Of a DNA stretch of 64,000 bases, positions 1-64,000 are shown one piece after another. This stretch comes from a candidate division WOR-3 bacterium (GTDB lineage: Bacteria; Hydrothermota; Hydrothermia; LBFQ01), in assembly GCA_039802605.1 (NCBI GenBank), contig JBDRWW010000003.1, forward strand, positions 64,001 through 128,000, in the 5' to 3' direction. How positions within the stretch are numbered: the stretch's first letter is position 1; each line of letters starts with the position of its first letter. Below the pieces are notes generated by a model. The model saw nothing but the letters and a program-made list of their open reading frames with translations, was not told where the DNA came from and searched no databases. A program made the translations under genes and the position numbers.

Positions 1-50
1 TCAACCGCCACTACCGGAAACATATGTGTGAATGTCCAAAGGATTTCCAT
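1..50 (-). CDS. 5' fragment of a hypothetical protein running off the window (MEILWTFTHMFPVVAV...)
   Basis: ATG at 50 directly abuts the cstA stop (TAA-ATG coupling); open to the window edge; not in the ORF track. Confidence 0.5.
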   Translation of the reverse strand, partial: MEILWTFTHMFPVVAV

Positions 51-1571
51 TTACGCCCTCTTAAATATCGCCATAAGGGAACTCAGGGATACAAAAACAC
101 CCAATATAAACAACGCTATCGCAAAAATCAAGGCCACCATATTTAGTTTCCCAAACTGATATACAAGTGCCCACAGGGTTATTATACTCATAAAAATTGC
201 CGGAATTAAGGAAACAATATAGTTCCTTTTCGTTTTAAACAACCAAGCGGTTATTACGAATAAGGAAAGGGCGGCCAACAGTTGATTCGCCGCACCAAAA
301 ACCGTCCATAGGTTATCCGCTTGTCCGCCCAATAACAGGGCTAGGGAGCATATTACGACAATGGCGGAGGAAATATAGATATTTTTCAGTCCAAAGAACT
401 CCGTTGTTATATACCTGGCGATGCGTGTGGCCGTATCAAGGGTTGTTAGTATAAAAGCGTTTAGGACGAGTATGGCAAAATATCCCCCATAACTCCCGAG
501 AAAAGGTGTAATATTCCCCACACCCTTACCGAATGTACCTATGGGGTTTGAAGGGTCTAAACCTCCGGATAACGACCCAACCGCTGCTATTACCAACACC
601 GCCAAAAAACCCTCCAACAACATAGCGCCATAAGATATTTTCTTTGAATCCCTTTCCTTTGGCAATTGCTTTGCCGATGTCCCGGAGGATATTAGGGAAT
701 GAAAGCCGGATATAGCCCCGCAGGCCACCGTCACGAACAGAAAGGGTACAAGAGGTATATCCGAAGACTTTACTGGGGGTATGTTAAAATGTTTTCCCGA
801 AATCAATGCCCCGGCGAACATTACAAGAATTCCCCCTACAAGCAGATATGAGGATATGTAATCCCTCGGTTGCAATAGGTATTGCACGGGAATCACCGAT
901 GCCATAAAGGAATATATCAATAGGATTAAAAGCCAGAAATGATAAGATGCTTTTATGGGAAACATTTCCCCCAAGGGGATAAGGATTATCAACCCCAGTA
1001 TACCCAAGATCGTGGAAATCAGGAGGTTTATATTGAGTTTATAGGTTAAAAAAATTAAGGCCACGGGTATAAGACCGAGGGAGGGTATTACTATATGCGG
1101 GTCTCCCACATAGGATTTCGCCGCAAAGTGCGCAAACACGGCCACTATCAAAACTAAGGCAAACCATACAAAGGCGGAAAACAAAACCCTTGCATATTCC
1201 GATACATAAATCCTTGATACCTCGGATATACTTTTCCCATCATTCCTAAGGGAAACCATCATGGAACCGAAATCGTGAACACCCCCCATAAATACGCTTC
1301 CAAAAAGAACCCAAAGAAATGCCGGAAGCCAACCCCAATATATTAAAGCCAGTGTGGGACCGACTATTGGCCCCGCCCCTGCTATTGAAGCAAAGTGATG
1401 ACCAAAGAGTACCAACCAGCTCCTTGCGGGTACATAATCCCTGCCATCGTAAAGCCTTTCGGCAGGAGTTGGGTTATCCCCAACCTGAAACACACGACTC
1501 AAAAAACCCCCGTATAATACATACCCCATTATGAGGAATAAGACACAAAACATTACAAAAACCACAAGCAT
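51..1571 (-). CDS. cstA: Carbon starvation protein A family peptide/pyruvate transporter
   Basis: Motifs TPA..xDGRDYVP, LFGHHFASIAGAGPIVGP, ACGAISGFHSL, LTTLDTATR. Start moved from 1856 to ATG 1571: TAGAAT lies 7 nt upstream and this avoids overlap with the divergent gene. Confidence 0.92.
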   Translation of the reverse strand: MLVVFVMFCVLFLIMGYVLYGGFLSRVFQVGDNPTPAERLYDGRDYVPARSWLVLFGHHFASIAGAGPIVGPTLALIYWGWLPAFLWVLFGSVFMGGVHDFGSMMVSLRNDGKSISEVSRIYVSEYARVLFSAFVWFALVLIVAVFAHFAAKSYVGDPHIVIPSLGLIPVALIFLTYKLNINLLISTILGILGLIILIPLGEMFPIKASYHFWLLILLIYSFMASVIPVQYLLQPRDYISSYLLVGGILVMFAGALISGKHFNIPPVKSSDIPLVPFLFVTVACGAISGFHSLISSGTSAKQLPKERDSKKISYGAMLLEGFLAVLVIAAVGSLSGGLDPSNPIGTFGKGVGNITPFLGSYGGYFAILVLNAFILTTLDTATRIARYITTEFFGLKNIYISSAIVVICSLALLLGGQADNLWTVFGAANQLLAALSLFVITAWLFKTKRNYIVSLIPAIFMSIITLWALVYQFGKLNMVALIFAIALFILGVFVSLSSLMAIFKRA

Positions 1572-1578
1572 AACAAAA

Positions 1579-1631
1579 ATTCTAAGTCGGAAAATATTTT
1601 CCCCACACAGAACATTTTCACCCCTTATAAT
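1579..1631. promoter_or_regulatory. Back-to-back -10 boxes for cstA (TAGAAT, minus strand, 1579-1584) and the lipoprotein operon (TATAAT, plus strand, 1626-1631); representative of about 28 such boxes
   Basis: Each box is 7 nt from its ATG with no SD; the same layout recurs at most divergent gene pairs in the window. Confidence 0.75.
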
Positions 1632-1638
1632 ATCCGCT

Positions 1639-2148
1639 ATGCGATTTATACCCATTTTAATTATTGGGTTAATCGTGGGGTGCTCATCCCTACCTCCAAA
1701 GGGCGGAGCCCCGGATGTTTTGGAAGTTAGGTTTAAATCACCTAAGGATTCCATAGTTAGTAAGTTCAAAGCCGTTGTGTATAACAACAAATACGCCGTT
1801 GCAACATATTCCGTTGACGAAGGTATTATTGAAACCGATTGGAGGGAACTAAACAAAAGTTCCTTTTCTTGCTGCTTTGCTTATATGTTTGAAGGGGTAA
1901 GGCAGTCTTGGATAAAGGTTATAGCATATGTTGGTCAGGTCCCGGGCGATACATTAAACTACATTAAACTACAAGGTTTGTTAAAGATTATAGGGACAAG
2001 GCCTTGGGATAACGAAGTTCAGATAAGGCCCATAAAGAAGGGGACTCCTTATTACAAGGAATTGGAGAAATTGATAACGCAGTTGGAGGAACAGTTGGGG
2101 GAGAAGGGTAATTACGAGGCCATGAAAAGGGAGGTATTGCTAAAATGA
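1639..2148 (+). CDS. Lipoprotein of unknown function (IIETDW segment reminiscent of BamC-like lipoproteins)
   Basis: Start moved to ATG 1639: MRFIPILIIGLIVG-C lipobox, TATAAT at 1626-1631; ATGA overlap with the next gene. Confidence 0.75.
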   Translation: MRFIPILIIGLIVGCSSLPPKGGAPDVLEVRFKSPKDSIVSKFKAVVYNNKYAVATYSVDEGIIETDWRELNKSSFSCCFAYMFEGVRQSWIKVIAYVGQVPGDTLNYIKLQGLLKIIGTRPWDNEVQIRPIKKGTPYYKELEKLITQLEEQLGEKGNYEAMKREVLLK

Positions 2149-2594
2149 TGAAAATGATAAGGTATTTTTTACCCTTTGCGGTATTGATTGTATTGCCGAC
2201 TTTGGGCTTTGCCAATTGCCCAGACCCTCCAAAAGGAATTCCTAATAATCCCCTTGGTGAGGGTTTTGCCTTTGCCTATCCAAGCGTTGTTGCCCTTGAT
2301 GCCAATGGTAATACCAGACCTGCTGTATTCTACAAAGTACACCAGTCCGACATAGTTGAAATTTATGACCCCTTTGGCGTACTCGTTAAAAGGTTTGAAC
2401 AAGGTGATAGAAATGAGGTGAAAGACGGAACCTATGCCAACTGTGCTTATCTTTGGTTTGGAGAAAACGGTGCGGGGAAACCCGTTTCTCCTGGCATTTA
2501 CCTTGCGGTTTTGAGGTTTCAAGCCGGAGGGGCTCCAAGCGGCACATCGCGCAGGCAGTATGTCTTGGTTAAGGTTCCCCCAAGGGTAAGGTAA
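2145..2594 (+). CDS. Secreted FlgD-Ig / sorting-domain-like protein
   Basis: Classical signal peptide (..PTLGFA|N); VEIYDPFGVLVKRF and LWFGENGAGKPVSPGIYLAVL match the FlgD-Ig-like WDG..G..V..G.Y pattern. Confidence 0.65.
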   Translation: MMKMIRYFLPFAVLIVLPTLGFANCPDPPKGIPNNPLGEGFAFAYPSVVALDANGNTRPAVFYKVHQSDIVEIYDPFGVLVKRFEQGDRNEVKDGTYANCAYLWFGENGAGKPVSPGIYLAVLRFQAGGAPSGTSRRQYVLVKVPPRVR

Positions 2595-2598
2595 GGCC

Positions 2599-3870
2599 AT
2601 GGTGATACTTCTACTATCGCAGATGGGTACGGGTGGAATACCCGGTTATATGTTTGCATACGCAATAGGTGCAAGGCCTTATGGTTTTGGTAGGGCTTTC
2701 ACGGGTTTGGCAGACGATGCGGAAGCTGTTTATTTCAACCCCGGAGCCTTGGCATTTTTGCAAAGGGTAAATGCGACGGCCGGATATTTCCAATTGCCCA
2801 TATCCGATTTTACATACTACTACGCCGCATTTACATTCCCAACGGCAACATTCGGCAGTTTTGGCATAACCGTAATGCAATTACAGAATCCCACAAGGGA
2901 TCAGGGGGCAATATTTTTTGATTCCGTTCAGTGTACGAGATTTGAAGGGTATGTATGTACGGATTCAACTTTCGCTTATGCCGATTTCCCGAAATCCGGT
3001 AACAATGATAGGACGCCCTTTAACGCGGGCCTAATAGCATATTCAAAATCCTTTTCAAGGTACATATCCGTAGGCGCTGCCCTTGAATTGGTATACCATA
3101 GGGTTTATAACTCATCGCCTTCAAGTGCGGGGATTATGGTGGGTATGATGTTTATCCCGAATCAATATTTCTCCTTAGGAATAGTGGGTCAGCACTTTAT
3201 ACCACCCAAAGAGAGTTATTTGATAACATCCCAAACATACCCTCAGGTTTGGAGGTTTGGGATAGGTTTGAGGCCCTTTAACTGGATAAACCTCGTAGTT
3301 GATGGTGCTTATTCAACCTTTTATAACGGATTCAAGTTTTACGGGGGTGCCGAGGCGAGACTCCTCTCCTTCCTTTATGTTAGAGGGGGTATAAACTACG
3401 AGGAGGTTTCCGGTGGTGGGAGTTTTGAATTCACAATAAGGGATATAATTTTCAGGCTTGACGGTGCTTATACATTTAACTATGCTTCAAACGGCGTGTA
3501 TAAGGATTATATGCAGTTTTCCGGTGTTATAAAGTTTGGCGGTTATAGGGTTTGGGCGGATGCCGATCCAAAACTCATTTCCCCTACGGAAGGGGAAGCA
3601 AACATAGCGTTTGTATATCTCCACACCTTCCCAAGGCAGGATGTTGAGAGTTGGGAGTTTATTATAAAGAAACAAACGGGTGAAGTGGTTAGAACCTTTT
3701 ACGGTGAGGGTGAGCCTCCCGTAAGGATTGAATGGGATGGTAGGGATGACGCCGGAAGAATAGTACCCCCCGGGAACTATAACTATCATTATAGGGTAAT
3801 AGATTCGGGGGGTGAAGTTTATGAACGCGCGGGTTATTTGGTTACGGTAAAAAGGGTGGAGGTATGGTAA
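2599..3870 (+). CDS. PorV/PorQ (UPF0164)-like outer-membrane barrel with C-terminal FlgD-Ig-like domain
   Basis: GARPYGFGRAFTGLADDAEAVYFNPGAL plug motif of PorV/FadL-like barrels; amphipathic strands; C-terminal EWDGRDDAGRIVPPGNYNY. Confidence 0.75.
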   Translation: MVILLLSQMGTGGIPGYMFAYAIGARPYGFGRAFTGLADDAEAVYFNPGALAFLQRVNATAGYFQLPISDFTYYYAAFTFPTATFGSFGITVMQLQNPTRDQGAIFFDSVQCTRFEGYVCTDSTFAYADFPKSGNNDRTPFNAGLIAYSKSFSRYISVGAALELVYHRVYNSSPSSAGIMVGMMFIPNQYFSLGIVGQHFIPPKESYLITSQTYPQVWRFGIGLRPFNWINLVVDGAYSTFYNGFKFYGGAEARLLSFLYVRGGINYEEVSGGGSFEFTIRDIIFRLDGAYTFNYASNGVYKDYMQFSGVIKFGGYRVWADADPKLISPTEGEANIAFVYLHTFPRQDVESWEFIIKKQTGEVVRTFYGEGEPPVRIEWDGRDDAGRIVPPGNYNYHYRVIDSGGEVYERAGYLVTVKRVEVW

Positions 3871-3871
3871 G

Positions 3872-6424
3872 ATGCTAACGGCAAGTTTAATGCTTTTTGC
3901 AATGTCCTATAATGATTTTTATAGGGCGTATAAGGACGCGGAGGAACTTTTCAGGAAGGGGGATTACTCAAAATCCGAAAAGATATACCGTAAGATCCTC
4001 AGGGATTCCTACAAGTATGGGTTTGGAAACGAAACGAGGTACAGAATAGCCGAGGCGCTGTTTAATCAAGGTAATTTTGACGGCGCTATAAAAGAATGGG
4101 ACAAACTGGCTAAGGAGAAAGATGTAAAGGGTACATACTTGGAACAGGAAATAGCCTATGCCGTTGCCTTGGCCTATGCTATCAAGGGGGATGTCAATAT
4201 TGCCAAACAAAAGTTGTTAGATTTGCAAAATTACCCATACTACAAAAACTCCGATAGGACAAAGTTCCTTGACGGGGTGATATCTTATAGGGAGGGTAAG
4301 TTCTTAGAGGCTTCCGAAAAATTGGCCAAGGCTCAAACCGTTCCAGAGGCCAAGTTTTATTATGCGAGGACATTGGCTATACTCGGAAAACCCTTGGATG
4401 CCGTGGCCATATATAAAGAACTCCTTGAAGATTATTCCGGAACCCCGCAGGAGGCTTTAATAAACTACGGAATGGTAGAGGCAAACTTCATATACGGTGA
4501 TTACAAGGCCACTTCCGAGATGGCAGACGCTTTTACAAAAAGGTTCCACGGGCATAAGCTATCCGACTATGTACAGTATTACTGGGGTATATCCCTTTAC
4601 CGTATGGGTATGGGTGAGGGTGGAAAGAAGGATAGCGTATTACTACCCAAAGCCTTGGAAAAGCTTACATTGCTAACCAAGAAGAGAAACTTTGAATTGG
4701 CGGGTTTGGCCGCGTATTTTGTGGGTAATATTCAACTTGCGCTAAAACAGTACGATGATGCCCTTAACTATTATCAAACCGCCCGTTCAAGGGCTAACGA
4801 TCAGGTGGTATCGTTTATATCAATCCTCAGAATGGCCGAGACTTATTATTACAAAGGGGATACAAATAACGCGTATTTATTGGCCAACCAGTTGGGTTCA
4901 TTCCCCTTATCCCATGAGGAGCAGGGTGTAAGCGAATATTTAACCGGCGCCATCCATTACCTTTTGAGAAAATATCCGGCTTCTATGGAGCAGTTCCAGT
5001 TCCTCATAGAAAACTATCAGAGGTCTTATTTCAGGAGGCCGGCTATGGCCATGATGATTTTCGCCCTTATAAACCAGCACGAATTTGAGGCCGCAATGGC
5101 AAGGGGTAACCTTTACAACGAAGAGGTTTCACAGGACACAACCTTTACGATATGGAACTCTTGGTTCGTTCATGCATTGGCGGAGGCGCATTATTATAAC
5201 AAGGATTATGCGACGGCAGAAAAGTTGTACAACCTAAACCTCAAATATGGGCTTTCAAAGGATTTAATAATACTTTCAAGGTTAGGCTTGGGTTGGGTTT
5301 ATATCCATCAGGACCGCTTGGACGATGCCCTGGCCCAGTTAAACGCCATAGCGGGACAATCACCCGATACATCCGTTGTTATGGCGACATTTTTGGGGAT
5401 AGGGGTGGCGGAGTTTAACAAAGGGAAATATGTAGATGCTTTTGGAAGGTTTTACGCGGTTTATCAATTTGCCCCCGAGAGGGAGGAAATAGCATCCGAG
5501 GCCCTTTATTACTCGGGTTATGCGGCAAAGGCTGCTAAGTCTTATGGTGATGCGGTTAGGAATTGGGACTTAACCATGCAGAAATATCCGAGACAACCCA
5601 AAGCCTGTGATGCCGCTTTCAGTTCCGGCGAATTGTATAAAATGGCCGGACAGTTTGACGATGCCATATCAAGGTTTAGGTGGTTTTTGGAGCATTGCCC
5701 CGACCATCCAAAGGTTCCTAGGGCTCAATTCTGGATAGCCGAGTCCTATGAGGGTAAGAAGGATTGGGAATCCGCAAGGCAGGAGTACGAAACTTTCTTA
5801 AACAAATTCCCGGAAAATGAACTCGCCCCCAAGGCTAAAACCGGCCTTGAAAGGGTTTATTTCAGGCTAACAGAACAAGACCCCAACTATCTTGAAAAGT
5901 TCTTGGAAAGGTTTCCAACAAGCAATATAGCGGCCCTTGCACTTTATAAGGCCGCGGCGGATGCAATGAACGCCGGGGATGAAGTAAAAGCCGCCGATCT
6001 CTTTTTCCGCCTTGGAAACGAGTATCCAAAGAGCGATAAGGCCGAGGAAGCATTATACTACGCTGGAACCCTCTATTTGAAGAACAAGAAGTTTAGAGAG
6101 GCTATTGAGGCTTTCAAAAAGTATAAAGACTTCTTCCCAGATGGGCAACACGCGGAGGATGTGTTCTACTATTCCTCAACCGCTCATTTGTCCTTACAGG
6201 AATACGACGCCGCTATTAAGGCTGTACAGGAATTTATAAAGAGGTTTCCAAATAGTCAAAAAGTGCCCGATGCATATCGTATAATGGGGGTGGCTTATAA
6301 TGAAATGGGGGATGTTAGGAACGCGGCGAGGGCGTTTAGGCAGGCTGCTGACCTTTATAGGCAGCAGGGTAGGGCCACAGAGGCCCAACAAATGGAAGAC
6401 ATTATTAAACAACTTCCGCAATAA
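3872..6424 (+). CDS. Large tetratricopeptide-repeat protein (BamD/CpoB-like repeats)
   Basis: Many TPR units of the F...(Y/F)P.S..A..A.(Y/F) type; SD GGAGGT upstream. Confidence 0.85.
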   Translation: MLTASLMLFAMSYNDFYRAYKDAEELFRKGDYSKSEKIYRKILRDSYKYGFGNETRYRIAEALFNQGNFDGAIKEWDKLAKEKDVKGTYLEQEIAYAVALAYAIKGDVNIAKQKLLDLQNYPYYKNSDRTKFLDGVISYREGKFLEASEKLAKAQTVPEAKFYYARTLAILGKPLDAVAIYKELLEDYSGTPQEALINYGMVEANFIYGDYKATSEMADAFTKRFHGHKLSDYVQYYWGISLYRMGMGEGGKKDSVLLPKALEKLTLLTKKRNFELAGLAAYFVGNIQLALKQYDDALNYYQTARSRANDQVVSFISILRMAETYYYKGDTNNAYLLANQLGSFPLSHEEQGVSEYLTGAIHYLLRKYPASMEQFQFLIENYQRSYFRRPAMAMMIFALINQHEFEAAMARGNLYNEEVSQDTTFTIWNSWFVHALAEAHYYNKDYATAEKLYNLNLKYGLSKDLIILSRLGLGWVYIHQDRLDDALAQLNAIAGQSPDTSVVMATFLGIGVAEFNKGKYVDAFGRFYAVYQFAPEREEIASEALYYSGYAAKAAKSYGDAVRNWDLTMQKYPRQPKACDAAFSSGELYKMAGQFDDAISRFRWFLEHCPDHPKVPRAQFWIAESYEGKKDWESARQEYETFLNKFPENELAPKAKTGLERVYFRLTEQDPNYLEKFLERFPTSNIAALALYKAAADAMNAGDEVKAADLFFRLGNEYPKSDKAEEALYYAGTLYLKNKKFREAIEAFKKYKDFFPDGQHAEDVFYYSSTAHLSLQEYDAAIKAVQEFIKRFPNSQKVPDAYRIMGVAYNEMGDVRNAARAFRQAADLYRQQGRATEAQQMEDIIKQLPQ

Positions 6425-6441
6425 AAAGGAGGTAGGGAAAT

Positions 6442-7146
6442 ATGGAAATGGTTTTTGCAATTTTGCCGGCCTTGCAGGAAGGCTTTAATATACTCAACAT
6501 ATTCCGTATATATGCAGTGGTGGACGGCGTAGTCACCTTTATTGGGTTCTTTGATAACTTAACGATGTTTGTTCTACTCATCCTGTTCATCGCAGCCTTA
6601 ATACTCGTAGGCGAGAGGTTATTCTATGTCTTGCGCCGCAAGAACTTCAACGCCAATAAGGTCCTGTCGGATGTTCAGGCATATCTTGAAAACGGGGATG
6701 TAGAAGGCGCAATAGCTTACCTCAAAAGAACGGATCACCCATTACACAACACCCTTAGGGCTGGTCTTGAAAACATACATTTACCCCTTGACCAGATGTA
6801 CGATATGATGGATTCGGTGTTATCATTTGAAAGGTCAAAGCTGCTCAAATTCACCTCGGGTTTATCCTCTATAATTGCCGTCGCTCCCCTTGCCGGTCTA
6901 TTCGGAACAGTGGATGGGTTGATAGACGCATTCCACCAGATAGCGGTTACCGGGACAGGTGGGCCGGAGGTTGTGGGTAAAGGTATATCCACGGCATTGG
7001 TCACTACTTGGTGGGGATTGATAATAGCGATGATGAGCATACCCGTTTATAACTATGTAACAAACATTGTAGATCAAATAACCACGAGGATAGACAACGC
7101 GGCTAGGAGGCTTTTGATAATAGTTAGCCAATTACAAAAGACTTAA
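6442..7146 (+). CDS. exbB: MotA/TolQ/ExbB proton-channel protein
   Basis: APLAGLFGTVDGLIDAF and GISTALVTT motifs; SD AGGAGGT. Confidence 0.9.
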   Translation: MEMVFAILPALQEGFNILNIFRIYAVVDGVVTFIGFFDNLTMFVLLILFIAALILVGERLFYVLRRKNFNANKVLSDVQAYLENGDVEGAIAYLKRTDHPLHNTLRAGLENIHLPLDQMYDMMDSVLSFERSKLLKFTSGLSSIIAVAPLAGLFGTVDGLIDAFHQIAVTGTGGPEVVGKGISTALVTTWWGLIIAMMSIPVYNYVTNIVDQITTRIDNAARRLLIIVSQLQKT

Positions 7147-7147
7147 T

Positions 7148-7579
7148 ATGGCCAGAAAAAAGGAATTTTCTAAACCCAAGGGGCCGAGTGTAAACCTCGG
7201 CCCCTTCTCCGATGTGACGACCTCTTTGGTCATAATGTTTATGCTAACAATACCCTTCCTCGTGGAATCCGGTATTTACATAAGCAGATCCTTGCCGGCC
7301 AACATAAGAATGCCTACCCCCCAACAACCTCAAAAGAGCGATATAAAAGTTAATATACACTTAAAAGCCGACGGAACAATACTTTTGAACGAGGAACCCG
7401 TTGACCCATCTTTATTGCCCGACCTTATACCCAAGCTCTTGGCAAGGAGTGTGAAGAAACAGGCTTTACTCTCGGCAGACGAGGAGGTTATATATGAGAA
7501 TGTTATCCAAATAATAGACTTATTAAAACAAAAGGGCGCCTCCGATGTGTTAATAATGAAGAGGGCAAAGAGGAGGTAA
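7148..7579 (+). CDS. exbD: ExbD/TolR family protein (canonical TM Asp)
   Basis: VNLGPFSDV TM segment; LSADEEVIYENVIQIIDLLK periplasmic motif. Confidence 0.88.
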   Translation: MARKKEFSKPKGPSVNLGPFSDVTTSLVIMFMLTIPFLVESGIYISRSLPANIRMPTPQQPQKSDIKVNIHLKADGTILLNEEPVDPSLLPDLIPKLLARSVKKQALLSADEEVIYENVIQIIDLLKQKGASDVLIMKRAKRR

Positions 7580-7582
7580 ATT

Positions 7583-8035
7583 ATGGCGAAAAAATTAGAA
7601 AAGAAGGAAGCCCCCGATGTAGGCCAGTACCTCTTCCCAATGGCCGGGGTAATGATATTGGTTTTGGCAACAATGATAGCAAACGCTCAGTCGCTATTTC
7701 AGGGTACCAGTATAAAGGTTGATATTCCCAAGGCAAATGTCATAGAGGTTGATTTGGAGCAGAGCATACCCATATCCATAACTAAGGATGGGAAGGTATA
7801 TGTTCAAGATAAGGAGATGCCCGATTTAAACGCTTTAAGGGATAGGGTAAAGGAATTGCAGGAAAAGTACGCCCTTGATGCCGGAGACCCAGAACTCAAA
7901 GGGCAACAGCTAACCGTTATAAGGGCCGACAAGGAAATAAACTGGGGAAGGGTTTTAGAGGTCATAGACGAGACGAAAAGGGCGGGTTGTAAAAGAACCG
8001 CCCTTGCGGTTATAAAGAGGAGGGGGGGAGGTTGA
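7583..8035 (+). CDS. exbD: Second ExbD/TolR family protein (TM Asp apparently absent)
   Basis: VIRADKEINWGRVLEVIDETKRAG motif; TM reads FPMAGVMILVL. Confidence 0.82.
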   Translation: MAKKLEKKEAPDVGQYLFPMAGVMILVLATMIANAQSLFQGTSIKVDIPKANVIEVDLEQSIPISITKDGKVYVQDKEMPDLNALRDRVKELQEKYALDAGDPELKGQQLTVIRADKEINWGRVLEVIDETKRAGCKRTALAVIKRRGGG

Positions 8036-8081
8036 AGGAAAAATTTTTCACCTTTATAATATACAGAACAGGAGGTGGGAC

Positions 8082-9161
8082 ATGGCACAAGTAAGAACTA
8101 TTAAATTACCTGAGGAGAGGGAGGACCGCGCGCAGAAGAGGTTGGCGGTCTTCTTTCTATGGTCCTTGGTGGTGTTGGCGGGCTTGGCGTGGGTTATGAG
8201 GGGTCAAATAGCGGCCGCCCTTGAAGAGGCAAGACTCAGAGAAATCCAATTATTGGAAGAAAAGTTAGCCAAAAAGAAGAATGTACCCCCCAAGTTGATG
8301 AAGCAATTGGAAAAGAAAAAGGAAGAGGCCAAGAAAGAGGCAGAAAAAAAGGATGAAAAGAAACCCGGTGAACCGAAGAAAATAGATTTGCAGGCAAAAC
8401 TATCACAAACCCTGAACCCCACAATAAAACTCGGTGGTCCAAAATTAAATGTAGATATTCCGCAAAACATAAAACTTCAGATAGCGAGTACCCAAATGCT
8501 CCCCGAACAGGTTCAGGTTAAAAACATAGACTTGAACGCGGCATTGGAAACTTCCGCAAAAATAGATATACAATCCCTTGACCAATCTTTGAGCGCCGAA
8601 GCGGCGGATGTTGTGGTGGCAGTTCCGACAAAGGGCGTTAGTACGGCCGATATATTGGCACAAGAGGCCGTTCCCGCCGTATCCCTCGGTGGGGCTGGAT
8701 TTGAAGGCTCCCTTGGTGGAGGTTTGGGCCTTGGTGGTGAAGGGGGTGGAGGAGGTATAAGCTTGAGCAGTGGTGGAGGTGGCGGATTGGCCGCCGCGGC
8801 ACCATCCGTTGATGTGGCCGTACCAAAACCCGCGGCGAAGGAGATAGCCGCCCCTGCCGAACCGGTGCAGGTGAAAGGAGGTGGTGCTATTGAGATAGAA
8901 GGATGCATTCAGGGTAAGGTTGTCCGCAAGGTTAAGCCTGAATACCCTCTAAGGGCTCGTAGGGAAGGTTGGCAGGGAGTTGTGGTTGTTGAGGTAGTAT
9001 TATCTTCAAACGGTACAATCAAAAATCTTGAACTCGTCAAATCAAGCGGTTATGACATCCTTGATAGGGCTGCGATAAGCGCCATACAAGGTTGGCAGTT
9101 TTCAAGCAATGTCCCCGAGGGATGTTCCGGTAAGATAACCATGAGGTTCGTTTTGGAGTAA
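8082..9161 (+). CDS. tonB: TonB family energy transducer
   Basis: N-terminal TM, Lys/Glu- and Gly-rich linker, C-terminal PEYPLRARREGWQGVVVV...SSGYDILDRAAISAIQGWQF; TATAAT 8055-8060 and SD GGAGGT 8071-8076. Confidence 0.9.
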   Translation: MAQVRTIKLPEEREDRAQKRLAVFFLWSLVVLAGLAWVMRGQIAAALEEARLREIQLLEEKLAKKKNVPPKLMKQLEKKKEEAKKEAEKKDEKKPGEPKKIDLQAKLSQTLNPTIKLGGPKLNVDIPQNIKLQIASTQMLPEQVQVKNIDLNAALETSAKIDIQSLDQSLSAEAADVVVAVPTKGVSTADILAQEAVPAVSLGGAGFEGSLGGGLGLGGEGGGGGISLSSGGGGGLAAAAPSVDVAVPKPAAKEIAAPAEPVQVKGGGAIEIEGCIQGKVVRKVKPEYPLRARREGWQGVVVVEVVLSSNGTIKNLELVKSSGYDILDRAAISAIQGWQFSSNVPEGCSGKITMRFVLE

Positions 9162-9165
9162 GGGC

Positions 9166-10053
9166 ATGAAAAGGTATTTGATACTGTTGGCGTTTTTTGG
9201 ATTGCCCGTGCTTGGTTATGCTCAGGATCAAGGCGGTGAAATCTCCGAAGAAGAGACCGTTGTCGGTACGGCGGAATACAAGATAGATGATGCGGTGAAA
9301 CCCATTGTTGACCTCCAATTAAGGCCATTTGAACCGGTTGATAGCTTTATACTTTTAAAAGAAAAGGGTTTGGAAAAGAGGTTACCCGCGGGAATAGATA
9401 AGGAATTATCGGAAGTTGTGAAACTAAACAACCCATTCCTCAGAAGGCCGGTATATCCCGTTATGATAGTGGATAAAATAGTTATAAAACCTGGGAAATT
9501 GCCCAAGCCCGATAATTGGAAGATAGTTGTTTACAACTCGGCTGGAATACCCGTAAAAACCTTTGAAGGAAGGGGAGGGGTGCCCAACGAAATAGTATGG
9601 GACGGTATATCCGATAAGGGAGTACCCGCAATAAAACCCGGTGAGAGATTTACATATAGGATATATTTGGAGAGAAAGAGCGGGGCCAAGAGGAGGGAGG
9701 TTAGGGAAATACCCGAAATCGTAGGATTTGCCATATCCGATCCCAAAGGTGATAACATGATTTATCTAAACACCGATTATGTATTCCAACCCGGAAGGGC
9801 AAACTTGCAACCGGATGGTGAAGAGAGGATTGTGGAAATGTTAAACTTCTTAAAGGCAAAGTATAAGGGTAACGGTCCGGTGGAGGTTTATGTTTATGCC
9901 ACCAACAACTTTCTCTACGAGGATAGGGCAAAGGTTTTAAGAGAACTGATACTCAAAAACGCACCAATAGATCCGGAAAAGTTAAAGATAAATCAGGGAT
10001 ATTTTCAATCCGGAGCGAAATACGAAAGAATAGAATTGAAGTTTAGGGATTAA
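9166..10053 (+). CDS. Periplasmic protein with FlgD-Ig-like domain and degenerate OmpA-like C-terminal domain
   Basis: Signal peptide ..GYA|Q; WKIVVYNSAG.PVKTFEG...VWDGISDKG; C-terminal F.PGRANL...RAKVLRELI...GY resembles OmpA_C. Confidence 0.6.
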   Translation: MKRYLILLAFFGLPVLGYAQDQGGEISEEETVVGTAEYKIDDAVKPIVDLQLRPFEPVDSFILLKEKGLEKRLPAGIDKELSEVVKLNNPFLRRPVYPVMIVDKIVIKPGKLPKPDNWKIVVYNSAGIPVKTFEGRGGVPNEIVWDGISDKGVPAIKPGERFTYRIYLERKSGAKRREVREIPEIVGFAISDPKGDNMIYLNTDYVFQPGRANLQPDGEERIVEMLNFLKAKYKGNGPVEVYVYATNNFLYEDRAKVLRELILKNAPIDPEKLKINQGYFQSGAKYERIELKFRD

Positions 10054-10054
10054 A

Positions 10055-11527
10055 ATGGATAACAAGGTGGAGGTCCATCTCAAAGAACTTTTAACTTTTG
10101 ATGATGTTCTTTTGCTTCCCAAGTATAGCGAGGTTTTGCCTTCGGAGGTTATCGTTAAAAGTAGATTTAGCAGGAATATATCTTTGAATATTCCCATAGT
10201 TTCATCTGCTATGGATACCGTCACCGAGTATAGAATGGCGGTTGCCATGGCCTTAAACGGTGGAATAGGTGTTATTCACAGGAACCTTCCGCCTGAAAAA
10301 CAGGCCGAGGAGGTTAAAAAGGTTAAAAGGTTTAGGGCTTGGATGGTTATAGACCCTTATACCCTTACGGAAAAATCCACCATAGGCGATGCAAAAAATC
10401 TTATGCATACCCATAACATATCCGGAATACCCATAATTGATAATAACGGCAAGCTGAAAGGCATTATAACCAGAAGGGATATTTATTATGCGGAAAACGA
10501 TTGGGAACCGGTAATAAGGTACATGACCCCAAGGGAAAAGTTAATAGTGGCATATTATCCCATAACTTTGGAGGAGGCCAAGGATATACTTAGGAAACAT
10601 AGAATAGAAAAATTGCCCGTTATAAACGAAAGGGATGAATTGGTTGGCCTTATAACGGCAAAAGATGTTTTCAACCAAGAGGATGATGGGGATGCAAATG
10701 TGGATAATTTGGGTAGGTTGAGGGTTGCGGCTGCCATTGGGCCTTCTAAGGATTTTGAAAGGAGGGCGGAACTCTTATACGAGGCGGGGGTTGATGCGTT
10801 CGTCGTGGATACCGCCCACGGTCATAGCAAAAGGGTTGGTTATGCGGTTGAATATTTAAAGAAAAACTATCCCAATGTTGATGTTGTGGCCGGAAATGTG
10901 GCCACATACGATGGCGCTATGTACCTTATAGATAAGGGTGCGGATGGTATTAAGGTAGGTGTGGGTCCCGGATCCATATGCACCACCCGTGTTATTGCCG
11001 GTGTTGGCGTACCTCAGCTGAGCGCAATAATGGAATGTTATAAGGCCTGTTCTTACAACGATGTTCCACTAATAGCCGATGGGGGGATAAGGTACTCCGG
11101 TGATATTGTTAAGGCGTTGGCGGCCGGTGCGGATGCCGTTATGTTGGGCAATTTGTTGGCGGGTACGGATGAAAGTCCCGGTGAGGATATTTTTTACGAG
11201 GGTAGGAGGTACAAGACTTACAGGGGTATGGGTTCCCTCGGGGCTATGTTGGAAGGTGGATCTTCGCGGTACGGTTGGGATGGGAGTTTGAAATTTGTTC
11301 CCGAGGGTGTGGAAGGTATGGTACCTTACAGGGGAAGTGTTAAAGATGTTTTATTTCAACTGGTTGGGGGTTTGAAGGCGGGTATGGGATACCTAGGAGC
11401 ATCAAATATAAAGGAATTGAGGGAAAAGGCGGAGTTTATAAAAATAACCAACGCGGGTATAAAAGAAAGCCATCCACACGATGTATTTATAATAAAGGAA
11501 GCTCCAAACTATAACAAAGGGGGTTAA
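10055..11527 (+). CDS. guaB: IMP dehydrogenase with CBS pair
   Basis: [43 protein letters not shown]. Confidence 0.97.
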
Positions 11528-11528
11528 T

Positions 11529-12512
11529 ATGTCGGTGGAATACGCTTATGCAAGGATTAGGGGGAGAAGGGCAAAACTGCTAACACCTATTGAAATGGAA
11601 ACGCTAATAAGGGAAGACCTTGAAAATATGGAAAATGCCTTAAAGGACACCAAATACGGGAAATACCTACCCAAGGTTGGGGAGAAGGGGGGAATATCCA
11701 AACTTTTAAATGCGGTTAATTTGGCCTTTATAGATGAGCTTGAAAAGGTTAAAAAAATACTCTCCGATGATGGGAACCTTTTATACTCCTTGGAAACATA
11801 TCTGGCAAGATGGGATTTGCAGAATTTTATCACCATAGTTAGGGGAAAGTTTTATTCCCATCCAGAAGAAGAAATTTTAAGGGCTTTGTTGCCCATTGGG
11901 ATTTTAGACGAAATTAGGCTAAGAGACCTTATGAAAGAAGAGGATGCATACTCCGTGGCGGAGAGGGTCAAGGTAATCGTAAAGGGCTTACCCTTTGAAA
12001 TTACAAGGGAATCCCTTAAATACCTAAAAGCCGGAGAACTTGCAAAATTTGAATACGGAGTCTATACCTCGTTTTATCACAACATTCTAAGCCGGGATGT
12101 ACATCCATCCGTTAAGGATTTTTATAAGTTTTCCATAGATGCGAAAAATTTATCTTTGGCCTTCATATCCCTCCAATACGGTGAGAGACCCAGTCTGTGG
12201 ATTGAGGGTGGATATTTGTCGGGCTCGTTAAAAATAAAGGTTTTACAGTGCGAAACCGTTGAAGATTTACAAAGGGTTATATCGGAACACATTGGGTTAA
12301 AAGGGGTTGCTTTGGAAAACATTGATACTATTTTTGAAAGGAAGTTTTTCGGAAGTGTTTTAAGGGATTTTAGGAGGGATCCTGTTAGTTTTTACTCGGT
12401 TTTACAATATCTCAACGAGTTGGAAAGGGAAGTTATAACTTTGAGAACGATTATTTACGCCAAATCGTTTGGTTTGAGTCCCGAACAAATAAAGGAGGTG
12501 TTGTATGTCTGA
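11529..12512 (+). CDS. V/A-type ATP synthase subunit C (AC39 family), outside an ATPase operon
   Basis: YAYARIRGRRAKLL N-terminus, WDLQNFITIVRGK, EREVITLRTIIYAK..GL. Confidence 0.82.
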   Translation: MSVEYAYARIRGRRAKLLTPIEMETLIREDLENMENALKDTKYGKYLPKVGEKGGISKLLNAVNLAFIDELEKVKKILSDDGNLLYSLETYLARWDLQNFITIVRGKFYSHPEEEILRALLPIGILDEIRLRDLMKEEDAYSVAERVKVIVKGLPFEITRESLKYLKAGELAKFEYGVYTSFYHNILSRDVHPSVKDFYKFSIDAKNLSLAFISLQYGERPSLWIEGGYLSGSLKIKVLQCETVEDLQRVISEHIGLKGVALENIDTIFERKFFGSVLRDFRRDPVSFYSVLQYLNELEREVITLRTIIYAKSFGLSPEQIKEVLYV

Positions 12513-13131
12513 ACTTTATATGATAGTTTTGCAGGGCAAAGAGGAATTGGGGAACGATCCCGAGGCCGTAAAATTGTGGTCTGAATTGTCGGGTGTGGAT
12601 ATAGAGTCTATAAACGAAAATACGCCATTTGATATAGAAATAGCGGATAAACTCCTTAGAACGCTACCCGAGGTTTTGGAGAAGTTAAAGGAAAAGAAGA
12701 AGGTGGATATTGAGAAGGTTGAGAAAGGTCTTGAAATTTTAATGAAGGAAAAGGAGAGTGAAGAAAAGTTTGAAGAAAAGGTAGGAATTTTAGAAACCTT
12801 AAAGGAAGAGTTGGAAAAGTCGCATATATTTGAAGAGATAAAGGAAACGGTAGAAGAAAAAGCCGTTGAGGGAATAGTGGTTCCGGCGGGTGTAAAATTT
12901 GTTTTGGAGTTTTCCGGAGGCAAATTCTCAAAAATATATGGGGATTGGAAAGATTTTGAGGTTTTAAATTCCTTACTATCGCAAAATCTAAGGTCTTTTC
13001 ACATGGGTTATATTGGGAATTTTACCATATACGGTGAAAGGATTGGGAATAGATGGATAATAGTAGGAGTAGATGAGGGAAACCTCGGGGTGGTTAAGGT
13101 TATATTCTCCTCCCTGAGGAGAAATCTGTAA
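12505..13131 (+). CDS. Hypothetical Glu/Lys-rich protein (possible roadblock-like C-terminus)
   Basis: 208-aa ORF with SD AGGAGGT, overlapping the upstream stop. Confidence 0.6.
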   Translation: MSELYMIVLQGKEELGNDPEAVKLWSELSGVDIESINENTPFDIEIADKLLRTLPEVLEKLKEKKKVDIEKVEKGLEILMKEKESEEKFEEKVGILETLKEELEKSHIFEEIKETVEEKAVEGIVVPAGVKFVLEFSGGKFSKIYGDWKDFEVLNSLLSQNLRSFHMGYIGNFTIYGERIGNRWIIVGVDEGNLGVVKVIFSSLRRNL

Positions 13132-13962
13132 ATGACGATTTGGTTAATTTCGCTTTTGGATTCGGTTTATGTAAAGGTTTTTAATGTTTCAAGAAACTCT
13201 TATATAAACGACGAAATAAGCGTTGAGATTTCGGGATTTTTTAAAGACGGAAGTGAGGTTTTTGATACCCTAACCATAAAAGGCGAGGGTTGGGTAAAGG
13301 TTCCCAAAGGGCCGCATGTAATAGGACTTACAGCCCTATATCAGGGGGAAAGGTTTCCATCCCAACCGATTATCCTTACTGATACTTCAACCGTTATAAC
13401 CATTGATGTTTACGATGTTTCTGCCGACAGTTCAAATTTAACCATAAGGAGTCATAGCATAGGGATTTTTAAAGAAAGGGGTATATACCGTGTCGTTGAA
13501 TTGTTAAGCATAAAAAATGATGGTAAAAAAGCTTTTAGGGGACCCCTTATGTCCGTAGAATTACCCAAAAAAAGCGAAAGGTTTAACATAACCGGCGATG
13601 AGGAAGATTACTTTATAAAGGATAATAGGGTTGTACTTACACCCTTAATCCTCCCAGGCGAGGGGTCTTTTGGATACGATTATTTCGTGTTGGAAGATTA
13701 TTTTAAAATAATGAGAAAAGGGGCATTGGAATACAGGGTTTTTGCCGATACCGGTATAAAGGTTAAGGTTAAAGGCGGCGTGTTTGAAGGGCAAAGGGAC
13801 TTTGAAGGGCAAAAGTTTAATGTCTGGAAAAGCGTGGGAAAGGTGGAATTGGAAGTGGGATATAATCCTCTACTTAGGGAAATTGGTTATTACATTTTGG
13901 CGGCGGTGGTTATAATAGTCTCATTGGTTTTGGGTATAGTTTTTTATAGGCTTAGGAAATGA
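13132..13962 (+). CDS. Hypothetical exported beta-rich protein with C-terminal membrane anchor
   Basis: Short hydrophobic N-terminus; C-terminal TM followed by RLRK; TAA-ATG coupling. Confidence 0.65.
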   Translation: MTIWLISLLDSVYVKVFNVSRNSYINDEISVEISGFFKDGSEVFDTLTIKGEGWVKVPKGPHVIGLTALYQGERFPSQPIILTDTSTVITIDVYDVSADSSNLTIRSHSIGIFKERGIYRVVELLSIKNDGKKAFRGPLMSVELPKKSERFNITGDEEDYFIKDNRVVLTPLILPGEGSFGYDYFVLEDYFKIMRKGALEYRVFADTGIKVKVKGGVFEGQRDFEGQKFNVWKSVGKVELEVGYNPLLREIGYYILAAVVIIVSLVLGIVFYRLRK

Positions 13963-14510
13963 AAAGGTTTGTGTTTTTATTTGCCTTTATATCTTGTACG
14001 CAAACATACTATACCGAGGAAAAATTGCCGGGGGATTTGATGATTTTTGCACCGGAGAGCGCATTTGTTCAGGTATTTGATAGTACGGGGAGAAAGGTTT
14101 CGGATGGATATGTCCGGAAATACAATGTTTTAATTTATGCCTTTAATGGGAAACCCGAACGGATCTTGATCGTTAAAGCTTCAAATTTTGGATGCGAAAC
14201 CCTCAGCGTTAAAATAAAAGAAGAAAATTACTGTCCTAACCTTGTCAGTTCCTTGAATTTTAGACCTTCACCAAGATGCGATGTATGTAATAGCGGTTCC
14301 GATGGAAACGATACGATAACCATTATTACAGATTTTGATGTGGTATATGTGGCAGAAGATAGCACCTGTGGTACCTTGAAAAGATTCTATAAGGATAACA
14401 TTTTCATTGTTAGGGGATTATATCCCGGAGAGTATAGGGTTAAGGTTGATAGCGCGGAGTTTGTGGCATATGTATCTTCAAGGGCTTGCAATGTTTTAAT
14501 TGCGAGATGA
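13959..14510 (+). CDS. Cys-rich lipoprotein of unknown function
   Basis: MKRFVFLFAFIS-C lipobox; several Cys including CDVC. Confidence 0.65.
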   Translation: MKRFVFLFAFISCTQTYYTEEKLPGDLMIFAPESAFVQVFDSTGRKVSDGYVRKYNVLIYAFNGKPERILIVKASNFGCETLSVKIKEENYCPNLVSSLNFRPSPRCDVCNSGSDGNDTITIITDFDVVYVAEDSTCGTLKRFYKDNIFIVRGLYPGEYRVKVDSAEFVAYVSSRACNVLIAR

Positions 14511-15031
14511 TGATAGGATACACTTTGTCCATTGGTTTATTTGGTGGCATAAGTGCGGGTTTGGGTAATGCCCCGATTGGGGCTTATGGTGGTCTATCCC
14601 TTGGTTCTGGATTATATATAAATAGAATGGCCACAATTCAGCTCATCCTGGCCCCCAACCTGAAATATCCGGATCTGTGCTTTGAGGATATGGTAAGGGT
14701 TTCATCTTCCCTTTTCTTGGGAATTCACGAAATCGGTTTGCAGGCGGGTTTAACATGCTTTCAGATGGAGGGTGAGAGGAGTGTAAATATGGGTTCTTAT
14801 ACGGAGATTTACAGGTTTAAAACGGGAGCAGTGGGAAGATCCGCCGGGATATACTACACCATAAGGTTAAACAAGGGGAAAGGCGAAAGGTATTTCGTGG
14901 GCTTTGCGTATCTATTGCCCCTATTTAAAACCTGTGTTGATATGAAAGATTCCTGTATTTCCGCACCCTTTGTTTCCTATCCGAGAGCGGAATTTAGCGT
15001 AGGTGTGCAAACCGCCCGGGCAAAATTCTAA
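14507..15031 (+). CDS. Putative small outer-membrane beta-barrel protein
   Basis: Start moved to ATG 14507 (ATGA coupling); alternating Gly/aromatic strands; terminal F. Confidence 0.5.
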   Translation: MMIGYTLSIGLFGGISAGLGNAPIGAYGGLSLGSGLYINRMATIQLILAPNLKYPDLCFEDMVRVSSSLFLGIHEIGLQAGLTCFQMEGERSVNMGSYTEIYRFKTGAVGRSAGIYYTIRLNKGKGERYFVGFAYLLPLFKTCVDMKDSCISAPFVSYPRAEFSVGVQTARAKF

Positions 15032-15057
15032 AATACCAACCTTAAAATACCCGCAAT

Positions 15058-16335
15058 ATGCTCCTTGAAGCTTTGAGGAATACGGACCCTGAAATATTTG
15101 AAGCTATATATAACGAGGTTAAGAGGCAACACGAAACTCTGGAGCTTATAGCCTCGGAAAACTTTACATCCCTTGCCGTTTTAATCGCAATGGGAAGCCC
15201 GTTAACCAATAAGTATGCGGAAGGCTATCCGAATAAAAGGTATTACGGTGGGTGTGAATTCGTTGATATTGCCGAGAGTTTGGCCATAGAAAGGGCGAAA
15301 AAACTATTTAACGCCGAACACGCAAATGTGCAACCCCATTCCGGCACACAGGCAAATATGGCGGTTTATTTTGCCGTTTTGCAACCAGGCGATACGATCC
15401 TCGCCATGAGGTTGGATCACGGGGGACATTTATCACACGGTGCCCCTGTAAATTTTGCGGGAAAATTCTTCAATGTGGTTTATTACGGCGTTGATCCGAA
15501 TACAGAAACCTTAAACTACGATCACATCAGGGATTTGGCAAAGCAGTACAAACCCAAAATAATCGTATGCGGTTATTCCGCTTACCCTAGGAAGGTGGAT
15601 TTTAAGGCTTTTAGGGAAATAGCGGACGAGGTTGGGGCTTATCTCCTCGCGGATATAGCGCACATAGCGGGTTTGGTGGTGGCGGGGGAACATCCCTCAC
15701 CCATACCTTATGCCCACTTTACCACAACCACAACCCATAAAACCCTAAGGGGTCCAAGGGGCGCTATAATCTTAACATCAAATGAGTATGGTCAAATTAT
15801 TGATAAAACGGTTTTCCCGGGTATTCAAGGTGGTCCTTTGATGCATGTTATAGCGGCAAAAGCCGTGGCGTTTAAAGAGGCTATGAGCGAAGAGTTTAAG
15901 GAATACCAAGGGCAAATAGTTAAAAATGCGAAGGCTTTGGCCGAAACGCTAATGGAAGAGGGTTTAAGGCTCGTTTCAAACGGGACGGATACACACCTTA
16001 TGCTCGTTGATCTTAGAAATCTTGGGATTACCGGAAAGGATGCCCAGAATTGGTTAGAAAGTGCAAACATAACCGTAAATAAGAACACCATACCCTTTGA
16101 CCCACAAAAACCTTGGGTGGCAAGCGGTATAAGAATAGGAACCCCGGCATTAACAACCCGTGGTATGAAAGAGAACGAGATGAGGGAAATAGGTAAGTTA
16201 ATAGCCCAGGTGTTAAAGTCAAAAGGTAATGAAGGTGTTATAAATAAAGTTAAGGGGAAAGTAAAAGAACTCGTGGAGGCATTCCCGCTTTACGAGGTTT
16301 ATAGGAAAGAGATGGAAAAACTTTTGCAAACTTGA
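15058..16335 (+). CDS. glyA: Serine hydroxymethyltransferase
   Basis: [42 protein letters not shown]. Confidence 0.98.
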
Positions 16336-16360
16336 CAATATGGGGTAAGGTAGGCATAAT
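16332..16360 (+). promoter_or_regulatory. Sigma70-type rRNA promoter
   Basis: TTGACA (16332-16337), 17-nt spacer, CATAAT (16355-16360); the -35 contains the glyA TGA stop. Confidence 0.85.
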
Positions 16361-16365
16361 TGAGA

Positions 16366-18027
<1,662 letters not shown>

Positions 18028-18032
18028 ATTCT

Positions 18033-19139
18033 TTATTTTAAAAGCGGGTGGTGGGTATTAAGATAATCGGCAACCCTTTTAACCTCATCCCATATATAGG
18101 CGCTGGATTTTGTGGTTTCCTTATCAAATATGTATTCTATATCAACACCGTATTTTGAGGCCTTTTCCTTCCATTCCCTTGGTATTTCATCGCTTATACT
18201 AACATTTAGCAGTTTTGAAAGCAGTATAGTCCATAACCTGCAAACATTTCCCACATTATAACCGCCACCTCCCAGGGCCAAAACCGGGATGTTTAAAGAA
18301 AGAACAAAATCATAAACATGAATGTAGGAATTTGTAGTTAAATTCCAATGCGTTAAAGGGTCTTCCCTTATAGCATCCGCACCGCTTTGTAAAACCACAA
18401 CCGATGGGTTAAATTTCCGTATGGCTTTTTTAATAACATTTTCAAAAGCCCATATAAACACATCATCTCCGGAATTTGGGGGGAAAGGAAAGTTTAAAGC
18501 GTACCCAAAACCCTCACCCTCTCCCATTTCATCCTCAAATCCAGTCCCCGGAAATAGATATTTACCGCTTTCGTGGGTGCTTATTGTTAAAACCCTGCTA
18601 TCTTTATAAAAAGCCTCTTGAACCCCATCCCCATGATGGGCGTCTATATCGAGGTATAAAACCTTATCAAATCTTTCGAGGAGTTTATATATGGCAACTA
18701 CCGGGTCGTTTATATAACAAAAACCACTCGCTCTGTCCGACATGGCATGGTGTAATCCTCCCGCCATATTAAACGCCCTATTCCCCCCTAGATTTATGTA
18801 TTCGGCAGCAGCCTGGGATGAACCGGCCGCCAAAAGCGAAGCCGTATATATTCCCGGAACAACCGGGCAATCACCCGTTCCCAAACCGTAGTATATCATA
18901 TAGTCCTTCCATTCACCCTTATCGGCAACCTCTAAAACCTTTAAGTAATCCTCTTCGTGAAATTTTCTAACCAATTGTAAATCGGCCATTTTTGGATAAA
19001 GAAAATCAACGAAATTTAGCAAACCCTTTAACCTTTGCAATTCTTGGGTTAAATAAAGTCTGTACATTTTTAGGGGATGGTATTCCCCATAGGAATACCT
19101 CCAAAATGGCGATGTATCTACAAAACCCGTATGTACCAT
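18033..19139 (-). CDS. acuC: AcuC / histone-deacetylase family Zn hydrolase
   Basis: HPLKMYRL, GGLHHA, SGFCYIND, DIDAHHGDGV, GGGGY. Confidence 0.88.
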   Translation of the reverse strand: MVHTGFVDTSPFWRYSYGEYHPLKMYRLYLTQELQRLKGLLNFVDFLYPKMADLQLVRKFHEEDYLKVLEVADKGEWKDYMIYYGLGTGDCPVVPGIYTASLLAAGSSQAAAEYINLGGNRAFNMAGGLHHAMSDRASGFCYINDPVVAIYKLLERFDKVLYLDIDAHHGDGVQEAFYKDSRVLTISTHESGKYLFPGTGFEDEMGEGEGFGYALNFPFPPNSGDDVFIWAFENVIKKAIRKFNPSVVVLQSGADAIREDPLTHWNLTTNSYIHVYDFVLSLNIPVLALGGGGYNVGNVCRLWTILLSKLLNVSISDEIPREWKEKASKYGVDIEYIFDKETTKSSAYIWDEVKRVADYLNTHHPLLK

Positions 19140-19699
19140 TTTAAGAATTTTAACATCGCTTTAAACCTGTGGCTTATTTTGTTTTTCTCCTCGGGTGTCA
19201 TTTCCGCAAGGGTTTTATCGTATCCCTTTGGTATGAACACTGGGTCGTATCCAAAACCGTACTTCCCCCTCTCGCTTTTTGTTATTTCACCATCCAATAC
19301 CCCTTTAAAAAATTCCATCCTTTCCCCATCGTAATAAGAAATTACGGTTATAAACCTCGCCTTCCTGTTTTCCTCATTTTTCAATAAGTACAAAAGTTTT
19401 TCCCTGTTATCCCTATCCGTTGCACCCTTTCCCGCAAATCTGGAAGAGTATATGCCCGGAGATCCGTTTAAGGCGTCCACGAACAAACCGGTATCCTCCC
19501 CAATTGAAGGAATCCCGGTATTGTTATATCCGTATTTGGCCTTTATTAGGGCGTTTTCCTCCAATGTTTTACCCGTTTCATCGGGTGTGTTTAATCCAAA
19601 ATCCGAAAAGGAATAAACATCTATGCATATTCCCACAATGGATTTTATTTCAAAAACCTTATGCTTATTTGATGTTGCCAATAGGATCCTAGGTCTCAT
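19118..19699 (-). CDS. rdgB: RdgB/HAM1 non-canonical purine NTP pyrophosphatase
   Basis: ATSNKHK, ENALIKA, PGIYSSRF, GFGYDPVF, KNKISHR. Confidence 0.95.
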   Translation of the reverse strand: MRPRILLATSNKHKVFEIKSIVGICIDVYSFSDFGLNTPDETGKTLEENALIKAKYGYNNTGIPSIGEDTGLFVDALNGSPGIYSSRFAGKGATDRDNREKLLYLLKNEENRKARFITVISYYDGERMEFFKGVLDGEITKSERGKYGFGYDPVFIPKGYDKTLAEMTPEEKNKISHRFKAMLKFLKWYIRVL

Positions 19700-20304
19700 A
19701 TACCAAACTTTATGTAATACCTCGCACCGAAATAGAAATTGCTATAAGCGACGTTAACCTCCTCCAAATCCCCCGTAGAAAAATCCACCTTTTTGAACTT
19801 TAAAGAAAAAATATTTACACCCGTAAATATGTCAAAGTCTTCAAGCCTTAGGGCAAAACTAAAATTTAAAAGATAACCGAAACCCTTATACTGCTCACTT
19901 TTATCCTTTGCTATTTCTTGCCAAGCGCTTTGTGTAGTATCGTAAAGGTATAAGGAATATTTTGTGTTTAAAATCGTGTAGTTTCCACCCCCTCCCAAAC
20001 CAACCAAAGCATACATATTTTCACCTACATAAAACTTCATAAGCATATTTAAGGAAAAGGGGATGTAGTTTGCCTGGGAGGTTCTTTTCAGTTTAACCCT
20101 ATCGCTACTGTCCGAAAATGGCTTTTGAAAAAAATAAGTGTATCCCGTTTCCAAACCCGCCCCGAATAACTCGCTTATACCAAAGAAATACCTAAAACCC
20201 ATATCCGCCCCTATGCCCGTTGATGCGTAATTTGAAAACTCTTCAAATGGAATCCTTCCGTGAACCCCAAAGGATAAATCCATTGAGGATATTATCCAAA
20301 TCAT
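19696..20304 (-). CDS. Outer-membrane beta-barrel protein
   Basis: Amphipathic strands, GLETGY, IPFSL, C-terminal FYFGARYY. Confidence 0.7.
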   Translation of the reverse strand: MIWIISSMDLSFGVHGRIPFEEFSNYASTGIGADMGFRYFFGISELFGAGLETGYTYFFQKPFSDSSDRVKLKRTSQANYIPFSLNMLMKFYVGENMYALVGLGGGGNYTILNTKYSLYLYDTTQSAWQEIAKDKSEQYKGFGYLLNFSFALRLEDFDIFTGVNIFSLKFKKVDFSTGDLEEVNVAYSNFYFGARYYIKFGI

Positions 20305-20326
20305 AGCGGATATTTTAAAGTCGTTG

Positions 20327-21325
20327 TTATCTCATTTTTGCCTCTCCGTAAATCCTGTTGAAATTCTTGGAAAACCTTTCCGCCATTGCTTTACTAAAAA
20401 TTATAACAACATTTTCGTCGTTAAGTTCCTGGGCATTCCTTGAAAAGTTATACGAACCCGTTATAACAATGCTGTCATCCACTATGATATACTTGGAGTG
20501 CATATTATAAGGGTTCCCATCCCTTAAAACATCTATGCCGTTTTTTACGAACTTGTTATACTCAGAACCCCTATTTTTTACGCTTTTGCTCTCAATGACG
20601 CCCGCAACGTTAACGCCCCTTTTCTTAGCATAAACCAATGCATTACCCAATTCGTTATCCGAAAAAGAAAAGGCTGCAAACTTTATATTTTTCCTGGCCA
20701 TATTGACGATTTTTATAATCCTCGCCTCTACATCATCCTCCGGTGAGAAATAAACCTCCACCCTATAAGGTCCAACTTTAAAACAGCAATCCGTATTTCT
20801 CGGAGATAACGCCCCGAATTTTTTATCTTCAAACATCTCGTAAAACTCCCTTAAATAGTTTTCCGCTATGAGGCGTGAATTTATAACCACCAAATTGTTA
20901 TCATTCCTGTATATTTCACTCTCTTTAAAGTTTGTTGAGCCAGTTAATATCAATTGGGAATCTATTACGGCAAACTTGTTATGCATATAGGGTTCCCTGT
21001 TATCAAAGACTATTGGAATTCCTTCCTTTTCCAATTTTTTGGCCGCCCATTCTTTTTTCATCCTATCGTCCATAACCATCTCAACCTTTACACCCCTCTT
21101 TTTTGCTTCTATAATTGCCCTTACTATATCCGGGTGGTCTATTTCGTATATTGCTATTTGTAATGTTTTGCGTGATGAGTTTATCAATCCCACTATAACA
21201 TTCAATACCGTATCCTCCCTTGTGAAGAACACCTGTATATCATCCGTAAGGGTTTTTGGTGCCTCTAATTTACTTCCCCCAAAGCAACCCGATAATACCG
21301 TTAATATTATAAGCAGCCTTTTCAT
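20327..21325 (-). CDS. Phospholipase D superfamily lipoprotein (two HKD motifs)
   Basis: LSG-C lipobox; HNKFAVID..TGSTN and HSKYIIVD..TGSYN. Confidence 0.9.
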   Translation of the reverse strand: MKRLLIILTVLSGCFGGSKLEAPKTLTDDIQVFFTREDTVLNVIVGLINSSRKTLQIAIYEIDHPDIVRAIIEAKKRGVKVEMVMDDRMKKEWAAKKLEKEGIPIVFDNREPYMHNKFAVIDSQLILTGSTNFKESEIYRNDNNLVVINSRLIAENYLREFYEMFEDKKFGALSPRNTDCCFKVGPYRVEVYFSPEDDVEARIIKIVNMARKNIKFAAFSFSDNELGNALVYAKKRGVNVAGVIESKSVKNRGSEYNKFVKNGIDVLRDGNPYNMHSKYIIVDDSIVITGSYNFSRNAQELNDENVVIIFSKAMAERFSKNFNRIYGEAKMR

Positions 21326-21328
21326 ACT

Positions 21329-23659
21329 TTAAAATGTTGTCCCTATTTGGAAGTGTGGTCTAAAGCCCTTTGAGGGTTCGTCAAATCCATAACCTATATC
21401 TATCCCCATTATTCCCAGCATCGGTATATTTGCCCTAACACCTAAACCAGCAGATCTTTTGAGGTTTTTAATATCAACCGTCCTCAACTCCCACCAGGCA
21501 TTCCCCCCTTCCAAGAATCCCAAAAGGTATATATTCTCGTTCAACCTAATCCTAAATTCGTATGTTAAAACCGTAAAAACCTTACCGCCTATTACATTAT
21601 AACCCACCTTTGTGCCAACGCTTCTCAGGTCATACCCCCTCAAACCGTAAAACCCCACATCCCCGAGTATGAAGTACTCAAAAAATGGTATATCCTTATC
21701 GGTTGAAAGTCCGTTTAGCAATCCACCCCTAATTCTGAAAGCGTTTATAAGTTTATCCCCGCCAAAGAATGGAAAGGGTTTGTAATATTGTATTTCCGGA
21801 AAATGCCTTAAAAAATTCACATTGCCGCCCAAAGGACCTCCCACCAAATCCAACTGGTATGAAACCCTTAAACCGCTTATTGGGTTAAAAATCCTATCCC
21901 TTGAATCGTAATAAACCGTCCCCGTAGCCGATGACATATACAAAGCGTTTTTATCCTCCCAATAGTCGTAAAAGGGTTGTCCCTGATACTTTTTGTCTAT
22001 GTTAAAAACCTGCAATCTTTCAAGCCTATAACCGGTATTAAACCCCCAGTATGTCCCGAATATCCTTCTACCCACATCGGCGGATATACCCGCCTTTCTC
22101 TGCCAAAAGTCAAAGTAATATTGGGTTAAATAATAGGCGCTCCCCCCAAGGCTTGTAGGTCCGTTTAAAAACCAAGGTTCCCTAAAAGATATTAAAAAGT
22201 TCTTCCTATAACCACCCCATTCAAGTCTTATTTCCCCGTACTGCCCCTTTCCAAAAAGGTTTGGCTGTTGCAATGCCAAATTTCCAAACAAACCCTCCAA
22301 CTGGCTATAACTCGCCCCGGCGCTTATTTGCCCGGTTGGCCTCTCCTTAACTTTAACCACGAGATCAATCCTTTGGGAATCACCAGGAATAGGTCTAATA
22401 TCCGGTAAAACATTTTCAAAATACCCCAGATAATAAAGGTTCCTCAAACTCCTCATAAGTAATGTCCTGGAAAAGTAATCCCCGGGAAAGAGCATAAATT
22501 CCCTACGCATGACATAGTCGTATGTTCTATTGTTTTGCGAAAAATCTATGAACCTGACCCTAACCCTCCAATTTTCCGTAATGTTAAAGTTATAACTCAT
22601 CTTATCGCCTTCTTTTTTCTCTTCGAATCTTAGGTTTGCGTATATATATCCCGAATCCGCGTACAACCCCAAAACCTCCCCCCTTGCCATTTCAAACTTT
22701 TCCTTTGAATATAACCCCCTTTCTAAGGCCTGGGGGGCCCTATACCAAAACCCATACTTCAACCAATCAAATATACTCGGTTTTTTAAAAACTATACTTT
22801 TAAACCTCTCTTCTAGGGTTTTGCTATCAAAAACCTCATTCCCCTCAAAGGACACATCTCCAAATTTATACTTTTTGCCCTCTGTTACATAAACAACTAT
22901 ACCCATATAACCGTTTTCTAAGGGATATACGGAAAAGGAATCAACCTTTGCCTCCGGGTATCCGTGATTGTGATAAAACTCTTCAACCCTTCTTATATCC
23001 TCTTCCCATTTATCGTCGTTAAACACATACCAACTCGTCAATCTCAAGTACCACTTGTATTCTTTTGTGTGAAGGATTTTTTTTAATGTCGCGGATGAAT
23101 ACGCATTGTTTCCCTTAAAGTCTATAAAGCCTACCTTGAATTTTTCGCCTTCATATACCTTGAAAATTATAACCGTCTCCCCGTTTTTGTCCGGCTCCTT
23201 TATCTCGTAATCAACCCTTGCGTTAAGGTATCCCTTTTTCTTATAGATGTTTTCAATGGTTTTTTTCATCGCAAAAATGTTTTTCTCTGTGGCGGCTTTG
23301 TTCTTAAAAACCTTATTCAAAGTGTCAATTAAAGATTTACTTTTAACATTTTTTGCGCCCTGTATCTCAAACTTTTTTATCCTAGGAGCCTCTTTAAAAA
23401 CGAAGAGCATATCAATGGTATCCTTACGGAGCATACCGAGGACCTTTATATCGTCAAATATGCCCAGATTCCAAACCCTATCAAGGGCCTGCTTGAAATC
23501 CATGGCTGTTAATCTTTGTCCCCTTTGTAGCCTCAAAGCGCTCCTTATAACCTGATGGTTTGTCCATTTAACATCCAAAATCTGTATTTCCCCTATATAA
23601 ACCTCCTTTGGTATGGGTTTTGCGGTATCGACTTGCAAAACTAAAATACCTAAGAGCAT
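21329..23659 (-). CDS. bamA: Outer-membrane protein assembly factor BamA
   Basis: POTRA repeats, VKERPTGQISAG, NLFGKGQ, LRGYD, C-terminal FQIGTTF. Confidence 0.95.
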   Translation of the reverse strand: MLLGILVLQVDTAKPIPKEVYIGEIQILDVKWTNHQVIRSALRLQRGQRLTAMDFKQALDRVWNLGIFDDIKVLGMLRKDTIDMLFVFKEAPRIKKFEIQGAKNVKSKSLIDTLNKVFKNKAATEKNIFAMKKTIENIYKKKGYLNARVDYEIKEPDKNGETVIIFKVYEGEKFKVGFIDFKGNNAYSSATLKKILHTKEYKWYLRLTSWYVFNDDKWEEDIRRVEEFYHNHGYPEAKVDSFSVYPLENGYMGIVVYVTEGKKYKFGDVSFEGNEVFDSKTLEERFKSIVFKKPSIFDWLKYGFWYRAPQALERGLYSKEKFEMARGEVLGLYADSGYIYANLRFEEKKEGDKMSYNFNITENWRVRVRFIDFSQNNRTYDYVMRREFMLFPGDYFSRTLLMRSLRNLYYLGYFENVLPDIRPIPGDSQRIDLVVKVKERPTGQISAGASYSQLEGLFGNLALQQPNLFGKGQYGEIRLEWGGYRKNFLISFREPWFLNGPTSLGGSAYYLTQYYFDFWQRKAGISADVGRRIFGTYWGFNTGYRLERLQVFNIDKKYQGQPFYDYWEDKNALYMSSATGTVYYDSRDRIFNPISGLRVSYQLDLVGGPLGGNVNFLRHFPEIQYYKPFPFFGGDKLINAFRIRGGLLNGLSTDKDIPFFEYFILGDVGFYGLRGYDLRSVGTKVGYNVIGGKVFTVLTYEFRIRLNENIYLLGFLEGGNAWWELRTVDIKNLKRSAGLGVRANIPMLGIMGIDIGYGFDEPSKGFRPHFQIGTTF

Positions 23660-23723
23660 AAGCGGTTATTTTATTGCCGTTTTGTTTTTAGTTAGTACCT
23701 TTCCACTTTAAAATATCCGCGCT

Positions 23724-23963
23724 ATGAAAATTACAAAAGAGACAACGGTGGAAGAGGTAGTTGTAAGGTATCCGGATGCCGTTGATATATTTTTCAAATA
23801 CGGGATTCCCGCCATAGCGTGCGGGACACCTATATGGGGCACCATAGGGGAAAATGCGGAAAGGTATGGGGTGAAGGATTTAGGTGGTTTGTTAAGGGAG
23901 CTGAACGAATTGGTGGAAAAGAAAGGGGAGATGGATATTAAACTCAACCCTATAAACGAATAA
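23724..23963 (+). CDS. DUF1858 / ScdA N-terminal-like small protein
   Basis: KITKETTVEEVVVRYPDAVDIFFKYGIP..C....TIGENAERYGV. Confidence 0.75.
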   Translation: MKITKETTVEEVVVRYPDAVDIFFKYGIPAIACGTPIWGTIGENAERYGVKDLGGLLRELNELVEKKGEMDIKLNPINE

Positions 23964-23990
23964 AACAAGCTTATAATATCCGCTTCATAA

Positions 23991-24064
23991 GGGCGCGTAG
24001 CTCAGGTGGTTAGAGCGCTCGTTTGACATGCGAGAGGTCGGAGGTTCGACTCCTCCCGCGCCCA
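23991..24064 (+). tRNA. tRNA-Val(GAC), CCA not encoded
   Basis: Acceptor GGGCGCG/CGCGCCC; anticodon arm CTCGT-TTGACAT-GCGAG; T-loop GTTCGAC; TATAAT at 23972-23977. Confidence 0.96.
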
Positions 24065-24065
24065 T

Positions 24066-25031
24066 TTGAACCTCCCTTTATCCAACGAATACCTTGTTTG
24101 GTTCGTTAAAGTTGCGGGTATTCTGTTCGTAATCCTTACGGTAGCCGCCTATATGGTTTGGGCTGAGAGGAGGGTATCCGCTTGGATGCAGGACAGGATA
24201 GGGCCAAACCTCGTGGGACCTTTTGGTTTATTGCAACCCTTGGCGGATGTCATTAAACTCGCCTTTAAAGAGGACATAACCCCCTTTGTCGCGGACAAGC
24301 TCTTGCACTTCATAGCGCCGGGATTAATTATGACGGCCCCCGTTTTAGCCGTTTCGGTTATACCCTTTGCACCCGGTTTATGGATTGCGAATCCGGATTT
24401 CGGCCTCCTCTGGCTTCTCGGTGCCACATCAATCGCGGCCTACGGGGTTATACTGGGTGGCATCGCCGGGGGTAGCAAGTATCCCCTTTTGGGGAGTTTG
24501 AGGTCAATGTCCCAGATTGTGTCTTATGAACTTCCAATGGGTATATCCGCCTTGGGCCCGGCGGTTATGGCCGGTTCGTTATCCTTGGTTGATATAGTTG
24601 AAGCGCAAAAAAACCTGTGGTTTATAGTTCCCCAATTTATAGGTTTTTTGGTCTTTCTCATTACAACATATGCCGAAACCAACAGGCTACCCTTTGACCT
24701 GCCGGAAGCCGAAGCGGAATTAACGGGTGGGTATCATACGGAGTTTTCTTCTTTAAAGTTTGCATGGTTCTTTGCCGGAGAGTACGCCAATATGGTTATA
24801 GCATCGTCTTCCGTAAGCATATTGTTCTTGGGGGGATGGTATGGTCCCTTTGCGCCGGGATTACACTGGACAATACTAAAAATATCCTTCTTTTTGTTCC
24901 TATTCCTCTGGGTTAGATGGACCCTACCTAGGTTTAGGTTTGACCAGTTGATGTTTTTCAGCTGGAAGGTTTTACTCCCCTTATCTTTGCTTAACTTGGC
25001 CATTGCAACCATTTTGAAGGTAATGTGGTAA
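24066..25031 (+). CDS. nuoH: NADH-quinone oxidoreductase subunit H, isolated from other nuo genes
   Basis: ERRVSAWMQDRIGPN, GLLQPLADVIKL.FKE, AETNRLPFDLPEAE.EL..GY.TE, PRFRFDQLM; TTG start. Confidence 0.95.
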   Translation: MNLPLSNEYLVWFVKVAGILFVILTVAAYMVWAERRVSAWMQDRIGPNLVGPFGLLQPLADVIKLAFKEDITPFVADKLLHFIAPGLIMTAPVLAVSVIPFAPGLWIANPDFGLLWLLGATSIAAYGVILGGIAGGSKYPLLGSLRSMSQIVSYELPMGISALGPAVMAGSLSLVDIVEAQKNLWFIVPQFIGFLVFLITTYAETNRLPFDLPEAEAELTGGYHTEFSSLKFAWFFAGEYANMVIASSSVSILFLGGWYGPFAPGLHWTILKISFFLFLFLWVRWTLPRFRFDQLMFFSWKVLLPLSLLNLAIATILKVMW

Positions 25032-25387
25032 AGGGTATAGGGGTGGATGTTGTTAATCTACGAAGGTTTGAAAGGGTTTTAATCAAGACCCCTAGAATAA
25101 AAAACAGATTGTTTACGCAAAGGGAAATAGAGAATTCTTACTCTTTATGGAATTTGGCCGGAAAGTTTGCCGCGAAAGAAGCGGTTTTAAAGTCCGTGGG
25201 TTTGGGTTTGAGTAATGGATTGTGCTGGCACGATGTGGAGATTATTGGAAATTTCAATTCCCCACCAAAAGTTATACTAAGCCCTAAGGCGAAAGAAATT
25301 ATACCCAATGTGGAATTTTTCCTTTCAATATCCCATGAGAGGGATTTTGTTGTGGCGGTATGTTTGGCCGTATTATCAAATACCTGA
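25025..25387 (+). CDS. acpS: Holo-ACP synthase
   Basis: [27 protein letters not shown]. Confidence 0.93.
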
Positions 25388-25797
25388 AATCCCAAATTGA
25401 GCCTTCACCTTCGGAGTTAAAGGGTTTGTTTGTTTTGTTAATATTGGGTTTTATCGGCGTTGGGTACGACTATTACCAAAAACTTAAAACCCCAAAGGGT
25501 ATTACCTTTACAAAGGTTTCCAAGGACTTAAAGATTTTTGAGGATACTTCCTTATTCGTAGTTGAAAGGAGGGAATTTTACCGCAGAAAACCTTTAAGGG
25601 GCGGTGAGAAGATAAATATAAATACGGCAAGCGTTGAAGAGCTCATGAGGATTCCGGGAATTGGCCCCAAGATGGCTCAAAGGATTTACGAATATCGCCG
25701 AAAGTTTGGGAAGTTCAAAAGTGCAGACGAACTTATAAATATAAAGGGTATAGGTCCAAAAAAATTACAAAAGATAAAGCCCTATATTACCCTATGA
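25360..25797 (+). CDS. comEA: ComEA-family helix-hairpin-helix DNA-binding protein
   Basis: TM, then [22 protein letters not shown]...GKFKS.DEL..IKGIG. Confidence 0.85.
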
Positions 25798-27784
25798 GGT
25801 TTTCGGATATAGCCTCCGATATGTCCCTCACCTTTTCCGGTTCCAAACCCTTTGATTTTACACCGTCGGTAATCATTGTCATACAGAAAGGACAACCCAC
25901 AACGATTTCATCCGGGTTTTTACCCAGCAATTCCTCCGTCCTCTCCAAGTTTATCTTTTTTCCAATCTTTTCTTCCAACCACATCCTACCGCCACCGGCA
26001 CCACAGCAGAACGAATTATTCCTACTCCTATCCGCTTCCAAAACATCCCCCAAAGATTTTAATATATCCCTTGGTTCGTCGTATATTCCGTTATGCCTTC
26101 CCAAATAACACGGGTCGTGGAATATGTATTTTTTGTCGGTCTTTTTTACCTTAATCTTCCCGAGTTTTAAGAGCATGCTAAGATATTCCGAATGGTGATA
26201 AACCTTTATGCTTTTGTCCAAACCGAAATCCGGGTATTCGTTTTTTATGGTATGATAACAGTGAGGACAGGATGCAATTATAGCCTTAGGCTTGTATTTG
26301 TTGAGAGTTTCAACATTTTGAACCGCAAGCATTTCAAATAAGTACTCGTTTCCCGTCCTCCGCGCGGAATCTCCCGTGCATGTTTCCTCTATACCCAGTA
26401 TGGCCACATCAACGCCTGCGGATTTTAAAAGACTAACGACCGTCCTGGCGACTTTTGAATATCTCTGGTCGTAAGAGGCGGCACACCCCGCCCAATACAG
26501 TACTTCAAAATTGGGATTTTCATAGGCCCTTTTTACATCCAATCCCTCGGCCCACTTTTCCCTGTTTTCTGCCGGCATATTCCAAGGATTTCCCTGATTT
26601 TCCATCCCCCTATAAGCATTTGAAAACCCCACCTCTTTACCTTCCATAAGGATTTGCCCCCTCCTTATTTGGAGTATGGTGTATAACTGCTCATTACCCA
26701 CGGGACAAATCTCCACACAGGCGCCGCATGTGGTACAGGCCCAAAGGGCATCCTCGTTTATCGCAAAATCCATTAGCGGCCTTAAACCTTCACCGTTTGC
26801 AAATTTTTTAAGGTTTTGGTTGATCTCGTACCGAATGTTTATTATTAATGCGGATGGCGAAAGGGGTTTTCCGGTAAAGTTTGCCGGGCATACATCCTGA
26901 CACCTGTTGCACATTATACAGGCATAAGCATCCATTATTTGTGCCCACGGTAAATCCTCCAAATTTTTGGCCCCAAAAACCTCTTCCTCTCCCCCCTCCT
27001 CTTGAAGTTTTTCCATAAGGTTTAAAGGTTCGACATATCCGTATGGCTTATCCCTCCTAACCGACCACCTTACCGGGGCAAAGAATATGTGTATATGCTT
27101 TGAGTACGGAAAGTATGGGAAAAAGGCGAGTATTGAACCCAATGCCAACCACCAGAATAAATGTTCGAGAATGGTTTTAAACCCCTCGGGTATCCCATTC
27201 AAGATTAAAAATATGGATGATGCAAAGGGCTGAAATGTATCAAATGAGGAAAGCGATAAAGATTGGTGTAAAACCCTTGAAAACACATGGGTAAAAATGA
27301 ATACGAGCACTATAAGGGAATCCCTTAATATGCCGCTTAGAGCCTTTTCATGAAGGGGAACATTTTCGGGAAAGAATAGCCTTTTATCCTTTACAACATA
27401 TCTGCGGATACCGAAATATATTACGCCAATTAATGCCAAAAGGCTTAAAATATCCGATACAAGGTTAAAAGCGCTCTGCAAAGGTGTGTTTCCAAAGAGA
27501 TTAAAACCGTATATATAACCCCTTATCACATCCTGCAAGTTTACAAGGGCATATACCAAGAAAGCCCAAAGGATGAATGCGTGGAAAATGGAGGTTATAA
27601 ACCTCGCTTTAAATATGGGTTTTTGAAGTATTAGGGCCTGAATCCCCAACCACAAATTTACCCTTCTTTTCTCGCTTTTCCCCCTCTTTATCGCATTAAT
27701 TGCGGCTGAAAAGTTTTTATAAGTTAAGTATCCGGAAAGCAAAAGTAGAACGATAAATAAAACCTTTTCGTATATGGTTAGCAT
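25787..27784 (-). CDS. Membrane-bound Fe-S oxidoreductase (FadF/HdrD-like, CCG domains)
   Basis: Multi-TM N-terminus with [19 protein letters not shown] and [27 protein letters not shown]. Confidence 0.9.
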
Positions 27785-27848
27785 AAGTGGGAATTTTACC
27801 CTCGGGAAATTTGTTTGGGTTTAAAACACCTTTAAAATTTCCAAACTC

Positions 27849-28235
27849 ATGTTATTAGCGTTTATACTATCGCAAAACCAAGATACCTTAGAGGATACAT
27901 TAAAGCGTAAGGATATCTTTATAAAATCACCCGTTAAAGCCGCTTTGAGGTCGGCGGTTATTCCGGGATGGGGGCAGTTTTACAACGGTAGAGCATTTAA
28001 AGGCCTAATACTTGGAGGGTTTTCCTTTGTATCCCTCGGTTGGACATTGAAAACTTTTAACGATTACAGGATGAAGGGGGATAATCAAAGCGTATCCAAA
28101 TTTTTGGGGGCTTTGATAGTTAATATAGCGGTTTGGGGTTATACTATTGCCGACGCGTTCGTTGATGCGTATTTATACGGATTTGAGGCCGAGAGGGATA
28201 CGGTTTTAAAGGATATAGAGGTTAAAAAGCATTAG
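27849..28235 (+). CDS. DUF5683-like membrane protein
   Basis: KSPVKAALRSAVIPGWGQFYNG and IADAFVDAYL. Confidence 0.75.
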   Translation: MLLAFILSQNQDTLEDTLKRKDIFIKSPVKAALRSAVIPGWGQFYNGRAFKGLILGGFSFVSLGWTLKTFNDYRMKGDNQSVSKFLGALIVNIAVWGYTIADAFVDAYLYGFEAERDTVLKDIEVKKH

Positions 28236-28856
28236 TCAAATCCTTTCAAAAATGCCTTCAACATTGCCAAAGGGTGTTTCCCTTAAAAATACTTTTCTTA
28301 TACTCAATTCATCAAACAACTTTTCAACATCTTCCAATGTATAAAGGCAAACCGGAACATCTATTTTAAACTTTTCCATAACACCTTTGGAAGGAAGGCA
28401 AAACCTTTCTTCAACGGGCAAATCCTTATGGGCATATCCCTTACCCAAAGGGGAATTCAAACCGGAAAAAGAAATAAACAATCTCCCCCCTTTTTCCATC
28501 CTATTTAAAACGATTTTCAAAACCCTTTTTGTGTCCGAAAATCTTAAAAAGTGCAAAACCCTTTCCGCTACAAAAATCCCTATAATCTCTGGAAGTTCTG
28601 AGGGTTTTATTTCTCCAATGTCCTTTAATTTAAGGCCAACCCTTAAATCCAAATCCTTTAATCGTTCAATAAAAAAGGGTTTAATTCTATCGTAAATAAA
28701 CACCCTGTATCCCAAAAGTGCCAATATGAGCGATAACCTTCCGGAGCCAGCCCCAAATTCAACAACACATTTTGTTCCCTTCCAATCCAGAGCAAACTTT
28801 ATAACCTCCTTATCCAACAAGCTCAACCTTTTTGAAACCACATCTATACCGTACAT
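28236..28856 (-). CDS. Class I SAM-dependent methyltransferase
   Basis: VVEFGAGSGR motif I, VLHFL, GGRLF; start moved to ATG 28856 (TAAAAT 9 nt upstream). Confidence 0.72.
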   Translation of the reverse strand: MYGIDVVSKRLSLLDKEVIKFALDWKGTKCVVEFGAGSGRLSLILALLGYRVFIYDRIKPFFIERLKDLDLRVGLKLKDIGEIKPSELPEIIGIFVAERVLHFLRFSDTKRVLKIVLNRMEKGGRLFISFSGLNSPLGKGYAHKDLPVEERFCLPSKGVMEKFKIDVPVCLYTLEDVEKLFDELSIRKVFLRETPFGNVEGIFERI

Positions 28857-28911
28857 TCCCCACAAATTTTAAAGGCGAAGGGATTAATCCTCCAACAAGC
28901 AGTGGAAATAA

Positions 28912-29553
28912 TTAATCCCAACACTTTTCGGCGTAAAAGAGTCTCGTAGGGCCAAAGGCGAACCTTTTAACCCTTACCCTTTTAAATCCCACGGATATAA
29001 GCATATCTCTTAAAGTGTTGTCATCCGGAAAATCAATGATGCTTTTGAAAAGATAAAGGTAATCCTTAACCGAACCCCCGAATATGGGGGATAAGAAAAT
29101 CATTAATGTTAAGTATGCCAAATTGGGCAAATCCCAAAAGTTTAAATCCGCCTTCATTTCAAGTATTAAAAGTCTCCCGGGGCATTTTAAAACCCTATAA
29201 AACTCCCTTAAAGCCTTTTCTTTATTGGGAATATTCCTCAAACCGAAGGCAATGGTTATGGTATCAAAAGAATCACTCTTAAATGGTAATTCTTCCCCAT
29301 CCCCCAAAACCAAAACCGCCCTTCTTTTCCCTTTTTTTAACATACTTAAAGAAATATCAAGGCCTACCGAGAAATCCCTTTTGTATATTCCCGGTATTAT
29401 CCCGGGACCTGTGGCCACATCTAAGAGCTTCCCCCTTGAAAGTTTTATAACATCCCTCCTCCACAATAGATTTTGACCAAAAGAAAAAACAACATTTCTA
29501 AATTCGTAAAGCCTCATCTCGGAAAACATTTTATTTATTTCCCTTTTAACCAT
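28912..29553 (-). CDS. menG: UbiE/MenG family methyltransferase (compact)
   Basis: N..FSFGQ...WRR, LLDVATGPG, LPFKSDSFDTITIAFGLRN, YLYLFKSI. Confidence 0.78.
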   Translation of the reverse strand: MVKREINKMFSEMRLYEFRNVVFSFGQNLLWRRDVIKLSRGKLLDVATGPGIIPGIYKRDFSVGLDISLSMLKKGKRRAVLVLGDGEELPFKSDSFDTITIAFGLRNIPNKEKALREFYRVLKCPGRLLILEMKADLNFWDLPNLAYLTLMIFLSPIFGGSVKDYLYLFKSIIDFPDDNTLRDMLISVGFKRVRVKRFAFGPTRLFYAEKCWD

Positions 29554-29645
29554 AATCTCTTACAGAATAAAAAACCACACCTTTCACACTTGTAATTCTA
29601 AGGTCGGAGACTTATCGGCCTATACTACCGTATAATACTAGCATC

Positions 29646-30356
29646 ATGAATGAGGAAGTTCGTAAAATATTGGAAATGCTGGAAAGCGGAAAAATAACCG
29701 CGGAGCAAGCCGAAAGGCTGATAAGCGCCATATACGAAGGGGAAAAACGGGATAAAGGTGAAAGAAAAAAGGGATTTGAGGGTGCCGTAGAAGATGTTGT
29801 GGGGAAGCTCGTATTGGATGTAATATCCGCAACTTTCAAGGCCGTTGGTAAAGGGTTAAAACTTGCACCCTTTGTTCCCTCCGAGATTTCCGAAGCGTTT
29901 TCGGAAGCAGGAAGGGGTATAGGCGAGGCTTTTAAAGACTTGGACGAAGATTTGTACATTGTAGAAGTCATTTCGGATAATGTTGTGGTTTCCACATCAC
30001 CCGATTCCCACTTGAAACCCGGAAAATACCGTAAAAATAATTTAATTATCCCAGAAAACTCAAAGTTGGCATTAAAGGTTGTAGATGGGGATGCCAAATT
30101 GAACGGTAAGTTTGATAGGGTTATATGCGTAGTTATAGACGGGAACTTGGAGTTTGAAGGGTGGTTTAACCTGTTGGACTTACATATTATTGACGGGGAT
30201 GCAAGGATTAAAACCGATATAAGGGATTTAAAAGAGGGCGTTAAGGTGCTTCAAGGCGCAAAGGATATACCCGAACTCCCAGGCGGAGGCAGGGAAATAA
30301 AAGGAACTATAATTGACGGGAATTTGAAGGTTATTTCTTTGGATTCATCCAGATAA
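29646..30356 (+). CDS. YvlB/SHOCT-like N-terminal domain protein with DUF4097-like beta repeats
   Basis: EEVRKILEMLESGKITAEQAERLISA; repeated (V/I)(I/V)DG(D/N) units. Confidence 0.7.
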   Translation: MNEEVRKILEMLESGKITAEQAERLISAIYEGEKRDKGERKKGFEGAVEDVVGKLVLDVISATFKAVGKGLKLAPFVPSEISEAFSEAGRGIGEAFKDLDEDLYIVEVISDNVVVSTSPDSHLKPGKYRKNNLIIPENSKLALKVVDGDAKLNGKFDRVICVVIDGNLEFEGWFNLLDLHIIDGDARIKTDIRDLKEGVKVLQGAKDIPELPGGGREIKGTIIDGNLKVISLDSSR

Positions 30357-31269
30357 ACAGAACTCCCGGAAGGGATGCCAATATGTTTGCAAAGTAATAC
30401 AAAATGGAAATTGAAACCGCACCTTCATAACCCGTATAATAACCCAAAAGATAAACAAATCCCCCCTCCCTTATGCCAACCCCACCTATACTAAGCGGTA
30501 TCATGGTTATGAGATTCACCAGCGATGTATAAACCACGGTTTTTAATAGCAGCATGTCAAGGGAAAAATTAATAACCCCCAAGGAAACCCCCAAAAAATA
30601 AGCCCCCATGCCCAAAAACCCCTGCATGGCAAAGGATATTAAAAATCCAAGGATTACGAGAAGGGGATTTTCCCTGTAATGGTCAAAGGCTAACAGAAAG
30701 TTTGAAATCCTTTCACCAAGACGAAATACTTTAACACTTCCAAGGATGTTTATTACCAATTTCCTTAACCTTCTGCTGAGTATAACGATAGAGGAAATGA
30801 AAGAGGCGATGAAGCCCAAAACTATAAACCACCCTATGGGCTTCATGGTTTTACTTCCCAAAATCAAGGACATCAATGCTAGTGTTAGTAATGCCAAAAA
30901 ACCCACCATCCTATCTATGAAAACGGCGGCAAAGCTCTGGGATTTTGAACCCGATTTAATACCCACATATAAACCCCTTATTATATCAACTCCCGCCCCC
31001 GCTGGCAGAAACATCCCATAAAACAGCGCTCCAAGTGTTACAAAAATTGCCCCCAAAGGGGTTATAACCTTCGGTTGTAAAAAGATATACCACCTATAAC
31101 CCGATAATGCCAACCCCAAAAATACGAAAAAAACCCCAAGTATTGCGGTGTATATGTTTAAGGATAGTATTAACCCGACAACTTTTGATATATCCGTTTT
31201 GGAAAAGACCCAAATGAGGGCCAATACGGTTATCAGGAGCCTTAAAAATATATTAAGGAGATTACGCAA
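30331..31269 (-). CDS. Lysylphosphatidylglycerol synthase TM / UPF0104 flippase-like protein
   Basis: RW, FLPAGAGVDIIR, DRMVG, PLSIGGVGIRE. Confidence 0.85.
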   Translation of the reverse strand: MRNLLNIFLRLLITVLALIWVFSKTDISKVVGLILSLNIYTAILGVFFVFLGLALSGYRWYIFLQPKVITPLGAIFVTLGALFYGMFLPAGAGVDIIRGLYVGIKSGSKSQSFAAVFIDRMVGFLALLTLALMSLILGSKTMKPIGWFIVLGFIASFISSIVILSRRLRKLVINILGSVKVFRLGERISNFLLAFDHYRENPLLVILGFLISFAMQGFLGMGAYFLGVSLGVINFSLDMLLLKTVVYTSLVNLITMIPLSIGGVGIREGGFVYLLGYYTGYEGAVSISILYYFANILASLPGVLFIWMNPKK

Positions 31270-32086
31270 TTTCGCAAAACCTTTTTATAAAATCCTCAAA
31301 CTTTAACAGTGCTTGGAGTACATCCCCGCTTACCAAAAACCTGTTATCCTTTGGCAGCGACCTTTTTAAAGAAACCTCGCCATCACCCGCAAGTAAAAAC
31401 ACCCAGAAACCTCCGGGATATGTGGGCGTAAACGACGCGTAAAGTTTAACATTCTTAAAGTTTTGCCGTACAATGTTGTATGTTTGCGTTATTTGGTCCT
31501 TATAGAACAGGGGATTTCCCAACTGCATACTCAAAAATCCCCATTCATTTAAAGATTCCCTTAATCCCTCAATAAATTCCCTGCTAAAAAGAACCTCGGC
31601 GGGGCCAACCGGATCCGTTGAATCCACCAGTATAACATCGTATTTGTTCCCCTCTTTGACAACCTTAAACCCATCCTCAACCCTTATGAATACCCTTTCG
31701 TCCGCAAAAGTTCCTTCCATATTAAGAAAATCCTTTGCCAATCTCAAAACCTCCACATCGATTTCCGCAATTATAACCTTCTTTACACCGTATTTTAAAA
31801 CCTCCCTTAAAGTGCCACCATCCCCACCCCCGACGATCAAAACCTCGTTTATATCCCCTGATATTACCATAGGGGGATGAGTTAAAGCCTCGTGATAAAA
31901 GAACTCATCCCTATCCGTACTCATAACCAAGCCATCCAATACGAAAACCTTGCCCCAAAACTCGTTTTCAAACAAAAGGATATCCTGGTAATCGCTTTTT
32001 GTATGCCTCAAAACCCTATCTATGGAAAAAAATATTCCGGAAGTGGCCGTATGATACTCCTTAAATTCTAGCTTTGGCTTTCCCAT
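31262..32086 (-). CDS. speE: Polyamine aminopropyltransferase (GGGDG type)
   Basis: SDYQDI, LDG, DEFFYHE, GGGDGG, DSTDPVGPA, PTYPGG; start probably ATG 32086. Confidence 0.9.
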   Translation of the reverse strand: MGKPKLEFKEYHTATSGIFFSIDRVLRHTKSDYQDILLFENEFWGKVFVLDGLVMSTDRDEFFYHEALTHPPMVISGDINEVLIVGGGDGGTLREVLKYGVKKVIIAEIDVEVLRLAKDFLNMEGTFADERVFIRVEDGFKVVKEGNKYDVILVDSTDPVGPAEVLFSREFIEGLRESLNEWGFLSMQLGNPLFYKDQITQTYNIVRQNFKNVKLYASFTPTYPGGFWVFLLAGDGEVSLKRSLPKDNRFLVSGDVLQALLKFEDFIKRFCEIA

Positions 32087-32556
32087 ATAGCCACCCCCGA
32101 AAAAACGCATGTCCAGTTTTCCCCAACTTCGGCGTCTATTCCGGATGAAATTATCTCTTTAACCTTTATCCCCCTATCCTCCATGGCCTTTAAACACAGG
32201 TCTTCCACCTTTCTTAATAGTATCTCCTTCCTTTGAAAACCCTTTATTTCCATTATAACACCTATGCTTTCCTCGTCCTCGGGTATGGCTACGGCAACGG
32301 CCGTGCCGATGATTTTACCCCTTTCGTTTGAAGATAGCTCCGCAAATGCTATTGGTAATAAAGAACCTTTTGGTAAAAGAACGCTTTCGGTTTGCCTTGA
32401 ACCCGCTGGGAGGATGCTTGAAACCTTTAAAAGGTTGTAATCCGAAAAACCCGCATCCCTCAAAGCCCTATCAAACGCCAAAATATACTCCTCGGCCTTA
32501 CCCACACCACTACCAACCGTAAAAAACCTATGATTTCCATATTTCGGGTTGTTCAT
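32068..32556 (-). CDS. Pyruvoyl-dependent arginine decarboxylase
   Basis: AFDRALRDAG..DYNLLKVSSILP (Ser-Ser self-cleavage site); exact start uncertain. Confidence 0.88.
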   Translation of the reverse strand: MNNPKYGNHRFFTVGSGVGKAEEYILAFDRALRDAGFSDYNLLKVSSILPAGSRQTESVLLPKGSLLPIAFAELSSNERGKIIGTAVAVAIPEDEESIGVIMEIKGFQRKEILLRKVEDLCLKAMEDRGIKVKEIISSGIDAEVGENWTCVFSGVAIWESQS

Positions 32557-33436
32557 CCCTTATCACCCTCCCGTTTTCTTCAAGGTTTTTTGTAAGGTAT
32601 TTTGGCAATTTAAACATCGCGTAATGAATATCGGGGGTGTAGAATTTTAGATCATTTTCAAAGCCCGAAATCTTTGAAATTATATCCTCACGATTAACGC
32701 TTTCGGGGTCTATTCCCTTTGTTGCTATTGTAAACGCCCAATCCAACTGGAATGAAAACATATAAGCGTGATAAACCTTAACCAAGGGGAAAACCTCCTT
32801 TAAGGTTTTATAAACGCTTGAAACAAAACCCGCAAAGTATATATCCGCACTTGCGGATTGAACTACAAGGATACCGTTATCCGTTAATTTTTCATATACG
32901 GTTTCGTAAAACTCCTTTGTAAATAGCATTACAGAGGGTCCCCCTTCTATCGGTTCGGTTAAATCGCTTATTATTACATCAAACTTTTCATCCGTTTCTT
33001 CAACATACTTCCTCGCATCTGTGAATACCAATTTTGCCCTATCGTCATAAAAGGCCCCCCTATGCCATTCCGGCATATAGGCTTCGCACAATTTCACGAG
33101 TTGCTCGTCTATATCCACCATAACCGCCCTTTCAACCGGATACCTCAAAACCTCTCTAAGGGTAGCCCCCTCACCGCCACCCATTATTAAAACTTTCTTG
33201 GGATTTGGATGCGATACCATTGCGGGATGGACAAGGGCTTCGTGGAATACCGCTTCGTCTATCTCCGCGGATTGTATCTTATTGTCAAGAAATAGGGTTT
33301 TGCCCATTGCTTCAAGTTCCACAAGACTAACCTTTTGATAGGGTGTCCTACCGTGATATATATGGTTTTTAATCCTATAAAGGAACAAAATGTGATCCGT
33401 ATGTTTTTCTATAAACCAATTCCCCTCAATTACCAT
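32528..33436 (-). CDS. speE: Polyamine aminopropyltransferase (GGGEG type)
   Basis: TPYQKV, LDNKIQS, DEAVFHEALVHPAM, GGGEGATLREVL, DLTEP. Confidence 0.9.
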   Translation of the reverse strand: MVIEGNWFIEKHTDHILFLYRIKNHIYHGRTPYQKVSLVELEAMGKTLFLDNKIQSAEIDEAVFHEALVHPAMVSHPNPKKVLIMGGGEGATLREVLRYPVERAVMVDIDEQLVKLCEAYMPEWHRGAFYDDRAKLVFTDARKYVEETDEKFDVIISDLTEPIEGGPSVMLFTKEFYETVYEKLTDNGILVVQSASADIYFAGFVSSVYKTLKEVFPLVKVYHAYMFSFQLDWAFTIATKGIDPESVNREDIISKISGFENDLKFYTPDIHYAMFKLPKYLTKNLEENGRVIRDEQPEIWKS

Positions 33437-33483
33437 AAGCGGGGATTGTAAGGGGGAACACCTTTAAAATAACCAACCTCGCA

Positions 33484-34581
33484 ATGAGGCCAAGAGTTTA
33501 TATTACTATTTTGGCATTGATATGGCTTGTTCTCTGCGGTTTGCTTTTGCAGTGGAGCGTTATAATGTACAAATCCGTAGTTTATGGGATTTCACCCGCA
33601 TCTTTTATTATAAACACCGTTATTAGGCTTTTTGTGGGGATAGTGGCGTTTATACTCGGTATGATACTTTTTAAAAGGAGAATTGAAAGGTATGCGGATG
33701 TTATACTGTGGGCATCGGTGGGGTTGTTGGTTATAACATTGGTTTTCGGTAAAACTTTTGGGGGGGCTACGAGGTGGATAAGCATACTCGGCTTTTCCTT
33801 TCAGCCTTCGGAGTTTGTAAAATACGCTTTAATAATTTATATGGGTAAGGTTTTTGCATACGAAAGCGATAAGAGGATTTATAGGGTGTTTTGGAAACTG
33901 CTTTTTATATCCTCCGTAATTGCGGTATTGGTTGCTTTACAGCCCAACATTTCCACGGCTTCCGTTTTGCTGTTTTCAGTAATAGTCGTTTTGATATTAT
34001 GGGGGGCCAAACCCTTACAAATAATAACCTCGTTTTTATTGTTTTTGATTTTAGCCATGGTGTCGTATAACACCTTTCCCCATGTTAGGGATCGTATAAA
34101 CATATTTCTGGGTAAGGAAGAGAGCGGTATAAGAAAGGCTCAGGTGGTGCAGGCAAAGGTTGCGCTGGTATCGGGGGGTGTATTTGGGAGGGGTCCGGGA
34201 AAGGGATTACAAAAGCTCGGGTATTTACCATCTTCGGATAAGGATTTCGCATACTCTTACATCTCGGAAGAATACGGTCTATTGGGTTTTCCGGCCGGTG
34301 GTTTTTGGATAATCCTTATGATAATCCTTATAACTTGGAACGGTGTATGGGCATCGGATAAATTGGCTTTACAAGATGAATACAAATCCTTTGTTTGCTT
34401 TGGATTTTCCGTAATTTACTTTATTTTTTCGGCCGTGCATATTTTGGTTAATATAGGCTTTTTACCTCCAACGGGATTGACCCTACCCTTTGTAAGTTAT
34501 GGGGGCTCTTCCTTGATGGCGAATGCTTTTGCAATGGGATATATTACGAGGGCTATAATTGAGGGTTATAAGGGGTTTTAG
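33484..34581 (+). CDS. FtsW/RodA SEDS peptidoglycan polymerase
   Basis: GATRWI, FQPSEFVK, QPN, DFAYSYISEEYG, TGLTLPFVSYGGSS. Confidence 0.92.
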   Translation: MRPRVYITILALIWLVLCGLLLQWSVIMYKSVVYGISPASFIINTVIRLFVGIVAFILGMILFKRRIERYADVILWASVGLLVITLVFGKTFGGATRWISILGFSFQPSEFVKYALIIYMGKVFAYESDKRIYRVFWKLLFISSVIAVLVALQPNISTASVLLFSVIVVLILWGAKPLQIITSFLLFLILAMVSYNTFPHVRDRINIFLGKEESGIRKAQVVQAKVALVSGGVFGRGPGKGLQKLGYLPSSDKDFAYSYISEEYGLLGFPAGGFWIILMIILITWNGVWASDKLALQDEYKSFVCFGFSVIYFIFSAVHILVNIGFLPPTGLTLPFVSYGGSSLMANAFAMGYITRAIIEGYKGF

Positions 34582-34583
34582 TT

Positions 34584-35171
34584 ATGGAGGGCTTTATTCA
34601 ATCCTCTATAGTGCTCTTTGTCGCCATAGACCCTTTGGGGATTGTGCCAACATTTATATCATTAACGGAGGGAATTCCGGAAAATGAAAAGAGGAAAATA
34701 GCAATATATTCTTCGGTTTATGCATTCTTTGTCGCCCTGTTATTTATATTTTTGAGCAAGTGGGTTTTTGAATATTTCGGCATAAACCTATCACATTTCA
34801 AGATTGCGGGAGGTTTAATTTTACTAATACTTTCCATCAGGGAATTGCTTATATACGGAGAATATTACAAGAGAAGGACCGATGGGTTGGGCGTTGTTCC
34901 CATAGGGATCCCTCTAATAGTTGGGCCTGCAACCCTAACGGCCGGTATAACCCTTGCCTCCGGTTTCGGATATGCGATTACATTCATATCTTTGGCTTTA
35001 AACATCGTATTGACGGCAATTGCCCTTATATTTTCCGCAAAGATTTCGGCCCTTATAGGCAAAGGGGGAATTACAGCCCTTTCAAAGATCTTCATGCTTA
35101 TACTCTCCTCTATTGCGGTTAAGATGATATTGGAGGGCATTGAAGAATTAATAAAAGTCATTCGGATTTAG
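34584..35171 (+). CDS. MarC family membrane protein
   Basis: IDPLGIVPTF, FKIAGGLIL, PIGIPLIVGP. Confidence 0.92.
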   Translation: MEGFIQSSIVLFVAIDPLGIVPTFISLTEGIPENEKRKIAIYSSVYAFFVALLFIFLSKWVFEYFGINLSHFKIAGGLILLILSIRELLIYGEYYKRRTDGLGVVPIGIPLIVGPATLTAGITLASGFGYAITFISLALNIVLTAIALIFSAKISALIGKGGITALSKIFMLILSSIAVKMILEGIEELIKVIRI

Positions 35172-35181
35172 AATTTGAGCG

Positions 35182-37665
35182 ATGAGTTGGATGACCATAT
35201 ATTCGCAGGGTTTTGAGGGAGGTTTTCCCGTTGATTGGTATATTGGAAACGGTGGTAGCACCATTACATGGGAAGTTGTAATTTATGGTTCAAACCCCTT
35301 TGAACCCCCCGGATTCGGAGATTATTACGCAATATGCAATGCCAATTCCGGCATTTATCCCTTCTTTGATACCCTTTTTTCTCCAAAGGTTTATACTTCC
35401 GGTTCGTACGATAGTTTAAAGATTGAATACAATTACGCCTTTAAGAAATACGGTTCAACGGACCTTGGAAAGGTAATACTCAGATACTTTGATGGCACAT
35501 CTTGGTCCCCTTGGATTGATGAAAAAATCTACACATCTACCCAAAAAGGAAAAGATAGTATAAAACTTCCCCCTTACGATAGCATCCAGGTGGCTTTTGT
35601 TTATATAAGCAATGAATGGTCTTTCTGGTTTTCTTTGGATGACTTTTCCGTTAAAGGCGGTAAAACTTACGATTACGATATATCCGCCCTTGGCATCGTA
35701 GAACCCCAAAATAGGGGGATATACTTTAAGGGTAATATAATATACCCTTGGGTTGTCATAAGAAACCTCGGTTTAAACGATGTTGGTACTTGGATTATTT
35801 TAAAGTTTTACTTGGGTTCGGATTTAGTTTACGCCGACTCAACATATACCATATCTTATTCGGGAAATACGGACACCCTGAGTATGGGAATGTATTATGC
35901 GGATACGGTTGGAGAATTCAGGGCGGTTTTGAGGGTCAATCCATTAATGGACAGTTTGGACGAAAACGATTCCCTTTCAATCACATTTAAAGTTATGCCA
36001 AGGCCCGTAAAGGATATAACCGTTCGCTTTTCCAATAATGCGCCTTTAATTGATGGTAATTTTAGTACCTACGAATGGGCGGATGCAATAAGCGTTGATA
36101 TATCAAATTATGCGGGTAAGGGTTCATCCCCAACGGACACCGCCACATCAAAGGCTTATGTAAAGCACGACGGGAGTTTTGTTTATATGGCGATTCAAAC
36201 CCCGGATACGATATACAACCCCTTGGATGTTTTAAACATAGTTATTAACGATAATGCGAATTCCTCTTGGGATAACGGGGAGGGCGAAAACGCCTTATAC
36301 CCCTCGCCGGGGATGTGGTGGGCCACGAGGAGGATATACGGTTCTTCCTTTGGGAATTGGATATATCCTAGGAGGGATAGGAACACATTCTTTGCTTATG
36401 GCAGGGGTATCGTTGAGGTTAAAATACCCTTTGGTTTGGTTGATTTGAAAGGAGATCCTTCCCACATAAAAACCTTCGTGGGTGGGACATTTTACTTGGG
36501 TATGTATTACATGGATGGTAGAAATGGGGGGATTTTGGCCTGGTGGCCCCAGGATGTTGATACAAACCTGTATTACAATGCCGGAGGCCTTTATAAATCC
36601 CACATAACCCTTGAAAGGCCTTCCGGTTGGAGGGATTTGGGAATTGCCGGTTTATTAAGTCCTAAAACCGTGGAAACGGGTTATAGCTGTGAGGTTTCCC
36701 ATCCCTGCGATATAAGGTTTGTAATATACGACAACAATTCGGAAATCATACGGCCTTGCACCGTTGGGGTTAAAATCCTTGAATATCCAACCCTAAACCT
36801 TATATACTCTTGGGATACGACAATAACGCTTTACTCCTTGGCGTACGATACGCTCGGCTTTACATGGAATCCATATTCTTCGGGTTATTACAAGGTTATA
36901 ATAGAATTGTCGGATGACCAATCCCGGAAAAACAACTATTACGAGGTAATTTTTGGGGTTTCAAGGGTTTTTCTCGCCCCTTATGTTGAAAACTTTGAGG
37001 GGGAGTTTTTCTTACCCCTTGGGTGGAATAGGGAAGGGGATGGATGGGTTTTGGGAAACAACTTTTTGAACCCCAACATTGCCCCCGCTTATGGCGTTTC
37101 CGGATATAAATTTGCGGAATTTACAACATACACCACTTTATCGGGGGATTCATCCGTATTAATATCACCGAAGATAATATCTCCTCCTGATGCCGTTTTA
37201 ACATTTTGGTGGTGGAACGGCCCCACATTTTCCGGAAGGGGAAATTACGATGTATTAAAGGTTTATTACAAAACGCAGTCAACACCTTGGACACTTTTGG
37301 CCTGGTTTTATGGAGATGTTTATAATTGGAGAAACCAAATTGTACCATTACCCGTTTTGGCCGGTGATACCATTCAGTTGAAGTTTGTGGCAATAAGCGA
37401 TTATGGGGATACGGATATTTCCTTGGACGATATAGGGGTTATTAGAAATCCGCTATATGTTTCGGAAAGCGGCAAGAATTTGCAAGGATTTAAGGTTTTT
37501 AAAGGGGGCGTAATGCTTCATAAGGGCGAATATTACGAAATATACGATGCAAGGGGTAGGGTTGTATTTAGGGGTTTTGTGGAAAATGATAGGGTTTTAA
37601 GGTTGGCGAAAGGGGCTTATTTTGTAAAGGTTAGAGGGGGGATTTTTAAGGTTCTGATCGGATAA
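35182..37665 (+). CDS. Large multidomain surface protein (MAM/cleaved-adhesin-, CARDB- and CBM9-like segments) with T9SS type A C-terminal domain
   Basis: FE...P.GW and LDD motifs, APLIDG....EW; C-terminal YEIYDARGRVV...LAKGAYFVKV....KVLI. Confidence 0.72.
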   Translation: MSWMTIYSQGFEGGFPVDWYIGNGGSTITWEVVIYGSNPFEPPGFGDYYAICNANSGIYPFFDTLFSPKVYTSGSYDSLKIEYNYAFKKYGSTDLGKVILRYFDGTSWSPWIDEKIYTSTQKGKDSIKLPPYDSIQVAFVYISNEWSFWFSLDDFSVKGGKTYDYDISALGIVEPQNRGIYFKGNIIYPWVVIRNLGLNDVGTWIILKFYLGSDLVYADSTYTISYSGNTDTLSMGMYYADTVGEFRAVLRVNPLMDSLDENDSLSITFKVMPRPVKDITVRFSNNAPLIDGNFSTYEWADAISVDISNYAGKGSSPTDTATSKAYVKHDGSFVYMAIQTPDTIYNPLDVLNIVINDNANSSWDNGEGENALYPSPGMWWATRRIYGSSFGNWIYPRRDRNTFFAYGRGIVEVKIPFGLVDLKGDPSHIKTFVGGTFYLGMYYMDGRNGGILAWWPQDVDTNLYYNAGGLYKSHITLERPSGWRDLGIAGLLSPKTVETGYSCEVSHPCDIRFVIYDNNSEIIRPCTVGVKILEYPTLNLIYSWDTTITLYSLAYDTLGFTWNPYSSGYYKVIIELSDDQSRKNNYYEVIFGVSRVFLAPYVENFEGEFFLPLGWNREGDGWVLGNNFLNPNIAPAYGVSGYKFAEFTTYTTLSGDSSVLISPKIISPPDAVLTFWWWNGPTFSGRGNYDVLKVYYKTQSTPWTLLAWFYGDVYNWRNQIVPLPVLAGDTIQLKFVAISDYGDTDISLDDIGVIRNPLYVSESGKNLQGFKVFKGGVMLHKGEYYEIYDARGRVVFRGFVENDRVLRLAKGAYFVKVRGGIFKVLIG

Positions 37666-37693
37666 ACCTTACCCCCTTATAATATTATCTTGC

Positions 37694-37766
37694 GGGGCCG
37701 TAGCTCAACCGGCAGAGCAGCGGACTCATAATCCGTGGGTTGGGGGTTCGAGTCCCTCCGGCCCCA
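37694..37766 (+). tRNA. tRNA with CAT anticodon, probably Ile2 (lysidine) rather than elongator Met; not initiator
   Basis: Acceptor GGGGCCG/CGGCCCC with paired 1:72; arm GCGGA-CTCATAA-TCCGT lacks three G-C pairs; TATAAT 37678-37683; T-run after; CCA not encoded. Confidence 0.9.
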
Positions 37767-37771
37767 TTTTT

Positions 37772-38941
37772 TTATTTCCATTCCGCAACGAATATGTTAA
37801 ACTCCCTGCGGTTTTTTGCACCCCTGTTTGATGTCCATACGACCTTCTTTCCGTCTTTGCTGAACATTGGGAATGCATTAAACCCCTCTGAAAATGTTAT
37901 CCTTTCAAGGTTTCTACCGTCAACATCAACTTTATAAAGCTCAAAACTAAAACTCCCGGGCTTGTGTAAGTTTGATGAGAAAATTATAAACTTTTCGGAT
38001 GGGTGGAAATATGGGGCAAAGTTTGAAACGCCCTTTGGGGAATGCGTTAGTTGGGTAAATTTTTTCGTTTTCGTATCGTATAAAAACAGTTCAACATCTT
38101 GGGGTTTTACGAGGTCCTTGGAGAGTAATTCTTTAAATTCCTTTATTTCCGAAGTATCCTTTAAGTGGCGCGCCCTAAATACGATATACCTACCCGAAGG
38201 GCTAAACATGGCTCCCCCATCGTATCCCGGAAAATCCGTAATCCTTTGTATTTCCCTTGTCCTTATGTTTATCGTGTATAACTCCAAGTCCCCATCCTTT
38301 GAGGATGTAAAAACAACAACATCCCCGTAATTCCCTTCACCCTCGGCATCGTATCCATTTGATGAGAACAGCGGATATATGCTATCCCTTTTCAAGTCGT
38401 AAATGTAAAGGTCGTAATTAAACAGCCTCCAAACATAGACCCCTTTCCTCAAATATTCATTTGCATATGGATTTGTAGGGCATTCCAAACCTTGGGAAAA
38501 TGTACTTGAAAACAGTACGGAATCCGGACTTATAAACCAACCGCATGTATTTGCACCACCCGGAGAAATCCTCTTTATCGGAAAACCGAATGTATCCATA
38601 ACAAAAATCTGATCGCACTCAAACCTCCCTTTAACAAAGGAATTGAAATACAAGCCTTTAAAATCCGCCGTGTCGTATATTTCGGGGATAAAGAACATCC
38701 AACCTTCCGAATGTTTTACTTTAAAGTATTTTAGTTTTTTGGATTTTATGAGACTTTCAAGTTTCCTCGGTTCTTTTGTTAAAAGATATACCCCACCTTC
38801 TCCCTTTGTTTGAAAAACGATCCTTTCCCCATCGGGTGAGAAATATGCTTCGGCGTTTTCCCCGACAAAGGTCAGTTGTTTTATATTCTTCAAAAACCTT
38901 TCCTCGCCTTTAAATAGCAATTGGGATACTATGAGAACCAT
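37772..38941 (-). CDS. TolB-like PD40 beta-propeller protein
   Basis: QLTFVGENAEAYFSPDG, GYDGGAMFSPSG, NFAPYFHP, FPMFSKDGKK. Confidence 0.88.
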   Translation of the reverse strand: MVLIVSQLLFKGEERFLKNIKQLTFVGENAEAYFSPDGERIVFQTKGEGGVYLLTKEPRKLESLIKSKKLKYFKVKHSEGWMFFIPEIYDTADFKGLYFNSFVKGRFECDQIFVMDTFGFPIKRISPGGANTCGWFISPDSVLFSSTFSQGLECPTNPYANEYLRKGVYVWRLFNYDLYIYDLKRDSIYPLFSSNGYDAEGEGNYGDVVVFTSSKDGDLELYTINIRTREIQRITDFPGYDGGAMFSPSGRYIVFRARHLKDTSEIKEFKELLSKDLVKPQDVELFLYDTKTKKFTQLTHSPKGVSNFAPYFHPSEKFIIFSSNLHKPGSFSFELYKVDVDGRNLERITFSEGFNAFPMFSKDGKKVVWTSNRGAKNRREFNIFVAEWK

Positions 38942-38984
38942 AGGCGTTTATTCTACCCTTGTTAATCGTCCTTAAAATTATCAC

Positions 38985-39857
38985 TTGGTTGATACCCTTA
39001 CAACCTTTTTGGCCGCTAACATTACATCCTTTGGAACATTTAAGGCTTTTTGGTCGGAAGGTGGAAAAATCTATGAGGATAACAATGTGTTTTTCAACTT
39101 CGTTTTTCTTGATGCGGTTTATGATTTCCGGGAAAAATACCCAAAAATAAAAGCCTTATCGGATAGCATTTTAAAATGGACATTAAAGTATAGACCAAAG
39201 GGGGATATGTGGGTTTATTGGGTGGATAGGGAAATATATCCCGATTTTGATGATATTAGCCTTGGTTCTTTGGTTCTGGAAAAATACGGTTTTAAACCCT
39301 CACCCAATGTTAGGGATACAATTGATAAATACCGTACAAAAACCTGCGTTTTCCTTTTCAAGGCCCCCTATGATGTAAAAAATAAAAGGTGTGATTGTAT
39401 AGTTAATATAAACGCTTTCAGGTATTTAAAGGATAAGTCCATTTGCGAATATTTAAGTAGGTGCTGGGGAAAAATTGACAAACTGGCCTCTTACACCTAC
39501 GAATACGCCGGATATTTCTTTTACTACTTCTATTCAAAGGCTTTAAAAGGGGGTTTATCGTGCAACTTTGATATTAAAGAGAGAATTCTCTCCGAGCTAA
39601 AAAGCGATACATTAAGGGGTTTGCCTTTAATACTTGTATTTACATCGGCTAGTATTTTGGGAATAAGGGATTCCTTGGTTGATAAGGCTTATGAAAAAAT
39701 TTCCTCAACCCTTATGCGTGATGGGGGATTACCGGAATACAAGTATTTTTACATATACAATCCCCAAGGAGACAATTTATATTCCTTTTTCGGCAGAACA
39801 TTTCCAACTATCATATTCCTTGAAGGGGTTTTGCATTATGTTGGGGGAAATAATTGA
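38985..39857 (+). CDS. Hypothetical protein, possible prenyltransferase / class II terpene-cyclase-like alpha-barrel
   Basis: YPDFDDIS DxDD motif, DCIVNINA, RDGGL; TTG start 6 nt after TAAAAT. Confidence 0.5.
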   Translation: MVDTLTTFLAANITSFGTFKAFWSEGGKIYEDNNVFFNFVFLDAVYDFREKYPKIKALSDSILKWTLKYRPKGDMWVYWVDREIYPDFDDISLGSLVLEKYGFKPSPNVRDTIDKYRTKTCVFLFKAPYDVKNKRCDCIVNINAFRYLKDKSICEYLSRCWGKIDKLASYTYEYAGYFFYYFYSKALKGGLSCNFDIKERILSELKSDTLRGLPLILVFTSASILGIRDSLVDKAYEKISSTLMRDGGLPEYKYFYIYNPQGDNLYSFFGRTFPTIIFLEGVLHYVGGNN

Positions 39858-40458
39858 ATTTTTGTTTCCACCCCTGTGTTATGCGTGCACGAAGGTATTA
39901 TCCGAGGATTTCTTGTGTGAAGATTGCTGGAAGGATATAATGGAAAATATCGCCTTTGAAAGCGGATATTACTACGGTTTTAAGGTTTATTCCCTATTTT
40001 TTTACAACGGTAGGGTTAAGGATGTGGTTCAAAATTTTAAGTATGTTGGTTTTAAAAAGATCGCAAATAGGTTTTCCAAACATTTGGCGGAAATGGTCAT
40101 AGGTGAGGAAATAGATGTAATAGTGCCGATACCTTTGCACCCCGCAAGGGTTAGGGAAAGGGGGTTTAGCCAGACTTTTGAGCTGGCAAAAGTGCTCTCA
40201 AAAGAGCTAAAAAAGCCCTTAAAAGAATACATTTTCAGGCATTCTTATCGTAAGGCTCAGGCAAATATATCTTCAAGGGATGATAGGATGAGAAATGTGA
40301 AGGGGGTTTTTTCCTATTTTGTAAGGATTAACAAAGAAAGGGTTTTATTGGTTGACGATGTTATAACAACTGGATACACCTTTTACGAGGCCGCAAGGAC
40401 GCTTATAGAAGCTGGTGCAAGAGATGTAATAGGTATAACCCTTGCAAAGGGGGGATAA
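39838..40458 (+). CDS. comF: ComF family protein (zinc ribbon plus PRTase)
   Basis: FLFPPLCYAC..LCEDC, PIPLHPAR..ERGF.Q, LLVDDVITTG.T; start moved to ATG 39838. Confidence 0.9.
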   Translation: MLGEIIEFLFPPLCYACTKVLSEDFLCEDCWKDIMENIAFESGYYYGFKVYSLFFYNGRVKDVVQNFKYVGFKKIANRFSKHLAEMVIGEEIDVIVPIPLHPARVRERGFSQTFELAKVLSKELKKPLKEYIFRHSYRKAQANISSRDDRMRNVKGVFSYFVRINKERVLLVDDVITTGYTFYEAARTLIEAGARDVIGITLAKGG

Positions 40459-42026
40459 TGATAAAAATATTAAGGGTTAAGGATTTTTTGCTTTTTGATA
40501 AGGCAACCCTTGAATTTGATAATGGGTTTAATGTTATAACCGGCGAAACCGGGGCTGGAAAATCTTTAATAATAGACGCCTTAAATTTACTTATATCCCC
40601 AAGGGTTGATTGGGATACTTTAACAAAAAATTCCACGATTGAGGCCGTAATAGAACCCGATGGGGAAATTTTAGAAATTCTTGAAGATTTGGGGGTTGAA
40701 TTGGAAAATGATGGGGTAATTATAAGAAAGGGCTTTGATGTAAAAAACAAAAAAACTAAGTCCTATATAAACGACACCCTCGTCTCTTCAAGAAAGATTG
40801 GTGAAATCTTGCAGCCCAAAATATTCATAGGTAAGCAGTTTTCACATATGGAAATTTTGGACGAAAAATACCAGACATCGGTTTTTGATAAGGCGGTAGG
40901 CATCAAAATTGACGAATACTTAAAGTTTTATACGGATTACAAGAAAAAAATAACCGATTACGAGAGGATAAAATTGGAATACGAAGGGTTAAAATCTAAG
41001 GAGGAGTTTATAAGGTTTCAAATAAAGGAACTTGAAGGTATAGATTTTAGCATTGGTGAAGGGGATTTACTGAAAAGGAAAAGGGAATTGGAAGACAGGG
41101 TTAAAGAACAGGAATGGGCGAAAGTGTTCGGCGATGTTTATGAGGATATATACGAAAAGATTTCGCGGATTTTAAAAACCTCACCCGATAAGTTCAAACC
41201 CATATTTGAGGAAATTTTGGAAAGGTTGAACGACATAAAGTCTTATTTGGAATTTCCCGAAGAGGATCTTATATCCGAAATTGACGAAATAAACTCCAAA
41301 CTCTTTACGATAAATAGGTTAAAGTTAAAGTACGGAGTGGATTTTGAGGGTTTGAAGGGTATAAGGGATGAGCTTTTGCAAAAGCTGGAAAGGTTAAAGG
41401 TTTTGGAAGGGGAATTGGAAAACCTTGGGGTAGAAATTGAAAGGGTTGAAAAAATTTTAAGGGTGGAGGCTGAAAAGTTAAACGAAGAAAGGGTAAAAAA
41501 GAAAAAAAACTTTGAAAGGGATGTTGAGAGCCTGTTAAAGGAGTTGGGTTTTGATTATGTGAAATGCGAGGTTGCTTTTAAGGATGGTGAATTTTGGGAG
41601 AGGGGGAACAAGGTGGTTAATATTTTAATATCAACGATACCCGATATAACACCTTCGCATATTTCAAACCTTTCGGGTGGGGAAATTTCAAGGGTTGCTT
41701 TGGTCCTTTCATACCTAGGGGGCTCTAATTATAAAACGCTTATATTTGATGAAATAGACATAGGTGTTAGCCCCAAGGTTGCATTAAAAATAGGGAAAAT
41801 GTTAAGGAACATTTCGGAAAAAACGCAAGTAATAGCAATAACACACCAACCTTTTACGGCCATTTTTGGGCATAAACACTTTGTGGTTGAAAAACCAAAA
41901 CCCGATAGGGCTATATGTACGGAAGTAAGGGGTGAGAAAAGGATTAAAGAATTGGCGAGAATGATGGGTGTTAAAGATGAAGGCGTGGTTTTGGAGGTAT
42001 TAAACACATATGGGATTCATCCGTAG
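40458..42026 (+). CDS. recN: DNA repair protein RecN
   Basis: ITGETGAGKS, coiled coil, LSGGEISR, IFDEIDIG, ITHQP, ELARMMG. Confidence 0.9.
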   Translation: MIKILRVKDFLLFDKATLEFDNGFNVITGETGAGKSLIIDALNLLISPRVDWDTLTKNSTIEAVIEPDGEILEILEDLGVELENDGVIIRKGFDVKNKKTKSYINDTLVSSRKIGEILQPKIFIGKQFSHMEILDEKYQTSVFDKAVGIKIDEYLKFYTDYKKKITDYERIKLEYEGLKSKEEFIRFQIKELEGIDFSIGEGDLLKRKRELEDRVKEQEWAKVFGDVYEDIYEKISRILKTSPDKFKPIFEEILERLNDIKSYLEFPEEDLISEIDEINSKLFTINRLKLKYGVDFEGLKGIRDELLQKLERLKVLEGELENLGVEIERVEKILRVEAEKLNEERVKKKKNFERDVESLLKELGFDYVKCEVAFKDGEFWERGNKVVNILISTIPDITPSHISNLSGGEISRVALVLSYLGGSNYKTLIFDEIDIGVSPKVALKIGKMLRNISEKTQVIAITHQPFTAIFGHKHFVVEKPKPDRAICTEVRGEKRIKELARMMGVKDEGVVLEVLNTYGIHP

Positions 42027-42684
42027 AATTTTTGGAAATTATATGATTTGGGTTTTGGTGGTTTTAGTGGCTTTAAGTCAAATTTATGCGGTTTTTGTTG
42101 TTCCACCGGTAAAATGGTTCGGACCAAATGGGCAAGAACTCGGTTTTGTTCAAAAGATATTTTATGTCCATGTTCCAAGTTCTTGGGCGGGGTTTTTGGG
42201 TATGGTTTTATCCGCTCTTTTTGGATTACTTTACATTTACAAAAGGGATTTAAAATACGATAGGTTATCCCATTCCTTTATGGAGGTTTCCACCCTGTTT
42301 ATAACCTTAGGGTTAATCACGGGTTCTTTATGGGCAAAGCCCGCTTGGGGAACTTTCTGGACTTGGGATCCAAGACTCGTTAGTATGGCCATCTTGTGGT
42401 TATTGGCCTTGGGTTATATGTTTTTTAGATCGCTTGTAGATGATGAGGATTTGAGGGCGAGGTTTTCGTCAATACTTTCGCTAATAATAGCCATAAACAT
42501 ACCCGTCGTATTTTTATCCATAAGACTTTTCCGCACCCTACACCCAGCGGTGTTCAAAGGCCTATCAACTTCCGAAACCTACGGTATGGATACTGAGATA
42601 TTTGCGGGACTAATGGCTAATCTCTTTACAATAACCCTTTTAATGCTTTACCTTTCCTACAAAAGGTACAAAAAGATATATTGA
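42010..42684 (+). CDS. ccmC: Cytochrome c biogenesis heme exporter CcmC
   Basis: IFYVHVP, TGSLWAKPAWGTFWTWDPRL, RTLHP. Confidence 0.9.
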   Translation: MGFIRRIFGNYMIWVLVVLVALSQIYAVFVVPPVKWFGPNGQELGFVQKIFYVHVPSSWAGFLGMVLSALFGLLYIYKRDLKYDRLSHSFMEVSTLFITLGLITGSLWAKPAWGTFWTWDPRLVSMAILWLLALGYMFFRSLVDDEDLRARFSSILSLIIAINIPVVFLSIRLFRTLHPAVFKGLSTSETYGMDTEIFAGLMANLFTITLLMLYLSYKRYKKIY

Positions 42685-42724
42685 TGCGAAAGAGCCTGGT
42701 GAAAACCTTTTTCAATATAAACCC

Positions 42725-44200
42725 TCACCATATCACAAAATTCCCCTTTGGATAGGTAATAACTATCTTCCTTTTAACCGTAAAACTTTCCCCGGGTTTT
42801 AAATTTACCTTCCACATTAGAAGGCCATCACCCAAGTCCTTTTCCGGTTCGGGTTCAACGCCAAAATCAACAACATTGACATTTCCCAAAGAGAAGGGTT
42901 TTCTAACGAACAGGGTTATTTCTACACTTTCCTTTCTATTATTGGTTATGGTGATTTGGTGTATCCGCTCCTCACGGGTTAAAACCGTCTTGTTTTTACC
43001 CCAAATATCCGTCCTCTTCTGTTCCAAAAGTTTTACATCTCCGGTTATAAACGGGTCAAAACCCAAGAATAGGGTATCCTCTTCATCCCTTTGCGTTCCT
43101 TTGTAAAAGTAATCTGCCGAAAGTTCCCCGTTAAAGAAAACTTTTATATTACCTCCTGGCAAATCCATATCGGGTTTAAAAACAACGCTAATATAAGCCC
43201 TCTCGGACAATTCGGGATATATAAAAGCCAACTCCTTAACCTTATATGTTTTCTCAAACAATTCCGCAATTGCCGGCTTTAACCTGTCAAAAGTTATCTC
43301 TTTGTCTATAACAAACCTCGTTGAAATTGGTGTAAATGTTATTTCTGGGGTTTCGGGAATTCCTTTTACCGCTTCCGCTGCCATGCGCTCCGCCGATAAT
43401 GTAGTCCTTTTCTCATAAACCATAGGCGGCCTGTCGGTTATGTACCAGGGGGTATGTGATGGTGCGAAGAAAGAAGGGGGAATGTTGGTTATTATAACCC
43501 TTTTTGCCGATACTTTTCTAGGCAATTCTGATATAAACCTTGCCAAAGCGGAAATTCTCATATTTCCCCCACTTTTATACTCAACCGTATATTCCGGTTC
43601 CCAACCAAGGTTTCCCGAAGGATAAAATATAACTAATTCAACCGTTGGATCGTTCGCCTTTTCAATGTAAAGGGTTATAATTCCCTGTTCGGTTAGTAAT
43701 CTCTGCTTTAAACCGTTTAAACTGTCAAGTTTTGCGTCTAAATCCTTTAAAACTTTTAAGAGGGAATCCCTTCTTATATGATAATCCGGAAGTCGTCCTG
43801 AAAGGTGTAAATATTCATTTATGTTGTCCCCCTTTCCGTTCTTTATCCCGTCCAAAAAGGCGTTTAAAAGGTTTATGTAATACTCCACCTCCGAAAGCTT
43901 TGCCTTTACATACGATGAAGTTTTCTCCAAGGTACTAATCTTTTTTTCTAAATCTTTATAGGTTTCCGAATCATAGGGTAATTTTTGCGTTTCAAATCCC
44001 ATATTTGCCAAGATACCGTTATGAATACCTATCTTTACATTTTCGCCCACGGGTGTTGGGAGTTTTGATACTTTTACATCCAAAGACCCTTCTGCCTTTA
44101 ATTTTATTTTAGCAAACAATAACGCCCCATTTGGAGAAATAACTGCGGAATCCACGGTTTGCGGGAAATCCAAAGAAATTGCACTTATGAGTATAAACAT
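42725..44200 (-). CDS. DUF4140/DUF4139 (MuiA-like) protein
   Basis: N-terminal beta segment, coiled coil, GWEPEY, LFLGFDP, ITITN, LMWKVNLKPGE...YP; start moved to ATG 44200. Confidence 0.78.
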   Translation of the reverse strand: MFILISAISLDFPQTVDSAVISPNGALLFAKIKLKAEGSLDVKVSKLPTPVGENVKIGIHNGILANMGFETQKLPYDSETYKDLEKKISTLEKTSSYVKAKLSEVEYYINLLNAFLDGIKNGKGDNINEYLHLSGRLPDYHIRRDSLLKVLKDLDAKLDSLNGLKQRLLTEQGIITLYIEKANDPTVELVIFYPSGNLGWEPEYTVEYKSGGNMRISALARFISELPRKVSAKRVIITNIPPSFFAPSHTPWYITDRPPMVYEKRTTLSAERMAAEAVKGIPETPEITFTPISTRFVIDKEITFDRLKPAIAELFEKTYKVKELAFIYPELSERAYISVVFKPDMDLPGGNIKVFFNGELSADYFYKGTQRDEEDTLFLGFDPFITGDVKLLEQKRTDIWGKNKTVLTREERIHQITITNNRKESVEITLFVRKPFSLGNVNVVDFGVEPEPEKDLGDGLLMWKVNLKPGESFTVKRKIVITYPKGNFVIW

Positions 44201-44259
44201 AGTGGGAATTTTAAATGCGGGTAATTTTAAATGAAACGACTTTATAATACCCACCTAAC

Positions 44260-44332
44260 GGGGCGGTAGCTCAGTTGGGAGAGCGCCGGAATCGCACTCC
44301 GGAGGTCGGGGGTTCGAGTCCCCTCCGCTCCA
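44260..44332 (+). tRNA. tRNA-Ala(CGC), CCA not encoded
   Basis: Acceptor GGGGCGG/CCGCTCC with G3:U70; arm CCGGA-ATCGCAC-TCCGG; TATAAT 44243-44248. Confidence 0.95.
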
Positions 44333-44335
44333 TTT

Positions 44336-45292
44336 TTGAAGGTTTTAGTCTCCTTTAACGCAAAGCCAAAGCATAGGGAGATAATTAACCAAATATTAAG
44401 CGGATATGCCGAGGTTTTTTATAAAGAAAACGAAATACCCCTTGAAGGGGTTGATATACTCATAACCTTGGATCCCAAAAGGGAATTAGGAGCGGAGAAC
44501 ATTGGTAGGTTAAAATCCCTCAAATTTTTGCAGTGCGTTTATGCCGGGGTTGAACACCTGCCCTATAAATGGTTGCCGGAAAGTGTAATTATAGCGGGAA
44601 ATTTTGGGGCTTATTCCGTTCCAATAGCGGAGCATGTCTTGGCAATGATTTTGGATTTGGCCAAGAGATTAACCGCAAATCATATAAAGTTATCAAAGGG
44701 GATATACGACAGGAAAACATATAGCAAGATGCTTAGGGGGAAAACCGTGGGGATATTGGGATTTGGGGGTATAGGGAAAGAGGTTGCGAGGGTTTTAAAA
44801 CCCTTTGATGTTAGGATTTTGGCCATAAACAGATCCGGAAAAACGGATTTCCCCGTGGATTTCATAGGAACATTAAAGGATTTGGATTATATATTGAGGG
44901 AATCCGATATTCTCGTTATAAGCCTACCGTTGACAAAGCACACATACAATCTAATAACTTCAAGGGAATTATCCTTGATGAAAAGCGACGCAATTTTAAT
45001 AAATGTGGCAAGGGCGCATATTGTAAATGAAAGGGATCTATACGAACATTTGGTAAAAAATCCCAACTTTCAGGCGGGTTTTGATGTTTGGTGGAGGGAG
45101 CCTTTTGGTGGTGAGGAATTCAAGTTGAACTATCCGTTTTTTGATTTGGAAAACTTCCTCGGTTCCCCCCACAATTCAAACATAGTTCCCGGTATGTTTG
45201 AGGATGCTTTAAAAATGGCAACGGAAAATGTTTTAAGGTTTATCAAAGGGGAAGGGGTTAAAAATTTGGTTAATAGGGAGGATTATGTTTAA
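44336..45292 (+). CDS. D-isomer-specific 2-hydroxyacid dehydrogenase
   Basis: AGVEHL, IAEHV, GILGFGGIG, LPLT, INVARA, DVWW.EP, SPHN; TTG start. Confidence 0.92.
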   Translation: MKVLVSFNAKPKHREIINQILSGYAEVFYKENEIPLEGVDILITLDPKRELGAENIGRLKSLKFLQCVYAGVEHLPYKWLPESVIIAGNFGAYSVPIAEHVLAMILDLAKRLTANHIKLSKGIYDRKTYSKMLRGKTVGILGFGGIGKEVARVLKPFDVRILAINRSGKTDFPVDFIGTLKDLDYILRESDILVISLPLTKHTYNLITSRELSLMKSDAILINVARAHIVNERDLYEHLVKNPNFQAGFDVWWREPFGGEEFKLNYPFFDLENFLGSPHNSNIVPGMFEDALKMATENVLRFIKGEGVKNLVNREDYV

Positions 45293-45319
45293 TATCAACC
45301 AGCCTTATAATACGGGTGT

Positions 45320-46771
45320 ATGAAAATCCTATGGATAGATGACGAGATCGAGGAATTGAACTCCGTTATATCCTTTTTGAAGTCGCAGGGCTTGGATGTT
45401 GATACCGCAAAGAGCGCCGTTGAGGGGGTTGAAAAACTTTCAAAAAACACCTATAACCTCGTTTTGTTAGATTATAGGATGCCGGGTGTTAACGGTTTGG
45501 ATACTTTAAGGATTATAAGGAGGACTTACCCTAACCTCCCAGTAGTTATGCTAACAATGATAACCGACGAAGAAATAATAAGAAAATCCCTCATTGAAGA
45601 GGCATACGATTATATCGTAAAGCCCGTTCAACCCGCCCAACTCTTGGCATTGGTTTCGAGGTTGAATAGGGAAAGATTCAAAAGGGAAATGTTTGGAGAA
45701 GAGGCGGAAAGGCTCAGAGAAGAGGTTAGGAATATACCGGAAACATTTGAGGGGTGGCTTTTGAAAGCGGTTAAAATATTCCAAGCAAGGGTAAATTATA
45801 GGGCTTACAGGTCAAAGTTTGACGAGATACTAAACGAAGAGAACCGGAAGTTTTGCCTTTGGGTTGAGGAGAATTATAAAGACATAATTAATGATGATAC
45901 CCTCTTGATGTCGCATACCCTTTTAAGGAAAATGATTTTGCCATATGTTGAGGTTTCGCCCGTTGTTTTAATAGTTTTGGACAATTTCAGGTTTGACCAG
46001 ATGTACGAAATAGTTTCCGAAATATCGTCATCCCACAAGATTGAACAGTATGTTTATATGTCAATATTACCCACCGCCACCCAGTATTCAAGGAATGCCC
46101 TGTTTTCCGGAAAATTACCCCTTGAAATGGAAAAACTTATGGAAGGTGTATTGGCCGATAACCAAAACGAATTAAAACTCCTTTGGAATCTCTTAAACGA
46201 GGAAAAATACAGGGTAAAGACTTGGTATTCAAAGATAAAGGATTTGGAAACCCTATCGTCTTTAAAACCTTATGGCAGGAGGTTTGAGGTTTATGTTGTG
46301 AATTTCGTGGATACGATTTTACACCTAACCGCAAATGTGGAACCTTTAAAGGCCTTAGGGGAAGGGGAATCCTCAATAAAGAGGTGGGCAAAGCTTGTTT
46401 TGGAGGACGGGAGGTTTGTTAGGGTTATAAACGCTTTCCTTGAAAGGGGTTATAGGGTCTTTATAACTTCGGATCACGGTTGGATAATAGGTAGAGAACC
46501 TTTAAGGGTTTTTGGGGAAAACATAACAAAGGGTTTTAGGTATAAGTATGGGGATGGTTTGGAAGTAAAAGGTGATAAAATTGTTAGGGTTAAAAAGCCA
46601 AAGGAATGGGGGCTTCCGGAATGGGGCGAATTCGTCTTTGCAAAGGAGGATGCTTATTTCGTATGGGGGGAAAGGATGGAAGAATATGCGGAAATCTATA
46701 AAAACAAAATGTTTCACGGTGGAATATCCCTTGAAGAAATGGTTTTAAACCTTATACACATTCAACCTTAG
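45320..46771 (+). CDS. porX: PorX-like response regulator (REC plus PglZ domain)
   Basis: KILWIDDEIE, LLDYRMPG, KPV; LDNFRFDQ, SILPTATQYSRNALFSG, TSDHG, HGGISLEEM. Confidence 0.85.
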   Translation: MKILWIDDEIEELNSVISFLKSQGLDVDTAKSAVEGVEKLSKNTYNLVLLDYRMPGVNGLDTLRIIRRTYPNLPVVMLTMITDEEIIRKSLIEEAYDYIVKPVQPAQLLALVSRLNRERFKREMFGEEAERLREEVRNIPETFEGWLLKAVKIFQARVNYRAYRSKFDEILNEENRKFCLWVEENYKDIINDDTLLMSHTLLRKMILPYVEVSPVVLIVLDNFRFDQMYEIVSEISSSHKIEQYVYMSILPTATQYSRNALFSGKLPLEMEKLMEGVLADNQNELKLLWNLLNEEKYRVKTWYSKIKDLETLSSLKPYGRRFEVYVVNFVDTILHLTANVEPLKALGEGESSIKRWAKLVLEDGRFVRVINAFLERGYRVFITSDHGWIIGREPLRVFGENITKGFRYKYGDGLEVKGDKIVRVKKPKEWGLPEWGEFVFAKEDAYFVWGERMEEYAEIYKNKMFHGGISLEEMVLNLIHIQP

Positions 46772-46783
46772 AATTTCAAATGT

Positions 46784-48487
46784 ATGAAAAGGTTGGGTTT
46801 TCTAATTTTAGCCGGTATTCTACCTTTATACGCCGATACCCTTGCAATAATTCACATAAACGATACCCATCACCACCTATATCCTTATAAGGCTTGGAAC
46901 GGTGTTTCCTCGGCCGCATATGTCATTAAGCGGTTAAAATCCTTGTATCCCAACCACCTGTTCTTTCACGCCGGCGATATATTCGTAGGGGATTTCTCCT
47001 TTCCGTACGGTTTGGGTAGGGTTGAACTTCGGATATTAAAAAACATTTTAAGACCCGATGCCATAACCCTTGGAAATCACGAATTTGATATAACACCGGA
47101 TTCCTTATACGCGGTTTTAACGGATGTTGGTATGCCCATGCCCATACTATCCGCAAACCTAACCCCCGATACATTGCCGATATCATCAATAGTCCAACCT
47201 TATGCGACATTTATAAGGTCCGGTAAAAAGATATGCGTTTTGGGTCTTACCACAAACCAGTTTAACATATTATCACCCGCGCAACAACCCGTACAGTTTG
47301 AGAACCCAGTAACGGTGGCGCAGAATTACGAGGATACACTAACCGCCCTCGGTTGTGATTACAGGATAATACTATCCCATAGTGGCGTGAATGTTGATAG
47401 CGCTATTGCTCGTCAGACGAGATATTATAACCTCATAATCTCCGGGCACACGCATACCTGCTACGATTCACCGGCAAAAATCGTTAATCTAAGCGGTGAT
47501 ACAACATACTTTGCGGAGGCATGTTCCCATTACCAGGCTGTTGGTTTTTGGTTAATAGACTTGAACACACTGAGACCGATAAGTTATACCTTAATAAGGT
47601 TAAACAATACAACGCCCATAGATGGCGAAACATGGGATACGCTTATGGCCTATAAACCCTTGATAGAAAGCGGGTTTGGAAATGTTTTTGATGACTTTTG
47701 GGGTTATGCCCCAGCTGAGATTCCTAATATTCCCGATATTCCGGGATATTTGGATACCCCGGCCGGAAACCTTGTTGCGGATGCAATGAGGGTTAAAAGC
47801 GGGGCGGACGCGGCCGCTTGGCCCACATTCTTAATAGCAGAGGAACTCCAAGCCGGAAGAATAACGTCTAACAATGTTTTAATGTTGGTTCCCTATGGCT
47901 TGGATGAAACATATATTACCGGCAATAATACCCGTTTGCTTGTTGCCACATTTACGGGCAAGCAGATATATAACTTGCTTTCAACAACGCAAGCGTTCTT
48001 TGGGGAACAACCAATAGCGCAGGTTTCGGGTATGCGTTATAGGTATGATCCCACATCCTCCCCCGTAATGCTCCCCTCGGATATAGAAATAGGCGGTTTC
48101 CCCTTGGATACAAACGCAAACTATACCTTGGCCGTTGATAAAAACATAATATATGTTGCCGGGCTTTTGGGAATAACCCCTCTAAGGGTTGATACCACTC
48201 CATATACGGTTTTTGAAGCCGTAAGGGAATACATAAGGGATTTGTGGATAGTTGAATATCACTCGGAGGGCAGGATTACATATAAAAACCTAAGCGCTTA
48301 TGAAATTCCGACAAAAACCCAAAGGCTAAATGTTTTAAACCGGTTTGTATATTCCCAAACCCCAATGGATATATACGATATAACGGGTAGGCTAATCGCC
48401 AAAGGGGTTTATAGGTTTTTGGCGCCCAAATCGGGCGTTTATTTTATAAGGTTGGCGGATAAAAGCGTAAAGGTTATTATCAGATAA
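46784..48487 (+). CDS. 5'-nucleotidase/metallophosphatase with T9SS type A C-terminal domain
   Basis: Signal ..LYA|D; HINDTH, AGD, LGNHEFD, LSH, GHTH, GNLVADAM; C-terminal IYDITGRLI...SGVYFIR.....KVII. Confidence 0.88.
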   Translation: MKRLGFLILAGILPLYADTLAIIHINDTHHHLYPYKAWNGVSSAAYVIKRLKSLYPNHLFFHAGDIFVGDFSFPYGLGRVELRILKNILRPDAITLGNHEFDITPDSLYAVLTDVGMPMPILSANLTPDTLPISSIVQPYATFIRSGKKICVLGLTTNQFNILSPAQQPVQFENPVTVAQNYEDTLTALGCDYRIILSHSGVNVDSAIARQTRYYNLIISGHTHTCYDSPAKIVNLSGDTTYFAEACSHYQAVGFWLIDLNTLRPISYTLIRLNNTTPIDGETWDTLMAYKPLIESGFGNVFDDFWGYAPAEIPNIPDIPGYLDTPAGNLVADAMRVKSGADAAAWPTFLIAEELQAGRITSNNVLMLVPYGLDETYITGNNTRLLVATFTGKQIYNLLSTTQAFFGEQPIAQVSGMRYRYDPTSSPVMLPSDIEIGGFPLDTNANYTLAVDKNIIYVAGLLGITPLRVDTTPYTVFEAVREYIRDLWIVEYHSEGRITYKNLSAYEIPTKTQRLNVLNRFVYSQTPMDIYDITGRLIAKGVYRFLAPKSGVYFIRLADKSVKVIIR

Positions 48488-48532
48488 ATTTTCCTTTAAA
48501 GGAAATTAAACCGGCGTATAATAGCCGCCAAT

Positions 48533-49675
48533 ATGAAAAGGGGCATTTTTATGTTTTCCGCACTCCTTTTTATGGCCGGTTGTCAAGCCGCGGAAAGGAC
48601 GATAAAGGTGGGTATCCTTCTACCAAATAACGCCTCGGGAGAGATCGCCACATACTCCAAATACACCTTAGACGGTATAAACCTCGCCGCAAAATCGAAG
48701 AATTTCCGCGTTAACGGTAAAAGGATAGAGTTCGTATATCCCGAAAGGTATTCGGGTGATCCTTCCACCACAGCCGATGCTTTAAGGGAGTTGAAAGAAA
48801 AGGGGGCTAAAATAGTGATAGGACCTCTAACAAGTGCCGAGGCTCAGGCTATACTTCCCGTTATGTCCGAAGTTAAAGTTCCTGTGATATTACCGGCCGC
48901 AACACTTAATTCCTTAACGGATAACGAGTGGGTATGGAGGGTTTGTATAAGTAATAAGCAGATGGCCGTTGCCGCGGCATATGCGGCAAAAGATATATTA
49001 AAGGTTAAGGAGGTTGCCATTGTTTCCTTTACAAACAATCCGTATTCCCAAGAGTTAGCCGAAAGTTTTAGAAATTGGGCCGATGCCCACGCCCTGAAAG
49101 TTGTAAAACTCGTGGAACTGTCGGGGAATTCCCAAAATCTCATATCATCGGTAAATGAAGTTATTTCTTCCTTTTCCGCACCACAGGAGAGCACTGCGGT
49201 ATTTCTGCCATTCTATTACGATGAGGCCGCGAATGCTATAAAGGCTTTTAGGGAGAAGGGATACAAAGGGATACTGATAGGAGGGGATGGTTGGGATGTT
49301 CCAAAGATTGCGGATCTCGTCGGGAAAAACGCCGGTGAAAACTACTTCATAACACACTTTAACCCGTATGACCCGCAATCCAAAGAGTTTTCCGAAGAGT
49401 ATCGTAAGGAATACGGGGTATTACCCTCATCTTTCTCGGCATTGGGATATGACGCCTTTGAGGTGGTACATGAAGCCCTTTCAAAGGCCAGGGGATTAAC
49501 GAGAATAATGGATATAAAGGATGCCCTACAATACTTAACGGTTGATGGGGTTACGGGCAGGATTGAATATTCGGCTAATAGCCATAACCCGGATACCAAG
49601 GGTTCTGTCCTCGTTAAGTTTTCGGATTTCGGATTCCAGTTTGCCAGAAGATTGGCGGTTTCGCCCGTATTTTAA
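48533..49675 (+). CDS. Branched-chain amino-acid type ABC substrate-binding lipoprotein (no permease adjacent)
   Basis: MAG-C lipobox, IKVG, IGPLTS, GGDGWD, ALGYDA, GVTGRI. Confidence 0.85.
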   Translation: MKRGIFMFSALLFMAGCQAAERTIKVGILLPNNASGEIATYSKYTLDGINLAAKSKNFRVNGKRIEFVYPERYSGDPSTTADALRELKEKGAKIVIGPLTSAEAQAILPVMSEVKVPVILPAATLNSLTDNEWVWRVCISNKQMAVAAAYAAKDILKVKEVAIVSFTNNPYSQELAESFRNWADAHALKVVKLVELSGNSQNLISSVNEVISSFSAPQESTAVFLPFYYDEAANAIKAFREKGYKGILIGGDGWDVPKIADLVGKNAGENYFITHFNPYDPQSKEFSEEYRKEYGVLPSSFSALGYDAFEVVHEALSKARGLTRIMDIKDALQYLTVDGVTGRIEYSANSHNPDTKGSVLVKFSDFGFQFARRLAVSPVF

Positions 49676-50928
49676 TGAAATACCTTGTAAAGAATTGCCT
49701 TCTTGAAGGCGGTGAAAAGGTGGATATTCTCGTGGAGGGGGGGAAGATAGTCTCCCTCTCCACAAAAAGTTTAAAAGTTGATGATGCCCTTGTCATAGAT
49801 GCGGAGGGCTTATGGGCGATTCCCGGTTTGGTTGATATGCACACACACGCAAGGGTTCCGGGGCAAGAACACAAGGAAACCCTTGAAAGCCTTAGCAAAG
49901 CCGCTTTAAGGGGGGGTTATACCCACCTTCTAATAATGCCAAATACGGAACCCCCAATAGATTCCCCCGAAGTATTTGAATATGTTAAAAGTCTAACCAA
50001 AGGCCTTCCGGTAAATGTTTTCATTTCGGCCACAATAACAAAAGGAAGGATGGGGAAGGAATTGGTGGAAATGGGTATGTTAAAGGAAGGTGGGGCTAAG
50101 GCCTTTACGGATGATGGGAATTGGGTTGAGGATGATTTTGTCATGTTGAACGCCTGCACATACGCTTCCAATTTTGATGTAATGGTAATTTCGCATTCGG
50201 AAAAACCCCAACTATCTAAGGGTTTTGCCAATTACGATGAAAAAACTTTGAAATACGGGATGAAGTTCAGGCTTCCAATATCCGAAGAACTTGCGGTTTA
50301 TAGGGATTGCAGGTTGGCGGAAATTTCCGGATGTCATCTACATGTGGCGCATATATCCTATTACGGTTCGGTAGAGGTTATAAAAATGTTTAAAGAAAGG
50401 GGTGCAAACATAACCTGCGAGGTTACCCCCCATCACCTCATATTCTCAACCGATAATATAGAACCCTACAACCCCAACTTTATATGCAATCCACCTATAA
50501 GGGATGAGGAGAACAGGAGGAAACTCGTTCGGGCTTTAAAAGAGGGTTTTATAGATATTGTGGCAACCGATCACGCCCCCCATGCGTACTACGAAAAGGA
50601 AATCACGGTTGATGAAACCCTTCCTGGTATAGAGGGGTTGGAAACCTCTTTTTCGGCTTTATATACACACCTCGTTTTGCCGGGTGATATGGATATAAAA
50701 ACCCTTATAGATGTTATGTCCCATAAACCCGCAAAATTATTGGGTATTGACAACTCCATAAGGGAGGGAAATGAGGCTAACTTTTTCCTCTTCAATCCAA
50801 ACATAAAATGGGTGGTTAAAGGGAGCGATATACTTTCAAAAGGCAAGAATAATCCGTTTATTGGGAAGGAGTTGAGGGGTAGGGTTGTATCCGTTTTTTG
50901 CAAGGGTAAATACATAAAGGAGGTTTGA
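49675..50928 (+). CDS. pyrC: Dihydroorotase
   Basis: PGLVDMHTHARVPG, MPNTEP, EVTPHHL, NPPIR, ATDHAPH, SKGKNNPF. Confidence 0.95.
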   Translation: MKYLVKNCLLEGGEKVDILVEGGKIVSLSTKSLKVDDALVIDAEGLWAIPGLVDMHTHARVPGQEHKETLESLSKAALRGGYTHLLIMPNTEPPIDSPEVFEYVKSLTKGLPVNVFISATITKGRMGKELVEMGMLKEGGAKAFTDDGNWVEDDFVMLNACTYASNFDVMVISHSEKPQLSKGFANYDEKTLKYGMKFRLPISEELAVYRDCRLAEISGCHLHVAHISYYGSVEVIKMFKERGANITCEVTPHHLIFSTDNIEPYNPNFICNPPIRDEENRRKLVRALKEGFIDIVATDHAPHAYYEKEITVDETLPGIEGLETSFSALYTHLVLPGDMDIKTLIDVMSHKPAKLLGIDNSIREGNEANFFLFNPNIKWVVKGSDILSKGKNNPFIGKELRGRVVSVFCKGKYIKEV

Positions 50929-50930
50929 AA

Positions 50931-51764
50931 ATGATAACGGTTTTACTCGCCGGCTCTAATACACCCCCTTGGCTTGGGGGTCCCAACATCCTTTATGCGG
51001 GTATATATGGGTATGGTTTTGCGGCGTATGAGAGCAGGACAGTGGAATCTTATAGCACAAAGGGGGATTATATAACCAGGGGTTTGGGCGGCCAGAGCGC
51101 AAATCTCGGCGGGGGCGCATTTATAAGGTGGAATCAATTGGGAATCTACTTGGATTTCGTGGAGGGATACTTCTACTCCTGGAACTATCAAAACGAGGAG
51201 ATAAAGGACACGAGCTTTTATCAGAGAATAGGGGTTGATATAACATGGCATATAAACAACGAATCTTGGACGGGAATAGGTGGGGGAATTAGGAATGTTA
51301 GGTACGCCCTCGGTTATGGCTTTCCTTTCCCGGATACCTCTAGCAATGAGGTTAAAGAGGGTAAAAACCTCCCAATACCCAATTCAAATGTTAAGTTTAT
51401 GGCCATAGGCTTGCAGGGAAAGTATTATTTGGAAGCCGAAAAACTTTATTACGAAAGGAAGGGGCTATTGCCTTGGATAGGCGGTTATGTCGGATATGCA
51501 CAGGCTTCTTTTGAAGCCGGAGAACCCTTTAATACATCTTCGGATGCGAGCAGCTTTTATGTTGAGGTTATGCTCGGATTGGACTTTTATGTGCAACCCT
51601 GGTTATCTTTCTGGATATCCGGAAAATACACAACATTTGAAACCTTCTTTCCGCTGCCGCCTTCCCATAAATACAAGGATTATTACGACAATGTAAGGAC
51701 CTCGTTGGGAACCACATTAATACAAGGGGGTATAAGGCTAACCTTTGCGAGGGAAAGGTATTGA
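50931..51764 (+). CDS. Outer-membrane beta-barrel protein
   Basis: Gly/aromatic amphipathic strands, PWIGGYVGY, C-terminal GGIRLTF; SD AGGAGGT; start TTG 50925 or ATG 50931. Confidence 0.68.
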   Translation: MITVLLAGSNTPPWLGGPNILYAGIYGYGFAAYESRTVESYSTKGDYITRGLGGQSANLGGGAFIRWNQLGIYLDFVEGYFYSWNYQNEEIKDTSFYQRIGVDITWHINNESWTGIGGGIRNVRYALGYGFPFPDTSSNEVKEGKNLPIPNSNVKFMAIGLQGKYYLEAEKLYYERKGLLPWIGGYVGYAQASFEAGEPFNTSSDASSFYVEVMLGLDFYVQPWLSFWISGKYTTFETFFPLPPSHKYKDYYDNVRTSLGTTLIQGGIRLTFARERY

Positions 51765-52306
51765 TAGGTATTTGGTTATCCTATATTGATACGGTTGGGG
51801 TTGGGGATGTTTTATCCATTAGCGTTTATGGTAGGGAGGAGTATGCCGATGTAAAGGTTATCGTTCCACCTTCTTGTAATGCCTATTTTCCATTGGTGGG
51901 GAGGCTAAAAGTTTGTGGTTTAACCTTGGATAAATTGTCCGATACTTTACAAAAACTCTTAAAACCCTATTACGACCTTCCGGTTATAGTATTTTTTCAA
52001 GAAATCGCACCCCCTACGGTGGTAGTCCTCGGGGAAGTTGTTAATCCGGGATCCGTTAGGTATATTAAGGGTATGAGATTGGCGGATGCCCTGTCCCAGG
52101 CCGGAATAAAACCAACATCGGATGTTTCTAATATAAAAATAAACGGTAAAAGTGTGGATTTAACCAGGGAAAACCCAATGTTATATCCCGGCGATAGGGT
52201 GGAAGTTCCATCAAAATGGTGGAAAGGTTTTATGGATGGCTTCGGTTTGCTGTTAAACACCGCTACTTTCGGCATACTTTTCTACACCACTTTTATAAAA
52301 AAATGA
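51761..52306 (+). CDS. Minimal Wza-like polysaccharide export protein (Poly_export plus SLBB)
   Basis: GVGDVLSISVYG, PLVGRLKVCGLT, VLGEVVNPG, LYPGDRVEVP, C-terminal helix. Confidence 0.82.
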   Translation: MIGIWLSYIDTVGVGDVLSISVYGREEYADVKVIVPPSCNAYFPLVGRLKVCGLTLDKLSDTLQKLLKPYYDLPVIVFFQEIAPPTVVVLGEVVNPGSVRYIKGMRLADALSQAGIKPTSDVSNIKINGKSVDLTRENPMLYPGDRVEVPSKWWKGFMDGFGLLLNTATFGILFYTTFIKK

Positions 52307-52569
52307 AGGTATTTTTAAAAGAAAACCTCGTATTTCAGGATTTGGATGATAAAATCGCCATTTGGGATCCAGAAAGGATGGAAACACTGGTTTTAAACAG
52401 CACGGCTTGGTATATACTTTCCTTAATTGATGAGGGTTTTAACGATTTTGAGGATTTGGTTAAAAGGGTTTCGGAGGATTACGGAATACCGGAAGATGAT
52501 GCCCGTAAGGATGTTTGGGAATTTATAGAGGAATTAAAGGAGGTAGGGGTAATATGGGTAAAAGAATAA
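52303..52569 (+). CDS. PqqD / RiPP-recognition-element family protein
   Basis: LNSTAWYILSLID...EDYGI...DARKDVWEFIEELKEVGVI; start moved to ATG 52303 (ATGA coupling). Confidence 0.85.
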   Translation: MKVFLKENLVFQDLDDKIAIWDPERMETLVLNSTAWYILSLIDEGFNDFEDLVKRVSEDYGIPEDDARKDVWEFIEELKEVGVIWVKE

Positions 52570-53270
52570 TAGCGGGAAATTGGAAGATGAATCCAATAAG
52601 TTTAAAGGAGGCCGTTGAACTCGCAAGGGGTGTTGAGGGTTTATTAAAGGATTTAAACCAACTTGAAAGGATAATATTCCCGCCCTTTGTGTATTTATAC
52701 CCCATAAAGTTGGAAGTTAAAAACGTTGAGTTGGGGGCACAAGATGTATTTTACGAGGATAAAGGGGCATACACCGGGGAAATTTCCCCGAAGATGTTAA
52801 AAGACATAGGTATAAATTGGGTTATCGTTGGGCATTCCGAAAGGAGGCATATAATTGGAGAAGATAACAAAACGGTAATAAAAAAAACAAAAAAGGCTTT
52901 GGAAGAGGGCTTTAATGTAATACTATGCGTGGGGGAAACTTTAAACGAAAGGGAACTGTATAGACATAAGGAGGTTGTTAAAAGGCAACTTGATGGGGTT
53001 CCCGATAGTGAAAACCTAATAATAGCATATGAACCCGTTTGGGCTATAGGGACGGGGAGGAATGCAAAACCCGAACAGATAGAGGAAATGCATACACTTA
53101 TAAAGGATTTGACGGGTAAAAGGGTTTTGTATGGGGGTAGCGTAAAACCCGAAAATTCGGATGAATTGGCATCCGTAAGAAATGTTGATGGCTTCTTAGT
53201 GGGTGGTGCGAGCTTGGATTCGGAAAAATTTCACAAAATAGCCCTATCCCTTATAAGTTTTCAACCGTAA
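52554..53270 (+). CDS. tpiA: Triosephosphate isomerase
   Basis: AGNWKMN, GAYTGEIS, GHSERR, AYEPVWAIGTG, LYGGSV, VGGASL; start ATG 52554 with SD. Confidence 0.97.
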   Translation: MGKRIIAGNWKMNPISLKEAVELARGVEGLLKDLNQLERIIFPPFVYLYPIKLEVKNVELGAQDVFYEDKGAYTGEISPKMLKDIGINWVIVGHSERRHIIGEDNKTVIKKTKKALEEGFNVILCVGETLNERELYRHKEVVKRQLDGVPDSENLIIAYEPVWAIGTGRNAKPEQIEEMHTLIKDLTGKRVLYGGSVKPENSDELASVRNVDGFLVGGASLDSEKFHKIALSLISFQP

Positions 53271-53281
53271 AATATCCGGAA

Positions 53282-54382
53282 ATGGCTATTAGATACATTT
53301 ACATGCACACATATTTAAAGAAGGGTTTTATTCCTTGGGAGGAGGCTACAATACATGTCCTATCGCATGTAATACACTACGCAAGCGGCGTATTTGAGGG
53401 TATAAGGGGGTATAGAACGGACAGGGGTATAGCAATATTCCGCGGGAAGGATCACTATAAGCGCCTTATTAAATCCGCAAAAATTTACCGTATGGAATTG
53501 GATATAAAAGAGGACGGATTTATGGAAATAACCAAAGAACTCATAAAGAAAAACGACTTACAGAACGCCTTGGACGAGGCTAAGAGAACCGGTAAAATGA
53601 AAAACCCCTTCGTGTATATAAGGCCCGTTGTTTTTAGGGGATATATATCTCGGGATTACGATGACCCCATAATACAACCCCCATTAGGGGTTAATCCCCT
53701 AAAAAACCCTACGGAATTCTTTATAGCCGCCTTCCTTTGGGATGACTATTTGGGTGAAAAGGCGATAAAAGAGGGTGCGGATGTTATAACATCCTCGTGG
53801 TCAAGGATTGCGCCGAATACTATACCCGCATTTGCCAAGGGCGTGGCCAATTACGCAAACGCCCAACTCGCGAAGATGGAAGCGGAATTAACCGTAGTTT
53901 TGGATAATTATTATGACAAGTTATCTTTAAAAGACGCCTATGAAAGGGGCGAAGCCGTCAAACTCAAAAATATGAGGTTTCCCGTGGAGAGCATACAGTT
54001 AAACGCCGAAGGTTATGTGTCCGAAGGTGCGGGCGAAAATGTTTTTGTGGTAAGATATGAGGGGAGTAAGGCAAAGATATATACACCACCCATATATGCC
54101 TCAATACTACCCGGAATAACGAGGGATTCAATAATTACGATTGCCCGCGATTTGGGATATGAGGTTATAGAAACACAAATTCCGAGGGATATGCTTTACG
54201 CGGCCGACGAGGTCTTCTTTACCGGTACGGCCGCGGAGGTAACACCGATAAGGAGCATTGACGGAATAATCATAGGTGATGGAAAACCCGGTGAGGTAAC
54301 TTTAAAGATAAGGGAGGAATATGTCGGTATAGCCACGGGAAATAAGGAGGATAGATACGGCTGGCTTGAATATGTGGATTAG
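53282..54382 (+). CDS. ilvE: Branched-chain amino-acid aminotransferase (PLP class IV), with insertions
   Basis: HYASGVFEGIR, YIRP, AKGVANY, EGAGENVF, LPGITR, DEVFFTGTAAEVTPI. Confidence 0.93.
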   Translation: MAIRYIYMHTYLKKGFIPWEEATIHVLSHVIHYASGVFEGIRGYRTDRGIAIFRGKDHYKRLIKSAKIYRMELDIKEDGFMEITKELIKKNDLQNALDEAKRTGKMKNPFVYIRPVVFRGYISRDYDDPIIQPPLGVNPLKNPTEFFIAAFLWDDYLGEKAIKEGADVITSSWSRIAPNTIPAFAKGVANYANAQLAKMEAELTVVLDNYYDKLSLKDAYERGEAVKLKNMRFPVESIQLNAEGYVSEGAGENVFVVRYEGSKAKIYTPPIYASILPGITRDSIITIARDLGYEVIETQIPRDMLYAADEVFFTGTAAEVTPIRSIDGIIIGDGKPGEVTLKIREEYVGIATGNKEDRYGWLEYVD

Positions 54383-54642
54383 AGTATGGAGAAGCCGCTA
54401 AATTCCCCCTGGGCTCCGGTTATTTTGTAATCAACCCTATCAACCCTCCCGGGTCCGTTCTTTATATGCTCCAAAAGTTTTAAAAGGTTTTCTTCCTCCC
54501 CCTCCGCGACTATATATACCGTTCCGTCGGGTTCGTTCTTGGCAAATCCCCGCAAATTCAAGGAGAGGGCGCGCATTCTGGTGTATGCCCTAAAACCTAC
54601 CCCTTGCACCCATCCGTATACCCTAGCCTCTAATCTCTTCAT
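54379..54642 (-). CDS. acyP: Acylphosphatase
   Basis: VYGWVQGVGFR, GFAKNEPDGTV. Confidence 0.93.
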   Translation of the reverse strand: MKRLEARVYGWVQGVGFRAYTRMRALSLNLRGFAKNEPDGTVYIVAEGEEENLLKLLEHIKNGPGRVDRVDYKITGAQGEFSGFSIL

Positions 54643-54880
54643 CCTTTAATATATTTGCCACCTTTTTCATATACCTCCTTATATCCGCGTCTATTTTTTT
54701 GGCTTCAACCATGGATAAAACCCATTTGGAATAAAACCTAACCTTTTCGTTATCCGAGTTTTCCGAAAGATTCTTTAATATTTCCAACGCGGGCTGAACA
54801 TCTTTTGGTAAAACGTTGACCCCCTCCTTAACCTTTTCCGCACATTCTTCCAAAACCTTTATAATTTCTCGCCTTTCCAT
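54623..54880 (-). CDS. Small hypothetical helical protein
   Basis: 85-aa ORF coupled between pepA and acyP; SD-like GGAGGT upstream. Confidence 0.6.
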   Translation of the reverse strand: MERREIIKVLEECAEKVKEGVNVLPKDVQPALEILKNLSENSDNEKVRFYSKWVLSMVEAKKIDADIRRYMKKVANILKDEEIRG

Positions 54881-54883
54881 GCC

Positions 54884-56200
54884 TCACCTCCCGGTTATTA
54901 TCCTTAGAATGGTTCTAACCCCAAAGCCCGTTGCCCCTACGGGGTTGTACGCCCACCTTTTATTGTTGAAAACCGGACCCGCAAGGTCTATGTGCGCCCA
55001 TTTTATACCTTCCCCTACAAACTCCCGTAAGAACTGGGCGGCGTATATCGCCCCTCCCCAGCGGTCAAGGGCCGAATTTCTTAAATCCGCATCGTAGGTT
55101 TTTAACTTCTCATAAATAAACGGATCTTCCAAAGGCATCCTCCAAAACCTTTCCGCGGATAAATATCCGGCTTTTAAAATCTTGTTTGCCAAATCCTCAT
55201 CGTTTGAAAACAGGGCGGCCGTGAATTCTCCCAAGGCTACAACCGCCGCACCCGTTAGCGTTGCCATGTCTATTATGTAATCGGGTTTCAATTCCGAAGC
55301 GTAGGATAGGGCATCCGCCAATGTTAGCCTACCCTCCGCGTCCGTATTTAATATTTCAACCGTTTTTCCGGAATAGGTTTTGACTATATCCCCAGGCCTT
55401 ACCGCATTTCCATCGGGCATGTTTTCCGTTGCGGCAAATATCCCATGAACTTCGTATTCCGAACCCAACTCGCCTAAACCTTTAAATACGCCCAAAACCG
55501 CACACGCACCGCTCTTGTCAATCTTCATGGTCATCATACCTTCTGCGGATTTTATTGATAACCCCCCGCTATCAAATGTTAAGGCCTTTCCAACAAGGGC
55601 AACCTTTCCCTTTGGATTTTTTGGCCTATATGTTAAATGTACGAAATACGGTTCTTTTGAACTTCCCCAATTCACGGCCAAAAAGGCGTTCATCCCCATC
55701 TTTTCCAATTCGGGCTTTGTATATACCCTAATTTCAAAGCCGTATTCCTTTGAAATTTCATAAGCCTTATCCGCCAAAAACTTCGGTGTGGCTATATTGG
55801 GTGGGGTATTAACGAGATCCCTCGTAAAGTTGGTGGAATCGGAAAATATCTTTGACACCCTTAAATCTTCGGAATCCTCCCCTTGGAAATAAACATCAAC
55901 ATCCTTTTCCTTTTGGGTCTTGTATTCCGAGAATTTATAAGATGAGAGTAATAAACCTTCATAAAAGAAACCGTACCACTCCTTTTTGCCGATAAATCCG
56001 GGTTTCTTGAAAAATACGGATTTTACCCCCAAAGATTTTACCAGCTCATAAACATCCGCTATGCTCCACCTGTAATCCAAAGGCTTATTACCGGTATCCC
56101 TTAGGGGAAAGTAAAGGGTTTTACCCCTTACCCTTATATCCCCTTCCTTGACAAACCTTACATTTATTTCCGCATCCGCATCCTTTACAACCTTTACCAT
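54884..56200 (-). CDS. pepA: Leucyl aminopeptidase (M17)
   Basis: TFDSGG, MKIDKSG, NTDAEGRL, ATLTGA, HIDLAG; ATG 56200 or TTG 56203. Confidence 0.95.
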   Translation of the reverse strand: MVKVVKDADAEINVRFVKEGDIRVRGKTLYFPLRDTGNKPLDYRWSIADVYELVKSLGVKSVFFKKPGFIGKKEWYGFFYEGLLLSSYKFSEYKTQKEKDVDVYFQGEDSEDLRVSKIFSDSTNFTRDLVNTPPNIATPKFLADKAYEISKEYGFEIRVYTKPELEKMGMNAFLAVNWGSSKEPYFVHLTYRPKNPKGKVALVGKALTFDSGGLSIKSAEGMMTMKIDKSGACAVLGVFKGLGELGSEYEVHGIFAATENMPDGNAVRPGDIVKTYSGKTVEILNTDAEGRLTLADALSYASELKPDYIIDMATLTGAAVVALGEFTAALFSNDEDLANKILKAGYLSAERFWRMPLEDPFIYEKLKTYDADLRNSALDRWGGAIYAAQFLREFVGEGIKWAHIDLAGPVFNNKRWAYNPVGATGFGVRTILRIITGR

Positions 56201-56212
56201 CAACCGTTTATT

Positions 56213-56857
56213 CTACGGTAGGTCTAATATTAACTCGTATGCACCGTATATAACGGGGTATGCCAATTTTTTGGAATTGGGTATATGATAGGGGAAATCG
56301 TTGGATACATAAACATCCTTTATTCCGAATTCCCTTTTTATGTCTTTTAAAGCGTGTATCAAACCACCCTTAAAAGTATAATCAACGGCCCTATTGATGG
56401 CGATTAAGGTGTCCCCCTTTATACTCCTTGCCATAGAAAGTATCCCATAAGATGCCATTACGCCTTTATAAGGTGGAAATATGGGGCCCCCATAAAAAAC
56501 CCCACCCTTTACAATGTTCAGGGTTATAGATGTTCCCGAAAGTAGAATAATGGCATCTTTTCCCCTTTTTATAAAGGGATAGCTCGCCGCTATTCTATCG
56601 GCCCCTACAACCGAAAGGGAGTAATTGCTCTTTATGTGCAACCTTTCGGGCTCCAAAAGATACACATTGGGAAATACCCTTAAAATGGTTTCGTTTAAGG
56701 GTTTTACCGTAGAAACGAGAATCCCCTTATCGTAGTCGTTATACCTTAAGCCTTCGGCCAGTTGGTATGAGGATGAAATAAACCTTTTTAACCTCCCATT
56801 GTCAAATATCGCCAACTTTAAATTTGTATTACCGGCATCTATAACGAGAATCCTCAC
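56213..56857 (-). CDS. coaX: Type III pantothenate kinase (compact)
   Basis: IDAGNTNLK, VGADR, SGTSIT, GGPIFP. Confidence 0.85.
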   Translation of the reverse strand: MRILVIDAGNTNLKLAIFDNGRLKRFISSSYQLAEGLRYNDYDKGILVSTVKPLNETILRVFPNVYLLEPERLHIKSNYSLSVVGADRIAASYPFIKRGKDAIILLSGTSITLNIVKGGVFYGGPIFPPYKGVMASYGILSMARSIKGDTLIAINRAVDYTFKGGLIHALKDIKREFGIKDVYVSNDFPYHIPNSKKLAYPVIYGAYELILDLP

Positions 56858-59853
56858 ACCAAAATCTTAAACTCCTCCCCATCAGAGGTAATTCTTATGA
56901 TTCCTTCCTTAACCTTTCCCGATATAATCAACTCGGATAACCTGTTCTCTATCTCCCTCTGGATTACCCTACGAAGAGGTCTTGCACCCAATAAGGGATC
57001 AAAACCTTTCCTTACCAACAATTCCAGAGCCCTATCGTCAAATTCAACCCTTAAATTCCTCTCTTTCAGCCTTTCATTAAGCCTATTTATTAGCAGTGTT
57101 GCTATTCTCTTTACATCATCCCAGCGTAGGGGGTTGAAAACTATTATCTCGTCAATCCTGTTTAAAAACTCCGGCCTGAAATAGGACCTTACCACATCCA
57201 AAACCCTTTCCTTAGCCCTTTCAAACTGCCTCCAAAATTCCCCTTCCAATTCCTCCCTCTTCTTATCAAAGTCTGGTGAAGACTTATCAAGGTTTTTATA
57301 AGCGTTGTTAAAGTTGTTTGCCACTTCCCTTAAATATTCCGCGCCTAGGTTGCTCGTCATTATTATTACCGTATTCCTAAAACTAACCGTTCTACCCTGA
57401 CTGTCGGTTAAACGCCCGTCATCCAGAACCTGTAAGAACAGGTCAAAAACCCTCGGGTGCGCCTTTTCAATTTCATCAAGGAGTATTACCGAATAGGGTT
57501 TCCTCCTTACCGCTTCCGTTAATTTTCCACCCTCTTCATAACCCACATATCCGGGAGGCGCTCCTATGAGCTTTGCAACGCTGTGCTCCTCCTTAAACTC
57601 CGACATATCAAGCCTTATCATAGCATCCTCATCCCCGAATAACACCTCCGCCAAAGCCTTTGCGAGTTCCGTTTTACCAACACCCGTTGGACCCAAAAAT
57701 AGAAATGAACCCAATGGCCTTTTTGGGTCGCTTATTCCAGCCCTCGCCCTCCTTATGGCCTCCGCAACCCTTTTAACCGCCTCCTCCTGATCCACTATCC
57801 TTTTGTGTATTTCCTCTTCAAGTTTCAAAAGTTTCTCCCTCTCCTCCTCAACCAACCTTGAAACGGGTATTCCCGTTAAATTCGCCACAACTTCCGCGAT
57901 ATCCTCTTCGGTTATAACTAGTTTATGATCACTTTTCTCCCTTTGGAGTTCAAGGTATTTCCTTTTTAGTTTTACCAGTTCGGCGTTTTTCTTTTCCCAT
58001 TCTTCTATTTTGCCCTCTTCTTCAAGTTTTTTAACCTCTTTTTCCAGAGATTCTATTTTGGCCTTTAAAACGGACAAGTCCTCCGCTTTCTCTTTTGATA
58101 TTTGCCCTTTAAGGGTTTCTATGTGCTTTTCTATTTGCAGGGCGGCGGCCTCATCCCCCCTATTTTTCGCCCTTTCAAGTTCGGCTTGCAATTCCGCAAT
58201 CTTTTCCGATATTTCCCTTTCAAACATATCCGGGGACATGGTTTTTAATTTCTTCCTCGCACATGCCTGATCCAGTATATCAACGGCCTTATCCGGTAAT
58301 CTCCTGTTTTGGATATACCTATGGGAAAGTTTTACGGCAGCCTCTATTGCCTTGTCGTCTATTATTACATTGTGATGTTTTTCAAGTTTCGGCCTCAAAG
58401 CCTTCAACATTAATATTGCCTTATCAACATCCGGTTCATCGACCCAAATGGGTTGTAATCTCCTCTCCAAAGCGGCATCCTTTTCTATGTATTTTCTGTA
58501 TTCATCTGTCGTAGTTGCGCCTATTACTTGAATCTCTCCCCTTGCTAATGCGGGTTTTAATAAATTGGCCGCATCCGCCGGAGCACCTTCCGCCCTTCCC
58601 GCCCCCATAATGTTGTGTATCTCGTCTATGAAAAGTATAACATCTTTTCTGGATTTCAATTCCTCTACCAACCTTTTTAGTCTTTCCTCAAAGTCTCCCC
58701 TATACCTCGTACCCGCTATTAACCCCCCCATATCCAAGGATAGTATCCTTTTACCCTTTAAGGGTTCGGGTACATCTCCCTTAATTATTCTCTGTGCCAA
58801 ACCCTCAACTATAGCCGTCTTACCAACACCTGCATCCCCTATTAGAACCGGATTATTCTTCGTTCTCCTCGTTAAAACCTCTATCACCTGTTCTATTTCT
58901 TTATCCCTACCCACGATGGGGTCAAGCTTCCCCTCCTCTGCTAACTTTGTTAAATCTATGGTAAATCTCTCCAAAGCGCTCTTTTCCTCCTCTTTTAAAT
59001 CCTGCAAGTTCCCGTTCATTTTCATACCCCCGGTTTTATAACCCAAAATTTGCGATAAGATTTTACCGGCAAAACTCCCATTGCTTATAAGGGATTGTAT
59101 AAAATCCGCCGTATCTATATTGCTGGCGGAAGATGATGCAACGCTATCCAAAGCGTTTTCTATAAAGTAAGACCAAACGGGTTCCGCATCCCCTTCAATG
59201 TTTAACTTCCTCAAAACCCTCCTCGCTATTCTCCTCGGGTCAAAACCCGATAAACGCAAGTTTTCAAAAGAGGCGGCTAGTTTATCGTATATATCGGCGA
59301 GCTCGTATATAACATCCTCCGAAACCTTGTTTTTTAAGCTGTTGTAAACCTCTTGCGGAATACTAACCACATCCTCCCTATAAAACCATTTAGGCCTCCC
59401 AAATGTCTCACCAAAAAACTCGCTCAAAATCCTCTCCCATTCCCCAAAAAATTCCTCCTCTATACTCGGCGCCCACCTTTTAACCCTCAAAGTTATGGTT
59501 TTGCCCTTTACGGGACTTGCGGCCCTTTTTACCAATTCCCCGAACTCCTCCGATATACCGAGGTTTCTAAACCTATCGTAAACCCTTTCAAGGTATTCGG
59601 TATAACTTTTTTCAAAGTTATCCAATTGAGACCACACCCCTTCAAGAACCCTATTTACTTCCGATTTTGCGGCTTCAAAGGGTACCCCATTCCTTTCAAG
59701 GTATTTTGCGAATGGATCATCCTTATTTTCAAACAATGCCAAAAGGAAGTGGTCGCTATCCACATAAAAATCTCCCCTCCTCCTCGCCGTTTCCTTCGCA
59801 GATTTTAAGTAGTTTTCCAGAGCCTGTGAAACCGGCTTACCCTTCCAATCCAT
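56854..59853 (-). CDS. ClpB/ClpC-family AAA+ chaperone with expanded N-domain
   Basis: Clp_N (DSDHFLLAL), LDPIVGR, GVGKT x2, LPDKAVD, coiled-coil middle domain, GAPPGYVGY, GARPLRR. Confidence 0.93.
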   Translation of the reverse strand: MDWKGKPVSQALENYLKSAKETARRRGDFYVDSDHFLLALFENKDDPFAKYLERNGVPFEAAKSEVNRVLEGVWSQLDNFEKSYTEYLERVYDRFRNLGISEEFGELVKRAASPVKGKTITLRVKRWAPSIEEEFFGEWERILSEFFGETFGRPKWFYREDVVSIPQEVYNSLKNKVSEDVIYELADIYDKLAASFENLRLSGFDPRRIARRVLRKLNIEGDAEPVWSYFIENALDSVASSSASNIDTADFIQSLISNGSFAGKILSQILGYKTGGMKMNGNLQDLKEEEKSALERFTIDLTKLAEEGKLDPIVGRDKEIEQVIEVLTRRTKNNPVLIGDAGVGKTAIVEGLAQRIIKGDVPEPLKGKRILSLDMGGLIAGTRYRGDFEERLKRLVEELKSRKDVILFIDEIHNIMGAGRAEGAPADAANLLKPALARGEIQVIGATTTDEYRKYIEKDAALERRLQPIWVDEPDVDKAILMLKALRPKLEKHHNVIIDDKAIEAAVKLSHRYIQNRRLPDKAVDILDQACARKKLKTMSPDMFEREISEKIAELQAELERAKNRGDEAAALQIEKHIETLKGQISKEKAEDLSVLKAKIESLEKEVKKLEEEGKIEEWEKKNAELVKLKRKYLELQREKSDHKLVITEEDIAEVVANLTGIPVSRLVEEEREKLLKLEEEIHKRIVDQEEAVKRVAEAIRRARAGISDPKRPLGSFLFLGPTGVGKTELAKALAEVLFGDEDAMIRLDMSEFKEEHSVAKLIGAPPGYVGYEEGGKLTEAVRRKPYSVILLDEIEKAHPRVFDLFLQVLDDGRLTDSQGRTVSFRNTVIIMTSNLGAEYLREVANNFNNAYKNLDKSSPDFDKKREELEGEFWRQFERAKERVLDVVRSYFRPEFLNRIDEIIVFNPLRWDDVKRIATLLINRLNERLKERNLRVEFDDRALELLVRKGFDPLLGARPLRRVIQREIENRLSELIISGKVKEGIIRITSDGEEFKILV

Positions 59854-59935
59854 AAGTGCGAAATTCTAAGGCCGTTAAATTTTTGGTAAATTATAAACCT
59901 CCCAACCTTATAATACTTGGAAAAGGAGGTGAATT

Positions 59936-60196
59936 ATGGCATATGTAATAACGGAACCTTGCAAAGGTACTAAAGCTACGGAATGCGTTAATGTATGTCC
60001 CGTAAACTGCATACATCCCACACCGGATGAGCCGGATTTCCCAAATGTGGAACAACTCTACATAAATCCCGATGAGTGCATAGAGTGCGGGGCATGCGCA
60101 TCCGTTTGCCCCGTAAACGCCATATTCCACGAGAACGATGTTCCCGAGCAGTGGAAGGAATACATTGAGATAAACGCCCGGTATTTCCGCGGTTAA
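59936..60196 (+). CDS. 7Fe-type ([3Fe-4S][4Fe-4S]) ferredoxin
   Basis: CKGTKATECVNVCPVNC and CIECGACASVCP; TATAAT 59909-59914, SD AGGAGGT. Confidence 0.92.
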   Translation: MAYVITEPCKGTKATECVNVCPVNCIHPTPDEPDFPNVEQLYINPDECIECGACASVCPVNAIFHENDVPEQWKEYIEINARYFRG

Positions 60197-60212
60197 GGGT
60201 ATTACGATCTGG

Positions 60213-60244
60213 GGGTGGGGATTATTATTTCCCCACCCTTTTTT
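60213..60244 (+). terminator. Intrinsic terminator after ferredoxin
   Basis: GGGTGGGGA-TTATTATT-TCCCCACCC hairpin followed by TTTTTT. Confidence 0.85.
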
Positions 60245-60267
60245 ATTTCGGTTTTATAATACCCGCA

Positions 60268-60777
60268 ATGGGAATATTCGTTATACTCCTTATAAGCCAA
60301 GGAAAAGGGGAAACTATAAAGAACGCCTATGGCCTTTTTGGAAGTGGGTACTACGGGTATCCTATGGGGAGTTATGCGGCGGGTGGTGGGGGAATGGTAG
60401 CCATAGGAAACTGGTTTGAACCCTTAGCCTTCTTGGTCACCGCGCATGGTATATATTCCCCGGACAGTTCCATAGGGGCGGCCATTGATTTTTCCATAAG
60501 GGGGGCTATACTGGGACAGAGGAAGTTCAGGCAAACAAACGGGAATTTTGCATATTTATCCTTTGGCTTGGGTGTTTTCGCCTTACCGGGCACTTTTGTT
60601 GAAGGGCTTAACTTCTCCAAGGTAAAACCCGATATAATTTTGGGTTTGGGGTTTGAGTGGGCTTTAAGCCCGGAAATATCCATATTGGGTCAGGTTAGAT
60701 ATGATGTTTTGAGTGTAATAACTTACAAGGAAAATGTTGCAACGGGCCAGTTGGGATTTTTGATATATGGTAGATAA
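60268..60777 (+). CDS. Small outer-membrane beta-barrel protein
   Basis: AYLSFGLG, LGLGFEW, QVRY, C-terminal QLGFLIY. Confidence 0.65.
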   Translation: MGIFVILLISQGKGETIKNAYGLFGSGYYGYPMGSYAAGGGGMVAIGNWFEPLAFLVTAHGIYSPDSSIGAAIDFSIRGAILGQRKFRQTNGNFAYLSFGLGVFALPGTFVEGLNFSKVKPDIILGLGFEWALSPEISILGQVRYDVLSVITYKENVATGQLGFLIYGR

Positions 60778-62137
60778 AAAGGATATAAATCCCCCCTACT
60801 CCTTAGAAGCCGAAATGGCGGTATTAGGCGCATGCCTTTATTACCCAAAACTTTTAAACAAGGCTGTAATGGAATTATCCGAGGAAGACTTCTACGATGA
60901 GAGGAATAAAAATATCTTTTCCGCGCTAAAAACCCTTAGCGACGAAAATCCAACGGTTGATTTTACCCTGTTTATTGATTACATTTCAAAGAGGGATTTG
61001 ATTGAAAAGTGTGGTGGGGAAGAATACCTCGGTAGGATTATAGACATTGTAAACGTTGCAACCGGTGAAGTTTTGTTTGATAAGTATATTTCAATAATCA
61101 AGGATAAATCCATAAAGCGCTCCATTATCAACGCTTTTAACGAGGCGGTTAGGATGGCCTATGATGATAATGAGGATGCCGAAAAGATACTCGATAAGGT
61201 TGAATCCATAATATTTGATATAAGAACTAGGGGTTTAAGGGTTTCGGATTGGAAAAGCGTATCCGATATAGTTAGGAATATACACGGTATTATAGATGCC
61301 AAAATGGAAGGTAAAATCACATCGGGGGCGATACACACGGGATTTTCGGAGATTGATAATATAATCGGTGGATTTCAACCGGGTGAATGGGTTATTTTGG
61401 CGGCCAGACCCTCGGTTGGCAAAACCGCATTTGTTCTAAATATACATAGAAACTTGGCCCTTGAAGGGATACCAACGGCTATGTTTTCCTTAGAAATGTC
61501 GGCGGAATTAATAGTTATGAGGCTTTTGGCAATGGAAAGCGGGATTCCCATGAGGAATTTAAAAGAGGGTATAATTACAAGGGAACATCTTACGAATCTA
61601 ACCCGTGCCGTAGAAAACATCATGGAAATGCCTATATACATTGACGATACGGGAAATATGGATATATTTGAACTCAGGAGTAAGGCCAGAATAGCCGTAA
61701 AGGAATTCGGCGTAAGGATGATTTCCATAGATTACTTGCAGTTGTTATCCTTGGGGGCGGCCGCCTCTTCAAGAAAAATGTCAAGGGCCGAGGAATTGGC
61801 AAAAATATCAAGGAGTATTAAAAGCCTTGCCAAGGAATTGAACATAACTATAATAGGTTTATCTCAGGTTACGAGGGAGGTTGAAAAAAGGGCGGAGAAA
61901 AAACCCCTTCTATCCGACCTAAGGGAATCCGGGGCATTGGAACAGGATGCGGATATAGTTATATTCCTTTATAGGCCCGATAAAGATGATAAAAACATAG
62001 TTGCCGTAGATGTTGCTAAAAACAGGAACGGGGCACAAGGTGAGGCGAAACTCTTCTTCCAAAAGGAATATATGAGGTTTGAAAACCTATCAACTGGTGA
62101 GGATTATATAGAGGAGGATGACGAAATCCCAATATGA
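60767..62137 (+). CDS. dnaB: Replicative DNA helicase (no intein)
   Basis: PPYSLEAE, AARPSVGKT, FSLEM, DYLQL, LSDLRESGALEQDAD, KNRNG. Confidence 0.97.
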   Translation: MVDKKDINPPYSLEAEMAVLGACLYYPKLLNKAVMELSEEDFYDERNKNIFSALKTLSDENPTVDFTLFIDYISKRDLIEKCGGEEYLGRIIDIVNVATGEVLFDKYISIIKDKSIKRSIINAFNEAVRMAYDDNEDAEKILDKVESIIFDIRTRGLRVSDWKSVSDIVRNIHGIIDAKMEGKITSGAIHTGFSEIDNIIGGFQPGEWVILAARPSVGKTAFVLNIHRNLALEGIPTAMFSLEMSAELIVMRLLAMESGIPMRNLKEGIITREHLTNLTRAVENIMEMPIYIDDTGNMDIFELRSKARIAVKEFGVRMISIDYLQLLSLGAAASSRKMSRAEELAKISRSIKSLAKELNITIIGLSQVTREVEKRAEKKPLLSDLRESGALEQDADIVIFLYRPDKDDKNIVAVDVAKNRNGAQGEAKLFFQKEYMRFENLSTGEDYIEEDDEIPI

Positions 62138-63066
62138 GGAAGTTCTTGGACTTTATATTTTTGGCAAGGCCGACGCTGATTTTGCCGGGTTGGGGGTTTT
62201 TTCTGTTGGGATACCTTCATTCTTTAAACCTAATGGAGGACTTAAAACCGGCCATTTTTATACCTTTAAATTCAAAGTTTTGGATGGGTTTTTTATCCGC
62301 AACATTAATAAGCGCTTACATATATGTTATAAACCAGATGTTTGATGTGGAAAGCGACAGAAAGAATTCCAAGTTGTTTATACTCCCAAAGGGCTATATA
62401 TCCATACCGGAGGCAAAGATATATTCCGTAATCCTACTTTTGGGTTCCCTTATTTCCGGTTTTCCCGTGGGAATAAATTATTTAATCCTTTTACTTTTCG
62501 GCTTTTTGATAGGCACATTGTACTCTCTACCCCCTTTTAGGTTTAAGGGTAGGCCCTTTTTGGATATGTTTTCAAACGCCGTTGGGTATTCCCTTCTCAA
62601 TCTTGGGGCTGGAATAGTTGCCGGAGGTGGGGATTTTATGCAAATCTTGAAAACTTTCCCACCCTATTTTTTTGCCGTTTGTGCCTTATACCTAAACACA
62701 ACAATACCGGATATTCCTGGTGATAAATCGGAAAATTTAATAACCACAGGGGTATTCTTGGGGGAGTTTAAAACTTCCGTATTGGCATCGTTTATGGTTT
62801 TAATAACTCTAATGCTTTCCCGGGATAACACCTTTATGTTCTGGGTTTCGTTGGTCTCCTTACCGTTTTATGTATTATCCGCGTTAAAAAAGGGAGAGGA
62901 GTTCTACGCAAAGGTTTCGTATAGGATTTCCGGATTGGCATTCACACTGCTGCTAATAATAAAGTATCCCCTTTTCCTCATTCCATCCATAATAACGCTC
63001 TTATCCCTAAGGCTTTATTACGGTTTGAGGTTTGGGATAAAGTACCCGTCCCTCCTTGGGAGATGA
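62134..63066 (+). CDS. UbiA family prenyltransferase
   Basis: LARP, NQMFDVESDRKN, YSLPPFRFK, PDIPGD. Confidence 0.85.
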   Translation: MRKFLDFIFLARPTLILPGWGFFLLGYLHSLNLMEDLKPAIFIPLNSKFWMGFLSATLISAYIYVINQMFDVESDRKNSKLFILPKGYISIPEAKIYSVILLLGSLISGFPVGINYLILLLFGFLIGTLYSLPPFRFKGRPFLDMFSNAVGYSLLNLGAGIVAGGGDFMQILKTFPPYFFAVCALYLNTTIPDIPGDKSENLITTGVFLGEFKTSVLASFMVLITLMLSRDNTFMFWVSLVSLPFYVLSALKKGEEFYAKVSYRISGLAFTLLLIIKYPLFLIPSIITLLSLRLYYGLRFGIKYPSLLGR

Positions 63067-63992
63067 ATATTGCTTTATCCTTTATATTCTCCCAATACGA
63101 GATTTCCGTTATTGATACCCTAACGAATATGCTTTATAACGAAAGGTTTGATGAATTTGAGAATTCTTTAAAAAGGTTTTATGGTGAGGTGGATACAAAC
63201 ATCTTACGATGTATAAAGTTGGGTTTTTTGGAGTTGTATATGACGGACAACTCTACGGATTACAGATATGGGGAATTCGTAGCCCTAATGGATACATTGG
63301 TGAATCTCCCGCAAAATAACACCCGAAACAAACTTTATGTGGCCGTATCCTCCGCAATAGGTGCGGTTTTTTACGGTAGGAGGGGAGATATAACCAAAGC
63401 CATATCACTTGGGAATATATCGTTTAGTCTTTTCAGCGAGATATACTCCGAAAATCCGGATGTTTATGATTCGTATTTGCCTCTGGGCATTTACCATTTT
63501 GCAATGGGATATCTCAGTAGGTCTTCTTCAAGGAAGAAAAGGGGAATTGAAATGGTAAAAGAGTCCGCAAAAAGGGGGGTATTGGTAAAACCCCTAGCCT
63601 ATGCGGCCCTAGTTTATATTTATGTTTTTGATAAAAAGCCCGGTTATGCCGTGGATTACGGGATTAAGGCCCTGGAATTGTATCCCAAAAGCAGAACTTT
63701 CAGGTGGATATTGGCATATGCTTATAAAGAGGCCGGTATGTATAAGGATGCCATAAGGGTATATATGGAAATTTTAATGGATTTAAATAGGAGAAACCCA
63801 AACTGTAATGTGTGCTTGGCGGAGGTATATTTCCATTTGGGGGAGAGTTATAAGGCTTTGGGAGATGATGAAAAGGCGAAAAAGAGTTTTTGGTCGTCAT
63901 ACTACTATGCAAGTTCCGAGGAAGATCCTTACAGACGGAGAAAGGTAAAGGAGATTTTAAGAAAACTCGCCAAGTATGGGATCGGAGGCTAA
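63063..63992 (+). CDS. Tetratricopeptide-repeat protein
   Basis: YDSYLPLGIYHF, ALELYP, AEVYFHLGESY; short hydrophobic N-terminus. Confidence 0.75.
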   Translation: MNIALSFIFSQYEISVIDTLTNMLYNERFDEFENSLKRFYGEVDTNILRCIKLGFLELYMTDNSTDYRYGEFVALMDTLVNLPQNNTRNKLYVAVSSAIGAVFYGRRGDITKAISLGNISFSLFSEIYSENPDVYDSYLPLGIYHFAMGYLSRSSSRKKRGIEMVKESAKRGVLVKPLAYAALVYIYVFDKKPGYAVDYGIKALELYPKSRTFRWILAYAYKEAGMYKDAIRVYMEILMDLNRRNPNCNVCLAEVYFHLGESYKALGDDEKAKKSFWSSYYYASSEEDPYRRRKVKEILRKLAKYGIGG

Positions 63993-64000
63993 AATCCTTT

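Follow-up and report, generated by a model that had tools for sequence, protein, structure and literature searches.

Ultra-short uncharged N-terminal stubs as likely minimal Sec signals in a WOR-3 lineage

The occurrence of ultra-short, uncharged N-terminal stubs, originally predicted from a window of 64,000 nucleotides (contig JBDRWW010000003.1, positions 64,001 to 128,000) of a candidate division WOR-3 bacterium (GenBank assembly GCA_039802605.1), is confirmed genome-wide. We consider it likely that these stubs are genuine minimal Sec-type signals, that is, classical SPase I signals that have been shortened N-terminally and have kept their cleavage site. More tentatively, and with somewhat less than even confidence, we propose that an order-level hot-spring lineage of WOR-3, within a class in which no SRP components were found in 41 genomes, relies on chargeless, sub-bilayer signals of 6 to 9 residues for the export of most SPase I substrates, BamA and SurA among them. 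If these signals are functional and cleaved, the geometry of SecYEG and LepB here would lie outside the n-h-c model, with a Sec minimum of about seven residues.

If true, this sets a natural lower bound for a Sec signal, at about seven residues and no charge, and it bears on the old problem of which features SecA/SecY and signal peptidase recognise. Stubs on most exported proteins of this bacterium and its close relatives, including the essential BamA, challenge the textbook build of export signals. No description of such ultra-short signals was found in the literature searched, including WOR-3 papers. Predictors trained on classical signals probably overlook most of the secretome of this lineage, and exported proteins may therefore be undercounted in published reconstructions of WOR-3 metabolism and envelope. 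A cultured WOR-3 strain exists (PMC12285271), which makes the question testable at the bench.

Stub N-termini in the window and the genome

All 12 short uncharged N-termini of the original prediction translate as it had written them (Table 1), and normal signals (9166, 46784 and 2145) and lipoboxes do occur in the window alongside the stubs. In-frame TAA codons stand where they had been reported, two codons before the bamA ATG and three before the ATG at 2599. Pfam confirmed the DUF5683, DUF4139, PD40 (TolB-like) and Omp85/POTRA identities; the 'PorV-like' label for the protein starting at 2599 did not survive, as Pfam gave FlgD_ig only. The start at 51761 is a TTG, not an ATG. Six starts (20304-, 23659-, 27849+, 38941-, 44200- and 60268+) have a TAnAAT box 7 to 10 nt 5' of the ATG, and TAGAAT or TAAAAT occupies the equivalent site upstream of bamA in relatives of the same family. 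On our reading, promoter and SD spacing favours the predicted starts at 44200, 50931 and 51761 over their alternatives. For the 44200 ORF the alternative is an in-frame GTG 18 codons 5' (44254), right after a TAG and abutting tRNA-Ala, which we take to be disfavoured by the position of the promoter.

Table 1. N-termini of the window: stubs, stub-like starts and two classical signals, with the box upstream of bamA
Feature	Position	Strand	Comment
Stub MVILLLS, then Q; 423-aa protein	2599..2622	+	FlgD_ig; in-frame TAA 5'
Stub-like MLTASLMLFA; 850-aa TPR-type protein	3872..3901	+	GGAGG 5'; below strict hydrophobicity rule
Classical signal MKRYLILLAFFGLPVLGYA, then Q	9166..9222	+	For contrast
Stub MTIWLISLL, then D; without Pfam family	13132..13158	+	TAA of preceding gene adjoins ATG
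Stub MIWIISS; 202-aa protein without Pfam family	20284..20304	-	TAAAAT 20312-20317
BamA stub MLLGILVL, then Q; 9 codons	23633..23659	-	Omp85 and POTRA by Pfam; stub in 19/19 intact orthologue loci
TAAAAT, -10-like box 8 nt 5' of bamA ATG	23668..23673	-	Includes the in-frame TAA
Stub MLLAFILS, then Q; DUF5683 protein	27849..27875	+	TAAAAT 27833-27838
Stub-like MSWMTIYS, then Q; 827-aa protein without Pfam family at E<=1e-10	35182..35208	+	Absent from the original prediction
Shortest stub MVLIVS, then Q; PD40/TolB-like protein	38921..38941	-	TAGAAT 38950-38955
Stub MFILISA; DUF4139 protein	44180..44200	-	TAAAAT 44208-44213
Classical signal MKRLGFLILAGILPLYA, then D	46784..46834	+	For contrast
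Stub MITVLLA	50931..50951	+	AAGGAGG 5'; alternative TTG two codons 5'
TTG-initiated stub (L/M)IGIWLSY; 181-aa protein	51761..51784	+	Least certain start; overlaps end of upstream gene
Stub MGIFVILLIS, then Q; without Pfam family	60268..60300	+	TATAAT 60255-60260
Stub-like MNIALSFIFS, then Q	63063..63095	+	Polar N at position 2, outside rule

For the genome as a whole, we defined a stub as Met plus 5 to 13 uncharged hydrophobic residues with a mean Kyte-Doolittle value of >=1.8, followed by a polar sequel (mean Kyte-Doolittle <1.0 over the next 15 residues). This rule, which like the gene caller is crude, matches 161 of 1620 ORF N-termini; at internal Met positions it matches 342 of 7520 (4.5%). 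It captures only 7 of the 12 window examples; the other five are lost to insufficient hydrophobicity, a polar second residue or an upstream start chosen by the caller. The length of the N-terminal run is bimodal, with a second mode at 6 to 7, whereas runs after internal Met decay monotonically, and for lengths 5 to 10 there are 153 observed runs versus ~54 expected when scaled from the internal ones. Stubs are 6 to 10 residues long (mode 7), with a mean Kyte-Doolittle value of about 2 to 3.9. Lys or Arg before or within the hydrophobic run is found in 0 of 161, by definition of the rule, and in none of the 12 window examples. The third residue is Trp in 30 of 161 stubs versus 29 of 1459 other ORFs, and Trp recurs there in relatives (SurA of family f5; BamA of genomes G039 and G012). 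Counted as the excess over expectation, there are roughly 100 stubs in this genome versus about 28 classical signals (hand count), and stubs are the majority form among its SPase I substrates.

Stub carriers are predominantly exported proteins. Envelope or secreted families make up 65 of the 96 family-assigned stub proteins versus 6 of 115 controls (Fisher p = 3e-23), a comparison in which Pfam families were sorted into exported and cytoplasmic by our own judgement and E-value cut-offs were laxer for the stub sets (1e-5 and 1e-6) than for the control (1e-10). Stubs that were equally common on cytoplasmic proteins would have spoken against the original prediction, and these counts indicate otherwise; 17 of the 96 are cytoplasmic false positives of the rule. 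The envelope and secreted carriers include BamA, a second Omp85, SprA, two TolC-like OEPs, OmpA, TonB receptors, SurA, LolA-like and DsbA-like proteins, cytochrome c, PCuAC, amidases, and S8 and C25 proteases. Mature Pfam domains begin at residues 8 to 15, right after the stub. Among T9SS cargo (19 PF18962 matches, equal to 18 genes), nine signals are stubs by rule, about five more are stub-like by eye and two or three are classical.

Start codons and orthologues

An artefact, in which wrong starts, assembly frameshifts or an altered code mask normal signals, or in which the hydrophobicity arises by chance, is exceedingly improbable and largely refuted. It draws on the crudeness of the gene caller, on the 4.5% of internal Met positions that the rule also matches, and on clearly wrong starts among the matches (ribosomal protein L13, Ldh and AlaDh fit Pfam only from residues 15 to 32). 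Against it, an in-frame stop lies <=10 codons upstream in 119 of 161 stub ORFs, and all three kinds are found directly 5' (TAA 90, TGA 42, TAG 29). The same codons terminate the 1620 genes (TAA 791, TGA 578, TAG 251). Since all three both end genes and precede stubs, no single-codon reassignment restores a longer signal, and an altered genetic code or read-through is ruled out. The bimodal run lengths and the enrichment of exported families also argue against artefact.

Furthermore, promoter or SD sites adjoin the starts. A TAnAAT box lies 6 to 9 nt 5' of the start in 435 of 1620 genes, versus about 5 per other spacing. Within a window of 5 to 10 nt it is found in 63 of 161 stub genes, 50 of 145 genes with classical signals and 362 of 1314 others. 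Judged from sequence, this is a leaderless-type placement of the -10 box. Leaderless mRNA is rejected as the cause of stubs, because SurA stubs of family f1 are SD-led and the share is only modestly higher in stub genes than in other genes. Of three raw-read metatranscriptomes, two gave no matching reads; the third gave 39, almost all of them at 90-95% identity and clustered at the two tRNA genes.

Independent assemblies repeat the architecture, which again counts against artefact. BamA has a stub in all 19 intact loci, from the genus, the family, the order and one further family. The SurA stub is found in 12 of 12 loci of family f1 and 3 of 3 of f5, and the TolB-like stub (6 to 8 residues, then Gln or Glu) in 10 of 10 orthologues of f1 and f2. 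Note that TTG and GTG starts in order- and class-level relatives were our reading from SD or -10 spacing, and that distant BamA N-termini were obtained by frame walking from search coordinates. Among orthologues, stubs are conserved in character and not in sequence.

SurA connects the stubs with classical signals. In families f4 and f6-f10, it has MKK- or MR-type signals of 16 to 23 residues that end at the homologous Gln. Three loci of f3 are intermediate, two with 11-residue signals and one Lys before the Gln, and one without Gln. In the alignment, the stub-Gln junction of f1 and f5 coincides with the classical Ala-Gln junction of f4 and f6-f10, which argues that stubs are N-terminally shortened Sec/SPase I signals with the cleavage site kept. 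Across the 12 f1 orthologues, the stub varies freely in sequence and the residues after Gln are almost invariant. The lineage thereby offers a natural series, with orthologues that have 7-, 11- and 18-residue signals and a common cleavage site. The original proposal of a lineage-wide miniature class of signal peptides gains support from this alignment, from the conserved character of the stubs and from carriers that cross the inner membrane.

Cleavage, export machinery and mechanism

The first polar residue is Gln in 37 of 161 stubs (23%) versus 15 of 342 internal matches, in a proteome with a Gln content of 1.8%. In the same genome, 17 classical signals end in Ala followed by Gln. The residue at -1 is Ser, Ala, Gly, Thr or Cys in 23 of the 37 Gln stubs, versus 22 of 138 for the other residues of the runs; at -3 it is mostly Leu, Ile or Val. 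Cleavage before Gln, as the original prediction envisaged, is favoured by these sequence patterns. Its geometry at LepB would not be obviously standard, because 6 to 8 residues cannot span the bilayer as a helix.

Stubs could alternatively be uncleaved targeting tags, which open SecYEG (or YidC) and are too short for retention in the membrane, so that the Met-stub either stays or is trimmed by something other than LepB. We regard this as unlikely. A length of 6 to 10 residues, less than a membrane span, would suit such a tag, as would a bulky -1 residue (Phe, Leu, Val or Ile in 14 of 37 Gln stubs). In 24 of 161 stubs the first polar residue is instead Pro, which SPase I is not known to tolerate at +1. 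These bulky -1 residues and Pro starts also weigh against cleavage by SPase I. Lipoproteins, which need anchorage for modification, keep full MKR n-regions: Lys or Arg is retained in 57 of 61 lipobox candidates, and only 3 of 61 lack it and have Cys within 13 residues. An uncleaved tag sits poorly with the enrichment of Gln at N-termini only, which is sensible if Gln becomes the new N-terminus, and with the small residues enriched at -1. The homology of the SurA stub-Gln junction to the classical one, and the contrast in f1 between a freely varying stub and a fixed sequence after Gln, also oppose it.

The machinery for cleaved minimal Sec signals is encoded in the genome. SecA and SecY give strong matches to their Pfam families, and YidC, deformylase and one LepB were also found. 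The single-copy LepB has 54-60% identity across the class, higher than BamA or SurA. The suggestion that divergent SecA, SecY or signal peptidase underlies the stubs is therefore not borne out. A second, specialised signal peptidase was not found, with one PF10502 match in the genome and one LepB match in each of the 38 of 41 relatives that gave a match. TatC is present; a Tat signal is rejected, as stubs contain no Arg by definition of the rule. No glutaminyl cyclase, the enzyme that the original prediction had pointed to, was recognized: PF05096 has 0 matches in this genome (90% complete), and a PF04389 (M28) match (contig C7, 8048-9703) was rejected as a candidate because its best PDB relatives are aminopeptidases and it has a PDZ-like tail.

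Ffh, FtsY and SRP RNA were not found among the 41 genomes of the class, and the whole class appears to be without an SRP pathway, which the original prediction did not foresee. In a free-living diderm class this is a surprise by itself. The literature searched yielded no account of free-living bacteria that have lost SRP naturally, and neither signal peptides nor SRP, Ffh or FtsY came up in the WOR-3 papers searched. The abstract of a 2021 mBio article calls SRP universal in living organisms. SRP loss as a strict cause of stubs is ruled out. Within the phylum, 12 of the 24 Ffh-positive genomes have a BamA signal without an n-region, and outside the class the BamA signal is classical in 16 of 16 genomes without Ffh. 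Genome G032, of the same class and likewise without SRP, is mostly classical, with 43 classical signals versus 10 stub-rule matches in 348 genes.

The same observations weigh against another or an additional route or receptor, such as a lineage-specific SRP substitute that reads M-hydrophobic-W, or a YidC-type insertase route. The frequent Trp at position 3, with its recurrence in relatives, and the undetected SRP components would fit such a factor, but no candidate was found. In every case studied, to our knowledge, both T9SS cargo and beta-barrel proteins depend on Sec. We judge this alternative quite improbable, less so only than artefact.

For minimal Sec signals, we propose the following steps. 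What is left of the signal would be Met, 5 to 9 strongly hydrophobic residues and the cleavage site, often with Trp as the third residue. Met would be kept because bulky second residues block Met aminopeptidase, and after deformylation its amino group would be the sole positive charge. We infer that SecA/SecYEG captures the hydrophobic N-terminus, because no SRP was found in the class. In one possible geometry, the lateral gate would hold the N-terminus, which would have no anchor other than Trp-3 and the free amino group. The single LepB would then cut after the small residue, and the new N-terminal Gln may cyclize to pyroglutamate, possibly non-enzymatically at about 80 C. From the MKR n-region kept by lipoproteins, we read that the lipid-modification route needs a membrane-anchored signal, a need not shared by the SPase I route in this genome.

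Comparison with known signals

The canonical Sec/SPase I signal peptide is tripartite, with n-, h- and c-regions (PMC9360617). Like it, stubs are N-terminal, have a hydrophobic core, tend to have a small residue at -1 (23 of 37 Gln stubs), and occur on periplasmic, outer-membrane and secreted proteins. The SurA stub is positionally homologous to the classical signals of its orthologues, and SecA, SecY and LepB are encoded. Unlike it, stubs have no charged n-region and no distinct polar c-region, are 6 to 10 residues long versus about 18 to 30, and frequently have Trp at position 3. Their h-region (mode 6 to 7) is at or under the commonly quoted lower limit.

The Q-rule of Bacteroidetes places Gln right after the signal of most SPase I substrates, with a glutaminyl cyclase (PMC5837995). 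Here too, Gln after the signal exceeds compositional expectation, in stubs (37 of 161) and classical signals (17) alike. It is enriched but not the majority, and glutaminyl cyclase is not recognized.

Class III (prepilin and archaellin) signals, to which the term 'short signal peptides' refers in the literature found, share with stubs a very short segment ahead of the processing site. A prepilin leader carries charge, and the cut falls ahead of a hydrophobic helix of ~20 residues that the protein keeps. In contrast, the stub itself is hydrophobic and a polar mature domain follows; this architecture, a run of 5 to 13 residues and then a polar stretch, rules out a pilin-type signal. An SPase II lipoprotein signal is likewise rejected, given the scarcity of short lipobox starts without Lys or Arg.

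Engineered signals offer a further comparison. The laboratories of Mizushima and Kendall reportedly showed in the early 1990s that E. coli signals without N-terminal charge regain function when the core is lengthened or made more hydrophobic. Stubs resemble these in that n-region charge is dispensable with a very hydrophobic core, and stubs are very hydrophobic. Unlike the engineered signals, in which the core was lengthened, stubs have a core that is shortened too, and they are natural and proteome-wide.

Gene starts and stub length

All 12 N-termini listed in the original prediction, including those of BamA and a TolB-like protein, translate as it gave them. Each has a stub, an ultra-short uncharged hydrophobic N-terminus (often followed by Gln) in place of a signal peptide of ~20 residues. 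An in-frame TAA does lie 2 codons 5′ of the bamA ATG and 3 codons 5′ of the ATG at 2599. The −10 boxes reported near the starts are also present, with TAnAAT 7 to 10 nt 5′ of ATG in 6 of the 12 and GGAGG ahead of others. Although the N-terminal sequences stood, some start details were amended: 51761 begins with TTG, the 44200 ORF has an in-frame GTG upstream, and a TTG lies 2 codons before 50931. Stubs coexist, as claimed, with lipoproteins and classical signals (MKR..., ~17 to 24 residues).

The genome (G000; 1.65 Mb, 23 contigs, 90% complete) is tightly packed, with 1620 genes covering 95.8% of it according to our purpose-written, crude ORF caller. A similarly crude stub rule (Met plus 5 to 13 uncharged residues with a mean Kyte-Doolittle value of at least 1.8, then a non-hydrophobic stretch) matched 161 of the 1620 N-termini and also picked out 342 of 7520 internal Met positions, so that it lacks specificity on its own. 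Lengths of the N-terminal runs are bimodal (194, 79, 43, 27, 28, 36, 38, 26, 14, and 11 for lengths 1 to 10), and those of internal Met runs fall monotonically. At lengths 5 to 10, 153 runs were observed against ~54 expected by scaling from lengths 1 to 3, an excess of ~100 proteins. Gln is the first polar residue in 37 of 161 N-terminal matches but only 15 of 342 internal ones (its share of the proteome is 1.8%), and the third residue is Trp in 30 of 161 stubs compared with 29 of 1459 remaining ORFs. Stubs form a distinct class that exceeds chance.

We consider it very improbable that stubs are an artefact, a reading to which the low specificity of the rule lends something. As the original prediction held, they are not truncated calls: moving the start 5′ is barred in 119 of 161 stub ORFs, where an in-frame stop lies no more than 10 codons upstream. 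The stops upstream of stub ORFs (TAA 90, TGA 42, TAG 29) are the same three that terminate genes in G000 (TAA 791, TGA 578, TAG 251). Because all three both end genes and precede stubs, no single-stop reassignment yields a longer signal.

Spacings of 6 to 9 nt between TAnAAT and the start codon account for 435 of 1620 genes; each other spacing accounts for ~5. This implies that a large share of G000 would be transcribed as leaderless or near-leaderless mRNAs, among them those of cytoplasmic genes (e.g., clpB and glyA). In 400-kb samples, the peak is smaller in a same-class genome (G032; 6-nt spacing in 22 of 348 genes) and absent from a genome of another class (G084).

Coordinates of the features discussed; positions without a contig are those of the window (G000:C3:64001-128000)
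Feature	Position	Strand	Remark
clpB	59853	-	TAnAAT close to start
glyA	15058	+	TAnAAT close to start
Window gene	45320	+	TAnAAT close to start
Window gene	53282	+	TAnAAT close to start
Window gene	9166	+	Gln after signal
Window gene	2599	+	Gln after signal
Window gene	27849	+	Gln after signal
TolB-like	38941	-	Gln after signal
LepB	G000:C1:226010-226681		Also loci L260-L289
Reverse gyrase	G000:C8, L090:91-3534	-	Topoisom_bac, Toprim, zf_Rg, DEAD (Pfam)
Lone SRP-type GTPase	G084:C3:273922-274488		Example
Restriction-site run	G001:C4:1-40 (L012)		Fused to mid-bamA

Exported cargo and orthologues

Stub carriers are exported proteins. Pfam families were assigned to 96 of the 161 (48 of 81 and 48 of 80), and by our own sorting 65 of the 96 belong to the envelope or are secreted. 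These include BamA, a second Omp85, SurA, SprA, two TolC-like OEPs, OmpA proteins, TonB-dependent receptors, LolA-like and DsbA-like proteins, cytochrome c, PCuAC, cell-wall amidases, M23 proteins, and S8 and C25 proteases. The rest comprise 8 polytopic membrane proteins, 6 ambiguous cases, and 17 cytoplasmic false positives, several of them with a too-early start called or a Rossmann-type first strand. One cytoplasmic false positive is reverse gyrase (MSIFII..., GTG start). Reverse gyrase is a marker of very-high-temperature life.

As a control, 150 random ORFs that were neither stub nor classical yielded 115 with a Pfam family. Only 6 of the 115 were of exported type, and 4 of those 6 begin stub-like but were missed by the rule. 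The enrichment is strong (Fisher P = 3e-23), with E-value cut-offs that were unequal (1e-5 and 1e-6 for the stub sets, 1e-10 for the control). Many of the stub proteins have a Pfam domain that starts as early as residues 8 to 15, leaving no space for a hidden signal. T9SS cargo (PF18962), chosen as an unbiased sample of obligate Sec users, gave 19 matches in 18 called genes: 9 have stubs by rule, ~5 more are stub-like by eye, and 2 to 3 are classical.

Stubs are conserved among relatives, which are kin and not independent samples, with genomes that are mostly metagenome assemblies. All 19 intact BamA loci (genus, family, order, and one further family) begin with 7 to 10 hydrophobic residues, followed by Gln in 17, and the start is immediately preceded by an SD site or by TAGAAT or TAAAAT; TTG starts at the more distant loci are our reading. 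The TolB-like protein has 6 to 8 residues and then Q or E in 10 of 10 loci from G000's own family (f1) and family f2. Separately, one contig of a same-genus relative (G001) opens with a restriction-site run fused to mid-bamA. We take this run to resemble a cloning-vector polylinker, and the contig end is probably vector contamination.

SurA gives the clearest comparison. In f1, Met and 5 to 7 hydrophobic residues lead directly into Q-LDT(L/V)D(R/K)... at 12 of 12 loci, and a stop one codon upstream falls inside an SD-stop overlap. Within this family the stub sequence varies freely, and what follows Q hardly changes. Three f5 loci have MTWMLALLS-Q or similar. In families f4 and f6 to f10, which belong to the same class, the signals are of MKK or MR type, have 16 to 23 residues, and end ...A/S/G|Q; the spacing of this Gln from the conserved D(K/R)VVA motif is homologous. 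Family f3 is intermediate (an 11-residue signal with one Lys and then Q in 2 of 3 loci; no Q in the third). This comparison indicates that the stub is what remains of a classical signal peptide after loss of the n-region and roughly half of the core, with the putative cleavage site retained.

Taxonomic reach and the missing SRP pathway

Across the class, BamA signals have 8 to 16 residues and at most one Lys (12 usable N-termini of 20 fragments). Elsewhere in the phylum, several families have BamA signals of 11 to 16 residues without an n-region (e.g., ...FPYG|E), and others are classical. Stub-rule and classical-rule matches number 161 and 145 in G000 (1620 genes), 10 and 43 in the 400-kb sample of G032 (f4; 348 genes), and 17 and 78 in that of G084 (320 genes). 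From these counts, predominance of the extreme form of 6 to 8 residues appears characteristic of G000's family and order. Lipobox candidates in G000 mostly retain K/R at the start (57 of 61), with Cys mostly at positions 13 to 22, and by hand count ~28 non-lipoprotein classical SPase I-type signals compare with the excess of ~100 stubs.

None of the 41 genomes of the class (G000 and 40 relatives, some rated 99 to 100% complete) yielded the Ffh M domain (PF02978). For PF00448, the SRP54 GTPase domain common to Ffh and FtsY, all 41 showed nothing beyond P-loop cross-matches (28.6 bits or less), and SRP RNA was found in 0 of 41 (RF00169) and 0 of 5 (RF01854). Controls for the SRP searches were positive in 14 of 14, 14 of 14, and 12 of 14 reference genomes, and four Ffh proteins from the same phylum, used as tblastn queries on G000, gave a best E of 0.095. 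Of 121 genomes sampled across the phylum, 67 carry the M domain (above 107 bits) and typically FtsY as well, with two PF00448 matches above 200 bits; RF00169 was present in 5 of 5 of these tested. SRP loss also occurs in several families outside the class. Three of these (f18, f22, and f26) lack the M domain and keep one weaker SRP-type GTPase match of 138 to 162 bits in ORFs of 354 to 466 amino acids, which may be FlhF or a remnant.

If true, this absence defines a free-living diderm clade without SRP; we found no report of natural SRP loss in such a clade in the literature searched. A cultured WOR-3 strain is described as having inner and outer membranes (PMC12285271). Term searches of the main texts of PMC12542636, PMC12285271, and PMC4791363 turned up neither such short signals nor SRP loss in WOR-3. 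SRP loss does not explain the stubs, as BamA signal types across the phylum and the G032 counts do not fit.

Divergent SecA, SecY, or signal peptidase, proposed earlier as the cause, found no support. G000 encodes SecA, SecY, YidC, peptide deformylase, and one LepB (signal peptidase I). LepB was found in 38 of 41 relatives, always as a single match, and is better conserved across the class (54 to 60% identity) than BamA (36 to 43%) or SurA (32 to 45%). In an alignment of 8 LepB sequences (from 15 loci), f1 and f2, the lineages of the shortest signals, have two common small deletions (~4 to 5 and 6 to 8 residues) relative to five sequences from f3, f4, f8, and f10.

With no SRP pathway found in the class, the stubs would have to be read by SecA/SecYEG and not by SRP. 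A stub addressing another receptor or route, for which the missing SRP might leave room, seems distinctly improbable to us, as obligate Sec users carry stubs.

Proposed cleavage and fate of Gln

Just before Gln (−1), 23 of 37 stubs have S, A, G, T, or C, a group that makes up 22 of 138 residues at other places in the runs; −3 is mostly aliphatic, and 17 classical signals in G000 also end before Gln. This pattern would favour cleavage of stubs before Gln. Counting against cleavage are a bulky −1 residue in 14 of 37 Q-stubs and Pro as the first polar residue in 24 of 161 stubs; an uncleaved tag would accommodate both, and we regard it as unlikely given the −1 preference.

The gene architecture, length class, cargo, conservation, and positional homology of stubs are established here, and we propose a model of export through a cleaved stub. 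The stub Met would be retained and deformylated, SecA/SecYEG would capture the hydrophobic N-terminus, and LepB would cut after a small residue. The stub might stay in the lateral gate or inner leaflet, because 6 to 8 residues cannot span a bilayer, with Trp-3 perhaps serving as an interfacial anchor. The classical signal peptide model is tripartite (PMC9360617). We found no description of such short signals in the literature searched.

The new N-terminal Gln would then cyclise to pyroglutamate. The glutaminyl cyclase family PF05096 has no match in G000 (90% complete); a strong M28 match was rejected as a candidate, as it resembles aminopeptidases and has a PDZ-like tail. Gln cyclisation can occur spontaneously (PMC5837995), and would presumably be fast at ~80°C. 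The Gln excess right after both stub and classical signals of G000 is reminiscent of the Q-rule, which its authors describe as Bacteroidetes-specific (PMC5837995).
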